Assembly: GCA_950097015.1 (NCBI GenBank)
Contig: CATNEN010000009.1
Span: forward strand, 992,001-1,056,000
Origin: Macrostomum hystrix
Lineage: Eukaryota > Animalia > Platyhelminthes
Length of the DNA stretch: 64,000 nucleotides
Direction: 5' to 3'
The position numbers were made by a program, and so were the translations under genes. Every line of letters begins with the position of its first letter. The stretch's first letter is position 1. The notes beneath the pieces are model-generated. The model was not told the origin of the DNA. It saw nothing but the letters and a program-made list of their open reading frames with translations, and ran no database searches. Positions 1-64,000 of this stretch are shown piece after piece.

Positions 1-276
1 GCTCAAAGCGTCGACGCAGTCAAAGCCTTCGCCGACGGAGACTGTGGCAACGACGGCGGTGGTAAAAAATTCGAGCTCAGCTGGGTCCGCAGCACGCAAC
101 CAAACGGGCATTCCCGCCGTGGCTGCTGGTTCCATTTGACGCTGGTTTCAGAGAACTTCGGGTCCTGCGTAACTGTAAGAACGACCACGCAATCCCCCCT
201 GGGGAAGACCACGCGGTATTTCAAATACCGCAGCGGCACCCAGTGCCCACTTCAAGACAGCTCCCAAACCAAATAA
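1..276 (+). CDS. Possible 3' fragment of an unidentified gene running in from the left edge
   Basis: Frame 1 is open from base 1 to TAA at 274-276 (AQSVDAVKAFADGDCGNDGGGKKFELSW...DSSQTK) with GC3-rich codons. It has no start codon, so it is absent from the ORF track. No family recognised. Confidence 0.3.
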   Translation, partial: AQSVDAVKAFADGDCGNDGGGKKFELSWVRSTQPNGHSRRGCWFHLTLVSENFGSCVTVRTTTQSPLGKTTRYFKYRSGTQCPLQDSSQTK

Positions 277-2327
277 CAGATTTTCGTGAAAGTCCACCAT
301 ACGAATCACAATTTTCTCAACGAGACGAGAACCGTTGAATACCTCGACGATGCCGATGTATTCTGGTTATGGAAGCTGTCTCATTGTATACAGCGTTTCA
401 TGGCCATTTGTTGAATATCCACTGCTAAAGCTTGTACTTATTACCCGGCTCTGCCCAATGGTTTGCCACAATTCACATTTCCAGCAGAATTTCAATGACC
501 TTCATACACTACTGTTAGTAGCCTCCTTAACATTTGCAACAATTCAAGCGAGTTCAGTCTCGGCTTTGTCCAGCTGGCTAGCTAAACAAATTGTTGGCCT
601 CAGGCCCGGCTCTTTTAAGACTCAAAAGCAATGCAAGTCGGTTTCCGCCGGCTCTAGCTATTCAAGCTGTGCATGAACTCTTGTTATTCCAAGGCTATAT
701 TTACTCATTGATTGAATTCCTGTCGTTCAGCGCTAAATATCAAAATGGTCTGTTCTTATCTAGGAATTTCTGATCAGCTGATTGGCTCGCTCTTTCTCTA
801 TTAGCTCTTTCTATAAAGATTTATACTGCGACGCCTATTGTTATATTTAGAGTTCATTTCTTACAACCGCTTTTAACATTACCTGGCATCTCATTGTCCA
901 TTGTCTGTTCTGCCCCTGCCTACAATCCACCGCGTGATTGGTTTGCTTGCAATTCGATGCTAGTCAAAGATGCAATCCAAGTACGTAGCTGATCATTTTG
1001 TGTTTTGCATGCCTGATGTTAGTCAGTATTTGTTGTTCTGTCTAGGCGTCCATTCCAGCTGTTTTATTTTTGGCACCTGTCTTTGCGCGTTTGTCGCTTT
1101 TCTCTGCCGCACTTCCCCGGTTTGAGTTCCAGTGGCTAGTCGGAACTCATGATCACGGATAGCGGGAGTGTCACACAAGTGTTCCGAGAGCTGCTTTTTA
1201 GTCACATATTTTGTCAATTTTATCAATATCTTCAACTGTTTTGTGCAGTTCAGTTTTATTTTTTGTCGTTCAAAGCGCGCCTGCACAATGGGAACGAGCA
1301 ATAGACTTATTATACCTTGATTCTATTTTTTCCTCACTGTTTTGTGTTTCTTTTTAAACTTTTATTCGTTAATTTTCTTTTGCACACGTGTTCCGTGAGT
1401 CAGTACGAATAGTTACAGAGGTGTACAGGTTTTTCTACTCGAGCTTTGCCACCGACTTCTGTCTCTTTTATTTCACTAGGACTATTGTGTTTAGGTATTA
1501 GGTAGACAGTTGGTTCATTGTACTCAGTCTGTATTTCTTGGAATAGGCAAATGATTATAACAAAAGCCCGAAATGGCCAGCCATGTCATTCCCTGTTCCA
1601 TGTCCTGTGTTTTATCCCTCACAAGCGAATTTGCATTTTACTCGGCGTATTTGCTTAAACAGGCTAATCACCTCATGGGTACAGCTTCTAAGTTGCATTT
1701 TAGGTTCTCGAGGCTCACAATTGACCATTGCCTGAATACTGGCTCACCTGGTCATGCTCACCAGTCATCATGAGTGCTAAGCAGCTGTGCCCTGCATTAG
1801 TGAAATTAAATAGTTATTGATTTACTGTAGTGCTTCAGTGTTGCTAATGGTGATCTGAGTACCTGAGTTTGCCTGCTAAATAGCAAAATTGCAGCCGTTC
1901 TGAGACCCACTGCCACTCAATTATCACGTATAAGCTTCTGGCCTCCCTAACTCCTGCCAAAATCATCAGTAATTATAGACTTCATAATACTTGCCCTGGC
2001 AACCGCCTAGCCTCGAGTGGCCGCTTTCACGGGATTTTTCATCGCAGAATAAATCATAGCAGAGTGGGCCAGTGTGCTTTTCCATTTGCCTCTCGCCCAT
2101 ATTCTCTGGCTGACTGTCGACTCTGCGGCTGGCAGTCCGAGAGACTGGCCAGCGGGCACGCGGGCGTATTCGTTTCCTCTTTTGTTGATTCTGCCGACAT
2201 CCTCCCTCCCGCGCTTACTCTCTGCAGCACTGCTCTTGCATGCGCTGCCATGAGTACTCGCTAATTCCTTTCCCAGCCTTGCCTGTTTTTTATTTAGCCA
2301 CCTCTTGGCTTTGTAAAATCAAGGCGC

Positions 2328-2342
2328 GTTGCCATGGGCAAC
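2328..2342. promoter_or_regulatory. RFX X-box-like motif
   Basis: GTTGCC-ATG-GGCAAC fits the X-box consensus GTNRCC(N0-3)RGYAAC and lies in a GC-richer, promoter-like patch. Target gene unknown. Confidence 0.35.
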
Positions 2343-3152
2343 TGGGGCGCTCGCCACTCAGTGCTGGCGGCTGTTTGGCTGTCGGGCGAAACCGCCGGTC
2401 CTGGCCCAACATTTGGCTCGATGTTATTCCAACGAGTGCCTGAATCCATGGCCATTGATTGACTTGGAGGTTCGCTCTCTGCATTTGGAGCCGACTGTGT
2501 TTGTGTCCCATTGTGGAAAATTGACGGCTGAATTATTCACTTCATGCCTGGCCTATATTTGTCGCTCCCTGAGGTAGTTCCTTCGCCACTTTTCTGTTGC
2601 TGTTAGCCAGAATAAATTCGCTCACTGCTGCAGCGCATTTCCTAATCCGCAATCTGCTGCCTAGCAATCAAATGATTGATTGTTTAGCTCTGAGTGTTAA
2701 CATCCAAGCTACTTTTAGATTGTAAGTGGGGCAGATGCGACAGTTTAGTTGTCCGATAAAAATGAGTCCCATTTCGAAGAAAAATAGCTGGAAAATGCTC
2801 ATCAGCTGGTCTGAACGCAGTGGCTTGCTGTGCGCATAACGGCATTAGATAAAACAGGATAGACAGGCGTTATATATTTTGCAGACTTTTCGACATTACT
2901 TTATGCAATGTGTCTAAGCACAGATTGCAAGGAATACAATTATAGAAAGGTGCGAGACAAAAATATACTTGCATGCTGTGCAGCCTCGGTGCTCACAGTT
3001 CGGCTCTAACTGTGGAACTGTGCGATCGTCGGTCGCCTGTACTACAAAGGTTATTTCATCGGCAATAAGAGTGGACTGCAAAATGTTGGACGCCAGAAAT
3101 GAGACATTTCTTCTGTTTCTTCCTCACTCGCTGTGTTTCGCATCCAACGCGC

Positions 3153-5586
3153 TCAGTGGTGCGACCTGCCGCCTTGTCGCTCGAAGAACATGAAGTCCTG
3201 TTGCGATTGGCAGGGCAAACAATATAGCTGAGTCTGGGGTTTGAGAATATCCGCAAGTATTTGCACTACGAGATCAGTTCGTTGAGATCCTCTTAACTCA
3301 GAATTACACTGCAAACTGCGCTTAAGGATGCGCTTCACCAGTCAGGCCTGAGAATTCCAGTTGCTTACTTTTCCCTAGAGCTTTCTGTTTCCAGAAGATT
3401 TTCTGAACCATTAGATATAATTAGGCAGTTTATTAACATTGTGGTAGGTAAAGTGCATCCGGCACTCACAATCAAGAAGCAGGCAGCCACAATGACAGCT
3501 TTGATCTTCACATCCAAATCCACGGGGAAGGTGATGCCAAAGTTGTCAGCATCTGTGAAGTACTCCTGCAGCAGATTAGTCCACTGCTTCGACACGCGCC
3601 CGATCTCTTCCCCTGTGTCCTTCGCGAGCAGCTGTAGAACATTGTTAAGTTGGCAGGTTGAAATGAGTTTATACGAAAATGTGTGCTTTGTATGAATATT
3701 TTCTAATGGACGTCTTATATACTCCATTTAAACTACATTTGAAACTTTCAAGAATTGTTATAAGTGTTTAGCTCACCCTAAAGGGTATGTCATCTCCTGG
3801 GCAGTAACACTTCATGTACGTCGGTCCGTCGATAATTAGCACGGTGGTGTCGGAATCGTCCTTGATGTGGTACATGGCTTGGCATGCTCCGTACACCTGC
3901 ACCACTTTGCCCACCTTGTTGCCTGGCGGTGACTCCACTGACACCTCGTCAAAGCAGCACTTGCAGCAGGAGCACATCTGATGGTAGCACATGCACTTGT
4001 AGGGCCTGCTCACGTGGATCACCTCATTGCCTAGGCTGTCCTCAATGGCTAGCTCAAATGGACGCTGTGGTCCGCAGCACTGGCGCACGCAGGTGTCGGA
4101 CGCTGCAGATTAACGAGTCTTTGTTAGTCAATGTTAGTGCTCAATTACAAAGTTCCAACCTTCTTCTAGGCTTAGTACTATACTCGTATAGTGAATTATA
4201 GCGAATCTACCAAGGAGTAGTGATTGAATGATTTTTCAATCATTTAAATAAAAACTAATTTTCTAAAATTAATTCTAATGAGGAGTTTAGAGTTCAAAAT
4301 GTTCACCACTTCGCTTTCAGCTAGCCGGTGAGCGGTGAGACAGCAAAGCCAGCTAAAGGTGCATCTATAAGCCGAACAGCAGCCCCCACCCAGACTGTAA
4401 GAAAATGCGCGCCCGCGGCATGCTGAAGGAGTACCGGGTGGTCGGTCGCCGACTGCCGTCCGCGGCAGTGCCGCAGCCGCCGCTGTACGAGATGCGCATC
4501 TTTGCCACTGACTCCGTCACCGCCAAGTCCCGCTTCTGGTACTTTGTGCGCCATCTGAAGAAGCTCAAGAAGATGCACGGCGAGGTTCTCCAGTGCAAGA
4601 ATGTGCCGGCCAAGAAGGCGCTCAGAGTCAAGAACTACGGCGTCTGGCTGCGCTACAACTCGCGCAGCGGCACGCACAACATGTACAAGGAGTACCGCGA
4701 CATGACCCCGGCCGCCGCCATCACCCAGTGCTATCGGGAGATGGGCGCCAGGCACCGGGCCCGCGCCTCCTCCATCCACATACTGAAGATCAAGGAGATC
4801 GCTGCCAAGGACTGCAAGCGCACCAGTGTGACTCAGTTCCACGACAGTAAGCTGAAGTTCCCGCTGCCGCACCGCGTGCACCGCCGGCTGCACGCCCCGC
4901 GCTTCACCACCGTGCGGCCCAAGACCTCCTTCTGAGAGTCCAGTTTGCTCTGTTGACTGCTGTGACACCGCTAGGCATTCTCCTGTGACCGCCCTTGTTG
5001 AAATTGCTTCAATAATACACGAGAAATTAGCAGAATAGATCGAGCAACCAGAATGCCCGCCTCTTTTGCGCTGCTCTGATTTTGTCTTGTGGAATCAAAC
5101 ATTTTATGATTCAGGCTTTCTGTTTTTGTAAAATATTCGGCTGCTACTCACATTCTTTAGCAAAGTAGACTTTTTGTCCCATTGAGTTGTAGACAACGTA
5201 CTTGTTCTGCATCTCGAATCCGGACACCACTGAAATTTAAATGACTCGAGCTTGAATGGTGATGCCTGTACGAGTGTTTGAAGTCCGCCCAGTTCGAGAG
5301 ATTAAGAAAAGTAATCTTAAAACATTTTGTTAAAGCTATTGAAGCCTGACAGCTAAGTTAACTCACTCTCAAAGAACTCCTTCTTCTGCTTGATGAGCAC
5401 CTGGTCGAGGGTGCACAGGTACTCCAGCCCGTGCGGGCAGTTGCGGGTGTTCGCCTCGCCCGGCTTCTCCATCCAGGGCGCCTCATGCCTGCCGTGGTGC
5501 TGGTGATGCTGATGCGGCTGCATGGCGATGGCAGTCTGCTGGCCATTGGGATACGCCGGGGATGGCTGCACTTTGTTGCTCTCCAT
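3153..5586 (-). CDS. PLSCR: Phospholipid scramblase (PLSCR family), 5 coding exons
   Basis: Exons 5586-5367, 5229-5152, 4102-3777, 3631-3470 and 3197-3153 join in frame with GT-AG introns. The product contains [64 protein letters not shown] and CFLIDFMFFE, all typical PLSCR motifs, after a Pro/Gln-rich N-terminus. Confidence 0.92.
4405..4935 (+). CDS. RPL18A: 60S ribosomal protein L18a (eL20), intronless, nested antisense in scramblase intron 2
   Basis: The 176-aa [22 protein letters not shown]...KSRFWYF...[16 protein letters not shown]...RPKTSF is clearly L18a. It lies inside the intron 5151-4103 of the opposite-strand gene. Confidence 0.97.
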
Positions 5587-7062
5587 GGAGACCGCTGTGC
5601 CTGCGGGGTTGGCGTTGGCTGATGGTGTGGTATCCAGTTTCCTGACTGTCAGTTAATCCAGCTTGGTCAGCAGCGTCAAAGAAGCAAGTAAAGCGACAGT
5701 AAAGACGAATCGGCGACTGGGCCCCGAGTGTCTCAGGTGACAACAAAGGCAGAATAGCTAATTAGTGCATTAGCTGCCTGACTGATCAAAGGCAATCCTG
5801 AAGCGTTTTTCATTGTATCATTTAGGGGTATACCAATCAAGCTTCTTTGCATTGCAGCAGCTTTATAGTTAAAGTGGATATACTTATCTGGGCCTCCAGC
5901 AGTGTTAGTTTTGCTACGCAGTGGACTAGTTCGTATTGCTGGGTCGGTACTGTAGTGCCTAACACAACTGTTCAATATGAAAAACTGGCTGTGTGCAAGC
6001 TACAAAACAACATGCATCATGCTCAGGTGCCGACTTGCCTCTGTCAATCAGTGATGGCTGGCAGGAGCAGCTAAATTACAATGAGTGCCCTCTTTACAAA
6101 GATAATTTCTTAGCACTTCAAAGGGGAGCATGCTTTTATCGAGATTTGCACCTTGCTTTCGGGCGTTCAGTACGGGATTCGAATCTCCCATTTGCCTCGG
6201 AACAGCACTCACCATAATAGGCGGTATTTTCCATGCCTGCTGTTGTCTTGCACCCAGCTTCAAGTCTGCTACTCACGCAAATGTCGCTTCGGTCGGGGCT
6301 CCTCGCACACTTCTTTTAATGAGGCGAAAATTGGATGAAGTTTGTCTTTGCTCTGAAGCAACACTCAAGCTGTTAATAGTTGCGCGTGGCATTGTTATCG
6401 GAGCACTAGATTATAATTTTTAATGCTAAATTAGCTGCTGAACAAGTTTTATTGCTGCCGGCAAGCGTGTGGGAAGAAAAAGCTGCCTGCAAAGCGGGGG
6501 AAGAAAGCGTCTTCCACAGGTGGTTTGACAGCGGCTTTTAAAAATCCGTCACCCACTCCTCCACTCGCTCGGGCAGTAGGTGTTGTCCTGCGGTCTCCAT
6601 GCTCTTGCTTAAGCTGCGACTGAGTGTTATAAATATTTCACAGGCCCACTGCGTGGACTCAGCACTGTCTGGGCGGGCCTCTCCCGCTGATTAACTGCTC
6701 CGCTGAGTTGCCGATGGATAATCCGTCATTAATGTTGCAATGGAATCGTAGACTTCATTGGGAAGCCTACAGGTCCAGTCTCATTAAAACTTTGCTCACC
6801 TTTTAGCTTGCAGCCGCTGCCTCCCTGCCCCTGTAGTTGAGTAAATTGCCTGCGATAAGTTTCAGCTGAGTCGCATGCGGACACTGAGAGCTGTCAGCAG
6901 CTTTGCTTTGCCGGCTGCTCCACCTTCGCTTCACCTGAGCTGTTCAGAGTTTCCTGGCGGAGCTTATATTGGTGCAGGTTTGGTCTAGCCTGCCGGCGTG
7001 GCCACTGGCCCTGCGTGGCCCGGGGACGAGCCTCTGTAAGGCTTGGGTTACACATTTGCTTT

Positions 7063-7076
7063 GTTGCCATGGCAAC
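7063..7076. promoter_or_regulatory. Perfect palindromic RFX X-box
   Basis: GTTGCCATGGCAAC. It lies just upstream of a probable non-coding first exon of the scramblase (minus-strand donor AG|GTGAGC near 6800). Confidence 0.55.
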
Positions 7077-8485
7077 GTTTTACAGATCCGGGACTCAGAG
7101 AGAGACAGAGCGGGAGGTAGTGGCTAGAGAAATAGAGGCGCAGCACCAGCCACCCCCTCTCCAACTTGTGTTTACCTCTTCTACCTCCCCTCTTTTATTT
7201 CCTGAAAATGTGCTGCCCAAGGCTACTAAGAAAGTCTGAAGTCAGTGCGCGAGCTGAGAAAACAATCAGCTGGGGAGGCTGCTAATCCGATGATGAGCTC
7301 AGTTGTCTCAGTTGTCTATTTATTGACTTCGAGAGTTCGCTCTGTGTTTAATGCTGTTTTCTGTTCGTGTTGCACTCGAATTCTTGCTCAAAATTTAAGG
7401 CTGAGGTTGCACCGAGGCTCAGGTGGTCTCAACTGGGATCAACTAATTGCAGTGCCTTTCTCGTAAGGATATGTACTTTTAGTCCCGGCGAATATTTGTA
7501 ATTCTATTTGTGTTTGCCCTGGGTATTAGGCATGAAGTGCTCTAGATGGTACCTCCCCCACCAGCAGTTTGCTTTGTGGACTCTGCATCAGCAAGGACTG
7601 CAACCCACGGACAGGCAGCTCGCGTGTAGCTGGGAATGCTTGATACAGGCAATGCATCACTCAATAATTCTCGATTGTTATTTGCTGACATGAATGTTAA
7701 AAATATGTACATAAATAGACGTATTCTTTGCTTATTCTTTGCCATAGCCAGTCCTGGGTCATTGTTTGCAGTTGCCCTGAGGATTAGACTCACACAAAGT
7801 GCTTTCTCGTGGCCCTTTTCTGCATTATTTGTGCAAGATGTCCTTACAAAGAGCTGAAGCTACTTGTGAGTAGTGCATTCAGCAAATTGCTGATTATCTT
7901 CGGATTCTTATCTGCAAAGGCAATCCCGCTGTCCAGGAGGTGAAGGGATTCCTGACTGGTTGACTAGTGCTAGCGGAGGAGCTGATGACGAGAGGGCGTT
8001 CCGTATATACCCAAATTTTTCTTTTACTGTATCTCTATCCGATAAAACAACTCCCAGAATCACAAAACTCCGAGATATTCAACGATTCTCGTCGGGGGTG
8101 TCTGGTGACAAAAACACAAAAAGGCTAGAATTTTCTGCTTGCAAAATTTCATCATGTAATCATATCGACTACTATTTTTGAGTACTCATACATTGTATTG
8201 ATTCTATTGTTAATTATACACCTTTCAATCGATATGGATTTGCCGAAGAGTTTCACACAGCAATGTTTTCTGTCCTTGTCACCACGGTCTTCGACAAGAA
8301 TGGCTGAATATCTCGACGATGCTGGCTCGCGCGGCTTTGAAAGTTTGTTCATCGAAAATGATGAACATTTTTTAGTCAGGCGGCGGACTTTCACGAAAAT
8401 CGGTCATTGGGTTTGGGAGCTGTCGTGAAATAGGCTGTGGGTATTTGAAATTTTCCCAGGGGGAAATAGCGCGGTGTTTCTACCC

Positions 8486-9126
8486 CAGGGGTCGGCAAAC
8501 TTATTAGCTAGCGGGCCAAAAAGAGAACCTAAAAGACGACAGGGGCCGCGCAGACTGTAGAAATCTAAGAGAAATATATCAGAGATAGGGGAGAGATGAG
8601 AAACAGGAGAGATGAGAGAGAGAAGAGATGAGACAAAGGAGAGATAAGGTACGGGAGAGACGAGACAATGGCGAGATGAGACACTGGATAGATGAAACAC
8701 TGGATAGATGAGACACGGGAGAGATGAGACAAAGGAGAGATAAGGTACGGGAGAGACGAGACAATGGCGAGATGAGACACTGGATAGATGAGACACGGGA
8801 GAGACGAGAAAATGGAGAGATGAGACACGGGAGAGACGAGACATAGGAGAGATGACATACGGGAGAGATGGAGACACGGGAGAGATAAGACACAGGAGAG
8901 GTGAGACAAAGGAGAGACAAGGCACGGAACAGACGAGAAAATGGAGAGATAAGACACGGGAGAGACGAGACAATGGAGAGATAAGACACGGGAGAGGTGA
9001 CACAGGGGAGAGATGAGGCAGGGGAAAGATGAAACTGTATACAATAGGTGTCGGAAGGGGCAACGGGCCAGATTGGGAGCTTTGAGGGCCGCATCTGGCC
9101 CGCGGGCCGGAGTTTGCCGACCCCTG
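8486..9126. mobile_element. Non-autonomous hAT-superfamily DNA transposon (MITE) with internal GA-rich minisatellite
   Basis: Perfect 16-bp TIRs CAGGGGTCGGCAAACT (8486-8501) and AGTTTGCCGACCCCTG (9111-9126). Identical 8-bp TSD TTCTACCC at 8478-8485 and 9127-9134; an 8-bp TSD is characteristic of hAT elements. No transposase; the interior ~8560-9030 is degenerate GAGAGATGAGACAC-type repeat. Confidence 0.9.
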
Positions 9127-9418
9127 TTCTACCCCTAAGAAGCGGTCGTACAGGCAGACAGCCGTGCAAGTATCTGGTTTGGGTTTCTCATGTCGATGGT
9201 TTGGCATCGCCAGGAAGCAGCAGCATGACTGGAAAGCAGCGGCTCAATTGTCCAGTTGGCTGGTGACCCAAGGGGTTCACGAACATAGCCAGCCAGATGG
9301 CCGACATTTGCAGGCTTATCTTGACTTGCTTTGCACGCAATATATATTATTTTGGTACTTAATCGAAACTGTCTCATACCCATTCTGCTCGCCCTTTTCT
9401 GGACACAAAAAATACACA

Positions 9419-9731
9419 GCTAACCTGCTCAAGTTATACTGCTGTGCGTACGGATTCAAGATCCCAACTAACCTGCTCAAGTTGAGCTGTTGTGCCTACA
9501 GGCTCTAGATCCCAACTAACCTGCTCAAGTTATACTGCTGTGCGTACGGATTCAAGATCCCAACTAACCTGCTCAAGTTGAGCTGTTGTGCCTACAGACT
9601 CTAGATGCCAAATAACCTGCTCAAGTTGAGCTGTTGCGCCTACAGACTCTAGATCCCAACTAACCTGCTCAAGTTGAGCTGTTGTGCCTATACGGATTCT
9701 AAGATGCCAACTAACCTGCTCAAGTTGAGCT
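9419..9731. repeat. 48-bp minisatellite, ~6.5 copies
   Basis: Unit TAACCTGCTCAAGTTGAGCTGTTGTGCCTACAGACTCTAGATCCCAAC, with two interleaved variants. Confidence 0.95.
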
Positions 9732-10561
9732 CTGTTCCGCCTACTGCTGCTGTGGCATGGGCTGGCTGGAAGTGCCAATAGAAAAGAATTCAGTATGTAA
9801 AGCACATTGGCCTTCTACAGTATTTCTCACGGCCTACTTTAAGATTGTTCCATTCTCTCTTTGCCGACTGCAAGCACGGTGTTACCCACGTGAGCAGTTC
9901 TCAGCTGCTCCTCCCCATCTTCCAATTTGGCTTTTTGAGCAGGCTCTTGAATGTTAGAGCAGCCAGCCCTAAGAAAGGGTAAACACAAGTTTGCGGTGGT
10001 CGTAGCATTTTCCAGCCCAGCTGGCAGTTTTCTATCACCCTGTTTACATCCTTTCACGCTAACTTGGATCCGGAATTCTAGTTCGACCCTCTATCATAAT
10101 CTGGCGAATTACCTGTTCTAAATGTACTTTCCGTCTTCTCAGTACTCGTATAGTGCACTTTTAGAGTGTCAGGAAATACGGCGGGAGCAAAGTACTTGCA
10201 GACTCTAGAATCGTGACCAAGTGCGATTCCGGGCTAGACGGCTAGTTGAAAAAACGCAATCAATCGGATTCACGCTTTTAAGGTTTTAGGCTCGACAAAC
10301 ATCGGCCCTCCATCAAACCTTGCCCCTTAAAAAAGAACTGAATTTGCTTCAGTACGAAAGAATGGAGTTGAAAACGCACATTTTTTACTACCGCTACCGC
10401 TACCGCGTCCGACCGCTACTCGGAAGCCATTGTCATTCAGTTTCACAATTTCCCCAAGTAGCTTCATATGACTTAGCTGTCTTTTCATCTCGGTGTTGCT
10501 TTTTTCCTCAAGCTTTTCCCCATTGCTATGGTGACGCAATCCACACAATGAACAATAGCAG

Positions 10562-10829
10562 GCCAGAACTCAGCGTGTGAAGCGAGTGTACTGCCCAAGG
10601 TAAGCGCGGACCGAGACGCGAAAGTGCTTTTCAGTTTTTGGAATTTCCAACAAGTGAATGGAGCCGGCCATTGAGGGAGAGAATGCAAACTTCTGCTGGC
10701 TGCTGAGGATGCATTCGCCAGAACTCCAACTCGACCACCATCGATCTGCGCGACTTCTACGCCAATTGGGGAGCTAAGAGCCTCCTTTCTTCAGCATCCC
10801 TCAGCCTCGTGGCCTGGTTGCTGAACTGA
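10562..10829 (+). CDS. Possible last two exons of an unidentified GPI-anchored protein
   Basis: CAG|10562-10599|GTAAGC and CAG|10722-10829 join in frame to give QNSACEASVLPK-NSNSTTIDLRDFYANWGAKSLLSSASLSLVAWLLN*, which ends in a GPI-signal-like hydrophobic tail. Upstream exons not identified. Confidence 0.3.
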
Positions 10830-11081
10830 GCGCTCAGCCTTGAGTTGCTACACACGCGTGTTTCTCCCTCATCGACGCACTTGTCTCCGGCAAATATTTT
10901 CTACTCTGGGCTTTATCATTCTGGCCTATTGCAAGCCCAGGTGCAGGTGGGAAGGCTGCAGGGATCCGGCGATCCGCATCTCGTCTCTGATTGGCAGTGA
11001 GAGTCAGCGTAACATCTTAAGACCATCTTAAGACATCGCAGCACAGCGGGCTGCGTCTTGCGTGTCTCGGAAGCTGTGAAA

Positions 11082-12288
11082 ATGCGATATGAGCTGCTCA
11101 TTTTGAGCTGGACAGTGCTGCTGCTGCAGATTGCTGGTTGCAGCAGCAGCAACATGCAGTTTGTGACGGTGGCTCTGTGTCCCAACGCCTCCAGACTGCC
11201 TGGTCGAGTTGAGAAGTCGAGGCTGCTCTGCGGCGCCACTTGCGCCCGCAACCTGGACTGCGACCTGTTCCACTTCAACAGCGCAGCCAGGCTGTGCTAC
11301 CTGGGTAACTCCAGCTGTGGCCTGGCTCTGTGGGCAGGAGGGCCCTGTGTTTCCTACAAGCCAGGTGCGATTGCGACAGTCTTGCAAGTGAAGAAAAACG
11401 TGTAGACTCAAATTCCGAATTTTTATTTTGCGTAGCAGAATATTTAGTTAAGAGAATCTAATAATTGTTCAGTTAAAATGTAGGGATTTGAAACATCCTC
11501 TGAAACATTTTCAAATCCTCGATTTTAGTGCGTCGCCTAGCGGACCCCATCGCCAGCCAGCTGGACCTGAAGATGCTGTACAGATTTGCAACCCACGGCT
11601 TGGTGAACGCGGCCGATCCCTCCACTTATCTACTGAGGGGTGGTACCGCCACGATTAACTGCGAAGGCGCGAACTTTGTAAAGAACACGGACTCCTACCT
11701 GATGACAGACACCGCAGGCTTTGAGAGCGTAGTGAACAAGGGCTACAACTTTTCTGTTTTTGTTCGCGCCAAGCACGCTTTGAACACCCGGTGAGTGGTC
11801 GCACACGCTCGGAATTTACATAAAAATCACTTCTAAATCACCGTCTCCACCACCGTCTTCTCGACAGCGCCAACTACCTGACTTTTTATGAGTGCGGCGG
11901 CAGCTCTGTGGGCGGCGACTTGTACGTGTGGAGCGGTGTCATCTACTACGACATCTTCTGCCCTGCTGACGCCAAGTCTTACACCGCCACATCTGGCGCT
12001 GCCTTCGCCAGCAGCAGCCTGGTCTCCGTGATCTCCATCGGCGCCACGTACAGTACCGATCACTACTCGACCTTCTACTTCAACGGCAGCGTCGTACCGG
12101 CGCAGGCCAGCGCACCAAAGAATGCCAACAACTTGCAGAACTCTTTCTACCAGTGCATGCTCCTTGGCGGCTTCCCGGGCTTTTCTCAGTACTCAGTCGA
12201 TGGCAGCATCTCCTGCTTCGCCCTGAGCACTCGGGTGCTCACACAGGCTGAGTTCATCCAACTGGATCGCTGGTGCCAGCGAGTCTGA
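11082..12288 (+). CDS. Secreted PAN/Apple-like + LamG/pentraxin-like protein, copy 1 (3 exons)
   Basis: Exons 11082-11364, 11529-11790 and 11868-12288 (GT-AG, phases 1 and 2). Signal peptide, then the PAN-like Cys pattern CGATCARNLDCDLFHFNSAARLCYLG. The C-terminal part has FSVFVRAKH and LLGGFPG..SVDGSISCFALSTRVLTQAE, resembling LamG/concanavalin-like 'F.G.I.E..IWNRALS..E'. Confidence 0.85.
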
Positions 12289-12599
12289 CGGGACTCCTTG
12301 ATGCTCCGAGTCCAACGACCGATGGGACCCGCGGCTGTGAAGGCAGACTTCTAGAAATCAAATATTGCTACCATGAGACATTGCCGTATTGCGCGATAAA
12401 TACGATGCATGGAATGCACAGTTTTTGTTTTTTATTTCTGCGTTGGCTTTTAAGCAACAAGGCTTTGATAAAATATAGTGTGGTTCTGTCAGTTCATTAA
12501 GCCCACGCAGCTCCCCTGCTTGATCTGCACAGTCGGCCTGCACCAAACCTGGGACATTTGGCTCGATGTTAGCCTGAGCACTAGTACGAGTAGCAATTC

Positions 12600-12816
<217 letters not shown>

Positions 12817-13403
12817 GACCCCCCTTAGCAATCCCGATTTCTAAGTCTTATTCTACTAGCTCTTGAGACAATCGTATATGATTCAGGGAAAATAGCTGCG
12901 TTTACCTTGAGTTCTTTAATCCGAGCGTGAAAGCTCCACAAATTTCATGGCGAGGTAGAAACGCAAATGCAAGCAGACTTCTGATCGTTCTATTGTCTGA
13001 ATTTAAGGCGCCAATTCTTGCTGAATTGAACTTTGTTCTCAGCTCTCAGTGCACTCTGTGGCAATTAACCAGAGATGTTTGCTCTGCCGTTTGTGTGTGG
13101 CTCATGTTTTGCTGGTGAAAGAGAGCTTGGCATCGAGCAATGTAAAAACAGCTTGCCACTTTGTCTTACAAGCCACGGATCAGCTGTGAAATGCAGAAAC
13201 CCGCTAACATCACTTTCCGACAGCCTGCAGAATCGATGGACCTTTCTACTCGTTAAATGGACAAACTGGCTTCTATGAAACTCCAAAACTCCAATGGACA
13301 AAATGGCTCCATTGTGTCTTTTGTTCCTCGCAAGGTTGGCTTTTAGCTGAACTAGCTCGTACAGTTTTAAGAAGTCAGATTTTTTAAACATCTATCAGAG
13401 CTC

Positions 13404-14834
13404 ATGTATCTGCTCCTGTGCTTGACAGTGCTGCTGCTGCAGATTGCTGGTTGCAGCAGCAGCAACATGCAGTTTGTGACGGTGGCTCTGTGTCCCAATG
13501 CCACCAGACTGCCTGATCGAGTCGAGAAGTCGAGGCTGCTCTGCGGCGCCGCTTGCGCCCGCAACCTGGACTGCGACCTGTTCCACTTCAACAGCGCAGC
13601 CAGCCTGTGCTACCTGGGTAACTCCAGCTGTGGCCTGGCTCTGTGGGCAGGAGGGCCCTGTGTTTCCTACAAGCCAGGTGAGTGTTTATCTTCAATACCT
13701 GAATTTTATCAGTTCAGACCAATGGGTTTGAGTGGCGGATCGCCGACGAGTTTGACTCTGGCGTTAAAGTCACAGCTCGAGTCCGCAGCCTGATGGTCGC
13801 ATTAATTTTGGGCGCAGCCGCGAAGAGAAGACTTGGGGGCTTGTCGAGCAATTTTCGCCGGTGAGGCCAATCCCATTCATAGTGATCATTGTATGCAATG
13901 CCTGATTATGAAATAGCTCCGAGCAGATGAGCACCTGTGTGTAAGTGTTATTTTTGTCATGCTGGGAGGATCAATCAATTTAATAATTAATTAAAATGTA
14001 CAGTCCGCCATGTCAGCTTCCTTCTGCATTCTTTTTTGGCGTTGCAGCGCGAGCCGCTGCGCCTCAGGCGGTAGCGGAACCCATTGCAGGCCAGCTGGAC
14101 CTGAAACTGCTGTACAGATTCGCCAGCCACGGCCTGTTGAATGTCGCTGACCCATCGACTTTCCAACTCCGCGGCGGCACGGTCACTGTTGACGGCGATG
14201 GCGCAAACTTCGTGAGTAGCTCGGACTCCTACCTGATGACGGAAACCGCAGGCTTTGAGAACCTGGTCAACAAGGGCAACAACTTCTCATTGTTTGTCCG
14301 GGCCAGGCATCCGATGAACATTGTGTGAGTAAAGAATTGAGCCCAGACCGATGATATCAATGTCCTCAAAGGATGTCTGCAACTGGCAGAGCACCTTCAA
14401 CCCGCAGTCCGACTTACGCGGCGTTCTACGGGTGCAGCGGCAGCGACGTGGCGCACGATTTCTTTTCGGAAGGCGGCGCCGTGTGGCACCAGGTCTTCTG
14501 GCCGGCCGACGCAAAGAGTTACTCCGCCAAGTCGGGCACCGTTTTTGTGAGCAGCACCGCCGTCTCTCTGGTCTCCATGGGTGTCACCTACAATGCGGAT
14601 CATCACAGTACTTTCTTCTTCAACGGCAGCGAATACCTGGCAGTTTTAGACCAAACCAAGGCCGAGAAGAACCTGCAGAACTCGCTCTTTCAGTGCCTGA
14701 TGCTTGGCGGCTTCCCCGGCTACAAGCAATACTCCGTGCGGGGCAGCATCTCCTGCTTTGCCCTGAGCACTCGACTGCTCACTCAGGCTGAGTTCATCCA
14801 GCTGGACCACTGGTGCGGGCAGAAGTGCCAGTGA
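13404..14834 (+). CDS. Secreted PAN/Apple-like + LamG-like protein, copy 2 (3 exons)
   Basis: Exons 13404-13677, 14048-14324 and 14408-14834, with the same intron positions and phases as copy 1. Confidence 0.85.
13805..13945 (+). mobile_element. SINE body fragment in intron 1 of PAN-LamG copy 2
   Basis: TTTTGGGCGCAGCCGCGAAGAGAAGACTTGGGGGCTTGTCG...GAGCAGATGAGCACCTGTGTG matches the middle of the 51371 element. Confidence 0.75.
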
Positions 14835-15164
14835 GCGTAGCGGGTTCGCGCTTTGAGCATCGACCCGCGCCAAACATGAAACAAACCGAAATCCACGAAA
14901 TCCATGCCGCAATAGCAGTGCCCTGCTCCGGATTTATGAACCTGAACACGGACCTCTTCTCCAAATAGTTATCTGCTACATCAGTTTCATTATCCTCCTA
15001 TCTAAATAAACCAATAAACTCAGCAACAATCAAAATCCTCACCCTAGCAACCACACAAAAGCGTGTCCCGAATTCTTTTGCTCTGGATGAAATTCTGAGG
15101 CCGCTGCTTCCATGCAATAGTCATCGCTTGACATTGTCATCGTTCAGATCATACGGTCATCATT

Positions 15165-15408
15165 TCGTAGCTCATCGTTGAGATCATAAGGTCATGAGGT
15201 CGTAGCTCATCGTTGAGATCATAAGGTCGTAGCTCATCGTTGAGATCATAAAGTCATGAGGTCGTAGCTCATCGTTGAGATCATAAGGTCATGAGGTCGT
15301 AGCTCATCGTTGAGATCATAAGGTCATGAGGTCGTAGCTCATCGTTGAGATCATAAAGTCATGAGGTCGTATAGCTCATCGTTGAGATCAAAGGGTCATG
15401 AGGTCGGG
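15165..15408. repeat. 35-bp minisatellite, ~7 copies
   Basis: Unit GTCGTAGCTCATCGTTGAGATCATAAGGTCATGAG. Confidence 0.95.
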
Positions 15409-16204
15409 AGCCTATGTCGTAGCTTGCAGTCTCGCCATGTGAAGCTGATGGCGTGAGTGTCAAGTAATAATTGTAAATTCATGGAATGTCCTCTTCACAG
15501 CTGAAGCAATCGCTCTGCCAATGCTCTGAACATGATTGCATCAGACATGAATACTCACCACGGGTAGCGGCCTCACTGATTTTAGTAGTATCAAGTGCAT
15601 TTTAAACAGAACAAAATATGTTGTAGTTTATCGGTACCATCGGCAGTTCGCCGACGCGGTAGTAGGGGTTCGGGTACGGACCGCCCAAAGCTTGCCGGGG
15701 GAGGAGGGATGGGAAGCAGCGACCCTCGAGGCGTTCCGACACTCCGAGGAGAGACGGGATGGGCTTGGAGCGAACAGACACTCGCTAAGCCCGGCACAGA
15801 AGGATTCGTGAAGGCTTTGACTGCGAGCGGGTAGCCACTCGACAGCCCCAGAGAGAGGTGGATGACGGTCTGGAGGAGTGCCGACGCTTCGCAGACTCGA
15901 GGGAAGACTCTGGAGGAGAAGGATGATGATGATGAGCTTTTGGCAGCAGCAGAGTTCGGGCAGAGGAACAAGGTTTGAGCACGGACAAATAAATAACTCG
16001 TTAATGCTTTTCTGACCGAGAGGGATCGAACGCTGCACTCATGGCAATTAGTGTAGCTCAGGCTGCGTAGTTTATTATTGTATGGATTGTTCGCTTCTAA
16101 CTCAGGGCAGCGTTCTCGCAATAGTACTCGGGCGGCGCGGGGGCTGGCCACGGGCAGCGCGCGCTAATAAATAACAGCGTGGGGTGGGGCGAGGGCATAG
16201 GGCT

Positions 16205-16440
16205 GGACGGGGTAGGGCTAAGCCACGCAGGGCTGGGGTGGGGGCAAACACACAAGGCTGAGAGCCGAAAGAGAAAGAAGGAGGCCGGCTAGCCAATCAG
16301 AAGTCTCCTTGGCGATAGGCCTGATTGGACTAGCGTGCGACAAACGATAAAGGAGGGTGGCCTAAGCCGGGGCCGGGCAGAACTGGATTGAGCAGGTGGC
16401 CGGGCTGGAAGGGTTAGAGACGCAGGGGTCGGAGCAAGGT
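16205..16440 (-). repeat. Dispersed repeat of unknown class, also present at ~23485-23615 (+)
   Basis: The reverse complement contains ACCCCAGCCCTGCGTGGCTT and TCTCTAACCCTTC, both found again in the NRBP intron at ~23500-23610. Termini not resolved. Confidence 0.5.
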
Positions 16441-16913
16441 CATTGTGAGACGCAGCTCACAACAAATAGGACTGTACGCACTAGAACATACGAAGTAGAA
16501 AAAAAATGAGCATCAGACTGGCTGTTTACCGAAGCGTCTATTAAAACATTTCACAGACAGCCCTAAATAGTTCACAAAAAGTACACAAAGCCAAGCACAG
16601 AGCACTGACTGCATAGGCTAGCCCGCAGCTGGAGCTGTTGAATCTTTGTCAATCTGATGCTTGTTTATTAGCCCTATTCTCTTTGAACTGTCATGCCAGC
16701 TGCTGCTGATGAGAACAAAGCGCGTCAAAGCCAGCCGCGCCAAACAAATCGAATGCAGCTGCGGCCTTCCGCGCCCTTGAATTCGCAATTAGGCAAAACT
16801 GACTTAAACTTTGAGACTTCTCAAATGTGAAACACGTGATTGGCTGAGGCGGTTTCAGACGGCATAAATATGCGGCCTCGCCTCGCCACCGCCGCCTTGC
16901 GACTCTCGCAGCA

Positions 16914-18263
16914 ATGAGCCTCCCGCATTACCGCCTGCTGCTGCTCGGTCCCGTGCTGCTGCAGCTGCTTTGCCAGATCGGCTGCGGGCTCTCCAGCAGC
17001 ATCGCGCAGTTCGAGGCGACGTCTCTGTGCCCGAACGGCTCCGGCCCGACCAGCCGGGCTCTGAAATCCAACTGGCACTGCGCGGCTGCGTGCTCTCGCC
17101 TCCCGGACTGCGACCTGTTCCACTTCAGCCAGCCAGCCGGCCTCTGCTACGTGGGCAACTCAAGCTGTGCGGGACCGGCGCTCTGGACTCCCGGACCCTG
17201 CGCTGCCTTCAGAGCTGGTAATGCTTGAGCTGCATGGCCCACTGGGCTTGCACTTTTTTTAATCCGCTCAACTGACCTCCTCTGGCTTCTCCGCAGTTCG
17301 CCGCTCCCTGGAAGCCCTAGCGGGCCAGCTGGCCCTGAAGCTGCTGTACCGGTTCGCCTCCAACGGCCTGGCGAACTTGGCCGACCCCTCCAAGTTCTGC
17401 CTGAGTGGCGGCAACGTGAGCATCGGTGCTCAGGGTGCTCACTTTGTGAGGAGCACGGACTCCTACCTGACCGCCGCGACTCCGGGCTTCGATAAGGTGG
17501 TCAACAAGGGCAACCAGTTCTCTATCTTCGTCCAAGTCAAGCATCCACTGAATATTGTGTAAGCATAGCTGAACTCACATTGCCAGCGATCTTGAACCAG
17601 CAGCCATCGCTGACTCCTAAGCACGCTCGCACACAGATACCGTTAGCAGGAACACATACAAACTTTGGTGCACATCTGACTTTGTCATCGTCAGGCAGTG
17701 TACTGTACACTCTCTGTTTGCCTGACAAGCCCCAAGCTGTCTCCGCGGCTTCGGCCCAAAATGATGTGGCCTTTTGAGCCGCAGAATCGAACTAAGGAAA
17801 CTCGGCAAACGCGTTAACCGCTCTGCCCCTTACCCCCTACAGCCCGACATACGCCATATTTAAAGACTGCGGCAGCCTGGACGTGGCGCACGACTTCTAC
17901 ACGGAGAACGGCAGCATTTTCCACCAGCTCTACTCGCCGGCCGATGGCATGTCGCTCCGCGCCAAGTCGCCCTCCGTGTTCACCAGCAGCAGCGCCGCCT
18001 CGCTGATGTCCATCGGGATGACCTACAATGTGGACCACCACGCGAACTTCTTCTTCAACGGAAGCCTGTACCCGGCGATTCTGGACAAGAACGAGACCAG
18101 GAGCGGCCTGCAGAACTCCTTCTTCCAGTGCTTATATATGGGCGGCTACCCTGGCGAAGCGCAGTACTCAGTCCACGGCAATTTCTCCTGCTACGCTCTG
18201 AGCACTCGGCTGCTCACTCTAGCCGAGTTCAAGGAGCTGGACAGCTGGTGCAGCGGTGGCTGA
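16914..18263 (+). CDS. Secreted PAN/Apple-like + LamG-like protein, copy 3 (3 exons)
   Basis: Exons 16914-17217, 17297-17558 and 17843-18263, with the same structure as copies 1 and 2. The PAN exon is clearly divergent from theirs. GATTGG and CATAAATA elements lie at ~16838-16870 upstream. Confidence 0.85.
17582..17828 (-). mobile_element. Antisense SINE copy filling most of intron 2 of PAN-LamG copy 3
   Basis: The reverse complement has the GGGCAGAGCGGTTAACGCGTTTGCC head, a GTTCGATTC B box and body segments (GACAAGCCCCAAGC, CGCTGACTCCTAAGCAC) homologous to 51371-51728. Confidence 0.8.
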
Positions 18264-18489
18264 TCCGGGGCACTAAATATGAGTAGCTCTTGATCGTCTG
18301 AGCCCAGACATTCGATAAATACTTGCACGCTTTATAACCGAATATGGGAAAGAGGGGTTTTAACAACGCGAGATTTATATAAATCGTTTGAAAAGTAAAA
18401 TAACAGAAATTCGCTATCGCCACCTTCCTTGACAAATTATCAAAGCTCGCTTCGAAGGCAGAAAATATATCATCTATTTGATCCTCTAA

Positions 18490-19621
18490 GATGCTTATCT
18501 TGTAAGCAATCATCCCCACAGATGCTTATCTTGTAGGCAATCATCCCCACAGATGCTTATCTTGTAAGCAATCATTCCCACAGATGCTTATCTTGTAAAC
18601 AATCATCCCCACAGATGCTTATCTTTTAGGCAATCATCCCCACAGATACTTATCTTGTACGCAATCATTCCCACAGATGCTTATCTTGTAGGCAATCATC
18701 CCCACAGATGCTTATCTTGTAGACAATCATCCCCACAGATGCTTATCTTGTAGACAATCATCCCCACAGATGCTTATCTTGTAGGCAATCATTCCCACGG
18801 ATGCTTATCTTGTAGGCAATCATCCCCACAGATGCTTATCTTGTAGGCAACCATCCCCACAGATGCTTATCTTGTAGACAATCATCCCCACAGATGCTTA
18901 TCTTGTAGCCAATCATACCCACAGATACTTATCTTGTACGCAATCATCCCCACAGATGCTTATCTTGTAGACAATCATCCCCACAGATGCTTATCTTGTA
19001 GACAGTCATCCCCACAGATGCTTATCTCGTAGACAATCATCCCCACAGATGCTTATCTCGTAGACAATCATCCCCACAGATGCTTATCTTGTAGACAATC
19101 ATCCCCACAGATGCTTATCTCGTAGACAATCATCCCCACAGATGCTTATCTTGTAGACAGTCATCCCCACAGATGCTTATCTCGTAGACAATCATCCCCA
19201 CAGATGCTAATCTCGTAGACAATCATCCCCACAGATGCTTATCTTGTAGACAGTCATCCCCACAGATGCTTATCTCGTAGACAATCATCCCCACAGATGC
19301 TTATCTTGTAGGCAATCATCCCCACAGATGCTTATCTTGTAGGCAATCATTCCCACGGATGCTTATCTTGTAGGCAATCATTCCCACGGATGCTTATCTT
19401 GTAGGCAATCATCCCCACAGATGCTTATCTTGTAGGCAACCATCCCCACAGATGCTTATCTTGTAGACAATCATCCCCACAGATGCTTATCTTGTACGCA
19501 ATCATCCCCACAGATGCTTATCTTGTAGACAATCATCCCCACAGGCGCTTATCTTGTAGGCAATCATCCCCACAGATGCTTATCTTGTAGGCAATCATCC
19601 CCACAGGCGCTTATCTTGTAG
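18490..19621. repeat. 31-bp minisatellite, ~36 copies
   Basis: Unit GATGCTTATCTTGTAGGCAATCATCCCCACA with point variants. Confidence 0.97.
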
Positions 19622-21043
19622 GTGATAATCCCGTTGTCTTATAGCAAGCATCCTATTAAATGGTTTCATTGCATGTGTTGGAATTTGATGCCGTATTGGC
19701 CGTGTTTTTCGAGGTCCATTTGCTCTGGTCAATCAGTTCTGGTCGAGTTTTCCTCATTCGGTACGCTTCCTAGATCCTCCAATCTAATATTTGAACGCAG
19801 CAAACAGAATGCTATTTTATCTCCACATTCAGCTGCTCATCGGCAATGTTTGGTGAGCTGAAAGTCCCTCTGTAAATAGGCAATCTGCAATGCTTTCCAC
19901 CTGCAGCTCACACAGATACTGTCAACAGCGGATCCCTTGGCTGTAGGCCAATTTATTGTTTGCTGTTAGTTTTAGAACGAAAAATCTGTAAAAAAGTACA
20001 ATTCAACATAGTAATTTCTTCGGCGCTGACTTGGCAGTGTATCTCGCATGCGTTTCCACAACTCCATGCAGACAGTGTCACTTAGGGATGTCTGCAAGAC
20101 AAGTTCAAGTGAGAGCTCCACAATGGCATTGGCACACCATGCAATGGCATGCCTGTTGACAGAAAATTGGCCTCAGAGGCTCAGACACAACTAATTAACT
20201 GATCCCAGGTGATTCCACAGTTTTTGCATTCTGCATGGTTAAGAGCTACCAAGAGCGGTGACATAAGCTTTCCTGATGAATACAAGCTTCTTAGCTGGCT
20301 TTGCTTTCTTAGAATTAGAGATTCGAACTCTCGAAGCCATGACAACTGAGCTACAAGGACCGTAAAATAAAATCCGCATAATCCATGAAAAGTCGCCACC
20401 AGAGGAGGGCTGGTTATTTGGAATTCGGCTGAAATAGGAAACAGGAAACTTTGGATAGTCAAGGCCACCGCGGTTGCTACGCAACGGAAATTTATTTGAG
20501 ACGCCAAATTCAGGACTGGCGAGGTTTAAAAACACCAACGCACGCGCGAACCAACAGTAAAATTGCACCGAGGCCAGTGCGGCAAGCATGAGCAGCCTGG
20601 ACTCACTGCCCTGGGATAAAAACTGAGCTGAGAGATTATCAAGGACCACAGGAGCCTGCAGTCCCACTTCAAGCAGGGCGAGGGTAGAAATGCAATCGGG
20701 CCACCGAGAACACGGCCGTGGCAACAAGCTGGCCAATGGGAACAGTTTGAGATTAGCAGCTACGGGAGCAGCGATATGGACAACAATGCAGTGAATTTAT
20801 CTGGGCAAAGCAGAGAATTCATTAATCTGAAACCTACTACTTATTGGAAAAACGAATAGTAGGCATGTAAGCTCAAAGCCACTTAAACTCGTTCAATTTT
20901 TAAACTCGACAGTGCACAAACGAAGCTCAGGAAAATCAAAAGCGCCGCCAAATCACGCGAGAATTCTGAGGCTCTTCTAGGAGATATGAGAATCAGAAAT
21001 GTGTGGAGAAAGGAAAGACTTTCAGCATACAGCGAAACAGCGT

Positions 21044-21266
21044 GATCAGTTTGGTCACGTGACCAGGAGCTGACGGAGCAGGGATCAGTTTGGTCACGTG
21101 ACCAGGAACTGACGGAGCAGGGATCAGTTTGGTCACGTGACCAGGAACTGACGGAGCAGAGATCAGTTGGTCACGTGACCAGGAGCTGACGGAGCAGGAT
21201 CAGTTTGGTCACGTGACCAGGAGCTGACTGAGCAGAGATCAGTTTGGTCACGTGACCAGGAGCTGA
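21044..21266. repeat. 39-bp tandem array, 6 copies, each with the palindrome TGGTCACGTGACCA
   Basis: Unit GATCAGTTTGGTCACGTGACCAGGAGCTGACGGAGCAGG. The array begins just past the NRBP-like stop codon. Confidence 0.95.
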
Positions 21267-21277
21267 TGGGGCCGGGA

Positions 21278-24200
21278 TCAGAAGGAGTTGTGCTTCCTGT
21301 GGCCGTAGAACTGCTGCCAGCCGGCGCAGCTGGAGTTTCTCCTCTGGCGCCGTTTCCGCTCCTCCATGTATCGCGAGATCCAGCAGCGCGAGGTCACGCT
21401 GGTCCGGTGCTGCCCGCCTGACCGTCTGGCTGCAGCTCGGCCGACCCCGGCCGTGTCGCCGGACACCGCGGCGGAAGCGGAAGCGGCCGGATCCTCGCCG
21501 TCGCTGGCGTAGTCCTCGGGAAACTCGGTGCAGGGCGGCAGCTCCAGGACGCGGCCGGTGCGCTTGTCGCGCAGGCATCGGCAGGGACGCCGGCCGCGGA
21601 AGCGGCACTCGTAGCGAATGTCCTCCTGAGTGACCGGCTCCAGCGGGTAGCCGAAGCGGACCTTGCAGTGCGGGGGCGGTGAAGGCGATTGGCTGCTCTG
21701 CTCAACCTGGATCCCACCCAAGTGCTCACACTCACCTGCAGGAAGTAGGGATATGGGATCCGGTTCTGCGAGTGCATCCACCACAGAGTGAAGGCGTCGA
21801 TGCCGGACTCCTTGGCCAGTTGCTCTCGGCAGTGGTAGCACCGGGCAGTCAGGTAGGTGGGCAGGTCCGACCGGTTCAGGTAGTCGCATCTGAGCAATTT
21901 CGGTGAGGAAACTTTTGCGAGGATAAAGGAAAGGGTTAAAACTTATAACGAAGTTCAAGTGGGATTATTGAGGATTCTAACCAGTCTGGGGAGCATTGAG
22001 GATTCTAATTAATCTGGGGATTATTGAGGATTCTAACTACTCAACTCAGCAGCTCAAGCTGGGAGAATTGCATACCTGTCGTGCCAGCGGCACTCTCTAT
22101 AAGAGCGGCAAGTGGGTCCGCAGCCCCAGAACAGTTCGCTGGGTGGCGCCTCCACGGGCACTAGGACGCAGTCCGCATCGTCGTGGTCGGGCTGTCGCGG
22201 GCCGGCGCAGATCCTCTCGTAGGTGCAGTCGCGCAGCCGCTGCCGATCCTCGGCCTCCTGGCGCTGCTTGGCAACCGCTTCCAGCTTTCTGGACAGCAGC
22301 TCGCAGTCCAGCTGGTGGGACAGCAGGTTCTGCGGCGGCTGCTGCTGCTGCTGCTGTCCCACAGCAGGAGCGGGCGCGGCAGTGGGCGGCGGCGAGTTTC
22401 GATTGTTATTGCCGGAGCCGCTTCCGAGGCCGCCGTTGCCAGCGTTGTCACGACTGGCCTGGCGCGAGGTGCCCCGCTCACCGCTGCTCTGGGTATCCAG
22501 CTGCTGCTGCTGCTGCTGTTGCTGGGGACTGGGTGGCTGAGCCCAGCCCAGCTTGGCGCACAGCTCCTGGTAGTCGCGGACCCGACCGTTGATAGTCGGA
22601 TGGCCCAGGTAGGCAAAGGCAATGCGTCGCGCGAGGGCCTCCTCGTCCTGACTGCCGCAGACCTGGATAGGGAGGGGCAGCGGTCAGCCATCGGGCAGTA
22701 ATTGGACCACCCGCTGATTGCAACAGGTGTCCCCCCCAACACCTACCTGGTCCTCCACAAACTGCCTGGCGATGGCCCTGGGCTGGCAGTAGCGCTGCTC
22801 AGTCAGCTGCACATTGACATTGCGCAGGATGTGCCGCTCATCGAACCAGACCTTCAGGTGGCAGTTCCAGCGACCGAGGCCGATGTACTGGAGCTCGGTG
22901 TCCAGGAACTGCAGGCTTTCCTGCCTGTCCTGTGCGGGCGGCCCGTGCAGCCGCTCCAGCTCGCGCAGGTCCAGCAGCGCCCGCTTGCCGTCTTCGTCCT
23001 CCTCCTCGTCTTCCACCTCCTCGTCGATCAACTCGACGGCCGCAGCGACGACATTCGAAGCGGAGCCAGCAGAGACTTCAGCGACGGCAGCCACCGTCGG
23101 CTCGCCAGAGTCATTGACGGAGGCAGCGGCAGCGGGCGCTGAACCGGAAGTCGTCCCCGAGCTGTCGACAACGTCCGTGCCGCCATTGCCGCCTCCGGTG
23201 ACGCCTCCTGCAACGGCGATACCGCCGACTGCGTCTATACCACCGGCGCCAACGCCGTTGTTGCCGCTGACGATGCCAACTTCCTCCTTGGGAGCGATTA
23301 CAGCCGCTGCGGCGGACATCTGCGGTACGCGATGGTGACGGCGGCTTAAATAATTTTCACTTAATATATTCAATAGTACTCGCAGTAGAGTAAGCGAAAT
23401 CAAAACTTTGTTTGGAGGGTAGCGCAAGCAGAAGGCAGGACTTATTAATATTGTAGTGCCTGTATTCCTGAAGTGGTTTGGGCCAAGCCTTGGCCTCGCC
23501 CTCTCTAACCCTTCTGCCCCAGTCCCTGCTCTGTGTGCCCTGTGCCGCCACCTGATTGGCTGGGCGCAGGCGTCGTCTGTTATCTCTAACCCCAGCCCTG
23601 CGTGGCTTTGCCCACCCCCGCTAATCAGCTCTGCGCAGCTTTGCTTGTCGACCCGGCCAGCGCTGCCTAACTGCCTAACTGGAACACATCCCACAGGTAG
23701 CTGCCCTATTTTTGCTATTATCTGCCCGTGCCGGGGCACCTCTCGTGCGTTCCTGCGATCGCATTAGACCTTTGCGATTCGAGCCGCTAAACGTCCCAAT
23801 GCGCGAGCGTCCTAACGCCATCAGTGCCAGGCTGAGTGTCTTAACGCCTGACTGTGTAGTTATATTGACACAGCCCACCCACCCACCTGAGCTACGTCCT
23901 CCTCAGCCACGGAGCCCGGCCACGTGGAGCACCGATGCCCCATCAGGGCTTGCCCGCCGACCAACGCAGCGGAGGCCGGGGCGGCCGATTCCTCGACGCC
24001 GCCGCCAACGCCCGGACCGGCCAGGGAGATGCCGGGCCCGCCGCCGAGGCTCAGGAGTCCGTGGCCGGAGCTGCTCACCAGCACGCAGCCGCCGGAAGCC
24101 TCGAAGCCCCCGGCAATGCTGTCGATGCCGGGGCCGGCCTGGCAAGTGGCGCCGGGCAGCGCCGAGTAGTCGGCTGCGTCAGAGCAGCGGCAGTGGGCCG

Positions 24201-26524
24201 CATCGGACAGATTTCGAGTCGGGTCCTTGGGCCGCTTCAGGTTCGGCTTGCCGTCCAGCATGTGGACCTCGTCGCGATCTCCAAAGCCGAAGATGGGATG
24301 GAAGCCGTTCTTCACGTCCTCCAGGAACTTGCAGTTCAGGGTGTGGCAGATCAGGTCCTTGTACAGCCGCTCGCGCACCTGCCCGCCCTTGGCCATCTCA
24401 ACCATCACCGTGTCGTTCTCGAATCTAGAATATTAGGATGGCCTGGTCTTCATCAGCTACTGCTAGTAATACTCACTGCTTCAAAGTAGCTTAGTGCTTA
24501 GAGCTTTGGAACACTGACCAAAAGGTCGGGAGATCGAATCTCAACCCCAAGGGAAGTAGTTTGAACTTGCCTCTCCAGCATCTGGTCCAGCTGCTCCCGC
24601 ATGGCCTTGTGATCCAGAGTTGGTGGCAGGTGGCTGATGTAGGCCCTGGCAGCGAACACGTCCAGCTTGGGCACCACGAACACAGCCGGGTGGCGGTACA
24701 GGTGCCACCAGGTGTGCCGCTGACAGGGATCCTGGTGCAGGCAGCCGCGGATAAAGTCCTGCGTCTCCGGGCTGCTGACTTTGCGCAGCATCGCGTCGAT
24801 GCGGTCCTCCGAGTTGGGGATGAGATCGTCCTTGCGCTCCCAGACTGCCAGCTCCAGGGCGATGACACCCAGGGCGTAGATGTCCACGGCTGGCGTGATC
24901 TTGCAGGCCGCGTCGGCGTACTCAGGCGCCAGGTAGTGCTTGACCGTCACGAACTTGGACCGGTCCCGATTGGCCTTCGGATTCAACAGATCGTCCATGG
25001 CCATTGTGCCCACCTGACAGGTAAATTGTGGCGCGAATTTACTGTGAACGTTCGTGGTTAGATTTACTTGACACCTGAATCCTCAGGTCTTCAAAATCTC
25101 AGGTAAGATTTACTTGACACCTGAACCCTCAGGGCCTCAAAATCTCAGGTAAGATTTACTTGACACCTGAACCCTCAGGGCCTCAAAATCTCAGGTAAGA
25201 TTTACTTGACACCTGAACCCTCAGGGCCTCAAAATCTCAGGCAAGATTTACTTGACACCTGAACCCTCAGGGCTTCAAAATCTCAGGTAAGATTTACTTG
25301 ACACCTGAACCCTCAGGGTTTAGAACCAGTTTGCTGTAAACTAAATGAATCATCTAAATGACTTCCTGATGATTTCCTAGCTAAGCAGCAAACAATAAGA
25401 AATCAGAAGTCCTTGACCGTACCTTAAGGTTGCCGCTCTTCTGCTGGTAGTGGATGGTCTCGCTGGTGAGGTTGCCGTGGGTCAGGCCGAGCTCCAGGAA
25501 GAACTTCAGCACGGACAGCAGGTTGGCCATGCAGCGCTGCCAAATTGTGCGGCTTCGGTTGGTGTTGCTCATGAACTGCTTCAGGGTGCCCTCCTCGGTG
25601 CGCTCAGTGATGAGCACCAGCTTGGCGCCACGGTCCTCCAGCTCCGTGGTCCAGTAGTCCAGGTAGCGAACCATGTTGGGGTGGTGCTTTCGGTTCAGAC
25701 GCTTCATGGTGTTCGTGAACCGGTGCAGCAGCGCCTCGCTGGCTTGCTCCTCCTGCAGACAGGTGAAGGAGACAAGGTCATAGGGGACAGAAGAGGTGGA
25801 GGAGACAAGGTCATAGGGGACAGAAGAGGTGGAGGAGACAAGGTCATAGGGGACAGAAGAGGTGGAGGAGACAAGGTCATAGGGGACAGAAGAGGTGGAG
25901 GAGACAAGGTCATAGGGGACAGAAGAGGTGGTGGATACAAGGTCATAGGGGACAGAAGGGTGGAGGAGACAAGGTCATAGGGGACAGAAGAGGTGGAGGA
26001 GACAAGGTCATAGGGGACAGAGATAACCGAGATACAGATGGAGGAGAGACGAAGAAAAATAATCTATACTTTGCGGAGAGAACTTAAATACAGGTGGGAA
26101 AAGTGCTCACCTTGAGAATGATCTCATTCCAGATGACATCCTTGCCCACCCGCTGGTCGATAGCCAGGTAGGAGCCAGTGACACCCGGGGCGTGCCTAGG
26201 CAGCCGGTTGTTCCGCTTGGCCCAGCGCTCATTGTGTGACCGTTCGATGATCTTGTCGTCTTCGTCCTCCTCCTCCTCCTCGTCTTCGTCGTCTCGTTGA
26301 TCATCGTCGTCGTCCTCTTCAACAGGCGGTGGCGGCGGCGGGGGCAGCGGTGGCACCTCATGCGGCTCGGGTGCCATGGATGACTCTGGCACAGGTGCAG
26401 ATTCGGGTTCCGGCACAGCTGGCTGTGACGACCCAGCAGCAGCAGCATAGATCCCAGCACCTGCCGACTGAGAGGCTGTGGACACCATCTGCTGCTGCTG
26501 CCCAACACTAGATGGCTCAGCCAT
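21278..26524 (-). CDS. NRBP: NRBP/Madm-like pseudokinase with CCT-like domain and long Cys-rich C-terminal extension (8 exons, ~1155 aa)
   Basis: Exons 26524-26111, 25752-25423, 25013-24571, 24424-23887, 23319-22747, 22662-22076, 21889-21736 and 21706-21278 join in one frame. NRBP hallmarks: acidic N-terminal run, RWAKR...YLAIDQRVGKDVIWNEI, HPNMVRYLDYW, HGNLTSETI in place of HRD, VGTMA in place of DFG, and KFLEDVKNGFHPI. Exons 5-6 carry a segment aligning by eye with the NRBP C-terminal CCT-like domain. The first four exons are well supported; joining of the last four is less certain. Confidence 0.8.
25060..25318. repeat. 46-bp intronic minisatellite, ~5.6 copies
   Basis: Unit AGATTTACTTGACACCTGAACCCTCAGGGCCTCAAAATCTCAGGTA, in NRBP intron 2. 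Confidence 0.95.
25769..26020. repeat. 33-bp intronic minisatellite, ~7.5 copies
   Basis: Unit GAGACAAGGTCATAGGGGACAGAAGAGGTGGAG, in NRBP intron 1 next to the acceptor. Confidence 0.95.
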
Positions 26525-29394
26525 GTGCAAGTTGTTAAGTAGAAACAAGATAACAAGAACTGAGGATTGCTTTATCAGCTAATAATGTTTAGTGGTGACA
26601 AGCTGACAGCTGACAGCACAAATGGCAGGACCAATTATAGGTTTCAGTTTCTGGCTGCAAAGGATTGGGATTTGTATGATAGCGAATCTGATAGAAACAT
26701 AAAAATGTCCAAAGAAAAGAAATTGAATGAAAAGGGTTCCTTATAATAGTCTTGAAATTGAAATTCTTGAGTCTTGAAATTCCTTCTTGAAATTCAAGCT
26801 GATTTATTATTCACAAATCACACAGAGTTTGCCCAACCCCAAAATCTTCAATCACCATGTTTCACTTAGTGAGATATTCCTATAGGCTATATATTGGGGT
26901 ATCCACAAAGCCTTTGGCTTTTCCTAAGAAATACGATTAATTTTCAAAACTCACAAGTCTTCAATAATCTGATTGAAAATTGCTATAAATACAGTGAAGT
27001 TAGAAGGAAAAACAACCTTGTGGTAAAACAACCAAGTTCCAATACTATACTAATAAAGTGTTCCTTAGTTATTAATAAACATATGAATCCAAAGTTTATA
27101 AGATAAAAAAGAGAGATATTGAAAGTGATTACTGTATATTTGACATCATTTGTAATACTTTTTAGAAAGCCTAAATACTCAGAAACACATAGATGCAATA
27201 AAGTTCTTAATAAATAAGAACAACTGTCATCAGAGATCAGATATGAATGAAATCAGCAATTGAATTTACTATTGACATATTGTATTATGTATAGCTAAAT
27301 AGTATAAATAATATCTAAAAGCCCTTAGTAACCTTGAGTTGCCTTTTGTGATTTGTAAGTCTATGATGAATTGATGAAATAAAAAGAAAATAATAAAATT
27401 TTTATTAGTAAGATAGTACAATTATTTGTACTTAGTTTTATTATTAATGCTCAATAGGTTGCACTGAAGAGCTTAAAAAACTAACAGCTTTGTGAGCTTT
27501 CCCCACAAAATCACTATACATTCTATTCATACCGTACATACTCATTCAGAAAAAAAACTGAACAAGTGATACCAAAAGCAAAATGCGCTTGACTTAGATT
27601 TGAAATTTATTTCATAAACATTAATATGATAAGTTTCACCTTTAAGTGCGGGAATTTCGGCTTAGCTAGGCTAGTAGCTACTAACCAAAACAACCAGATA
27701 CGTGTGACGTGTGACGTGTGGTTCGAGGAAAAAATTATTATACCCGAATTCATATTATTGATAATTTTTTGCAAAAAAAAGTTACTTACTAAAACAAATA
27801 TGTATCAGAAAAAATCAGAAAAATTCTTTTTAGGTTTAATAAAAACAAGAAGCACTTTTTGCGTTTTTTATTCAACATTTTTACAAAAAATATTCAAGCA
27901 CAATGAAGCAAATTTAATCATTTTGCGCAAACAATAACTTTGGCACTCGTTATTAACACGGTACCGAGTAAACAATTTACGCATAATTTGCACGGAACAG
28001 TGTGTTTAGTGTGTATTGTACTTCTGTAAGTTATTTAGAATCATCTAAGTAGTTTATAGTTTTCTAATCATTCTCACGTCAATTTGAATTTTATGCGTGT
28101 ATATACTAAGCCTATAGCTATTGGTACTATTTATACTTTTAAAAGACCTAGTAGTGACAGCGACGTGACGATGATTAGAAGTAGACTTTAAGCCGCTTAG
28201 AGGATACAAAGGCTAAGCACAATCTTTGTGATATTAAGGCCTTGCACTTAATTTCTTAGCCAATTAGTCAGCCTAAACTTGACAAACTTACTGAACTGAC
28301 TAACGGTCCAATTGTAAATAACGAGTGCAAATAACTTGTAATTAATTTATTTGGTATCACTTTATAGTTTAACGAAGGAATACTAGATACAACGATGATT
28401 TCCTAAAACATTCTTGCGTTTAAAATTAGTTTACATTTCCTTTCTTGTGCGGCTCTAAAACCAAGCCTGCTATACACAGTTCAGATATTTGTGTATCTTT
28501 TACCTTCAATATTTCACTTATGATACCTCATTATATTCTGAAACTTAAAACTCTTTTGCCACTATCGTTCAAAGCTTTGCGCTGTCACATTATGCAGTGA
28601 TATCTCACTCTTCAGATTTTATTGCGTGCGCTGAAAGCATCTAGAGCTCGATCACGAGAAAAAAAGGAGTTGCATGCTAAATTAATCGTTGCGTCGTAAG
28701 GAAACATTATGCAAAGACCCATTCGTCTAATAAATTAATGCGGCTTGTTAAATTAGCGTTGATTTAACCCGGTTCCAGAGGTAGCTCTTGGGGGTTTCAC
28801 GGAAGCAATTAAGCTGGGGGGCTTTTCCGAGCCAATATCTCGCCTTAAGGATCTTCTATATCTGAGCTAAAGGGGCTGCAGCAAGTCGCACTTGGTTGGA
28901 TGAAAGCAAGACTGTAAGGGAAAACGGGGGTTTAAACACCCTGTGGATTCGCACTCGCGACTTCCGCAATGCGCGCTTGGCTAGCTTAATTCGATGATTA
29001 CTTAGGAGCGCATTTCCTGCTAAGTGGAGGCGAGTGCTGGCTGTTATGGCTTACAGAAGGTCATGCCCATGATAAGATACGCTGGACTCGATACAAAATT
29101 GAAGCTGAAAGGATGGCTGGGATGAGACAAGACTAAAAGCCTATATAAATCACGACAGAACGGATTCTAACAGCTAATTTCTTCGACGAAGGCACAAACA
29201 AGAAAATAGCTTTTATGTCACAAAGCTTTATAGCCAGATCGGCCCACGTCTTCTTGCAGCTTGCTGTCTCTTTCCTAAATGAGCTGCTATTTAAGACACA
29301 CTTAACAACAATGCAGTGCCGCTTTAATAGAAGCTGCGACTCTTGGAACCTGACTTTCAGCTGCTTAATGGTCAGGGAGCCCTCAATCGTTCCA

Positions 29395-32300
29395 TAGAAT
29401 CTGCATCAATATCCCAGCACACATTGATGTTCTGTATGAATACTGCATGTAGAATCTGCATCAATATCCCAGCACACATTGATGTTCTGTATGAATACTG
29501 CATGTAGAATCTGCATCAATATCCCAGCAAACATTGATGTTCTGTATGAATACTGCATGTAGAATCTGCATCAATATCCCAGCACACATTGATGTTCTGT
29601 ATGAATACTGCATGTAGAATCTGCATCAATATCCCAGCACACATTGATGTTCTGTATGAATACTGCATGTAGAATCTGCATCAATATCCCAGCAAACATT
29701 GATGTTCTGTATGAATACTGCATGTAGAATCTGCATCAATATCCCAGCAAACATTGATGTTCTGTATGAATACTGCATGTAGAATCTGCATCAATATCCC
29801 AGCAAACATTGATGTTCTGTATGAATACTGCATGTAGAATCTGCATCAATATCCCAGCAAACATTGATGTTCTGTATGAATACTGCATGTAGAATCTGCA
29901 TCAATATCCCAGCACACATTGATGTTCTGTATGAATACTGCATGTAGAATCTGCATCAATATCCCAGCAAACATTGGTGTTCTGTATGAATACTGCATGT
30001 AGAATCTGCATCAATATCCCAGCACACATTGATGTTCTGTATGAATACTGCATGTAGAATCTGCATCAATATCCCAGCAAACATTGATGTTCTGTATGAA
30101 TACTGCATGTAGAATCTGCATCAATATCCCAGCAAACATTGATGTTCTGTATGAATACTGCATGTAGAATCTGCATCAACATCCCAGCAAACATTGATGT
30201 TCTGTATGAATACTGCATGTAGAATCTGCATCAATATCCCAGCAAACATTGATGTTCTGTATGAATACTGCATGTAGAATCTGCATCAATATCCCAGCAC
30301 ACATTGATGTTCTGTATGAATACTGCATGTAGAATCTGCATCAATATCCCAGCACACATTGATGTTCTGTATGAATACTGCATGTAGAATCTGCATCAAT
30401 ATCCCAGCACACATTGATGTTCTGTATGAATACTGCATGTAGAATCTGCATCAATATCCCAGCAAACATTGATGTTCTGTATGAATACTGCATGTAGAAT
30501 CTGCATCAATATCCCAGCAAACATTGGTGTTCTGTATGAATACTGCATGTAGAATCTGCATCAATATCCCAGCACACATTGATGTTCTGTATGAATACTG
30601 CATGTAGAATCTGCATCAATATCCCAGCACACATTGATGTTCTGTATGAATACTGCATGTAGAATCTGCATCAATATCCCAGCAAACATTGATGTTCTGT
30701 ATGAATACTGCATGTAGAATCTGCATCAATATCCCAGCAAACATTGGTGTTCTGTATGAATACTGCATGTAGAATCTGCATCAATATCCCAGCACACATT
30801 GATGTTCTGTATGAATACTGCATGTAGAATCTGCATCAATATCCCAGCAAACATTGATGTTCTGTATGAATATTGCATGTAGAATCTGCATCAATATCCC
30901 AGCAAACATTGGTGTTCTGTATGAATACTGCATGTAGAATCTGCATCAATATCCCAGCACACATTGATGTTCTGTATGAATACTGCATGTAGAATCTGCA
31001 TCAATATCCCAGCAAACATTGATGTTCTGTATGAATACTGCATGTAGAATCTGCATCAATATCCCAGCACACATTGATGTTCTGTATGAATACTGCATGT
31101 AGAATCTGCATCAATATCCCAGCACACATTGATGTTCTGTATGAATACTGCATGTAGAATCTGCATCAATATCCCAGCAAACATTGATGTTCTGTATGAA
31201 TACTGCATGTAGAATCTGCATCAATATCCCAGCAAACATTGGTGTTCTGTATGAATACTGCATGTAGAATCTGCATCAATATCCCAGCACACATTGATGT
31301 TCTGTATGAATACTGCATGTAGAATCTGCATCAATATCCCAGCACACATTGATGTTCTGTATGAATACTGCATGTAGAATCTGCATCAATATCCCAGCAC
31401 ACATTGATGTTCTGTATGAATACTGCATGTAGAATCTGCATCAATATCCCAGCACACATTGATGTTCTGTATGAATACTGCATGTAGAATCTGCATCAAT
31501 ATCCCAGCAAACATTGGTGTTCTGTATGAATACTGCATGTAGAATCTGCATCAATATCCCAGCACACATTGATGTTCTGTATGAATACTGCATGTAGAAT
31601 CTGCATCAATATCCCAGCACACATTGATGTTCTGTATGAATACTGCATGTAGAATCTGCATCAATATCCCAGCACACATTGATGTTCTGTATGAATACTG
31701 CATGTAGAATCTGCATCAATATCCCAGCACACATTGATGTTCTGTATGAATACTGCATGTAGAATCTGCATCAATATCCCAGCAAACATTGATGTTCTGT
31801 ATGAATACTGCATGTAGAATCTGCATCAATATCCCAGCACACATTGATGTTCTGTATGAATACTGCATGTAGAATCTGCATCAACATCCCAGCAAACATT
31901 GATGTTCTGTATGAATACTGCATGTAGAATCTGCATCAACATCCCAGCAAACATTGATGTTCTGTATGAATACTGCATGTAGAATCTGCATCAATATCCC
32001 AGCACACATTGATGTTCTGTATGAATACTGCATGTAGAATCTGCATCAATATCCCAGCAAACATTGATGTTCTGTATGAATACTGCATGTAGAATCTGCA
32101 TCAACATCCCAGCAAACATTGATGTTCTGTATGAATACTGCATGTAGAATCTGCATCAATATCCCAGCAAACATTGATGTTCTGTATGAATACTGCATGT
32201 AGAATCTGCATCAACATCCCAGCAAACATTGATGTTCTGTATGAATACTGCATGTAGAATCTGCATCAATATCCCAGCAAACATTGGTGTTCTGTATGAA

Positions 32301-33028
32301 TATTGCATGTAGAATCTGCATCAATATCCCAGCAAACATTGATGTTCTGTATGAATACTGCATGTAGAATCTGCATCAATATCCCAGCAAACATTGATGT
32401 TCTGTATGAATATTGCATGTAGAATCTGCATCAATATCCCAGCAAACATTGATGTTCTGTATGAATAGTGCATGTAGAATCTGCATCAATATCCCAGCAA
32501 ACATTGATGTTCTGTATGAATACTGCATGTAGAATCTGCATCAATATCCCAGCACACATTGATGTTCTGTATGAATACTGCATGTAGAATCTGCATCAAT
32601 ATCCCAGCAAACATTGATGTTCTGTATGAATACTGCATGTAGAATCTGCATCAATATCCCAGCACACATTGATGTTCTGTATGAATACTGCATGTAGAAT
32701 CTGCATCAATATCCCAGCAAACATTGATGTTCTGTATGAATACTGCATGTAGAATCTGCATCAATATCCCAGCACACATTGATGTTCTGTATGAATACTG
32801 CATGTAGAATCTGCATCAATATCCCAGCACACATTGATGTTCTGTATGAATACTGCATGTAGAATCTGCATCAATATCCCAGCAAACATTGATGTTCTGT
32901 ATGAATACTGCATGTAGAATCTACATCAATATCCCAGCACACATTGATGTTCTGTATGAATACTGCATGTAGAATCTGCATCAATATCCCAGCACACATT
33001 GGTGTTCTGTATGAATATTGCATGTAGA
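29395..33028. repeat. Homogeneous 55-bp satellite, ~66 copies
   Basis: Unit TAGAATCTGCATCAATATCCCAGCA(C/A)ACATTGATGTTCTGTATGAATACTGCATG with few variable sites. Confidence 0.98.
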
Positions 33029-33075
33029 CGGCTTGCAATACTCCCCAACTATAGTTACTGACCCATAAATACATT

Positions 33076-33170
33076 TGCTCCTTGCTGGCTGCGGGTCTAC
33101 TGTCAACAAATGATGTGCCATTGCCCACAGCCCTCCTGCATGGCAATTATTTATATTATAATTATTATTA
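33076..33170 (+). mobile_element. 3' fragment of the SINE family
   Basis: GCTGGCTGCGGGTCTACTGTCAACAAATGATGTGCCATTGCCCACAGCCCTCCTGCA plus an ATT-rich tail matches the 3' end of the 51371 copy. Confidence 0.75.
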
Positions 33171-34013
33171 TGCTGAGCATTACAGGCAAAACAACACCTG
33201 GATCGACAGATAAGCGCACAGAGAAGCGGAGGGAGCTGCATTTGCTAACGAGTTTATTTGCGTATTGCGTAATTGAATTAAGATTTCGTGAATGATCTCA
33301 AAATGATTCGGGTCGCATGCAACCGTGGTCGCGCTGCCTAGCCATCAGCTCAGCCCGGCATCAGAAGGCCCCAGCCAACAGTGCGACATATACAGACAGA
33401 AACTGATAGCGAGCGAGGCATCTATTGGACAGCGGCTATTAAAAGAGGATCTATGCAATACACAAACAGATTAGCACACAGCTACTAGAGTAATATATAG
33501 TGGGACCAGAATAATGCAGGGTCCAGTGCCACAGATAATACAGCGCCAGAGGCTGTGACCAGAGGTCTAAAATTAGGAATGCCGATGCTTGCATAGGAGC
33601 GAATGAAAAAGAGACATTGTGCAACAGAAGAGGCGCTTCGTCAGAATATTCAAGGTACGAGTAGATAGCAACTAATAATTACGCCTCGAACGACATGAAT
33701 AAAGCCCTAACTGGGCATATTGAAATACACAAGAGTTACTCAAGCTCAGAAAATAGTAATAAAGTAAAATAAAAAGGTTGTAGTTTATGATTTGCAAACA
33801 GTTTGTCCTGGGGACAAGGCGTGCAAATAGGACTAAAAATTGTGATAAGCATTGCTCGCTAAAGTCTGCAAGAGTAAGTGTGCCTGCATGAATCCCATGA
33901 ACAAAATAATCGTGAGATCCAAAGGCTAGGACTCAACATCAAGCAGCGACGTGTAAAACCGCTACCCAGTTCCGCAGAAATACGGGCCATCTCGTACCAA
34001 CCGCAGCAGAAGT

Positions 34014-37000
34014 TCAGGGTTGCTTAGGGACCAGGTAAGTCCCGTCGTCCTGCTCCACAACCCGGTAGCCGTCTAGGAACCGGCGGTAAGTAACTGAAGT
34101 GGTGGTCGGCCTGCGAATCGAGATCATGACGTTCGGGTGCACCGGGTCAGCCGTGTACGCGTTCCACCTGCCACCGCCTGCTGACTGCGATTTGCCTCTG
34201 CCGATGACAGCAGAAAAGGCAGCACCGCCGGCGCACGGCTCCTTTTCAAACTCCTTCTCCTCCCCAGGTAAATTGCTGGCCGCAGCGATGTACTTGGACG
34301 GAATATTCAGGCACTCGGTCATTGTGTCCACCAAGTCGCGGAAGCTCGGTCGAGACTCCGGCTGAGGCAGCCAGCAGCTCAGCAGGATGTTGTAGAAGTC
34401 GATGCTGCAGATGTCGGGCTGGTTCAGTCGGATGCCCTTCTTCAGCAGTCCTGTGATGTCCTCGACCGATCGAATTCCGTACGGGTTGTAGGGCGACTCG
34501 CCGAACGTGCAGATCTCCCACAGAAGCACTCCGTAGCTCCACACATCCGACTTGTGGCTGAACAGTCCGGACTCGAAGCACTCCACGCCGAGCCACTTCA
34601 CTGGAAGGAGGCCCGCCGTCTGGACGAACTCGCCCTCCGACAGGTTCAGCAGGCGAGCCAGACCGAAGTCCGTGATGCGGACCTGATCCGGAGACTGAAG
34701 CAGCACGTTGCGAGCAGCCAGGTCGCGGTGGACAATGCCGAGAGACTCCAGGTACTCCATGCCCTCTGCCACCTGCAGGCCCCAACGCAGCATTCGCTCC
34801 GCTCCGATTTGGTTGTGGTGAGTTCGCAGGAACTCCAGCAGACAGCCTCGAGGCATCAGCGCCGTGATCAGCTGCGGCTCCTGGGTCAGGCACAGAGCCA
34901 CCAGCCGTATGCAGCACGGATGCTGCACTCTGGCCAGGACACTCGCCTCATTCAGCAGCTCCTGTCCCAGCTTCGGACTGTGACCGCGCAACACCTTGAT
35001 GGCCACAGGCAGCTCGCGCACTCCCTTGTTTGTGCTGGACCTCAGAATGCCCTTGTACACGGTGCCGAACGCGCCGCTGCCGATCTCCTTCTGCTTCACC
35101 ACATCGTCGTCGTTCACAATCAGCAGCTTCGCCATGTCGCTCGGATTGCTCGGATCCTTTAGGTACTCGTCCAGGTCGACCATCTCGTACTTTCGCATTC
35201 GCTTGCGGTAGTGCAGGTAGGCGAGCGGGAGCAGCAGCAGCAGCAGCAGAATCAGCAGGCCGACACCGATGCCGACAGCAAAGAGCCTCGCCGTCGCCAC
35301 AGAGTAGCAGAAGCCTCGAGAATCAGCAGCCATTTCACGGCTGCTGCAGGAGGCCACGCACTTGTCATCCTCCTTCAGGTTGCGGCATCGCTCGCACTCG
35401 GAAGCGCTCGGACCGCTGCAGCCGCCGTCGCACTCACTGTGGCACGGCAGACACGAGGAGCCTAGCTGATATCGGCCTGCATGCTTGCACGTGGCATGAC
35501 AGCGACCGTCCACCTCGAAGTTCCTGCAGGCCACGCACATGTCCGGTCCGGGTCCCCAGCACTCGTCTCTGCACTGAGGGTCGCAGGCAGCATTTCGGCA
35601 CACTTCGCTCGAGTTGTCGAAGCTGAGCTCTTTATCTTTCTCATTGGGCCAGTGCTCAGTTGAATTCTGCAGATTCTTGGTAAAATCGAATGGAAACCAG
35701 GGCAAGCAGAGGCCTCTTACGTTTCTCAATTTCAGGGCTGTAGTGTACCTAAGCGAAGCGAGGCCCAGGTGCGTGATTTTGCAGCTCTCAATAATGAGCT
35801 GACCTGAAAATTGTACCACATTCTTCAGAAAACGGAGGCTTCCAACGGATGAGGGAATTTTTTTAATCACAAAATTGTCCACCAGAACAACTCGAACTGA
35901 CTCGAGATTCCTCAGTGAGTCCAGCGACTCAAGCAGCTCTCCATTAATGCTGACGACCTGCTTAAACCTCAAGTCCGTTGGCGCCAGTGTGGAACAGTTG
36001 TTTAGGCTGTCGAGTGTCTGGTCAGAAAGCACTCTTTCAATGCCATCTTTGCATACCCGGCAGCTTTGACGCCCTCCAGCTACAGAGCAAGGAGTGCAGA
36101 CTCCATGTATAGGCATTTGACCTTCGGGACATTCGATTATGCAGTACTCGCGTCGAAAGTCCATCAGGAACTCTCTCGGGCACTTGTCGACGCAGACGTT
36201 ACCAGCCTGAAGCTGGGAGCCGTGCGACCGAGTGAGTCGGCCAACAGCTGCATCGTAGAAGGACTCATTGCGGCAGCTGTGCGAGCACCTTCCTCCCTGC
36301 AGTACGCTTTGACAGGAGTGGCACTCGCTAGGCTCAAGCGAGCGGCATCCCCCCAGGCAGCTGCTGTCGCAGCACTCCTCCTCGCCATCTGCCGTCCTAT
36401 AGCACGTGTTGGTGCGACAAACTCGCCTCTGGCACTTGGAGACGAACTGGCATTCGCTGCTGGACCAGCAGAGCCGCCGCCCATCCCTCAAGGGACAGAA
36501 GCTGCTGCACTCGGGTACACGATCGCATAGCCCGTCCAGGCTAGCCGGCTTGGAAAATGTGTCTGTGAGGTTGGTCAGGTAGGTGACTTCGTCTATCAGG
36601 CGCTGTTCGCCCGACTGGAAAGTTTCATTCCAGCTGATACGCCTGCTGAGCTGGCAGTACAGGTCCAGGTTCATGTGGCTCGTGAGCAGTACTCCGATTC
36701 CCTGGATGGAGCTGAGCTTCGGCATAAGTATTTGCATCTGCTGGAAGCAGTGACGGATTTCCAAGGCATAGAGAGGGTGAGCGGGCGTCTGTGCGTTCAC
36801 GAAGCCCCTGATGGCTCTGAGATTTTCCAGCTCAAGTCGCTTGAGGCCCAGACTAGTGATGACGACCCTGCCAGAGACCTCTAGAATGGAGTCAAGGAAG
36901 CTGGTATTCATCGCGTTGATCGCGCCGTCGATAATTTGTCCATTGCTGTCTGCGCCTAGGAACTGGATATGCAAGTCGCCGTACACAAACTGACAGCCGT

Positions 37001-37166
37001 CCACCTTGCGAGTTAAGATCTCGTGCAGATAGCTCACGTTCCTGTGCTGCTCATAATTGCCGTTTGTGATTCTCAGGCTCTTGCAGATCCTGGGCTCCGA
37101 GCAGCCGGGCTGGAACATCGCGCAGAAGAGCAGCTGCAGCAGCAAGGCAGCAGCAGCAAAGCTCAT
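34014..37166 (-). CDS. EGFR: EGFR/ErbB-family receptor tyrosine kinase, paralog A (1050 aa, intronless CDS)
   Basis: Signal peptide, L1 (GCQFVYGDLHI, LENLRAIRG), furin-like Cys-rich domain, L2, domain IV (CWGPGPDMCVAC), TM, and a kinase with GSGAFGTVYKG, VAIK, HRDLAARN, DFGLARLL and SDVWSYGV. Confidence 0.97.
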   Translation of the reverse strand: MSFAAAALLLQLLFCAMFQPGCSEPRICKSLRITNGNYEQHRNVSYLHEILTRKVDGCQFVYGDLHIQFLGADSNGQIIDGAINAMNTSFLDSILEVSGRVVITSLGLKRLELENLRAIRGFVNAQTPAHPLYALEIRHCFQQMQILMPKLSSIQGIGVLLTSHMNLDLYCQLSRRISWNETFQSGEQRLIDEVTYLTNLTDTFSKPASLDGLCDRVPECSSFCPLRDGRRLCWSSSECQFVSKCQRRVCRTNTCYRTADGEEECCDSSCLGGCRSLEPSECHSCQSVLQGGRCSHSCRNESFYDAAVGRLTRSHGSQLQAGNVCVDKCPREFLMDFRREYCIIECPEGQMPIHGVCTPCSVAGGRQSCRVCKDGIERVLSDQTLDSLNNCSTLAPTDLRFKQVVSINGELLESLDSLRNLESVRVVLVDNFVIKKIPSSVGSLRFLKNVVQFSGQLIIESCKITHLGLASLRYTTALKLRNVRGLCLPWFPFDFTKNLQNSTEHWPNEKDKELSFDNSSEVCRNAACDPQCRDECWGPGPDMCVACRNFEVDGRCHATCKHAGRYQLGSSCLPCHSECDGGCSGPSASECERCRNLKEDDKCVASCSSREMAADSRGFCYSVATARLFAVGIGVGLLILLLLLLLPLAYLHYRKRMRKYEMVDLDEYLKDPSNPSDMAKLLIVNDDDVVKQKEIGSGAFGTVYKGILRSSTNKGVRELPVAIKVLRGHSPKLGQELLNEASVLARVQHPCCIRLVALCLTQEPQLITALMPRGCLLEFLRTHHNQIGAERMLRWGLQVAEGMEYLESLGIVHRDLAARNVLLQSPDQVRITDFGLARLLNLSEGEFVQTAGLLPVKWLGVECFESGLFSHKSDVWSYGVLLWEICTFGESPYNPYGIRSVEDITGLLKKGIRLNQPDICSIDFYNILLSCWLPQPESRPSFRDLVDTMTECLNIPSKYIAAASNLPGEEKEFEKEPCAGGAAFSAVIGRGKSQSAGGGRWNAYTADPVHPNVMISIRRPTTTSVTYRRFLDGYRVVEQDDGTYLVPKQP

Positions 37167-37910
37167 GTTTGACTGACCTTCTGAGCTCTTTGAACTCTAA
37201 AATGAGAAGCGAGCAGCCGTGGGTGCCATTCAGACTGAGCGGGTGGGTGCGCAGTCTTATAACAGACAGGAAGAGAGCATCAAGTTAGAAAAGAAAGGAC
37301 AGGCTTGGTGTGAGCTGCATCGGGCTCACATGCTGCGGGGCCCACCCCTTCATATCGGTAGGTGCGTTTCACTCCCATGGATGGGCACTACAAGCTGAGG
37401 TCTGTAGCTCTGAGCGGATGCTAAACTACTAGAGCTCTTTATCTGTATTTCTGGTGCACTCATTGCGAGACTTTTGCTCGGCCACAGCATGAATTTTATA
37501 TGGACATTTTATTATACTCACTCAAGCTTTACACTCGTTCACGGTCACCCAGGTGCAGGCAATGGAGGCCTTTGTGTGTGTGTTTGTGTGCGTGTGTTTG
37601 TGTGTGTGTGCGTGTATTGTTTGTTCCTGAAGGGCTGAAATGCCTTGAGCTGCCTGGACAATGACCTAATTGCTAAACTCCGCGAAATTCGTTAGCACTA
37701 GACTAACCAGGCTCAGCCCCGCAGTGTTTTGGGGGGAAGTACCTTTAATTTCACAACCAACAGACAATTCGCTTGCTGTGGGGTACCTGTGGGGTACCAG
37801 TCGTACCAGAACAAATTGTCGCAGGTGAGCAAAGTTTTGAGCACACGGAGCACAGAACTAGAACTAGCAATGAGGCGGATGCAGCTGGCGGTTACTGAAC
37901 CGAGACTCAC

Positions 37911-38020
37911 CTGCTATTTGAGTCGCTCTGCGGTGCTCAGAAATGTGAGCAGTCCTCGCACTGGCCAAGTGGCGAGAAGCGCTTTATACTCTGCTTCCAC
38001 TCGGCCTCAGCCCGTCCAAT
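37911..38020 (-). promoter_or_regulatory. CCAAT + TATA promoter and non-coding first exon of EGFR-A
   Basis: On the minus strand: GATTGG (38016-38021), TATAAA (37988-37983) and donor CAG|GTGAGT at 37911/37910. Acceptor CAG at 37183-37181 or 37175-37173, just before the ATG. Confidence 0.6.
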
Positions 38021-38537
38021 CAGGCGCCTCGCAGTGGCCCGGGATGCTAATTTGGCGGCGAAGGTAATCTTCACTGTTGTTAGCAACACGTGAGTTGCTT
38101 CTCAAAGTGGGTGCAATTGTTTCACATGCCAAGTCAGTTCAATACAAAAAAATGTCTCAATTAAGATTTTTAGCTAATTGCTTTTAGAGAATTCGAATTT
38201 GTGCCATTGTGGCAGGGAGGGAAATCGCTAATGCACAGAATCGCCTATTGTTTACTGTTCCGACAGGCAGCAGGCAATGTCTGCTTTTAGCTTTTACGGA
38301 TTAACAATGGGGTCCGACTGTCTGATGCTCTTTTCATTCCTGAGGCCCAAACTGCGCGTGGGCGGTACAAGTGCAATGCCAATTGCTTTGATCGAATGAT
38401 ATTAGCGGATATTGGTTTCACAATGGACTGCCATCAACATCCATTTCAATGATTGAATTCCGGCTTCAGACAGAGACCCGTGACAGAAATAGTTGAGCGT
38501 CTGTGCGTGACTGACCAGGTCCACATATTTCAGTTAA

Positions 38538-39726
38538 CATTACCATTGCTATCGCCAGTACCATTATTACCATTACCATCGCCAGTACCATTATTACCAT
38601 TGCCATCGCCAGTACCATTATTACCATTACCATCGCCAGTACCATTATTACCACTGCCATCGCCAGTACCATTATTACCATTACCATCGCCATTACCATT
38701 ATTACCATTGCCATCGCCATTACCATTATTACCATTACCATCGCCAGTACCATTATTACCATTGCCATCGCCAGTACCATTATTACCATTACCATCGCCA
38801 TTACCATTATTACCATTACCATCGCCAGTACCATTATTACCATTACCATCGCCAGTACCATTATTACCATTGCCATCGCCAGTACCATTATTACCATTAC
38901 CATCGCCAGTACCATTATTACCATTACCATCGCCATTACCATTATTACCATTGCCATCGCCAGTACCATTATTACCATTACCATCGCCAGTACCATTATT
39001 ACCATTACCATCGCCAGTACCATTATTACCATTGCCATCGCCATTACCATTATTACCATTGCCATCGCCAGTACCATTATTACCATTACCATCGCCAGTA
39101 CCATTATTACCATTACCATCGCCAGTACCATTATTACCATTGCCATCGCCAGTACCATTATTACCATTACCATCGCCAGTACCATTATTACCATTGCCAT
39201 CGCCAGTACCATTATTACCATTACCATCGCCAGTACCATTATTACCATTGCCATCGCCATTACCATTATTACCATTGCCATCGCCAGTACCATTATTACC
39301 ATTGCCATCGCCATTACCATTATTACCATTGCCATCGCCAGTACCATTATTACCATTACCATCGCCATTACCATTATTACCATTGCCATCGCCATTACCA
39401 TTATTACCATTGCCATCGCCAGTACCATTATTACCATTACCATCGCCATTACCATTATTACCATTACCATCGCCATTACCATTATTACCATTGCCATCGC
39501 CATTACCATTATTACCATTGCCATCGCCAGTACCATTATTACCATTACCATCGCCATTACCATTATTACCATTACCATCGCCAGTACCATTATTACCATT
39601 GCCATCGCCATTACCATTATTACCATTGCCATCGCCAGTACCATTATTACCATTGCCATCGCCAGTACCATTATTACCATTACCATCGCCAGTACCATTA
39701 TTACCATTGCCATCGCCATTACCATT
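38538..39726. repeat. 27-bp minisatellite, ~44 copies
   Basis: Unit CCAGTACCATTATTACCATTGCCATCG, built from ACCATT-like subunits. Confidence 0.97.
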
Positions 39727-40003
39727 TTGCTAGAGTCTCCAAACAGCCACAACTACTCAGGTTCGCTTGAACTTTCGTTTTAAATTGGTAATCTGAATGG
39801 TACGCAGGCCTCTGAGAAACTGCATTTTTACTGTCAAGCTAAAAAAATGCACATGTAAAAACATAAAACTTTCCGTTTCAAGCTTGTTGAGTTTTACTAC
39901 TAAGAGTAACAACACTTGAGCATGAGTCCTGCGCAAAAATGTAATTCTGCGTTACACCAATTCTGAACCGATAAGCGGTGACTTCGTCAATTCTCTGCAG
40001 CAA

Positions 40004-40651
40004 AGTGATTGGCTAGTCATCCCTAACAGTGATTGGCTACTCATCTCTAGCAGTGATTGGCTACTCATCCCTAACAGTGATTGGCTAGTCATCCCTAACA
40101 GTGATTGGCTAGTCATCCCTAACAGTGATTGGCTACTCATCCCTAACAGTGATTGGCTACTCATCCCTAAACTTATCCCTAACAGTGATTGGCTAGTCAT
40201 CCCTAACAGTGATTGGCTAGTCATCCCTAACAGTGATTGGCTAGTCATCCCTAACAGTGATTGGCTACTCATCCCTAACAGTGATTGGCTACTCATCCCT
40301 AACAGTGATTGGCTACTCATCCCTAACAGTGATTGGCTAGTCATCCCTAACAGTGATTGGCTACTCATCCCTAACAGTGATTGGCTACTCATCCCTAAAC
40401 TTATCCCTAACAGTGATTGGCTAGTCATCCCTAACAGTGATTGGCTAGTCATCCCTAACAGTGATTGGCTACTCATCCCTAACAGTGATTGGCTACTCAT
40501 CCCTAACAGTGATTGGCTACTCATCCCTAACAGTGATTGGCTACTCATCCCTAACAGTGATTGGCTACTCATCCCTAACAGTGATTGGCTACTCATCCCT
40601 AACAGTGATTGGCTACTCATCCCTAAACTTATCCCTAACAGTGGTTGGCTA
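40004..40651. repeat. 24-bp minisatellite, ~27 copies
   Basis: Unit CAGTGATTGGCTA(C/G)TCATCCCTAA. Confidence 0.97.
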
Positions 40652-40699
40652 GCACTTTAGCACTAGGCTTTGAGGGGGCAATAGATTTCATGAGCTGTC

Positions 40700-41300
40700 A
40701 GGATGGTCGCACTGAGTAGATCAGCGAGATCGTCTACTTCCTGACAGGTGGCAGGAACGACGGTTTCTAACTGGTTAGTCTGGCGCTTCACGGAGTCCGC
40801 ACAGTCAGTGTCGGGGCGTTCCTTTTCCACAGAATACCAGGCTTGGAGTAGGAGCTTTGCAACCGGAAGCGAATGAAGCGATGGTCAGACAGAGATTCCT
40901 CTTCGTCCCACACCTGCCAGCCCCTGATCAGAGGGATCAGGCCCTGAGAGACGAGGGTGGCGTCAAGGACCTCCGTTCACCGCCCATTGTCAAAGGTGGG
41001 TGTGCCACTTGTGTTGCAGAACTCAATATTAGTTGTTCAGATGTACGTAAGGCGATCCTCACCTCTGCAGTTGGAAGTAGCACTGCCCCAGTGGGTGAGG
41101 TGGGCGTTAATGTTGCCCGCCACCAGCAGCTTAAAGTTACGAACTTGTCCACAAGGAAAGTGAGACTGGGCGGAACTGCGGGACCATGACCAGAAATTTA
41201 GATAGAGGCGATGATTACGGTGCGGTTCGGGAGAATTTGGTTAGGTGTCTGAATCTCATTACAGAGGTGTCTGTCAGAGCGGTCCGGTAACTTTTGAGTT
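40700..41300 (-). mobile_element. Decayed non-LTR retrotransposon fragment (APE-type endonuclease, R1/LOA/I-group-like)
   Basis: Manual minus-strand translation of 41137-40860 gives NFKLLVAGNINAHLTHWGSATSNCRGEDRLTYI*TTNIEFCNTSGTPTFDNGR*TEVLDATLVSQGLIPLIRGWQVWDEEESLSDHRFIRF. This carries the GD(N)xNAH..WGS, N..G.PTF, LD.TL and SDH motifs of LINE endonucleases, with two in-frame stops. Outer limits approximate. Confidence 0.85.
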
Positions 41301-41565
41301 GCCATGCAGCACTCTTGTAGCACTTTTTATACTATTTCTACGCAGTTTTACTCGGTTTCCTCTGATTTGCGCAGCTGATCCGTGTCTTCGTTGCTTTTTG
41401 ATTGAATATGGCATAGAAGGCCATTTAGATTTTTGCCCTCATTTCTGTACCAGAATCTTAGCTCTCCCCTTCTGACAGCCTCCTGATCCTCATCTGTTCC
41501 ACTGTCTTCCCCTTCCTGATCCCGTTCTGCCACTGCCTTCCCCTTCCTGATCCATCAGCTGCTTA

Positions 41566-43512
41566 ATCTACCAGCTCCCTGATCTGCCAGCTCCCTGATC
41601 TACCAGCTCCCTGATCTGCCAGCTCCCTGATCTGCCAGCTCCCAGATCTGCCAGCTCCCTGATCTACCAGCTCCTTGATGTACCAGCTCCCTGATCTAGC
41701 AGCTCCCTGATCTACCAGCTCCCTGATCTACCAGCTCCCTGATCTACCAGCTCCCTGATCTGCCAGCTCCCTGATCTACCAGCTCCCTGATCTAGCAGCT
41801 CCCTGATCTACCAGCTCCCTGATCTACCAGCTCCCTGATCTACCAGCTCCTTGATGTACCAGCTCCCTGATCTGCCAGCTCCCTGATCTACCAGCTCCCT
41901 GATCTGCCAGCTCCCTGATCTAGCAGCTCCCTGATCTACCAGCTCCCTGATCTACCAGCTCCCTGATCTACCAGCTCCCTGATCTGCCAGCTCTCTGATC
42001 TGCCAGCTCTCTGATCTGCCAGCTCCCAGATCTGCCAGCTCCCTGATCTACCAGCTCCCTGATCTGCCAGCTCCCTGATCTACCAGCTCCCTGATCTAGC
42101 AGCTTCCTGACCTACCAGCTCCCTGATCTACCAGCTCCCTGATCTACCAGCTCCCTGATCTGCCAGCTCCCTGATCTACCAGCTCCCTGATCTAGCAGCT
42201 CCCTGATCTACCAGCTCCCTGATCTACCAGCTACCTGATCTACCAGCTCCCTGATCTACCAGCTCCCTGATCTACCAGCTCCCTGATCTACCAGCTCCCT
42301 GATCTGCCAGCTCTCTGATCTGCCAGCTCTCTGATCTACCAGCTCCCAGATCTGCCAGCTCCCTGATCTACCAGCTCCCTGATCTGCCAGCTCCCTGATC
42401 TACCAGCTCCCTGATCTAGCAGCTTCCTGACCTACCAGCTCCCTGATCTACCAGCTCCCTGATCTACCAGCTCCCTGATCTGCCAGCTCCCTGATCTACC
42501 AGCTCCCTGATCTAGCAGCTCCCTGGTCTACCAGCTCCCTGATCTAGCAGCTCCCTGATCTACCAGCTCCCTGATCTACCAGCTCCCTGATCTACCAGCT
42601 CCCTGATCTACCAGCTCCCTGATCTGCCAGCTCCCTGATCTACCAGCTCCCTGATCTAGCAGCTCCCTGGTCTACCAGCTCCCTGATCTAGCAGCTCCCT
42701 GATCTACCAGCTCCCTGATCTACCAGCTCCCTGATCTACCAGCTCCCAGATCTGCCAGCTCCCTGATCTACCAGCTCCCTGATCTGCCAGCTCCCTGATC
42801 TACCAGCTCCCTGATCTAGCAGCTTCCTGACCTACCAGCTCCCTGATCTACCAGCTCCCTGATCTACCAGCTCCCTGATCTGCCAGCTCCCTGATCTGCC
42901 AGCTCCCTGATCTACCAGCTCCCTGATCTAGCAGCTTCCTGACCTACCAGCTCCCTGATCTACCAGCTCCCTGATCTACCAGCTCCCTGATCTACCAGCT
43001 CCCTGATCTACCAGCTCCCTGATCTACCAGCTCCCTGATCTGCCAGCTCTCTGATCTGCCAGCTCTCTGATCTACCAGCTCCCAGATCTGCCAGCTCCCT
43101 GATCTACCAGCTCCCTGATCTGCCAGCTCCCTGATCTACCAGCTCCCTGATCTAGCAGCTTCCTGACCTACCAGCTCCCTGATCTACCAGCTCCCTGATC
43201 TACCAGCTCCCTGATCTGCCAGCTCCCTGATCTACCAGCTCCCTGATCTGCCAGCTCCCTGATCTACCAGCTCCCTGATCTAGCAGCTCCCTGGTCTACC
43301 AGCTCCCTGATCTACCAGCTCCCTGATCTACCAGCTCCCTGATCTACCAGCTCCCTGATCTACCAGCTCCCTGATCTACCAGCTCCCTGATCTACCAGCT
43401 ACCTGATCTACCAGCTGCCTAATCTAATCCAATCTAATCTAATCCAATCTAATCTAATCCAATCTAATCTAATCCAATCTAATCTAATCCAATCTAATCT
43501 AATCTAATCCAA
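41566..43512. repeat. 16-bp minisatellite (~116 copies) followed by an (AATCT/AATCC)n tract
   Basis: Unit ATCT(A/G)CCAGCTCCCTG to ~43420, then pentamer repeats to 43512. Confidence 0.97.
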
Positions 43513-43990
43513 TGCCTAAGTGAGCTTGTATTGCACCATTAGTATTAGCATTGTGAACCGTTGTTTGACTAGAGCGAAGTAAACAAGTTGTTGTATTTCA
43601 GTATTTTCTGGCGACATGGCGGCATGATTAGCATATCAGAAAAGCTAGTCAAAACGTCTGACCTTGTTTTCTGCCTAAGAGTTTGCGCAAGCTAAATAAG
43701 GCTCTCACTTTTTGTGCAATTGCCAAAACGGAAATTGCGCGTCCTTCGAAAGCCATATTAAACAGCGTTTCTGGGCCAGGTGGCTATAGGTGTCCATCCA
43801 AATATCACGAGAGACTGCGCAGAACGTCTCATTAAATTTTTAATTTACTGCTTCGGAGACCCCACAGAGTGCTACATGTGAAGCCCATTGGTTTTCTAGT
43901 TCGTAATTATAGGAGGCCAAATATAGATATGAAAAACGGAGCAAGCCTAGAAATAGAATAGAAATAGCCAATACACCCAAATGTTTTCAT

Positions 43991-44554
43991 TTGACATCTC
44001 ACACAGTCAGGACCATTCAATTGACATCCCACACAGTCAAGACCATTCAATTGGCATCCCACACAGTCAAGACGATTCAATTGACATCTCACACAGTCAG
44101 GACCATTCAATTGACATCCCACACAGTCAAGACCATTCAATTGACATCTCACACGGTCGGGACCATTCAATTGACATCCCACACAGTCAGGACCATTCAA
44201 TTGACATCCCACACAGTCAGGACCATTCAATTGACATCCCACACAATCAGGACCATTCAATTGACATCCCACACAGTCAGGACCATTCAATTGGCATCCC
44301 ACACAGTCAAGACCATTCAATTGGCATCCCACACAGTCAAGACCATTCAATTGGCATCCCACACAGTCAAGACCATTCAATTGGCATCCCACACAGTCAA
44401 GACCATTCAATTGGCATCCCACACAGTCAAGACCATTCAATTGGCATCCCACACAGTCAAGACGATTCAATTGACATCTCACACAGTCAGGACCATTCAA
44501 TTGACATCCCACACAGTCAAGACCATTCAATTGACATCTCACACGGTCGGGACC
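43991..44554. repeat. 30-bp minisatellite, ~19 copies
   Basis: Unit TTGACATCCCACACAGTCAGGACCATTCAA, ending ~420 bp upstream of the EGFR-B ATG. Confidence 0.97.
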
Positions 44555-44971
44555 TATCATTTGCCACCCCATGCACGCAGTTATAATCAGTCAGTCTCAC
44601 ACCGACTGCAAAAATCTGCTTGACTTTTGCTCTACAGAAAGTACAACCGCGAGGGCTCCGAGAGTGCGCTATTCACGCAGCCAATGAGAGCCCAGAACCA
44701 ACAGCAGCCAGTAAAGCAACAGAATTTTGGCGTTATTGGGCTGCAACTCGACCCGCCTCTCCCAGTGGATTCGCTCTGCTTGTGAAGAAAGGCATTTAAG
44801 CGCTCTCCTCGATACAAGCGTAGAAGAGAAGAACGTTACCAGAATTTCATTTCTGAATCTGGGCGTCAAAGATTCACTTCTAAGAGACTTTCGCAACACA
44901 GACAGGAGCAGCAACAATCTTCTGACTGAAGAAAGTTACTCAGCACGATAGCCTTCAGGTGTCAACTTTCG

Positions 44972-47900
44972 ATGACAACCAGAATGCTCAAGCTGCTGAT
45001 TCTGCAGCTCCTCACAGCGCTTGCATCTTGCAGACAGCCACTGGGCTCCGACAGTCGCCGTTGCACCACCATCATCATCAGTGACGGTCAGTACCAGAGC
45101 CACCGCAACGTCACGCGGCTGAATGAGGAGCTCAAAGCTAAAGTGGCCGGGTGCCAGTACGTGATCGGCGACCTTTTCCTCGAGAAAATCGGGGTCGATC
45201 AAGATTCATATGAACCCATCGACGAAGTCCGCAAACTTCGGACGGACTTTCTCGACTCCATCGTCGAGATCAGCGGACGGTTGATCATCAAGTATGTCAA
45301 CCTGGAGCGCATCACCTTGCGCAACCTGCGCATCATTCGCGGCTACAACATCCAGAATGAGGTCGATTTCTTCGCAATGGAAATCTGGCAGTTGAGATAC
45401 CCAACCCGACTGGAGCTGCCCAAGCTGAGCGCCATCCTGCAAGGCAGCGTCAAAACTGTCGGAACGTTGCATGCGGACCTGTACTGCCATTTGACTCGCA
45501 GCGTGAACTGGACGAGTCTATTCAACATATCGTCACAAATATTCCATGGAAACTCGTACGAAATGGCTTTCGGCAAACAGCTGATAAGAGTCAATGAGTT
45601 CGATGAGATCGAGAGGGCCTGCAGTTCAGTACTGAATTGCAGTAGCAGCTGCCACACTGAAAGGTCTGGTCGACAGCTCTGCTGGTCCGACGGGCAAGAC
45701 GGCTGCCAGAGCTTCAACGGATGTCTCAAGCGACCGTGCCGAAATTGCTACCGACATCCCCAAACACGCACCGAGGAGTGTTGCAACACCGACTGTCTCG
45801 GCGGCTGCTCCGACCGACCTGATGGCTGTTTCTCGTGCAGTGAAGTCATTCTGAATGGTGTCTGCAAGGGAAAGTGTCCACGCAAGTCGGACCCGAACCC
45901 TGGCACGAACAGGGTCGAAGGTTCCGACTCTAGCATGAAGCAGGTGGGCCACATCTGCGTTAACAAGTGCGAGATGCCGTTTCTCACGAGCTCCAACGAA
46001 GAGCACTGCTTGAGCGAGTGTCCTCAGACTGAGTATCCGTACCAAGGTGTCTGCAAAAAATGCAACCAGTCGTCTTGCAAGTCATGCACGATCGGAAATC
46101 GAATCATGAGTGATTATCAGGCACAGATGCTCAAGAATAGAAACTGCACGACCTGGCGAACGGACGAATCCTTGGATGTCAACGCCGACAAGCTGAGCAG
46201 CAAGGCCAGTTTAATGACTTTAGAGCAACTGAAAAATTTCCATGGAATTCTCATGATTAAAAGAACGGATCGTCTAGTTCCGAATATAAGATTTCTTAGA
46301 AACTTGCAGCTTGTCTCGGGTGACCTTCAGGTGCTGATGATGAAAGCAACATACATTGGCCTCGCCAAGCTCCGATTCGCAAAACGCCTGTTGCTGAAGG
46401 AAATCAGCGGTCTGTGCAAGGCTTGGTACCCCAGCAACAGAATTCATGAAATCATGGAGGTAACCAAGGAGTTTCAGATAACCGTCATAAACATCAGCTT
46501 CGACATCTCGAGCGAAGTGTGCCGAAATGCTGCCTGCGACCCTCAGTGCAGAGACGAGTGCTGGGGACCCGGACCGGACATGTGCGTGGCCTGCAGGAAC
46601 TTCGAGGTGGACGGTCGCTGTCATGCCACGTGCAAGCATGCAGGCCGATATCAGCTAGGCTCCTCGTGTCTGCCGTGCCACAGTGAGTGCGACGGCGGCT
46701 GCAGCGGTCCGAGCGCTTCCGAGTGCGAGCGATGCCGAAACCTGAAGGAGGACGACAAGTGCGTGGCCTCCTGCAGTCGAGAAATGCGCGCGAGCTCAAA
46801 GGGCGTCTGCTACTCGGTGGCGACAGCGAGGCTCTTTGCTGTCGGCATCGGTGTCGGCCTGCTGATTCTGCTGCTGCTGCTGCTGCTGCCGCTCGCCTAC
46901 CTGCACTACCGCAAGCGAATGCGAAAGTACGAGATGGTCGACCTGGACGAGTACCTGAAGGATCCGAGCAATCCGAGCGACATGGCGAAGCTGCTGATTG
47001 TGAACGACGACGATGTGGTGAAGCAGAAGGAGATCGGCAGCGGCGCGTTCGGCACCGTGTACAAGGGCATTCTGAGGTCCAGCACAAACAAGGGAGTGCG
47101 CGAGCTGCCTGTGGCCATCAAGGTGTTGCGCGGTCACAGTCCGAAGCTGGGACAGGAGCTGCTGAATGAGGCGAGTGTCCTGGCCAGAGTGCAGCATCCG
47201 TGCTGCATCCGGCTGGTGGCTCTGTGCCTGACCCAGGAGCCGCAGCTGATCACGGCGCTGATGCCTCGAGGCTGTCTGCTGGAGTTCCTGCGAACTCACC
47301 ACAACCAAATCGGAGCGGAGCGAATGCTGCGTTGGGGCCTGCAGGTGGCAGAGGGCATGGAGTACCTGGAGTCTCTCGGCATTGTCCACCGCGACCTGGC
47401 TGCTCGAAACGTGCTGCTTCAGTCTCCGGATCAGGTCCGCATCACGGACTTCGGTCTGGCTCGCCTGCTGAACCTGTCGGAGGGCGAGTTCGTCCAGACT
47501 GCGGGCCTCCTGCCAGTGAAGTGGCTCGGCGTGGAGTGCTTCGAGTCCGGACTGTTTAGCCACAAGTCGGATGTGTGGAGCTACGGAGTGCTTCTGTGGG
47601 AGATCTGCACCTTCGGCGAGTCGCCCTACAACCCGTACGGAATTCGGTCGGTCGAGGACATCACAGGACTGCTGAAGAAGGGCATCCGACTGAACCAGCC
47701 CGACATCTGCAGCATCGACTTCTACAACATCCTGCTGAGCTGCTGGCTGCCTCAGCCGGAGTCTCGACCGAGCTTCCGCGACTTGGTGGACACAATGACC
47801 GAGTGCCTGAATATTCCGTCCAAGTACATTGCCCAGGGCTACAGCATCGCTGATCCGGAGATGGGCACCGATGATGCCTTCGGCGATGTCAACGAGATGT

Positions 47901-48226
47901 CCCTGTCGTCGCTGGCGCAAAAGAGCGGTGGCGACCGCAGGTTCGTTTGCAGTCACGACAAGCACGGCAAGGAGCTGAACAAATACATTTCGTATCCCAG
48001 CCGCAGCTATTCGAAGAAGCATCAGCACTCTCCTGAGCGTCGGAGTTCCAGCAAGGCCAGCGAAAGCTCCAAGCTGCTGTGCCGTCGAGTCGGCGTTCAG
48101 TCCGAGCCGGACGACTATCTGACTCCAACATCGCAGAGCGGCGTTAATGGAAGCAGCGAAGGCGCTGATGCAGACAACGGAGCGTCGAGGGACTTGGATG
48201 ACTACCTGACACCGAAGAAGGTCTGA
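44972..48226 (+). CDS. EGFR: EGFR/ErbB-family receptor tyrosine kinase, paralog B (1084 aa, intronless CDS)
   Basis: Same domain order and kinase motifs as A. A CCTTCAG acceptor lies 13 nt before the ATG. The tail has two DDYLTP motifs. Confidence 0.97.
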   Translation: MTTRMLKLLILQLLTALASCRQPLGSDSRRCTTIIISDGQYQSHRNVTRLNEELKAKVAGCQYVIGDLFLEKIGVDQDSYEPIDEVRKLRTDFLDSIVEISGRLIIKYVNLERITLRNLRIIRGYNIQNEVDFFAMEIWQLRYPTRLELPKLSAILQGSVKTVGTLHADLYCHLTRSVNWTSLFNISSQIFHGNSYEMAFGKQLIRVNEFDEIERACSSVLNCSSSCHTERSGRQLCWSDGQDGCQSFNGCLKRPCRNCYRHPQTRTEECCNTDCLGGCSDRPDGCFSCSEVILNGVCKGKCPRKSDPNPGTNRVEGSDSSMKQVGHICVNKCEMPFLTSSNEEHCLSECPQTEYPYQGVCKKCNQSSCKSCTIGNRIMSDYQAQMLKNRNCTTWRTDESLDVNADKLSSKASLMTLEQLKNFHGILMIKRTDRLVPNIRFLRNLQLVSGDLQVLMMKATYIGLAKLRFAKRLLLKEISGLCKAWYPSNRIHEIMEVTKEFQITVINISFDISSEVCRNAACDPQCRDECWGPGPDMCVACRNFEVDGRCHATCKHAGRYQLGSSCLPCHSECDGGCSGPSASECERCRNLKEDDKCVASCSREMRASSKGVCYSVATARLFAVGIGVGLLILLLLLLLPLAYLHYRKRMRKYEMVDLDEYLKDPSNPSDMAKLLIVNDDDVVKQKEIGSGAFGTVYKGILRSSTNKGVRELPVAIKVLRGHSPKLGQELLNEASVLARVQHPCCIRLVALCLTQEPQLITALMPRGCLLEFLRTHHNQIGAERMLRWGLQVAEGMEYLESLGIVHRDLAARNVLLQSPDQVRITDFGLARLLNLSEGEFVQTAGLLPVKWLGVECFESGLFSHKSDVWSYGVLLWEICTFGESPYNPYGIRSVEDITGLLKKGIRLNQPDICSIDFYNILLSCWLPQPESRPSFRDLVDTMTECLNIPSKYIAQGYSIADPEMGTDDAFGDVNEMSLSSLAQKSGGDRRFVCSHDKHGKELNKYISYPSRSYSKKHQHSPERRSSSKASESSKLLCRRVGVQSEPDDYLTPTSQSGVNGSSEGADADNGASRDLDDYLTPKKV

Positions 48227-49640
48227 GTCATTCGGCTAATAATCCCATAGCTCTGTGCTGCATTGAGTGACGATTTGATAATCGATTATCGATTCAATTA
48301 TCGAGAGATTCGTTTCCTAAATTTTATCGTTTCGGACTAATGGCATTAGAGACGGAGAGAGCGAAACCTATGGCATGAGTGAAATGAAAGAGAAATGAAA
48401 AAGAACAATGTTATGCAATCCAACATCTTGAGTATGCTGAGCGGTTGTGTGTGGTTTGCATGAATTTTATTCAGATTTAGTCAGCTGAAATCAAGTCGTA
48501 TTAACCAGCAACCTGCTACTTTACACAAGTCACGTCATTGTCATGCTTAAGTGTGCAGTGTTTGGGTGTGGTCGAATGAAGTAATTTATCCTTGGGTAAC
48601 TACCCGACAGGACTACCAACCGTAACACCTCTTAGACTTTAACATTTAGCCTTCACCTTTAATCTTTAAACTTTACGAGTAGTTCTGAAATTATATCCAA
48701 GAAACTCATAAAACACTGTCACACTATCCTAGCCTCGAATGCCAGACACCATGATATTATTTTGTTATTGTTGACAGCGCTCAGCTGATTTTCGACTACT
48801 GCTCGATCTGTCCTGTGGTTCATTACAATGCAAGGCCTTCAATGCGAATTGAGATGTACTTTTAATCTGTGAAAACTAATCAGTGCTTACTCAGAATGCT
48901 TTGTTACTCAGTTCAGCCACAGCCACAGCCACAGCCACAGTAGATTTGGCACTCCAGCATGTGTTTCTGACCTTTCGAAGTTATTGTTTCTAAACGCTTC
49001 TTAGTGTATCCCAGGTGATCAATTTGATGCTTCTAAATGTTATTTTCATGAATCCTAGCTTTCGGTTTGAAGTGTTTGGGATCGCACATTTAAAATTAAC
49101 GACTAGAAGGTCGTGTCTGTCGGTGTGTCGACGCGTGCTTGCTTAATAAACGAGTGGCGTTTTTGTCAGCTTCGCTGGCGTCTATAATGGAAGGCCGAGA
49201 AATCGCTATCAACCGCAGGTGTTGCCTAAATTGCTGAGTCATGCTAGTCTTAAACTAGAATACTGATCTTTAGATCTCCTTGATACACTAGGATATAAAA
49301 AAGTGAAAACCTCGTGGGCGGACGCAGTGAATCGTTAGTATCCTTAGCCAATGATTGTGTTTATCTTATTCAGCATCCGGTGTTTCACCAAAATATGCAA
49401 TGCGCCCGCCAGTATGGACACAAGTCGATTCAATAAACACTATGGCTCGAGCTGTCAGGTATGGGCTATTTGTGAATAATTGGCACGAATAAATCTCAGT
49501 TGTGGCAGAGCGAAAAAAGCTACAGAGAGAACAGACTATTTTCTATTACTTTTTCTAATGCGGAGCTCGTGATGTTTCGTTCTCTGAGCCCGCCGTTTTC
49601 GCAGTTTGGCTGAAAGTTTGTTGAGTGCGTATGCGACAGA

Positions 49641-49780
49641 CGGAAATGGCAGAGGAAGCCAGCGTGTCCAAGCTTGTTGGATAAACATCGATTAATTAAA
49701 AATAGCATTTTAGCGGCCTGCACGTCAAATGCAGCGGGATTTGAGAATTCGAATGCGTCTTCTACAAGCCCAGTCCTGCA
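49641..49780 (-). repeat. Diverged ~135-bp duplication with 52741-52868
   Basis: Shared blocks GGAAGCCAGCG, TGTCCAAGCTTGTT, TAGCATTTTAGCGGC, GATTTGAGAATTCG and CTACAAGC occur in the same order in both copies. Confidence 0.7.
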
Positions 49781-51370
49781 GCCCATGTTTGTAGCTTAGA
49801 CCTGTGGCTAAAAACTGAGTACGAGTGTAAACAATAGCTGGGCTTTTGTTGACATTGCCGCCACCGTGCAAACGGAAACATAGCCTATTATTAGCCTGGC
49901 AGTTTTAGTGTTTATGTAAATAATTTCGATAAAAATAGAATATTTGACTTGACCGCCAGATCGCCAACCACTGAAACAGTTGCAACAATAGTCATTGTTC
50001 ATTATCTGCCTATTAAACTAGACATTTGCATTTTTGTTGTCTTACTAATGGTTGGTTGTGAGGCCATCTCGGGATATTCAAGAGAATTGCGCAGCATGCC
50101 GCAGGTCGCGAGCCACTCGATCCCTGTCTCGCCAGTAAGGTGCACTAGCTCACGATTGTTCACATTGAGGTCACATAGCTTGATGGCAGGTCTCAAAAGA
50201 TTCGGCACAACAATGAAACGGGCTGCTTGAGGTCGGCGGCAATTGTAAGCTGAAAAAAGACGGAAACATATTAAACGCGGCAAATTAAAATATTGCCCCA
50301 TTAGATTACTTAGGCCAGGTTCTCCAAACCCAGGGTCAGGCTACCTTATTAAGACTAAGAATCCTCAGGTGCATCATGGCTCTTTCCGCCCTGGTTGAGT
50401 GGAACAGACCTGCAGTAGTACTGTACTTGCTGGTCACGGGTCCAACGGCTCCAAAACCCGAGCTAAAAGTCCGTGGCCTTGTCGTATGTTGCGCGTTGGG
50501 CGGTCACCGTTCCATCAAACCTCTAGTCACACCTGATGGTGAGCATGATGCTGTGGACTGGCCGCAGAGTTTCACAATGCGCAGAGACAATTAAAGTTAC
50601 CTGAGCCTCAGTTCATCCACTTCATCATGTCGCCCTGGGAATCCATTCGTCAGCGATGAGGGATGCTGCACTGGGCAGCTCCTGCCGTGACCTACTTCAG
50701 AGAGCAAAGTTGAAGCATCGCAAACCGAATCTGTTTCTATTCACAGGTCCCGCGAGTGCTGTAAAGATCCTCGATCACTTTGAACACTGATTTACTATTC
50801 TGTTGTTGACTTTCATCTCGATGTCGTGGCAGCGAGCAGCAGCAAAATTAGCTTTGTAGGCAATTCATGGGAAACAATAAGCAATAATTGGTACTAAATT
50901 ATTGCTTATTATTGCTTCAAAATCTTCATATATTCATATCTTCATATTTCTTAAAGCCAGATGTAGCCATCCTACTTGCAACATCATTGACATATAACCA
51001 AGTGTGCGTAAACGTCTCAAGCTCGTGTATAGTTTATGGCCCAAAGGCCATCAAAGAAATAGATTGAAGTGTGCAGTAAATTCCGCAACTGTGCGGTAAA
51101 TGATACTCCACTTGATCTCCGTGCCATCCCTCTTCTGAGCTACTATGCAGTAAATCCCAGACGGGTATTGTCTATGGGCCGAAGGAGCTGGTCTTGCGCA
51201 CACACACTTGGTCATAAATCAATGCACTTATGCTAGGCTTCCTAGTGCGTAAATCTACCATTGAAAACACAACAAGACATTGTTTACGGTAGGCCTTTTG
51301 GGATGGCATAGAAAAACGAAGTCAAAATAATATAATTGCGCTTTTCGCGTTTCTTGCACTACTAAGCAAA

Positions 51371-51728
51371 GGTGGCAGAGTGGTAAACGCGTTTGCCTCT
51401 CGCACCACGGTCCCTAAGTTCGATTCCACGGCGAGGCCGCATTCATTTGGGGCGCAGCCGCGGAGAGAAGGCTTGGGGCTTGTCGTGCGATAACGCCCTT
51501 GAGGGCCAATCTCCAAGGCACAGTGAAATGTGCACTGCCTGACGATGAGAAAGTCAGGGCAGATGTACTCACCTGTGTGAGCACATGCTGGCGTACAGTA
51601 TCTGTGTGCGTGTGTGCTCAGGAGTCAGCGAAATGGGTAGAATTGCCTCCTCGCTGGCAGCGGGTCTAGTGTCACTAAATGATGTGCCATTACCTGCAGC
51701 CCTCCTGCAATTATTATTATTATTATTT
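51371..51728 (+). mobile_element. Full-length tRNA-derived SINE (~360 bp)
   Basis: Head GGTGGCAGAGTGGTAAACGCG (A box) ... AGTTCGATTCC (B box), a unique body and an (ATT)n tail. Four further partial copies occur in the window. Confidence 0.85.
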
Positions 51729-54562
51729 AAGCAAAGATACATAGAGAAAAAACATTTATTACACGAAATTTTACGGAATTTCGCGGCAACTCATGTTCAA
51801 AGAAAGGACGAGCAAATAGCGTAAGCGGCCATGGTCTTCCTGCTTTTTCTGTCTGCCCGGCAAAAAAAGTCCGAGAATGGGCTTCCTAGGTCGATGTGGA
51901 TCGCGCACTGTAAGGGCTTTGTACCATAGACACCAATGAACAGACCCATCACAGTTATTCAACAGATTTTACAAGGCAAAGGAGAGGCAGCGAGCCGTTT
52001 CTGTTCAGCGGCACAGTATTGGAACAAGGCACTGGCAACGACAAGCTAGCGGTTTCGAAGCCTGTGACTTGGGGCCACACAGCGGAGCAGCAGCACCTTG
52101 ACAAGAATCTCGACTTGTGCTACCGCTCATTTACGATGCCATTATCCAACAAGGCCAAAACACACAATTTTACATTCTTTATTATCATTCGCTTTAACAT
52201 CGCACAAAAGCACAAAAATTCATTTGATGGGATTGTGAACTAGCATTTCGAGTTCGGAATGCGTTAACAACAGTCGTTACGTAATATTTGAGGGCTAAAA
52301 TGTACATCAGTAAGGCGGTATGGTCTCCAGTGCACATTCAAGAGAGCGAAAGAGAGAGTGCATCAGGAGTGTGATATTCATACTGTCCTACGCTCTGATG
52401 TCTTCTAGCGACCCGCAAAACGTCCTCCGTTGTCATCTGGACTAGTGCGAAAGTCCTCTTCGGCTAGCAGCAGGGTCTCAGTAGGCAGTGCGAAGTTTGC
52501 GCTCCTCCGGGGTAACGCCGTCCAGATTCAGCGCGAGTCGCGTCCCATCAGAGTCCGGACGGCTATCCGCACTTTGCAGCTCCTCACGTCGGGGCCGACT
52601 GCTGATATGGACCGGATGGCGTCATCAACTGCAACCTGTTACAGTTTGACCAAAAGTCGCGAAAATGATTCCTCCGCTTTGCGTGTGGGCCTTCGGCTTC
52701 TCTGTAGGCGCTCGATTTTCACGCGAGGGTCCAGCAGTGAACGGAAGCCAGCGGTCCTTCTTGTCCAAGCTTGTTAAATAAGCATCATATAAATAAAACT
52801 AGCATTTTAGCGGCGTGCAGGTGAAATTCAGCGTGATTTGAGAATTCGGATGCTGTTGCTACAAGCGCTTCAGGTACTGATAGCTCATATGCAGATGTCC
52901 CGTTCAGTCCACAAGTTCACGACCTTGTAAAGGTTTGTGCACCCGTTTAAGTTATTAATGGCAACATTTTTTTCTTCTTATAGGGGGATATTCGTTCTCT
53001 ATTGAAGGGGGGCAATGCTTGCTTTCTGGGGGACATTGTTTCTTTGCTGCTGTGGATGTAACATTGGATCTGCTTCTGGGGGCGTCAGTGGTTGCCTTCT
53101 CTCGGAGAGAAATTGGTTGTCTGCTGCTGGGGAGAGAGTTTTTCGTCTGCTAAGGGTGTTTGCCTGCCTGTTACCCCTAGAGGGGATGTTACTCTCTGAG
53201 GTATTTGTGTTTCAGCCATTTGTAGGATGTCCAAGGGCTAGCAACTTCAGTATGTTCGTTCATCTGCGCTTGTGTCTGACTCTGCTCTCCTCTGACTAGT
53301 GTCATGAATGTACGCTAGGTGTTTAAGTCCTGGGTGGGAGTTCAGTTCAATTTAATGTTTATCCTGATCATCGGATTTCAATGAAAATACGAGACCCGCT
53401 GCGGCTGAATCGAAATTGGCTGCGGGCATGGGTCGAAGCCTTTGACGCTCAAGCGCTGTCAAAGTGAGTGTAGGACACCAATGAAAAGCTGTCGCTGACT
53501 CGGTGTCTGGGCAGTCTTGGTGTGGCCCGATTCATCTATGTCAAGCCGCTAGTCGCACCTAAAAAATGAAAGACGTGAGAATTATCAACGATGGGCTTAA
53601 GGCCTAGACAAGAAAAGAAGCTACTGCTGACGATCAGGACGAGCAGGCCAACCGGGAATCGTGCGGCCGGCCGGATGCATCCAACTCGGCGGACGGCTCA
53701 GCTGCTTCAAGACAAGCCAGCCTCGGTGCTCATGACCACTGAAACTGTGGAGCTGCCCCGGCCAGAGCTCGGAGAACAGGCAGCCGTGTGGACTGCGTTC
53801 TCGTCGACCATTCAGCTACAAAGACTAGTGATGTGGTTTTGCGTTATGGAGTGTCGGAATTTTTTGGTGATGTGAAGCTGCTATAACCCTGTCTCTTTGT
53901 TTTCTTCTTCGGTGGTTTGTGAGACAATTGTGGGGAGCAATGTTACGAGCGTAGTTTGTGCTCTGACGTACAAGTTGTGCTTTTTTCACTTAGTCCAAGC
54001 TGCGCCAGCTCTCCTGTTATTTGTATCGTGCATGTAAGCTTGGTGGTTTAGTCCTGGGTTACTGTTACTCAAATTCAGTGTTCATCCTGTCGCGTGTTAT
54101 ATTGACAGACCTTCGTGTGATTGCGTCTCTTAAGTGTGGGTTTTTTCTTGTCATCGCAAGCTCTAGCCTTGGCTTGTTATTCATAAAAGACCATCAATGA
54201 TTGTCGGGATGGATTGAGCTGGTGTGTTTAAATAGCCCAACTGGGCTTGGTGTCATTTTTGGTTATTCCTCAATAAATCAAAAGCAAGAGTTGCGTGAAT
54301 GTCGACCTGAACCGATTAAACCAAGAAGCATTGGTAAGCTTCTGCTAACTACGCTTGTTACGATTTGCTCAATAGTAATAAGACACCTAAAATAGTAGCT
54401 TTAGGGTGACGCATGTGAAGCTCAGAAGTTTATATAGACTTCAGTCACGGCAAACCATTATTGCATTGCTAAGAACATCAGAAGATTCCGAATCAACCAC
54501 CACCAGCGCCATCAGCGCGGAGTCAACACCCATTAATTACGAGCTAGATTGTTACGGCAACT

Positions 54563-56823
54563 TCACTTCAGGTAGATGAGGAAGCGGTCAGCGAACTTGG
54601 CGCCGCCAGATTGCAGCGCGCTGGCCTGACTCTCCGTGTACACCAGCGCTGGCGCCTTTCCGCGCCAGCCGTTGTAGCCCCAGGCGCAGGGGTCGCGCGC
54701 GTCTGACACGGTCCAGAAGGCCCTGTCGCCTCCACAGCCGGCGTATGAGAACAGGATGAAGAAGCCGCGCTTCCAGTGCGTGTCGCCAGCGATTGAGAAT
54801 TTCTGGAACCTTGGATCGGCCACGCTTGGGTTGTGGTAGAACCCGTCAGAGTGCTTCAGTTCGCGGACTGCACGGTAGGGAAAGCTGGACACCACGCGGC
54901 TCTGGTGGAACCAGTTCTGCTTGTCCAGTCCCTGCCTTCTGATGGAGACGTCGAACACGACCTGGGCGACTTTGCGGTTGGCGACTCGCATCTCCGCCAC
55001 CAGGTACTGCCGGCCACTGGCGATCACAGCCTGGCTGAGGTTGTCGATCAAGTCCGATCGGTAGACTTCAGGTAGAGATCCTGTGCTTGCCTTGGAGAAT
55101 GCGGGCTGCCTGTTCAGGAAGGTGGCCACGGCTTGATGACCGGAGCCCGCCTTCACAGTGAACAGAATAATCTTGTCGTTCTCTGCGGGCGGGTACATGT
55201 ATTTGACGCTTTTGCACTTATAAAATATATTCGAGTCGATTAAGTAAGTACAGCACTAGCAGAGTTTTGCATGGATCTGCATGTGAAGTTGCATTCGTTG
55301 AATCCACAAAACATGATTCGATTGAAAGGCCAAAAAAATCATCGAAAAGTTCGTCCTAAAAAGCAACATTTGCTGAATCGAGAATTGAGAATACTCCCAA
55401 AAGCATGATGATCTTGGCAGAATAGATTTCGAAATGAGTAGAGTTTTTGAACCCTCACACCGGCCATCTCACCGAACGTGAAGGCTCCAGGTAAGGCCTT
55501 TCTGGACACAGCAAACGGCGGGAGCACAGGCGTCTCAAGGCGCAGGTAGACGAGGAAGCGATCAGCAAAGGCTGTGTTGCCCTCGTGGTAGGGCTTGCTG
55601 TCCACTTTGCTGTATACCAGAAGAGGTGACTTTCCCTTCCAGCCGCGGTTGCTGTAGGTGCAGGGGTCCCTCACATCGGAGACGTAGAACAGCCCAGTGT
55701 CCTTCTCGCAGCCTCCGTAGTGACGGTTGATTTGAAATCGGCGCAAAAGGCTCGCACCACGGTTATCTCCGTCGATGCCAAAGATGTTGTAGTTGCTGCG
55801 GCCGAACCAGAAAGGCTTTGTGGACAGCAGCCTCTTGGGGCTGAACCAGCTGTTCTTGTCCAAGCCCTCCGGCTCGGCGCTGAACACCGCCTGCGAAACT
55901 GTGCGACCAGCTTCGTCGCGCATCTCAGCAACGATCTGCCATCGGCCGCCTTTGGCCACCCGTGCGAGCTGGTCGAGGAGGCCTGACCGGTAGAGGGTGG
56001 GCAGGGAGCCATCCATCGGCACTGCGTAGGTTTGCTCGCTCTGAAAAGTTGGGTAGACCTGGTGACCGCTGTTGGCCTTCACAGTGTAGAGCAGCAGCTT
56101 GTCGGACTCTGCAGAGGCGTGATTTCGAGTTCTTAGGAAACAATGCGGTATCTGAGAACACAGTAAAATGGTGATGAACTTCATGTGAAAGCCGAACTTA
56201 CCGAACCAGAAGGCGTTCCTGAAGGGTCGCTTGACAGCATTGGCCACCGGAAGGCCGACGCGGCTCAGTTCAAAGCTCTGGCCGTTAGCCTTGCCGTGGA
56301 AGGTGAATCTCAGAGAGCCTAGCAGCTCAGCATGGTCCGGACCGGTGAAGCGCAAGGCGCGCTTGAGTCGGAGACAGGCGGCGCGGCTCCGGCAGCGGAA
56401 GGTGACTACGGGATGGCGACCTCGGTTCCAGCGTCCTGAAACCGTCACCGAGGGGCAGCTGCTGGCACAAGCACCTGTAATGGACTTGCGAATAGTCACC
56501 TTGAAGCTTTGCACCTGCAACAGCTCCCACTTGCGGGTGCCGTCGGCTGGCAGCTTCACTCCGGACTCAACGACAAGGGGCACCGTCATGAAGAACCCCT
56601 GGCCCAGCGGGTCCGGCCGGATGTCCACGCCCCTGCGCGGCAACCGCATGGCGATGTAGGGCTCCACGACGCGAACTTCGTTGTTAGCGAAGCAGCGCAG
56701 CCGAGCGCCACGGAACATCAGCGCGGGAGCCTCCTCCCAACTGCCAGGCTGCTGCTCCGACAGGCCACCCAGAGCGGACGGTGTCGTCAGCAGCAGAATG
56801 CTCAGGCTGAAGAAATAGAACAT
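54563..56823 (-). CDS. Secreted protein (~625 aa) with an unknown N-terminal domain and two tandem copies of an uncharacterised ~200-aa domain (3 exons)
   Basis: Exons 56823-56202, 56108-55473 and 55182-54563, with donors TTCG|GTAAGT and TTCG|GTGAGA and acceptors CAG|AG (both introns phase 1). The product starts with a signal peptide. Exons 2 and 3 are paralogous: DKxxLxTVKAxSGHQ, YRSxLxD, GLDKxxWF, xxIxGD, YxGCxxD, VSDxRDPC, GWxGKxP, FADRFLxYL. The two ORF-track entries are parts of one gene. Confidence 0.8.
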
Positions 56824-57438
56824 TGCGGCACTCTTGTTTGAATAATATTTTAGACCGAATCAGAAAAGATAGTTGAACGCAAAAATGGCAATGGCTCTCG
56901 CATTCTTATACACAATTCTTATGCACCTAGGCAGCTGCTAGGAGGAGAGCTGAGAGCTCTGAAATGGCTGCGTTTGCAGCATATGGTGAGCGAAGCCACC
57001 GCGGAGGCGAGACCGGAGGTATGAGGGCCTGGATCAACAGCTGCAATTCGAGTCAGGGGACCACCACCTCGCGCCGCCCTCACCTGACAAACTCTTCAGC
57101 CACGAAGCTGCCTGCCAGGGTCATCTCTGTCTTCAACTTTCAAACCGCTCTGCGCCTCGAGTTCGACCTGCGTGAGCAAGTGCCAGGCTGAGTTGCTGCT
57201 CCTGAGACTTGAGCAGCCTAATCCAAGAGAATGCTCAGTGGCTGCAGTTTGCCAACAACTTGACGGACAGAAGGGAATCTTTACTGAGAAGCTATTCTGT
57301 TCGCTATTGACTCTTTGCGATTAAACTTCTGGGACTTGAGTCGACAGCTTTTTTCTTTATTTTCCAGGCTGAAATTGTTTCGCGTGTCAAGTGCTTGACT
57401 CTGTCATTTAGTAGCCATTCGGTGCCTTGCGCCATTAC

Positions 57439-57814
57439 TGATTGTGCATTCTACTGACATGTAAGAAGTAGGGTGTCACAAACATTGATTGTGCATTCCA
57501 CTGACATGTAAGAAGTAGGGTGTCACAAACATTGATTGTGCATTCTACTGACATGTAAGAAGTAGGGTGTCACAAACATTGATTGTGCATTCCACTGACA
57601 TGTAAGAAGTAGGGTGTCACAAACATTGATTGTGCATTCTACTGACATGTAAGAAGTAGGGTGTCACAAACATTGATTGTGCATTCTACTGACATGTAAG
57701 AAGTAGGGTGTCACAAACATTGATTGTGCATTCTACTGACATGTAAGAAGTAGGGTGTCACAAACATTGATTGTGCATTCTACTGACATGTAAGAAGTAG
57801 GGTGTCACAAACAT
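57439..57814. repeat. 47-bp minisatellite, 8 copies
   Basis: Unit TGATTGTGCATTCTACTGACATGTAAGAAGTAGGGTGTCACAAACAT. Confidence 0.97.
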
Positions 57815-58400
57815 TTTTGGTATTTGTGAATCCACCAAAAAATGTAAAAAAGTAAGAAGCAGCCAGGGTGGCCGGAAGTAGAGTTAGAGAGGCCAGATGC
57901 TGTGAAGACTGCCATGCGCAGGCTCAGTAGATGGCGAGTGAAAAAAGGCCATCGAAAGACTTCCTGTCACGCCAGCAGTTGTTCTTGTTATTAGCATTAC
58001 GTGGGGTGCAAAAATAAAAGCATTTGAGGCTCAGATCTGAACAGCTGACCCGGCAGAGTCCAAAGGGTGATGGCCTGCGGCGTCTGTGCTGAACTGCCTG
58101 ACATCAGCAGGCCTGATGTGCATCTGAAACATTTTTGGCGCTTGCCTCACGGCCTGCGGTTCTGTCTTGCGTCATCATCCGCTGATCTGCTGCTTTCGAC
58201 TTCTAGACAGTCGGATAAATAATTCCACTTTGGCTTCCAACAGGCCACTTACTGTATATTTTTATACTTTATCCATGGACTGGGTGGGACGCCACACCCG
58301 CCCTCCAATACCCTGAAGTTACTGGTCCTACCCATTTAATAGCTGCGTGAACTGAACCAACAAAGAGCTAATTGTCTTGCTAAAGAACAAAAATGATTTT

Positions 58401-58471
58401 GCGCATTCGGGAATCGAACCTTCGATCTTCAAGTGGTGATGGCAACGCTCTAACCACTAGGCTACAATCGC
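58401..58471 (-). pseudogene. tRNA-like sequence (pseudo-tRNA or solo SINE head)
   Basis: GCGATTGTAGCCTAGTGGTTAGAGCG...GAAGGTTCGATTCCCGAATGCGC has A and B boxes and a TTTTT a few bases downstream. The anticodon and T stems do not pair, so no amino acid is assigned. Confidence 0.55.
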
Positions 58472-59192
58472 TACCTTTTTGATACAAAAATGATTAAATT
58501 TCCAGATGTGTAAATATCATGCTTCCATTCCAACTGATGTTTACATGGAACAAGCTTAGGTGTGAAATAACTTCGGGAATAATATCTACGCAGTGCAAGG
58601 TAACTAGTCTCCACTGGCAAAGTTTTCGAATGCGAGGCAAAATTCTAGGTCCAGATAAATGCAACGAATACGATATGCGCGGTTATTTTCGAATAGCAAA
58701 AACTCGATGACACAACGCATGCAAATAGCTGTAATTTCACACAGCTGAAATTTATAACTTATGGGCATGGCCATCCACTTGTGAAAAATAAGCTGTGCAA
58801 CAATGAGGCCATTCGGCCGCCTAATTTGGCCAAATGGCGGGCGCTCTCATTGAATGTGCGCACACAAATGAGGCGGCACACAGTGGCCCGCCGCCCAGCA
58901 CGCACACAAGTTATCTGGGGGCGCGCTCTGCCGTGAGTACGCTAGTGGCGGTGAGCCATTAAGTCAGCCCGCCCAGCCAATTGGGTACGGGCAAACCCTG
59001 CCCCCTACTGGCTCATTGTGCGTAATAGCTGATAAGCCCGCAGCGGAGGTGAAGACTGGGAGGCCTCTTATTTCCTGTAGCAAAATCCAACCTGGTGTTG
59101 TCAAAACTTGCACACAGTGCAACAGCCGCTCCACACAGCCAAGATCTGAATCTCCTATTGGCGCAAACTCACAAAGCACCTAATCGAAAGGC

Positions 59193-59407
59193 TATATTTA
59201 AGATCGCCCTCGGACTAGAAGAGCTTGGCGGAAAACGCTCTGGCCTTTCAAACTGTCACAGAGCCGTTGCCCAACTTCACTTCCAAATTCGGGCCTCGCC
59301 GTGAGTGCGCAACTGTGGGCTGATTAGATAAAGCCGTGAATTCACTTTCAAAAGTCTGCGGAAAATCGCAGAGCAGAAACTGCTATCTCCACAATTCTCG
59401 CTGACAG
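59193..59407 (+). promoter_or_regulatory. TATA-like box, non-coding exon and 5'UTR intron of EGFR-C
   Basis: TATATTTAA at 59193, donor GCC|GTGAGT at 59301 and acceptor CTGACAG at 59407, 31 nt before the ATG. CCAAT and GC-box-like motifs at ~58965-58985. Confidence 0.55.
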
Positions 59408-59438
59408 GTGCAGGAAAGAGGAAAACTGCGCAATTTCA

Positions 59439-62400
59439 ATGCGTTCGACAACTACTACTATGCTTGAGCTGCTGCTTCTGCAACTGCTCGCAAGCCTCGG
59501 CTCCAGCAGCCAGCCACTGGGCTCCAACAGTCGCCTGTGCAAGACCATCACCATCACGAACGGACTGTACCAGACCCACCGGAACATCAGCCGACTGCAC
59601 GCAGAACTCAGCGCCACGGTGGCCGGATGCCAGTATTTGAATGGCGATCTCAATATCTTGAATGTCGGCGCTGATCCGACATCCGAGCAGCCTCTCGACG
59701 ACGCTATCCGTGGACTTGAGACAGACTTTCTCGACTCCATCGTTGAGATCAGCGGGCGGTTGGTCATTAAACGTGTCAACTTGAAGCGACTCACCTTGCG
59801 CAACCTGCGGTCTATACGCGGCTACAATCACGAGAATGTGAGTCCATTCTACTCAATGGAAGTCTGGCAGACGAGATACCCCACCCAACTGGAGCTGCCC
59901 AAGCTGAGCGCCATCCTGCAAGGCAGTGTCAACATGATTGGCACAGTGCATGCGGACCTGTACTGCCATTTGACTCGCAGCGTACACTGGCTGAGTCTGT
60001 TTCAAAACCCAGCGCTGCAAAAATTCATCGATGATGCCTCCCTCATGGCTCTCGGCGACCAACTAATAAGAGTCGATAAGTTCGATGAGATCGAGAGGGC
60101 CTGCAGTTCAGTACTGAATTGCAGTAGCAGCTGCCACACTGAAAGGTCTGGTCGACAGCTCTGCTGGTCCGACGGGCAAGACGGCTGCCAGAGCTTCAAC
60201 GGATGTCTCGAGCGACCGTGCCTAAATTGCTACCGACATCCCCAAACACGCACCGAGGAGTGTTGCAACACCGACTGTCTCGGCGGCTGCTCCGACCGGC
60301 CTGATGGCTGTTTCTCCTGTCGCGATGTCATTCTGCATGGGGTTTGCAAGGGCGCGTGTCCACTCAAGTCGGACCCGAACCCTGGCACAAATAGGGTCGA
60401 CAGTTTCAACTCCAGCATGAAGCGGGTGGGCCACATCTGTGTGAACAAGTGCGAGATGCCGTTTGTGACGAGCTCCAACGAAGAGCACTGCTTGAGCGAG
60501 TGTCCTCAGACTGAGTATCCGTACCAAGGTGTCTGCAAAAAATGCACCCTGTCGTCTTGCAAGTCATGCACGATCACAAAGCTAATCCTGAATGACGATG
60601 AGGCACAGAAGCTCAAGGACAGAAACTGCACGACCTGGCGAACGGACGCCTCCTTGGAAGTCAGCGGCGACAAGCTGAGCAGCAAGGCCAGTCTGATGAC
60701 ACTGGAATCACTACAAATATTTTATGGTCGCTTGTTTATCAAGAGAAGCGAAGGCCTGGTACAAAATCTAGGAATTCTCAAGAATTTAAAGTTCGTGTCG
60801 GACAACTTTGGAATTACGTTTTTAAAGACAACCTACATTGGTCTCGCCAAGCTCAGATACGCAAAGTCTCTCTTGTTTATGAGGGTGAGCGGTCTGTGCA
60901 AGGCTTGGTACCCCAGCAACAGAATTCATGAAATCATGGAGGTCACCAAGGAGTTTCCGATATCCATCAGGGACATCAGCTTCGACAACTCGAGCGAAGT
61001 GTGCCGAAATGCTGCCTGCGACCCTCAGTGCAGAGACGAGTGCTGGGGACCCGGACCGGACATGTGCGTGGCCTGCAGGAACTTCGAGGTGGACGGTCGC
61101 TGTCATGCCACGTGCAAGCATGCAGGCCGATATCAGCTAGGCTCCTCGTGTCTGCCGTGCCACAGTGAGTGCGACGGCGGCTGCAGCGGTCCGAGCGCTT
61201 CCGAGTGCGAGCGATGCCGAAACCTGAAGGAGGACGACAAGTGCGTGGCCTCCTGCAGTCGAGAAATGCGCGCGAGCTCAAAGGGCGTCTGCTACTCGGT
61301 GGCGACAGCGAGGCTCTTTGCTGTCGGCATCGGTGTCGGCCTGCTGATTCTGCTGCTGCTGCTGCTGCTGCCGCTCGCCTACCTGCACTACCGCAAGCGA
61401 ATGCGAAAGTACGAGATGGTCGACCTGGACGAGTACCTGAAGGATCCGAGCAATCCGAGCGACATGGCGAAGCTGCTGATTGTGAACGACGACGATGTGG
61501 TGAAGCAGAAGGAGATCGGCAGCGGCGCGTTCGGCACCGTGTACAAGGGCATTCTGAGGTCCAGCACAAACAAGGGTGTGCGCGAGCTGCCTGTGGCCAT
61601 CAAGGTGTTGCGCGGTCACAGTCCGAAGCTGGGACAGGAGCTGCTGAATGAGGCGAGTGTCCTGGCCAGAGTGCAGCATCCGTGCTGCATCCGGCTGGTG
61701 GCTCTGTGCCTGACCCAGGAGCCGCAGCTGATCACGGCGCTGATGCCTCGAGGCTGTCTGCTGGAGTTCCTGCGAACTCACCACAACCAAATCGGAGCGG
61801 AGCGAATGCTGCGTTGGGGCCTGCAGGTGGCAGAGGGCATGGAGTACCTGGAGTCTCTCGGCATTGTCCACCGCGACCTGGCTGCTCGAAACGTGCTGCT
61901 TCAGTCTCCGGATCAGGTCCGCATCACGGACTTCGGTCTGGCTCGCCTGCTGAACCTGTCGGAGGGCGAGTTCGTCCAGACTGCGGGCCTCCTGCCAGTG
62001 AAGTGGCTCGGCGTGGAGTGCTTCGAGTCCGGACTGTTTAGCCACAAGTCGGATGTGTGGAGCTACGGAGTGCTTCTGTGGGAGATCTGCACCTTCGGCG
62101 AGTCGCCCTACAACCCGTACGGAATTCGGTCGGTCGAGGACATCACAGGACTGCTGAAGAAGGGCATCCGACTGAACCAGCCCGACATCTGCAGCATCGA
62201 CTTCTACAACATCCTGCTGAGCTGCTGGCTGCCTCAGCCGGAGTCTCGACCGAGCTTCCGCGACTTGGTGGACACAATGACCGAGTGCCTGAATATTCCG
62301 TCCAAGTACATTGCCCAGGGCTACAGCATCGCTGATCCGGAGATGGGCACCGATGATGCCTTCGGCGATGTCAACGAGATGTCCCTGTCGTCGCTGGCGC

Positions 62401-62702
62401 AAAAGAGCGGTGGCGACCGCAGGTTCGTTTGCAGTCACGACAAGCACGGCAAGGAGCTGAATGCGTATATCTCAGACCCGACCAGCCGCTACGCACCGCA
62501 GCTGCGCCACCCTCCGGTGGGTCCAGTGAGTTCCAGCGACACCAGCGAGAGCTCCAAGCTGCTGTGCGGCCAGTTCAGTGTTCAGTCCGAGCCGGACGAC
62601 TATCTGACCCCGACATCGCCGAGCGGCGTAAATGGAAGCAGCGATGCAGCTGAAGGTTCAAACGGCGTCTTGGATGACTACCTGACGCCGAAGAAGGCTT
62701 GA
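59439..62702 (+). CDS. EGFR: EGFR/ErbB-family receptor tyrosine kinase, paralog C (1087 aa, intronless CDS)
   Basis: Same architecture as A and B. The domain IV-to-kinase protein sequence is essentially identical to B. Confidence 0.97.
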   Translation: MRSTTTTMLELLLLQLLASLGSSSQPLGSNSRLCKTITITNGLYQTHRNISRLHAELSATVAGCQYLNGDLNILNVGADPTSEQPLDDAIRGLETDFLDSIVEISGRLVIKRVNLKRLTLRNLRSIRGYNHENVSPFYSMEVWQTRYPTQLELPKLSAILQGSVNMIGTVHADLYCHLTRSVHWLSLFQNPALQKFIDDASLMALGDQLIRVDKFDEIERACSSVLNCSSSCHTERSGRQLCWSDGQDGCQSFNGCLERPCLNCYRHPQTRTEECCNTDCLGGCSDRPDGCFSCRDVILHGVCKGACPLKSDPNPGTNRVDSFNSSMKRVGHICVNKCEMPFVTSSNEEHCLSECPQTEYPYQGVCKKCTLSSCKSCTITKLILNDDEAQKLKDRNCTTWRTDASLEVSGDKLSSKASLMTLESLQIFYGRLFIKRSEGLVQNLGILKNLKFVSDNFGITFLKTTYIGLAKLRYAKSLLFMRVSGLCKAWYPSNRIHEIMEVTKEFPISIRDISFDNSSEVCRNAACDPQCRDECWGPGPDMCVACRNFEVDGRCHATCKHAGRYQLGSSCLPCHSECDGGCSGPSASECERCRNLKEDDKCVASCSREMRASSKGVCYSVATARLFAVGIGVGLLILLLLLLLPLAYLHYRKRMRKYEMVDLDEYLKDPSNPSDMAKLLIVNDDDVVKQKEIGSGAFGTVYKGILRSSTNKGVRELPVAIKVLRGHSPKLGQELLNEASVLARVQHPCCIRLVALCLTQEPQLITALMPRGCLLEFLRTHHNQIGAERMLRWGLQVAEGMEYLESLGIVHRDLAARNVLLQSPDQVRITDFGLARLLNLSEGEFVQTAGLLPVKWLGVECFESGLFSHKSDVWSYGVLLWEICTFGESPYNPYGIRSVEDITGLLKKGIRLNQPDICSIDFYNILLSCWLPQPESRPSFRDLVDTMTECLNIPSKYIAQGYSIADPEMGTDDAFGDVNEMSLSSLAQKSGGDRRFVCSHDKHGKELNAYISDPTSRYAPQLRHPPVGPVSSSDTSESSKLLCGQFSVQSEPDDYLTPTSPSGVNGSSDAAEGSNGVLDDYLTPKKA

Positions 62703-63364
62703 GCCTCTGGACTCTCTGTTTCGTGAGTTTGAAGTTGCAGTGGCGTAAATGACTGATTTATTTGTAACACATTTATTTGCTGCATAGCTACCTAGGTTTC
62801 ATTGGCTACCGGCCAGACAGATTCGGATATACTTTTGTTTTACTTACTCGATACGCTCGAAAATGGGAAGAATTCATCGCTAATACCCGATGTTGAATTG
62901 AATTTTAACGTACAGTTTTTCTATAACACTGTGAGTATGGCAATAGCCCATGCAAGGGTCATCGCCGGAACTTCGTGATTCAGGCATGTTTGCTGTCAGC
63001 TGTCAGCTGAGTGGTAACTTCCCAACCTTTTCAGAAGAAATATCTCCCCTTGCCGTAGAGATTTCGCTTATGTATAATATACTACGCAATACCGAATCGA
63101 GTTTGTTAATCCTAATCCCTTTTTTCCTCGATCCAGGCGCTGTATAATGTACCAGAACTCATTTTTTTAATCTAAGGACTTTGTACGCTACATTCGCTTA
63201 CATTAAAGCAGTACTTTAATCACTTTCTCTTGAGTTGCCATTTGAGCAGTAATGTTTGTATAAATGCAAAAATTTGTATTTGTATAAATGTTTGTATAAA
63301 ATAAAATAAGCATTTTATTATTTGTGTCTCACACTCGGCCGAAAAAATAAACAATGCGTGCCGT

Positions 63365-64000
63365 ACACTCATGAATGCTGACTTCAGGGCTAGGACACTC
63401 ATGAATGCTGACTTCAGGGCTAGGACACTCATGAATGCTGACTTCAGGGCTAGGACACTCATGAATGCTGACTTCAGGGCCAGGACACTCATGAATGCTG
63501 ACTTCAGGGCTAGGACACTCATGAATGCTGACTTCAGGGCTAGGACACTCATGAATGCTGACTTCAGGGCTAGGACACTCATGAATGCTGACTTCAGGGC
63601 TAGGACACTCATGAATGCTGACTTCAGGGCCAGGACACTCATGAATGCTGACTTCAGGGCCAGGACACTCATGAATGCTGACTTCAGGGCCAGGACACTC
63701 ATGAATGCTGACTTCAGGGCTAGGACACTCATGAATGCTGACTTCAGGGCTAGGACACTCATGAATGCTGACTTCAGGACTAGGACACTCATGAATGCTG
63801 ACTTCAGGGCTAGGACACTCATGAATGCTGACTTCAGGGCTAGGACACTCATGAATGCTGACTTCAGGGCTAGGACACTCATGAATGCTGACTTCAGGGC
63901 TAGGACACTCATGAATGCTGACTTCAGGGCCAGGACACTCATGAATGCTGACTTCAGGGCCAGGACACTCATGAATGCTGACTTCAGGGCCAGGACACTC
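63365..64000. repeat. 30-bp minisatellite, at least 21 copies, truncated by the window edge
   Basis: Unit ACACTCATGAATGCTGACTTCAGGG(C)(T/C)AGG. Confidence 0.97.

Follow-up and report, generated by a model that had tools for sequence, protein, structure and literature searches.

Three EGFR-type receptor tyrosine kinase genes of Macrostomum hystrix (A, B and C) have a 1.34 kb tract in common, which consists of domain IV, the transmembrane (TM) segment, the juxtamembrane region and the whole kinase. This tract is, with a probability of roughly 88%, kept near-identical by recurrent interlocus gene conversion, and the ectodomains and C-terminal tails around it are separate old lineages. The window is the whole stretch of 64,000 nucleotides that was analysed, and all positions refer to it.

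Results

Genes and domain composition

The three genes and the variable parts of A are located as follows.

34014..37166, minus strand: gene A, EGFR-type receptor tyrosine kinase, intronless, single uninterrupted ORF, 1050 aa
44972..48226, plus strand: gene B, EGFR-type receptor tyrosine kinase, intronless, single ORF, 1084 aa, head-to-head with A
59439..62702, plus strand: gene C, EGFR-type receptor tyrosine kinase, intronless, single ORF, 1087 aa, same orientation as B
35627..37166, minus strand: variable ectodomain of A (signal peptide, L1, CR1 and a diverged domain III), 36–38% aa identity to B/C
34014..34284, minus strand: C-terminal tail of A, A-type, with one YLVP motif and without similarity to the B/C tail

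The Pfam domains Recep_L_domain, Furin-like, GF_recep_IV and PK_Tyr_Ser-Thr were all found in the EGFR order in A, B and C. PF01030 (E 4e-10 to 2e-15) and PF00757 (E 2e-17 to 2e-20) matched the N-terminal part above the curated cut-offs, and PF14843 and PF07714 (E ~6e-79) marked domain IV and the tyrosine kinase. The translations contain a single TM run, VGIGVGLLILLLLLLLPLAYL, followed by RKRMRK, and the kinase motifs GSGAFG, VAIK, HRDLAARN and DFG. The best matches among solved structures were EGFR, ErbB2 and ErbB4. When the domain III stretch was scanned alone, PF01030 reached a sub-threshold 21.0 bits in B (cut-off 21.8) and gave no match in A and C; the putative domain III aligns in position with domain III of the M. 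lignano EGFRs. By domain content and order the three genes are members of the EGFR/ErbB family, for which EGF-type ligand binding and dimer signalling are predicted. The sequence-only reading had described A upstream of the tract as only distantly similar to B and C and the C-tails as different, and the identities listed above agree with both descriptions.

The shared tract

The segments of the tract and its extension in B and C are the following.

35344..35626, minus strand: 5' arm of the A cassette (domain IV / CR2), 283 nt, 99% identical to B 46494–46776 and C 60976–61258 as inverted repeats
35294..35345, minus strand: A-private stalk patch between domain IV and the TM segment, which escaped homogenisation
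34285..35315, minus strand: 3' arm of the A cassette (TM, juxtamembrane, whole kinase), 1031 nt, 99% identical to B 46802–47832 and C 61284–62314 as inverted repeats
46494..47832, plus strand: B cassette (domain IV, stalk, TM, juxtamembrane, kinase)
60976..62314, plus strand: C cassette (domain IV, stalk, TM, juxtamembrane, kinase)
47833..47978, plus strand: proximal tail of B, identical to C only (0–1 differences in ~147 nt)
62315..62460, plus strand: proximal tail of C, identical to B only (0–1 differences in ~147 nt)

On the 5' side the homology switches at AGC TTC GAC (SFD; A 35626 = B 46494 = C 60976), and the three-way tract ends at KYIA (A 34285–34288 = B 47832 = C 62314). The identity between B and C runs on to about 47978/62460 (KELN) and is followed by abrupt divergence. 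The switch points first read by eye (A 35625, B ~46495, C ~60977) were right to within a few bases, and both tract ends had been placed properly. The estimate of about two differing sites between B and C proved exact for the three-way tract, with ATC/AAC at B 46505 and GGA/GGT at B 47093. A had been said to differ by a handful of synonymous SNPs and one stalk patch. Its 5' arm shows 2–3 differences from B/C in 279 nt and its 3' arm 11–12 in 1008 nt, all of the latter synonymous; outside the stalk patch there are 13 isolated changes, all of them synonymous and in third positions, with roughly half derived on each side. Therefore, A is a real, selected copy rather than an assembly error. The stalk patch (~50 nt) has 16 differences in 51 nt, one extra codon and a dS of ~1.5. 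Such a patch with saturated dS inside the A tract needs a special explanation: conversion may have run in two separate tracts, selection may have acted, or the patch may come from a third donor. No similarity was found among A, B and C in the flanks outside the coding sequences, so a recent segmental duplication of the three genes is not indicated.

Synonymous divergence and GC3

Synonymous divergence is erased solely inside the tract and is not uniform along the genes, as the sliding-window comparison proposed with the sequence-only reading revealed. Comparing A with B/C gives a dS of 0.037–0.041 (~0.04) in the tract and saturation in the ectodomain; comparing B with C gives 0.004 and 0.46, respectively. 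In sliding windows, the per-site synonymous difference (pS) between A and B/C was ~0.7 in the ectodomain and 0.00–0.11 in the tract off the stalk patch and the tract ends. At the ectodomain rate, synonymous differences as few as those in the tract would arise with a binomial probability of ~1e-117. A recent whole-gene duplication with uniform divergence, in which very fast positive selection made the ectodomains different, has practically no probability. The clustering of the intronless genes and the high ectodomain dN between A and B/C (0.68–0.75) would suit it, but the synonymous sites of the ectodomain are saturated against 0.04 in the tract, the flanks are unrelated, and M. lignano has orthologues of both the A-type and the B/C-type ectodomains and tails, which places the duplication before the species split.

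Positive selection, in the sense of an overall ectodomain dN/dS above 1, was looked for between B and C and was not found: the ratio is 0.165/0.459 = 0.36, and the per-site nonsynonymous difference (pN) exceeds pS in isolated 40-codon windows only. The ratio applies to B and C, because dS between A and B/C is saturated. The GC3 value is 0.80 in the tract and 0.66–0.68 in the ectodomain (Fisher p 3e-6 to 4e-5). The rise is weaker in Ml1 of M. lignano (p 0.03), and the non-converting control Ml2 is nearly flat. The raised GC3 of the tract fits GC-biased conversion and is taken as supportive only.

Comparison with M. lignano

M. lignano, which supplied the decisive evidence, has an A-type orthologue, Ml3 (P0052/P0054), and a B/C-type orthologue, Ml1. 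The aa identity of the ectodomains is 61% for A and Ml3, 62–64% for B/C and Ml1, and 30–38% across types. The tails of A and Ml3 are 51–62% identical in aa, and the ectodomain and tail of C are nearest to Ml1. Inside the tract the relation is reversed. Kinase identity (aa) is 100% within each species and 94.8% between them, and that of domain IV-TM-juxtamembrane is 97–99% within and ~80% between. According to identity matrices and segment trees, paralogues are thus more alike than orthologues within the tract and less alike outside it. The ectodomain tree groups A with Ml3 (support 100/100) and B and C with Ml1 (((B,C),Ml1), 100/99), whereas in the tract tree the two species fall apart and the paralogues group by species. 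In AU tests, {A,B,C} was rejected for the ectodomain (p 2e-33) and {A,Ml3} for the tract (p 6e-57). Separate trees had been suggested as a check, and the conflict between them is plain. The boundaries in Ml1 and Ml3 equal those of A, B and C at the codon level, SFDN(S/T)SEVC and PSKYIA. The homogenisation of the same segment with the same boundaries in M. lignano indicates that the process is older than the species split and continued in each species. The Ml3 comparison was made at the protein level and synonymous erasure was computed for Macrostomum hystrix only; from the protein identities we infer that synonymous homogenisation probably took place within M. lignano as well.

Extreme purifying selection, including selection at the synonymous or RNA level, on an anciently shared cassette has a next to vanishing chance of accounting for the identity without sequence exchange. 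Kinase domains are highly constrained, and dN in the tract is indeed 0 within the species and 0.04 between species. On the other hand, the between-species dS of the tract, 0.43–0.69 against M. lignano, shows that synonymous sites are free to change. Dozens of substitutions are common to all paralogues of one species and missing from the other, which would require parallel change if no exchange occurred. Other M. lignano paralogues with similarly diverged ectodomains have no common cassette, and their kinases are only 71–79% identical and their domain IV-TM parts 48–54%. The between-species dS of the tract (0.43) is lower than that of the B/C-Ml1 ectodomains (1.4–1.7); the difference means that Ml1 is less than strictly orthologous to B or C, or that synonymous rates vary along the gene. 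Gene conversion rather than purifying selection or recent duplication had been put forward from the sequence, and the erasure of synonymous divergence in the tract alone, where paralogues cluster by species while the ectodomain and tail follow orthology, bears this out.

Raw-read contigs and copy number

Logan contigs are made from raw reads and are independent of the assembly; those of several samples (X1, X2, X4, X5) were used, with word depth as a rough proxy for copy number. In X1, X2 and X4 the contigs branch 30 nt inside both tract edges. On the A side a contig breaks at 34317, and loose ends that read the B/C tail lie at 34288. The kinase is one contig, ~7 times as deep as sequence unique to A or to B, and no other kinase variant of at least 90% identity was found among the raw-read contigs. 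The A ectodomain is single-copy (word depth 92 in X1), B-type ectodomain contigs are about single-copy (94–101), and C-type unique sequence with its 3' flank has about three copies (243–255). Branching of independent samples at the same boundaries, together with the ~7-fold cassette depth, indicates that the identity is no polishing artefact and that the family has more than three genes. The three paralogues counted first are indeed those of the window, but the count falls short of the whole family, a cluster of some eight intronless genes of EGFR/ErbB type.

An assembly or polishing artefact, by which truly distinct kinases became identical through collapse or through consensus polishing with reads of other copies, is therefore very improbable. 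A near-perfect repeat of 1.3 kb is a setting in which polishing can homogenise copies, and the raw-read contigs show the majority (B/C-type) cassette only. The A-type cassette variant was not retained in the Logan contigs, so the A-private SNPs are without independent read confirmation; loss is expected for a variant of about 1 in 8. Against the artefact stand the single kinase contig and its depth, the read-depth check having been proposed with the sequence-only reading, the branching of the contig graph exactly at the tract edges in several samples, the same architecture in the independent assembly and annotation of M. lignano, and the 13 private differences of A, which are all synonymous as errors would not be.

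The majority raw-read contig (depth 619) equals the C cassette except at 61577. In X2, X4 and X5 the majority cassette differs from the window at 34449, the one hint of conversion tracts segregating in populations, and other samples carry yet another replacement of 76 nt at the stalk patch (joint 35275->35343). These data also bear on a one-off origin, in which a single recent chimeric replacement per species, by a large conversion or a domain-swapping duplication, put a B/C-type cassette into an A-type gene with no continuing exchange. Strictly, one exchange between A and B/C (dS 0.04) suffices in this species, and some of the 7-fold cassette depth is due to the C locus having recently been duplicated together with its flank, not to conversion. 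Nevertheless, a one-off origin is improbable. It requires that separate events in the two species hit the same boundaries to the codon, and the ages are graded, with 0.04 for A-B/C, 0.004 for B-C and 0.46 for the B-C ectodomains. Moreover, B/C-derived synonymous changes are common to B, C and the majority contig, the 34449 variant sits on the majority cassette of other samples, and the interruption of the A tract suggests at least two tracts. That conversion is ongoing or recurrent, as the sequence-only reading had it, is supported by the shared boundaries in two species, by the gradation of dS up to 0.43 between species and by the sample-specific variant on the majority cassette.

Discussion

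In the proposed mechanism of recurrent conversion, a segment of 1.34 kb would be copied between paralogues by non-reciprocal homologous recombination, probably as non-crossover conversion, and inverted pairs (A with B/C) would take part in the exchange just as directly oriented ones do. Outside the tract lie L1, CR1 and domain III, which make up the ligand-binding part, and the C-terminal docking tails; these appear to have one-to-one orthologues in M. lignano. The boundaries may be held by lost nucleotide homology outside the tract, possibly with selection added. The identical TM, juxtamembrane and kinase modules could keep every homo- or heterodimer of members competent for signalling.

It is a tentative and rather doubtful idea that selection, and not merely homology loss, holds the boundaries. 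The genes would then form a combinatorial receptor set with diverse heads and tails on one domain IV-TM-juxtamembrane-kinase dimerisation module, and conversion would keep any two members compatible for a productive asymmetric kinase dimer. Sharp boundaries are also predicted by a purely mechanical homology requirement. In the vertebrate ErbB network the kinases are specialised and ErbB3 lost its activity; if the combinatorial set were real, the ErbB network would have evolved here in the opposite way. To our knowledge, the canonical ErbB1-4 did not evolve with a common kinase kept by such conversion.

Two parts of the earlier interpretation need correction. One kinase output overlooked the docking tails, which differ. 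The recognition ends were supposed to diversify, but the ectodomain types are old and stable, with orthologues in M. lignano (61–64% aa) and a B-C dN/dS of 0.36. As far as sequence comparison can tell, such stable orthologues argue against rapid turnover of a variable domain, and the likeness to the constant/variable design of immune and allorecognition receptors may be an analogy alone.

The mechanism is known from other receptor families, of which mammalian TLR1/TLR6 and the teleost protocadherins are the closest precedents. In the available text of Kruithof et al. 2007 (PMC2077338), the tandem receptor paralogues TLR1 and TLR6 resemble their orthologues more closely in the N-terminal ligand-binding part. 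To each other they are closer in a bounded C-terminal stretch of membrane-proximal ectodomain repeats, TM and intracellular signalling domain, and nearly the same region was converted independently in every species examined there. A/B/C and Ml1/Ml3 are likewise split into an N-terminal part that follows orthology and a bounded region homogenised by species. Unlike TLR1/TLR6, the flatworm genes encode EGFR-type tyrosine kinases rather than Toll-like receptors, number about eight instead of two and include an inverted partner (A); their tract also ends before the C-terminal tail, so that both protein ends are variable.

The clustered protocadherin variable exons of teleosts, as presented in the consulted portion of Yu et al. 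2007 (PMC1852091; Noonan et al. 2004 cited there), are many tandem paralogues with a divergent 5' part (distal ectodomain) and a 3' region of more than 99% nucleotide identity, in which GC3 is raised and homogenisation is lineage-specific. The EGFR copies resemble them in the divergent distal ectodomain, the near-identical downstream part and the raised GC3. In contrast, protocadherins are adhesion molecules that obtain a common cytoplasmic part also by splicing to shared constant exons, whereas each EGFR gene is a complete intronless unit with the catalytic domain in its homogenised part.

Tandem arrays of receptor kinases with conversion between neighbours are also documented in plants, in the accessible parts of the work on CRK/DUF26 (PMC6368629) and the Arabidopsis OAK cluster (PMC3136440). 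These are Ser/Thr receptor-like kinases unrelated to EGFR, and in the OAK cluster it is the ectodomain that the tract spans, with an end ~60 bp into the kinase, opposite in polarity to the EGFR tract (PMC3136440). A fixed boundary spanning species was not found described for either in those parts (PMC6368629, PMC3136440).

The flatworm EGFR expansions reported by Barberan et al. 2016 (PMC4914847) concern the same gene family as A, B and C. Eight EGFRs against two EGF-type ligands were found in M. lignano, with independent expansions in Macrostomorpha. Planarian EGFRs are treated there as intron-containing, unlike the intronless Macrostomum genes, and the term 'gene conversion' is absent from the paper. 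No prior report of such cassette conversion for EGF receptors was found in the literature.

The genes thus offer an animal receptor tyrosine kinase case of domain-restricted concerted evolution with codon-conserved boundaries across two species, an inverted pair included. A testable idea is that receptors with different heads and docking tails are held on one common dimerisation and catalytic module. Macrostomum is a transgenic-capable regeneration model in which this idea could be tested. Trees of flatworm EGFRs based on kinase domains will show false species-specific expansions, and orthology needs the ectodomain and tail. In the EGFR clusters of Macrostomum, near-perfect repeats of 1.3 kb can mislead assembly and read mapping, and kinase-directed RNAi or in situ probes may be misled by the cassette repeats in the same genus.

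Results

The three EGFR-type genes A, B and C of the window were each found as one uninterrupted ORF.

34014-37166, minus strand: gene A, 1050 aa
44972-48226, plus strand: gene B, 1084 aa
59439-62702, plus strand: gene C, 1087 aa

Gene A is head-to-head with B and inverted with respect to both B and C. The Pfam scan of each gene gave a receptor L domain, a furin-like region, growth-factor-receptor domain IV and a tyrosine kinase in the EGFR order. The translations begin with a signal-like N-terminus, contain a single transmembrane (TM) run and keep the kinase motifs GSGAFG, VAIK, HRDLAARN and DFG intact. The top solved-structure matches are EGFR, ErbB2 and ErbB4, and the nearest database proteins are the EGFRs of Macrostomum lignano with 53-70% identity. 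The window therefore belongs to a different species of Macrostomum. Domain III, the second L domain (B 45900-46500, C 60380-60980, A 35630-36030), is highly diverged and was detected by Pfam only marginally, in B alone. The tail of A has one YLVP-type motif and the tails of B and C have two DDYLTP motifs. Therefore, the outputs of A and B/C need not be identical.

In the self-comparison, A 34285-35626 corresponded to B 46494-47832 and C 60976-62314 with 97.8% identity in inverted orientation. This tract, or cassette, runs from domain IV to the kinase. The match of A with B/C falls into two arms of 283 nt and 1031 nt, each 99% identical. In the codon alignment, the 5' switch falls at AGC TTC GAC (SFD), the match of all three genes ends at KYIA, and the identity of B with C runs on to KELN (~47978/62460). 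The B-C alignment is confined to the coding sequences (88.9% overall), and no flank similarity between B and C was found in the self-comparison. Within the tract, 13 isolated changes separate A from B/C, each of them third-position and synonymous. A stalk patch of about 50 nt (35294-35345) also sets A apart; it differs at 16 of 51 nt and has an additional codon. The only differences between B and C are ATC/AAC and GGA/GGT, the two named in the sequence-only reading. In the TM-kinase part, dS is 0.037-0.041 between A and B/C, with dN of 0, and 0.004 between B and C. In contrast, ectodomain dS is saturated for A-B/C and 0.46 for B-C. At the ectodomain rate, a count of synonymous changes as low as that in the tract has a binomial probability of ~1e-117. 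The self-comparison, the codon alignment and the dS contrast all confirm the three-way near-identical tract. A simple recent duplication would leave uniform divergence along the genes and was rejected by the same contrast. GC3 differs between the tract (0.80) and the ectodomain (0.66-0.68; Fisher p 3e-6 to 4e-5), whereas it is nearly flat in Ml2, an unconverted M. lignano paralogue used as control. The difference fits GC-biased conversion without proving it. The B/C ectodomains are themselves mosaic. Their divergence peak lies in domain III (26-28 differences per 60 nt at C 60699-60818) and is adjoined by stretches with 0-1 differences (C 60099-60278).

Logan contigs derive from raw reads, independently of the assembly, and were aligned to A and to C. 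The source sample of the window is probably X1. In the read samples X1, X2 and X4, the contig of unique ectodomain sequence ends at 35597, 30 nt into the tract, and that of the unique tail at 34317, as a k=31 graph behaves where single-copy sequence meets a shared repeat. Loose contig ends at 35626 lead into three or more distinct ectodomain sequences; at 34288 they read a B/C-type tail. The kinase of X1 is a single contig with a word depth (k-mer depth) of 619 and with B/C alleles at the private sites of A; no other kinase variant of ≥90% identity was found among the aligned contigs. Word depth is 83-92 for A-unique sequence, 94-101 for B-type contigs (assigned by exact difference counts) and, in X1, 243-255 for the C-type unique ectodomain, tail and 3' flank (59300-62800). 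Comparing the kinase depth with these unique depths gives about seven cassettes of the B/C type in addition to A. The C locus itself appears to occur some three times, as a recent segmental duplication or as collapsed copies. The sequence-only reading had named assembly collapse as a possible source of the identity. The contig breaks at the tract edges, the single high-depth kinase contig and the depth ratios speak against such an artefact, and this explanation was rejected. The A-type cassette variant is absent from the Logan contigs, where the majority variant alone is retained, as expected for a minor bubble. The reads give no independent confirmation of the private SNPs of A, but their all being synonymous argues that they are real.

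Several further variants were observed in the contigs. An ectodomain variant that is neither B nor C has 13 differences over 59720-59905 at a depth of 210. The stalk patch of A falls within the tract. Its position is taken by a different replacement in other samples: one contig in X2 and X4 swaps 35275->35343 for 76 other letters. An additional, very abundant domain IV/stalk variant exists in these two samples. Its domain IV part (35275-35609 region; 9-10 differences) has word depths of 507 and 1424, far above those of the kinase contig (52 and 290). The CTG-rich, low-complexity stretch coding for the TM leucine run (35154-35267) draws contigs totalling a word depth of about 20,000 in X1; its depth is uninformative on the gene.

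The M. lignano protein Ml1 (P0001) matches B/C over ectodomain and tail, and Ml3 (P0052/P0054) matches A (ectodomain ~61%, tail 51-62%). However, the cassettes group by species. At the protein level, the kinases are 100% identical within species (A=B=C; Ml1=Ml3) and 94.8% identical between species, and the domain IV-TM-juxtamembrane segment is 97-99% identical within and ~80% between. In both species the switches fall at the same codons, namely SFDN(S/T)SEVC and PSKYIA with A or Q after it. Maximum-likelihood trees were built separately by segment, as had been suggested from the sequence alone, and their topologies conflict. The ectodomain tree gave (A,Ml3) with 100/100 and ((B,C),(Ml1,Ml1b)), where Ml1b is a further M. 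lignano sequence, with 100/99, whereas the tract tree gave (A,B,C) versus (Ml1,Ml1b,Ml3). For the ectodomain, the AU test rejected a grouping {A,B,C} (p 2e-33); for the tract, it rejected {A,Ml3} (p 6e-57). M. lignano paralogues without the shared cassette (Ml2, P0059 and P0060) served as calibration. At comparable ectodomain distance, their kinases are only 71-79% identical and their domain IV-TM segments 48-54%. Tract dS between species is 0.43-0.69. Therefore, synonymous sites of the tract are free to change, and pure purifying selection was rejected as the cause of the identity. The B/C-Ml1 ectodomain has a higher between-species dS than the tract; possibly Ml1 is not a strict orthologue of B or C, or rates vary along the gene.

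The M. lignano loci were also inspected. The nucleotide sequence of Ml3 was not found by exact look-up, and its cluster has UniRef-only members. No second EGFR was found within 10 kb of three Ml1 loci (L001, L003 and L004), and a 680-aa ORF downstream of Ml1 in L001 had no tblastn match to the EGFR queries. One of the three Ml1 copies (L004 10001-13269, NIVC01000386.1) is annotated as a 549-aa product, and tblastn resumes the remaining protein from 11602 in another frame. This copy is thus frameshifted within domain IV, as a pseudogene or by assembly error. P0058 (MetaClust, 3053 aa, Ml1 cluster) is a read-through translation ending in a complete Ml1-type protein, and its upstream part resembles, by eye only, an EGFR kinase and domain IV read in antisense. 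If this is true, two EGFR genes may also lie head-to-head in M. lignano, perhaps with a shortened ectodomain. Ml2 (L002 10001-17121), whose cassette is its own and unconverted, is split by four or more introns, while Ml1 and A/B/C lack introns. A retrocopy may be the origin of the subfamily that shares the cassette.

Discussion

The within-species cassette identity, the conflicting trees, the calibration paralogues and the between-species tract dS together identify the pattern as concerted evolution, with sequences exchanged in both lineages from before the species split onward. The proposal of gene conversion made from the sequence alone is strongly supported by the dS profile, the cross-species trees and the raw-read contigs. 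With Ml1 as outgroup, about half of the A-vs-B/C differences are derived on A and the other half on B/C, the latter common to B, C and the majority contig. On the tract clock, the last A-B/C homogenisation would date to about a tenth of the age of the species split (0.04 vs 0.43) and the last B-C homogenisation to about a hundredth. At 34449, the majority cassette of X2, X4 and X5 is unlike any of the three copies in the window, which hints that new variants spread over the copies within strains.

Unequal crossing-over cannot homogenise A because A is inverted with respect to B and C. A crossover in the tract between A and B would flip the interval and join ectodomains to other tails; the A-type ectodomain and tail are still paired in M. 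lignano, and this route was rejected. Therefore, the homogenisation is likely to proceed by non-crossover conversion. Conversion needs nucleotide homology. In principle, the fixed boundaries would need no selection, as A and B/C have no usable nucleotide homology beyond the tract. However, B and C are still ~90% identical just upstream, yet their perfect identity also begins at SFD. This misfits a simple homology-loss account and points to donors bearing other types of ectodomain or to selection.

In established EGFR structural biology, domain IV, TM, juxtamembrane and kinase are the parts that make receptor-receptor contacts from the membrane inward. An identical cassette would keep all homo- and heterodimers compatible, and we infer this to be the effect of homogenisation. 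The same argument is made for TLR1/TLR6 (PMC2077338). TLR1/TLR6 are also the closest precedent: in nine mammals, conversion has independently affected one and the same region, comprising the membrane-proximal, TM and signalling parts, and the N-terminal part groups by orthology. Variable exons of teleost protocadherins are likewise 5'-divergent and 3'-identical with raised GC3 (PMC1852091), and conversion is described for tandem plant receptor kinases (PMC6368629, PMC3136440). Nothing measured supports the likeness to immune or allorecognition families proposed in the sequence-only reading. The B-C ectodomain dN/dS is 0.36, and the types of ectodomain form stable lineages that have orthologues. 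Eight EGFRs and two EGF ligands were described in M. lignano by Barberan et al. 2016 (PMC4914847), where the term 'gene conversion' is absent. In the literature searched, no paper combined gene conversion and concerted evolution with receptor tyrosine kinases and the kinase domain, and among the titles listed for Macrostomum together with gene conversion, EGFR is the subject of none.

Long minisatellite arrays crowd the intergenic DNA around the EGFR genes (29395-33028, 38539-39726, 40004-40652, 41546-43426, 43986-44548, 57439-57815 and 63365-64000), with periods of 55, 27, 24/48, 16, 30, 47 and 30 nt and up to 118 copies. Several yield spurious long ORFs on both strands. In the Pfam scan, no match was obtained for the minus-strand ORFs between B and C (55339-56823, 494 aa; 54563-55198, 211 aa) or for the ORF at 52430-52777, and the ORF at 63220-63972 inside the 30-nt minisatellite gave sub-threshold repeat matches only. 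A second regional homogenisation was found at 11104-11367 and 13417-13680, which are 97% identical over 264 nt, while the remainder of this paralogue pair (11538-12276 vs 14072-14816) is ~70% identical. A third paralogue of the pair lies near 16994-18255.

What the first reader, a model, noticed from the sequence alone, without database searches (positions are those of the whole stretch)
44972..61000. B vs C ectodomains are a patchwork: ligand-binding L1 and L2 hypervariable, CR1 near-identical
Seen: L1 (B ~45060-45595 / C ~59530-60078) and L2 (B ~46090-46405 / C ~60575-60890) are roughly 60% identical in protein by eye. The intervening Cys-rich block (FDEIERAC...PDGCFS, B ~45599-45835 / C ~60081-60315) has only a few nucleotide differences. 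Inside L1 and L2, short nucleotide-identical islands (LELPKLSAILQGS, HADLYCHLTRSV, SGLCKAWYPSNRIHEIMEV) alternate with radically changed stretches, such as FLEKIGVDQDSYE vs NILNVGADPTSEQ and DRLVPNIRFLRNLQLVSGDLQVLMM vs EGLVQNLGILKNLKFVSDNFGITFL. Established: EGFR ligands are clamped between domains I (L1) and III (L2). Inference: diversifying selection acts on ligand-contact surfaces and resists conversion, implying different or rapidly evolving ligands such as mating, self/non-self or pathogen cues.
Basis: partly seen in the sequence, partly recalled or inferred. Interest (0 to 1): 0.85.

Follow-up and report, generated by a model that had tools for sequence, protein, structure and literature searches.

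The report
Mosaic gene conversion between flatworm EGFR paralogs
Two neighbouring intronless EGF-receptor genes of a Macrostomum-like flatworm are a patchwork of recently copied (gene-converted) blocks and very old, diverged ligand-binding segments, so the "hypervariable" patches are ancient rather than fast-evolving.

Summary
B (44972-48226) and C (59439-62702) are intact, intronless EGFR-family receptor kinases. L1 is 64% and L2 59-65% identical in protein. The first 80 codons of CR1 differ at 4 of 237 nt, and CR2-TM-kinase differs at 2 synonymous sites in 1.45 kb. The short islands are nucleotide-identical (39, 37, 56 nt; permutation P<1e-4).

In the "radically changed" patches synonymous sites are saturated (pS 0.75-0.80; pooled dS about 1.1) and dN/dS is 0.28. 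At 4-fold sites these patches are as diverged between B and C as either is from the Macrostomum lignano homolog. The patchwork is therefore mosaic interlocus gene conversion laid over an old duplication. A third, inverted copy (A) shares only the CR2-TM-kinase cassette, with the same left boundary.

Three weaker signals leave room for adaptive divergence of the ligand-binding heads:
- B's L1/L2 evolved about 2.5 times faster than C's at nonsynonymous sites only.
- The recently converted L2 flanks show dN/dS of about 1.1-1.9.
- Positions aligned to EGF-contact residues differ more often (odds ratio 3, P=0.02; approximate mapping).

Domain-restricted conversion is already known, for example in clustered protocadherins. 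The scan had already noted the shared cassette on this same stretch.

The parts
44972..48226 (+). Gene B: intronless EGFR-family receptor tyrosine kinase, 1084 aa
   Evidence: Single ORF. Pfam Recep_L, Furin-like, GF_recep_IV and PK_Tyr (E 7e-79). Kinase motifs GSGAFG, VAIK, HRDLAARN and DFG are present.
59439..62702 (+). Gene C: paralog of B, 1087 aa, 85% identical overall
   Evidence: Nucleotide similarity to B is confined to the coding sequence, 44968-48227 against 59444-62703.
34014..37166 (-). Gene A: third, inverted paralog, 1050 aa. Its ectodomain is 33-45% identical to B/C, but its CR2-TM-kinase is near-identical to theirs.
44972..45400 (+). B signal peptide plus old L1 patch (aa 1-143; C 59439-59879)
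   Evidence: dS 0.70, dN 0.26, dN/dS 0.37. At 4-fold sites B-C differ at 0.40, against 0.46 and 0.49 to M. lignano P0001.
45409..45504 (+). Two exact islands inside L1: 45409-45447 and 45468-45504 (C 59888-59926 and 59947-59983)
   Evidence: Identical runs of 39 and 37 nt, P<1e-4. The same codons differ from P0001 at 38-46% of 4-fold sites, so this is not nucleotide-level constraint.
45584..45835 (+). CR1a recent conversion tract (B aa 205-288; C 60066-60317)
   Evidence: dS 0.04, with 72 consecutive conserved codons lacking a silent change. B and C are sisters in this segment's tree.
45836..45961 (+). CR1b, intermediate-age segment with the predicted dimerisation arm (B aa 289-330)
   Evidence: dS 0.48, dN 0.12. 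The position of the arm is inferred from alignment to Drosophila EGFR.
46064..46186 (+). L2a: CR1/L2 linker, L2 N-cap helix and first strand (B aa 365-405; C 60546-60668). Recently homogenised, but rich in amino-acid changes.
   Evidence: sd 2.5, nd 16.5, dN/dS 1.9. Most changes are single-nucleotide. The helix lies at model residues 360-369.
46211..46390 (+). L2 core, the oldest patch (B aa 414-473; C 60693-60872)
   Evidence: 34 synonymous differences at 42 synonymous sites (saturated), dN 0.33. 4-fold differences are 0.64 for B-C against 0.57 and 0.64 to P0001.
46394..46507 (+). L2c: the 56-nt island 46406-46461, then a variable last L2 strand (B aa 475-512; C 60876-60989)
46507..47979 (+). 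Shared signalling cassette in B: CR2, TM, juxtamembrane, kinase and proximal tail. Identical to C 60989-62461 apart from one position.
   Evidence: Identical runs of 588 and 884 nt. Two synonymous differences over aa 521-1003.
34285..35626 (-). The same cassette in A, 97.8% identical to B 46494-47832
   Evidence: Boundaries are sharp at codons 508/509 and 954/955 of B. Kinase dS between A and B is 0.04.

Best explanation
B and C are old paralogs in a cluster of intronless EGFR-family receptor genes of a flatworm related to Macrostomum lignano. Interlocus (ectopic) gene conversion has repeatedly overwritten parts of one copy with the other, giving tracts of different ages:
- CR2-TM-kinase: dS about 0.005, also shared with the inverted copy A.
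- CR1a, end of CR1 and the L2 flanks: dS 0.04-0.16.
- Mid CR1: dS 0.48.
- L1 and distal tail: dS about 0.7.
- L2 core: synonymous sites saturated, apparently never converted.

The 'radically changed' patches are therefore surviving ancient divergence, kept under net purifying selection (dN/dS about 0.28). They are not rapidly evolving hypervariable regions.

Shown: the tracts, their ages, the segment-wise conflict between trees, and intact ORFs with every mature-ectodomain cysteine conserved.

Inferred: the arrangement is functional. Each copy keeps its own ligand-binding head on a common dimerisation and signalling cassette. Conversions that reach into L1 or the L2 core are removed by selection, are blocked by divergence, or both. 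The B head has diverged faster than the C head since the split.
For: 1. Conversion tracts. Identical runs far exceed permutation expectations. Silent differences are clustered, z=-5.7. dS ranges from 0 to saturation along one ORF.
2. The islands are not conserved at silent sites in the M. lignano homolog, so nucleotide-level constraint does not explain them.
3. Segment trees conflict. In L1+L2 core, B, C and Mlig012838 form an unresolved trio. In CR1a and in CR1b+L2a, B and C are sisters. In CR2-kinase, A, B and C form one clade, although A's ectodomain lies outside the B/C/Mlig012838 group.
4. The old patches are old. 4-fold differences between B and C are 0.40 (L1) and 0.64 (L2 core), against 0.46-0.64 to P0001 and 0.32 for the kinase against P0001. 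The flanks of B and C are unalignable.
5. Purifying selection. Pooled old patches have dN/dS 0.28. All cysteines of the mature ectodomain are conserved and the kinase motifs are intact. The AlphaFold model (mean pLDDT 84) matches EGFR/HER ectodomains over about 600-680 alignment columns.
6. The cassette's left boundary lies at the L2/CR2 junction in both comparisons: 46494 for A versus B/C, and 46507 for B versus C.
7. Both copies occur in independent runs, and unitigs break at the shared islands. In runs X2 and X3 coverage starts 160-180 nt upstream of B's ATG, whereas the DNA runs continue upstream. This suggests that X2 and X3 are RNA and that both genes are transcribed.
8. The dispersed M. 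lignano homologs keep kinases only 75-80% identical to each other, consistent with proximity-dependent conversion in this window's cluster.
Against: - No population data and only one close outgroup, so selection against conversion in L1/L2 is inferred, not shown.
- The 37-56-nt islands are short for conversion tracts.
- dS estimates in the old patches are saturated, so their ages are only lower bounds.
- dS against P0001 is higher in the ectodomain than in the kinase, so orthology of P0001 to B/C is uncertain.
- dN/dS of about 1-2 in the L2 flanks is not explained by purifying selection alone.
- The library kind of runs X2 and X3 is not on record, so the expression evidence is indirect.
Confidence: 0.72

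Rival explanations
1. One reading: positive diversifying selection on the ligand-contact faces of L1 and L2 drives rapid change and actively resists homogenisation, because the ligands differ or evolve quickly.
For: - Positions aligned to human EGF-contact residues differ between B and C in 11 of 18 cases against 103 of 300 elsewhere in L1/L2 (odds ratio 3.0, P=0.022).
- At several of these positions (aligned to human Y45, L69, Y89 and L382) B alone departs from a state shared by C and M. lignano.
- B-unique amino-acid changes outnumber C-unique ones 37 to 20 in the old patches (P=0.033), while silent changes run 9 to 19 the other way. Branch dN is 0.22 for B against 0.09 for C.
- The young L2 flanks have dN/dS 1.1-1.9 and about ten times the nonsynonymous density of equally young CR1 tracts (Fisher P=7.5e-8).
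- Three of those changes toggle N-glycosylation sequons.
Against: - In the large variable patches dN/dS is 0.28 and dS is saturated.
- dN/dS in the flanks is not significantly above 1 (binomial P=0.19 and 0.43), and the windows were chosen after seeing the data.
- About 11 of the 15 or so flank changes lie in the CR1/L2 linker and N-cap helix, not on the ligand sheet.
- The contact mapping rests on an alignment at about 25% identity with indels, and on contact residues partly recalled from memory.
- Contact residues are surface residues, which vary more in any case.
- Relaxed constraint on B explains the asymmetry equally well.
Confidence: 0.15
2. A purely mechanistic, neutral mosaic. Conversion tracts fall at random and stop where identity is too low. 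L1 and the L2 core happened to diverge early and can no longer convert. No selection shapes the boundaries, and the copies may be functionally redundant.
For: - Conversion depends on sequence identity (established knowledge), so escape from conversion reinforces itself.
- Tract ages form a continuum.
- The region is full of minisatellites, which may promote ectopic exchange.
Against: - The left boundary of the cassette falls within 13 nt of the L2/CR2 domain junction in two separate comparisons.
- All three ORFs are intact with dN/dS below 1 in the diverged heads, which argues against redundancy or decay.
- B and C differ in apparent transcript depth.
Confidence: 0.12
3. An artefact: B and C are haplotypes or a mis-assembled duplicate, and the identical blocks are collapsed sequence.
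For: Macrostomum genomes are known to be duplicated and hard to assemble (general knowledge). The cassette is identical over 1.45 kb.
Against: - The flanks of B and C share no similarity.
- Different genes and minisatellites surround them.
- Exact B-type and C-type unitigs coexist in four runs from two studies.
- A carries 23 mismatches of its own in the cassette.
Confidence: 0.02

Closest known systems
Regional gene conversion in clustered protocadherin genes (fugu, zebrafish, mammals)
   Same: Neighbouring paralogs of a cell-surface receptor share a more than 99% identical 3' part, with a discrete boundary inside the ectodomain. Their N-terminal recognition domains stay divergent, and silent-site identity is used as the argument for conversion (PMC1852091, read).
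   Different: That family is adhesion molecules with variable exons spliced to constant exons. Here each copy is a complete intronless receptor kinase gene. One copy is inverted, and small converted islands also lie inside the recognition domains.
Flatworm EGFR expansions (Barberan et al. 2016, PMC4914847)
   Same: Independent EGFR expansion in Macrostomorpha, with 8 EGFRs reported in M. lignano. The closest proteins to A, B and C are M. lignano Mlig012838, Mlig027475 and Mlig030557.
   Different: That paper reports introns in all planarian EGFRs and does not describe conversion. Here the genes are single-exon, clustered and partly homogenised. The three M. lignano homologs found lie on different contigs, and their kinases are only 75-80% identical to each other.
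Human ErbB family (EGFR, HER2, HER3, HER4)
   Same: Paralogs with the same four-domain ectodomain and kinase but different ligand-binding heads. Ligand is clamped between domains I and III. Fold match has probability 1.0 over the whole ectodomain.
   Different: Human paralogs are dispersed and show no concerted evolution. Sequence identity to the flatworm ectodomain is only 20-22%.
CEACAM N-domain gene conversion in primates (PMC8860441)
   Same: Gene conversion of receptor extracellular domains shapes binding specificity (abstract read).
   Different: In CEACAMs conversion shuffles the binding domain itself, and positive selection is demonstrated. Here the binding domains are the parts least converted, and positive selection is not demonstrated.

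Membership tests
EGFR/ErbB receptor tyrosine kinases | Ectodomain L1 - Cys-rich 1 - L2 - Cys-rich 2 | tested here: met
   Pfam finds Recep_L_domain (L1 only), Furin-like and GF_recep_IV. L2 is missed by Pfam but is present in the AlphaFold model (pLDDT 83-93 there). Foldseek matches EGFR, HER2-4 and Drosophila EGFR ectodomains over 600-680 columns at probability 1.0. The best PDB sequence hits are Drosophila EGFR and C. elegans LET-23.
EGFR/ErbB receptor tyrosine kinases | Single transmembrane helix followed by an active-type tyrosine kinase domain | tested here: met
   PF07714 at E 7e-79. GSGAFG, VAIK, HRDLAARN and DFG are present in A, B and C. A hydrophobic stretch FAVGIGVGLLILLLLLLLPLAYL lies between CR2 and the kinase.
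EGFR/ErbB receptor tyrosine kinases | Binds EGF-domain ligands between domains I and III | not testable with these tools
   Only a homology mapping of contact positions was possible.
Interlocus gene conversion (partial concerted evolution) between paralogs | Identical or near-identical tracts longer than chance, including silent sites, next to diverged sequence | tested here: met
Interlocus gene conversion (partial concerted evolution) between paralogs | Different segments of the gene support different trees | tested here: met
   A groups with B/C only in CR2-kinase. B and C are sisters in CR1 but form an unresolved trio with the M. lignano homolog in L1 and the L2 core.
Interlocus gene conversion (partial concerted evolution) between paralogs | The copies are separate loci, not alleles | tested here: met
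   Unrelated flanks. Both copies are present in each of four runs.
Receptor domains under positive diversifying selection (as in MHC, KIR, protocadherin EC2-3) | dN/dS above 1 in the variable regions | tested here: not met
   dN/dS is 0.28 in the old patches, with saturated dS. In the young L2 flanks it is 1.1-1.9, not significantly above 1.
Receptor domains under positive diversifying selection (as in MHC, KIR, protocadherin EC2-3) | Codon-site models on many orthologs or alleles detect selected sites | not testable with these tools
   Only M. lignano homologs exist in the searched collections.
Receptor domains under positive diversifying selection (as in MHC, KIR, protocadherin EC2-3) | Variable residues cluster on the ligand-binding face | tested here: inconclusive
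   Odds ratio 3.0, P=0.022, on an approximate alignment-based mapping.

The most novel reading that the evidence does not exclude
The cluster may work as a modular receptor array. Gene conversion would keep one common dimerisation and signalling cassette (dimer-arm tip, CR2, TM, kinase) compatible across all copies, so that receptors with different, selectively protected ligand-binding heads can heterodimerise freely. The B head would be adapting to a new ligand, with positive selection at contact-equivalent residues and at the L2 hinge and flanks.
Probability: 0.2. Interest if true: 0.65.

Novelty: new member of a known kind. Interest (0 to 1): 0.42.

Why it matters
The case shows how an expanded growth-factor receptor family can evolve in modules: one signalling cassette kept uniform by conversion, and ligand-binding heads kept apart. 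It gives a concrete, testable set of natural chimeras for asking what determines ligand specificity in a regenerating flatworm. It is also a caution for paralog analysis. Strong amino-acid divergence next to identical blocks looks like hypervariability, but silent sites show that it is simply older sequence. The principle is already documented in other receptor clusters, so the advance is a new example in the EGFR family, not a new mechanism.

Tried and rejected
- More orthologs for codon-site models. The word-indexed search with the full protein, the exhaustive representative search with the ectodomain and a fragment-length search (blank) returned only three M. lignano subfamilies. Site models were therefore not attempted. 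With three or four sequences and saturated dS they would have no power.
- P0068, a 3053-aa cluster member, looked like a possible tandem-EGFR fusion. It carries only one EGFR unit, at residues 1975-3053.
- Nucleotide-level constraint (RNA or regulatory element) as the cause of the identical islands. Rejected, because the same codons differ freely from the M. lignano homolog at 4-fold sites.
- GC-biased conversion. GC3 is highest in the cassette (0.81) and lowest in the L2 core (0.47-0.50). The dispersed M. lignano gene shows a similar profile (0.86 against 0.72), so this is not diagnostic.
- Three-dimensional mapping of variable residues. The structure tool returns no coordinates, so only an alignment-based mapping through a fish EGFR (P0007) was possible. 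The contact list came from PMC4282322 plus my recollection of human numbering.
- Literature search for Macrostomum plus gene conversion. Nothing relevant was found.
- Reads tool.


Full report
WHAT IS THERE

The window holds three long single-exon ORFs: A (34014-37166, minus strand, 1050 aa), B (44972-48226, 1084 aa) and C (59439-62702, 1087 aa). Each carries Pfam Recep_L_domain, Furin-like, GF_recep_IV and a tyrosine kinase domain (E about 7e-79). The kinase motifs GSGAFG, VAIK, HRDLAARN and DFG are intact.

Pfam sees only the first L domain. An AlphaFold model of the B ectodomain (18-sequence alignment, mean pLDDT 84, with 83-93 across the L2 region) matches EGFR, HER2-4 and Drosophila EGFR ectodomains over 600-680 columns at probability 1.0. 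The best PDB sequence hits are Drosophila EGFR and C. elegans LET-23. These are therefore EGFR-family receptors with the full L1-CR1-L2-CR2 ectodomain.

The nearest proteins in the searched collections are three Macrostomum lignano subfamilies. Mlig012838 (P0001) is 61% identical in the ectodomain and 95% in the kinase. The others are Mlig027475 and Mlig030557. The window's own proteins are not in those collections, so the genome is from a related flatworm. P0001 and P0003 are also single-exon genes. Barberan et al. reported an independent EGFR expansion in Macrostomorpha, with 8 genes in M. lignano (PMC4914847).

CHECK OF THE OBSERVATION

Every element is confirmed.
- The CR1 block has 4 differences in 237 nt.
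- The three named islands are exact nucleotide matches of 39, 37 and 56 nt.
- In 10,000 permutations of the 297 ectodomain differences, the six longest identical runs were never reached at their rank.
- With silent changes alone, the runs test gives z=-5.7. There are stretches of 72 and 41 conserved codons without a single silent difference.
- One correction: the middle of CR1 (aa 289-330) is not near-identical (dS 0.48).

Similarity between the B and C loci starts 4 nt before B's ATG and ends 1 nt after the stop. The flanks are unrelated.

Logan unitigs from four runs of two studies contain exact B-type and exact C-type sequence, and they break at the shared islands. The mosaic is therefore not an assembly artefact.

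HOW OLD ARE THE PATCHES

Synonymous divergence between B and C varies from zero to saturation along one ORF:
- CR2-TM-kinase-proximal tail (aa 521-1003): 2 silent differences in 1.45 kb.
- CR1a: dS 0.04.
- End of CR1 plus L2a: dS 0.08.
- L2c: dS 0.16.
- Mid CR1: dS 0.48.
- L1 and distal tail: dS about 0.65-0.7.
- L2 core (aa 414-473): 34 silent differences at 42 silent sites.

Pooled old patches give dS 1.07, dN 0.30 and dN/dS 0.28.

At 4-fold sites shared with the M. lignano homolog, B and C differ at 0.40 (L1) and 0.64 (L2 core). Each differs from P0001 at 0.46-0.64. The kinase differs from P0001 at only 0.32. The variable patches are therefore at least as old as the split from the M. lignano lineage.

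That is the result.

WHY CONVERSION

Silent-site identity cannot come from protein-level constraint. The islands are not conserved at silent sites in P0001 (4-fold difference 0.38-0.46 against 0.15 between B and C), so nucleotide-level constraint is also excluded.

Segment trees disagree:
- In L1 plus the L2 core, B, C and Mlig012838 form an unresolved trio.
- In CR1a and in CR1b+L2a, B and C are sisters.
- In CR2-kinase, A, B and C form one clade, although A's ectodomain is only 29-45% identical to every other sequence compared and lies outside the B/C/Mlig012838 group.

A shares only B 46494-47832 at 97.8%, with sharp edges at codons 508/509 and 954/955. The perfect B/C block starts at 46507. 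The left edge of the shared cassette therefore falls at the L2/CR2 junction in both comparisons.

The three M. lignano homologs lie on different contigs, and their kinases are only 75-80% identical to each other. This fits proximity-dependent conversion in this window's cluster.

[quoted passage not shown] There, neighbouring paralogs share a more than 99% identical 3' part with a discrete boundary inside the ectodomain, and the N-terminal recognition domains stay divergent (PMC1852091).

WHAT REMAINS OF THE SELECTION IDEA

Three signals are real but weak.

1. Asymmetry between the copies. In the old patches B has 37 unique amino-acid states against 20 for C (P=0.033). Silent changes run the other way (9 against 19). 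Branch dN is 0.22 for B and 0.09 for C, and B's branch in the protein tree is 0.44 against 0.18. The B head has evolved faster at the protein level only, which means relaxed or positive selection.

2. The young L2 flanks. Segments aa 365-405 and 475-512 have few silent differences but 28.5 nonsynonymous ones (dN/dS 1.1; 1.9 for the first segment alone). That is significantly above 0.3 (P=4e-4) and about ten times the nonsynonymous density of equally young CR1 tracts (P=7.5e-8). It is not significantly above 1, and the windows were chosen after seeing the data. Most of these are single-nucleotide changes, which suggests substitution after homogenisation. By the model's secondary structure, most of those in aa 365-405 lie in the CR1/L2 linker and the N-cap helix, not on the ligand sheet. 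Three of them toggle N-glycosylation sequons.

3. Contact-equivalent positions. I mapped human EGF-contact residues onto B and C through a fish EGFR in the alignment. The contact list came from PMC4282322, and the human numbering was partly from memory. Of 18 mapped positions, 11 differ between B and C, against 103 of 300 other L1/L2 positions (odds ratio 3.0, P=0.022). At the positions aligned to Y45, L69, Y89 and L382, B alone departs from the state shared by C and M. lignano. The alignment is at about 25% identity with indels, and surface residues vary more in any case. I call this test inconclusive.

EXPRESSION AND POLYMORPHISM

In runs X2 and X3 (library kind not on record) coverage of the B locus begins at 44812 and 44791, which is 160-180 nt upstream of the ATG. 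Runs X1 and X6 continue upstream. This suggests X2 and X3 are RNA and that B is transcribed.

C-type unitigs are roughly four to nine times deeper than B-type ones in X2 and X3.

RNA-labelled runs of other organisms hold 33-39% of C's ectodomain words but only 8-11% of B's. This is consistent with C being the more conserved or more highly expressed copy.

Four single-base variants in B's L1 and the start of CR1 were seen among runs: one silent, and three amino-acid changes (F69V, Q140E, E209Q).

VERDICT

The anatomy is right. The mechanism is mosaic gene conversion over an old duplication. The heads are maintained, not hypervariable. Adaptive divergence of the B head and of the L2 flanks is possible but unproven.

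The first-stage scan had already noted the shared cassette on this same stretch (s1-258392), and further EGFR copies just beyond the window (s1-258413, s1-258414). I could not read those copies.

Noticed in passing
window 38539-39726, 40004-40652, 41546-43426, 43986-44548, 57439-57815, 63365-64000: Large minisatellite arrays (units of 27, 24, 16, 30, 47 and 30 nt, up to 118 copies) flank the three receptor genes. One ends about 420 nt upstream of B's ATG. They may promote ectopic exchange.
   Followed up: partly
window 55339-56823 (-) and 54563-55198 (-): Two ORFs of 494 and 211 aa lie between B and C. They have no Pfam hit and look like paralogs of each other (shared motifs such as TVKA.SGHQ and FADRFL.YL).
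   Followed up: no
window 46454 (loose end in run X1): One contig shares the B/C island up to 46454 and then continues with a third sequence that is neither B nor C. This points to a further B/C-like paralog or allele that differs in the last L2 strand.
   Followed up: no
window 44791-44812: Contigs of runs X2 and X3 start here, while DNA runs continue upstream. This is a possible transcript 5' end of gene B. C-type unitigs are roughly four to nine times deeper than B-type ones in these runs.
   Followed up: partly
B aa 179, 185, 365, 507; C aa 133, 324, 517: N-glycosylation sequons turn over. B has 7 and C has 6, and only 3 are shared. Several of the young L2-flank substitutions create or destroy a sequon.
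   Followed up: partly
window 46772-46825 (B aa 601-618) versus A: Inside the otherwise homogenised cassette, A keeps a small diverged patch at the extracellular juxtamembrane end of CR2: 5 amino-acid changes, about 7 silent changes and a 1-codon indel.
   Followed up: no
L001 10001-13273, L003 10001-13276, L002 10001-17121: The M. lignano homologs P0001 and P0003 are also single-exon genes. The P0002 gene model spans 7.1 kb, so it is interrupted. This suggests that the macrostomid EGFR expansion descends from an intronless ancestor.
   Followed up: partly
P0068 (MetaClust, 3053 aa): An older M. lignano gene model fuses about 1970 unrelated residues to an Mlig012838-type EGFR. It is probably a mis-joined gene model.
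   Followed up: partly
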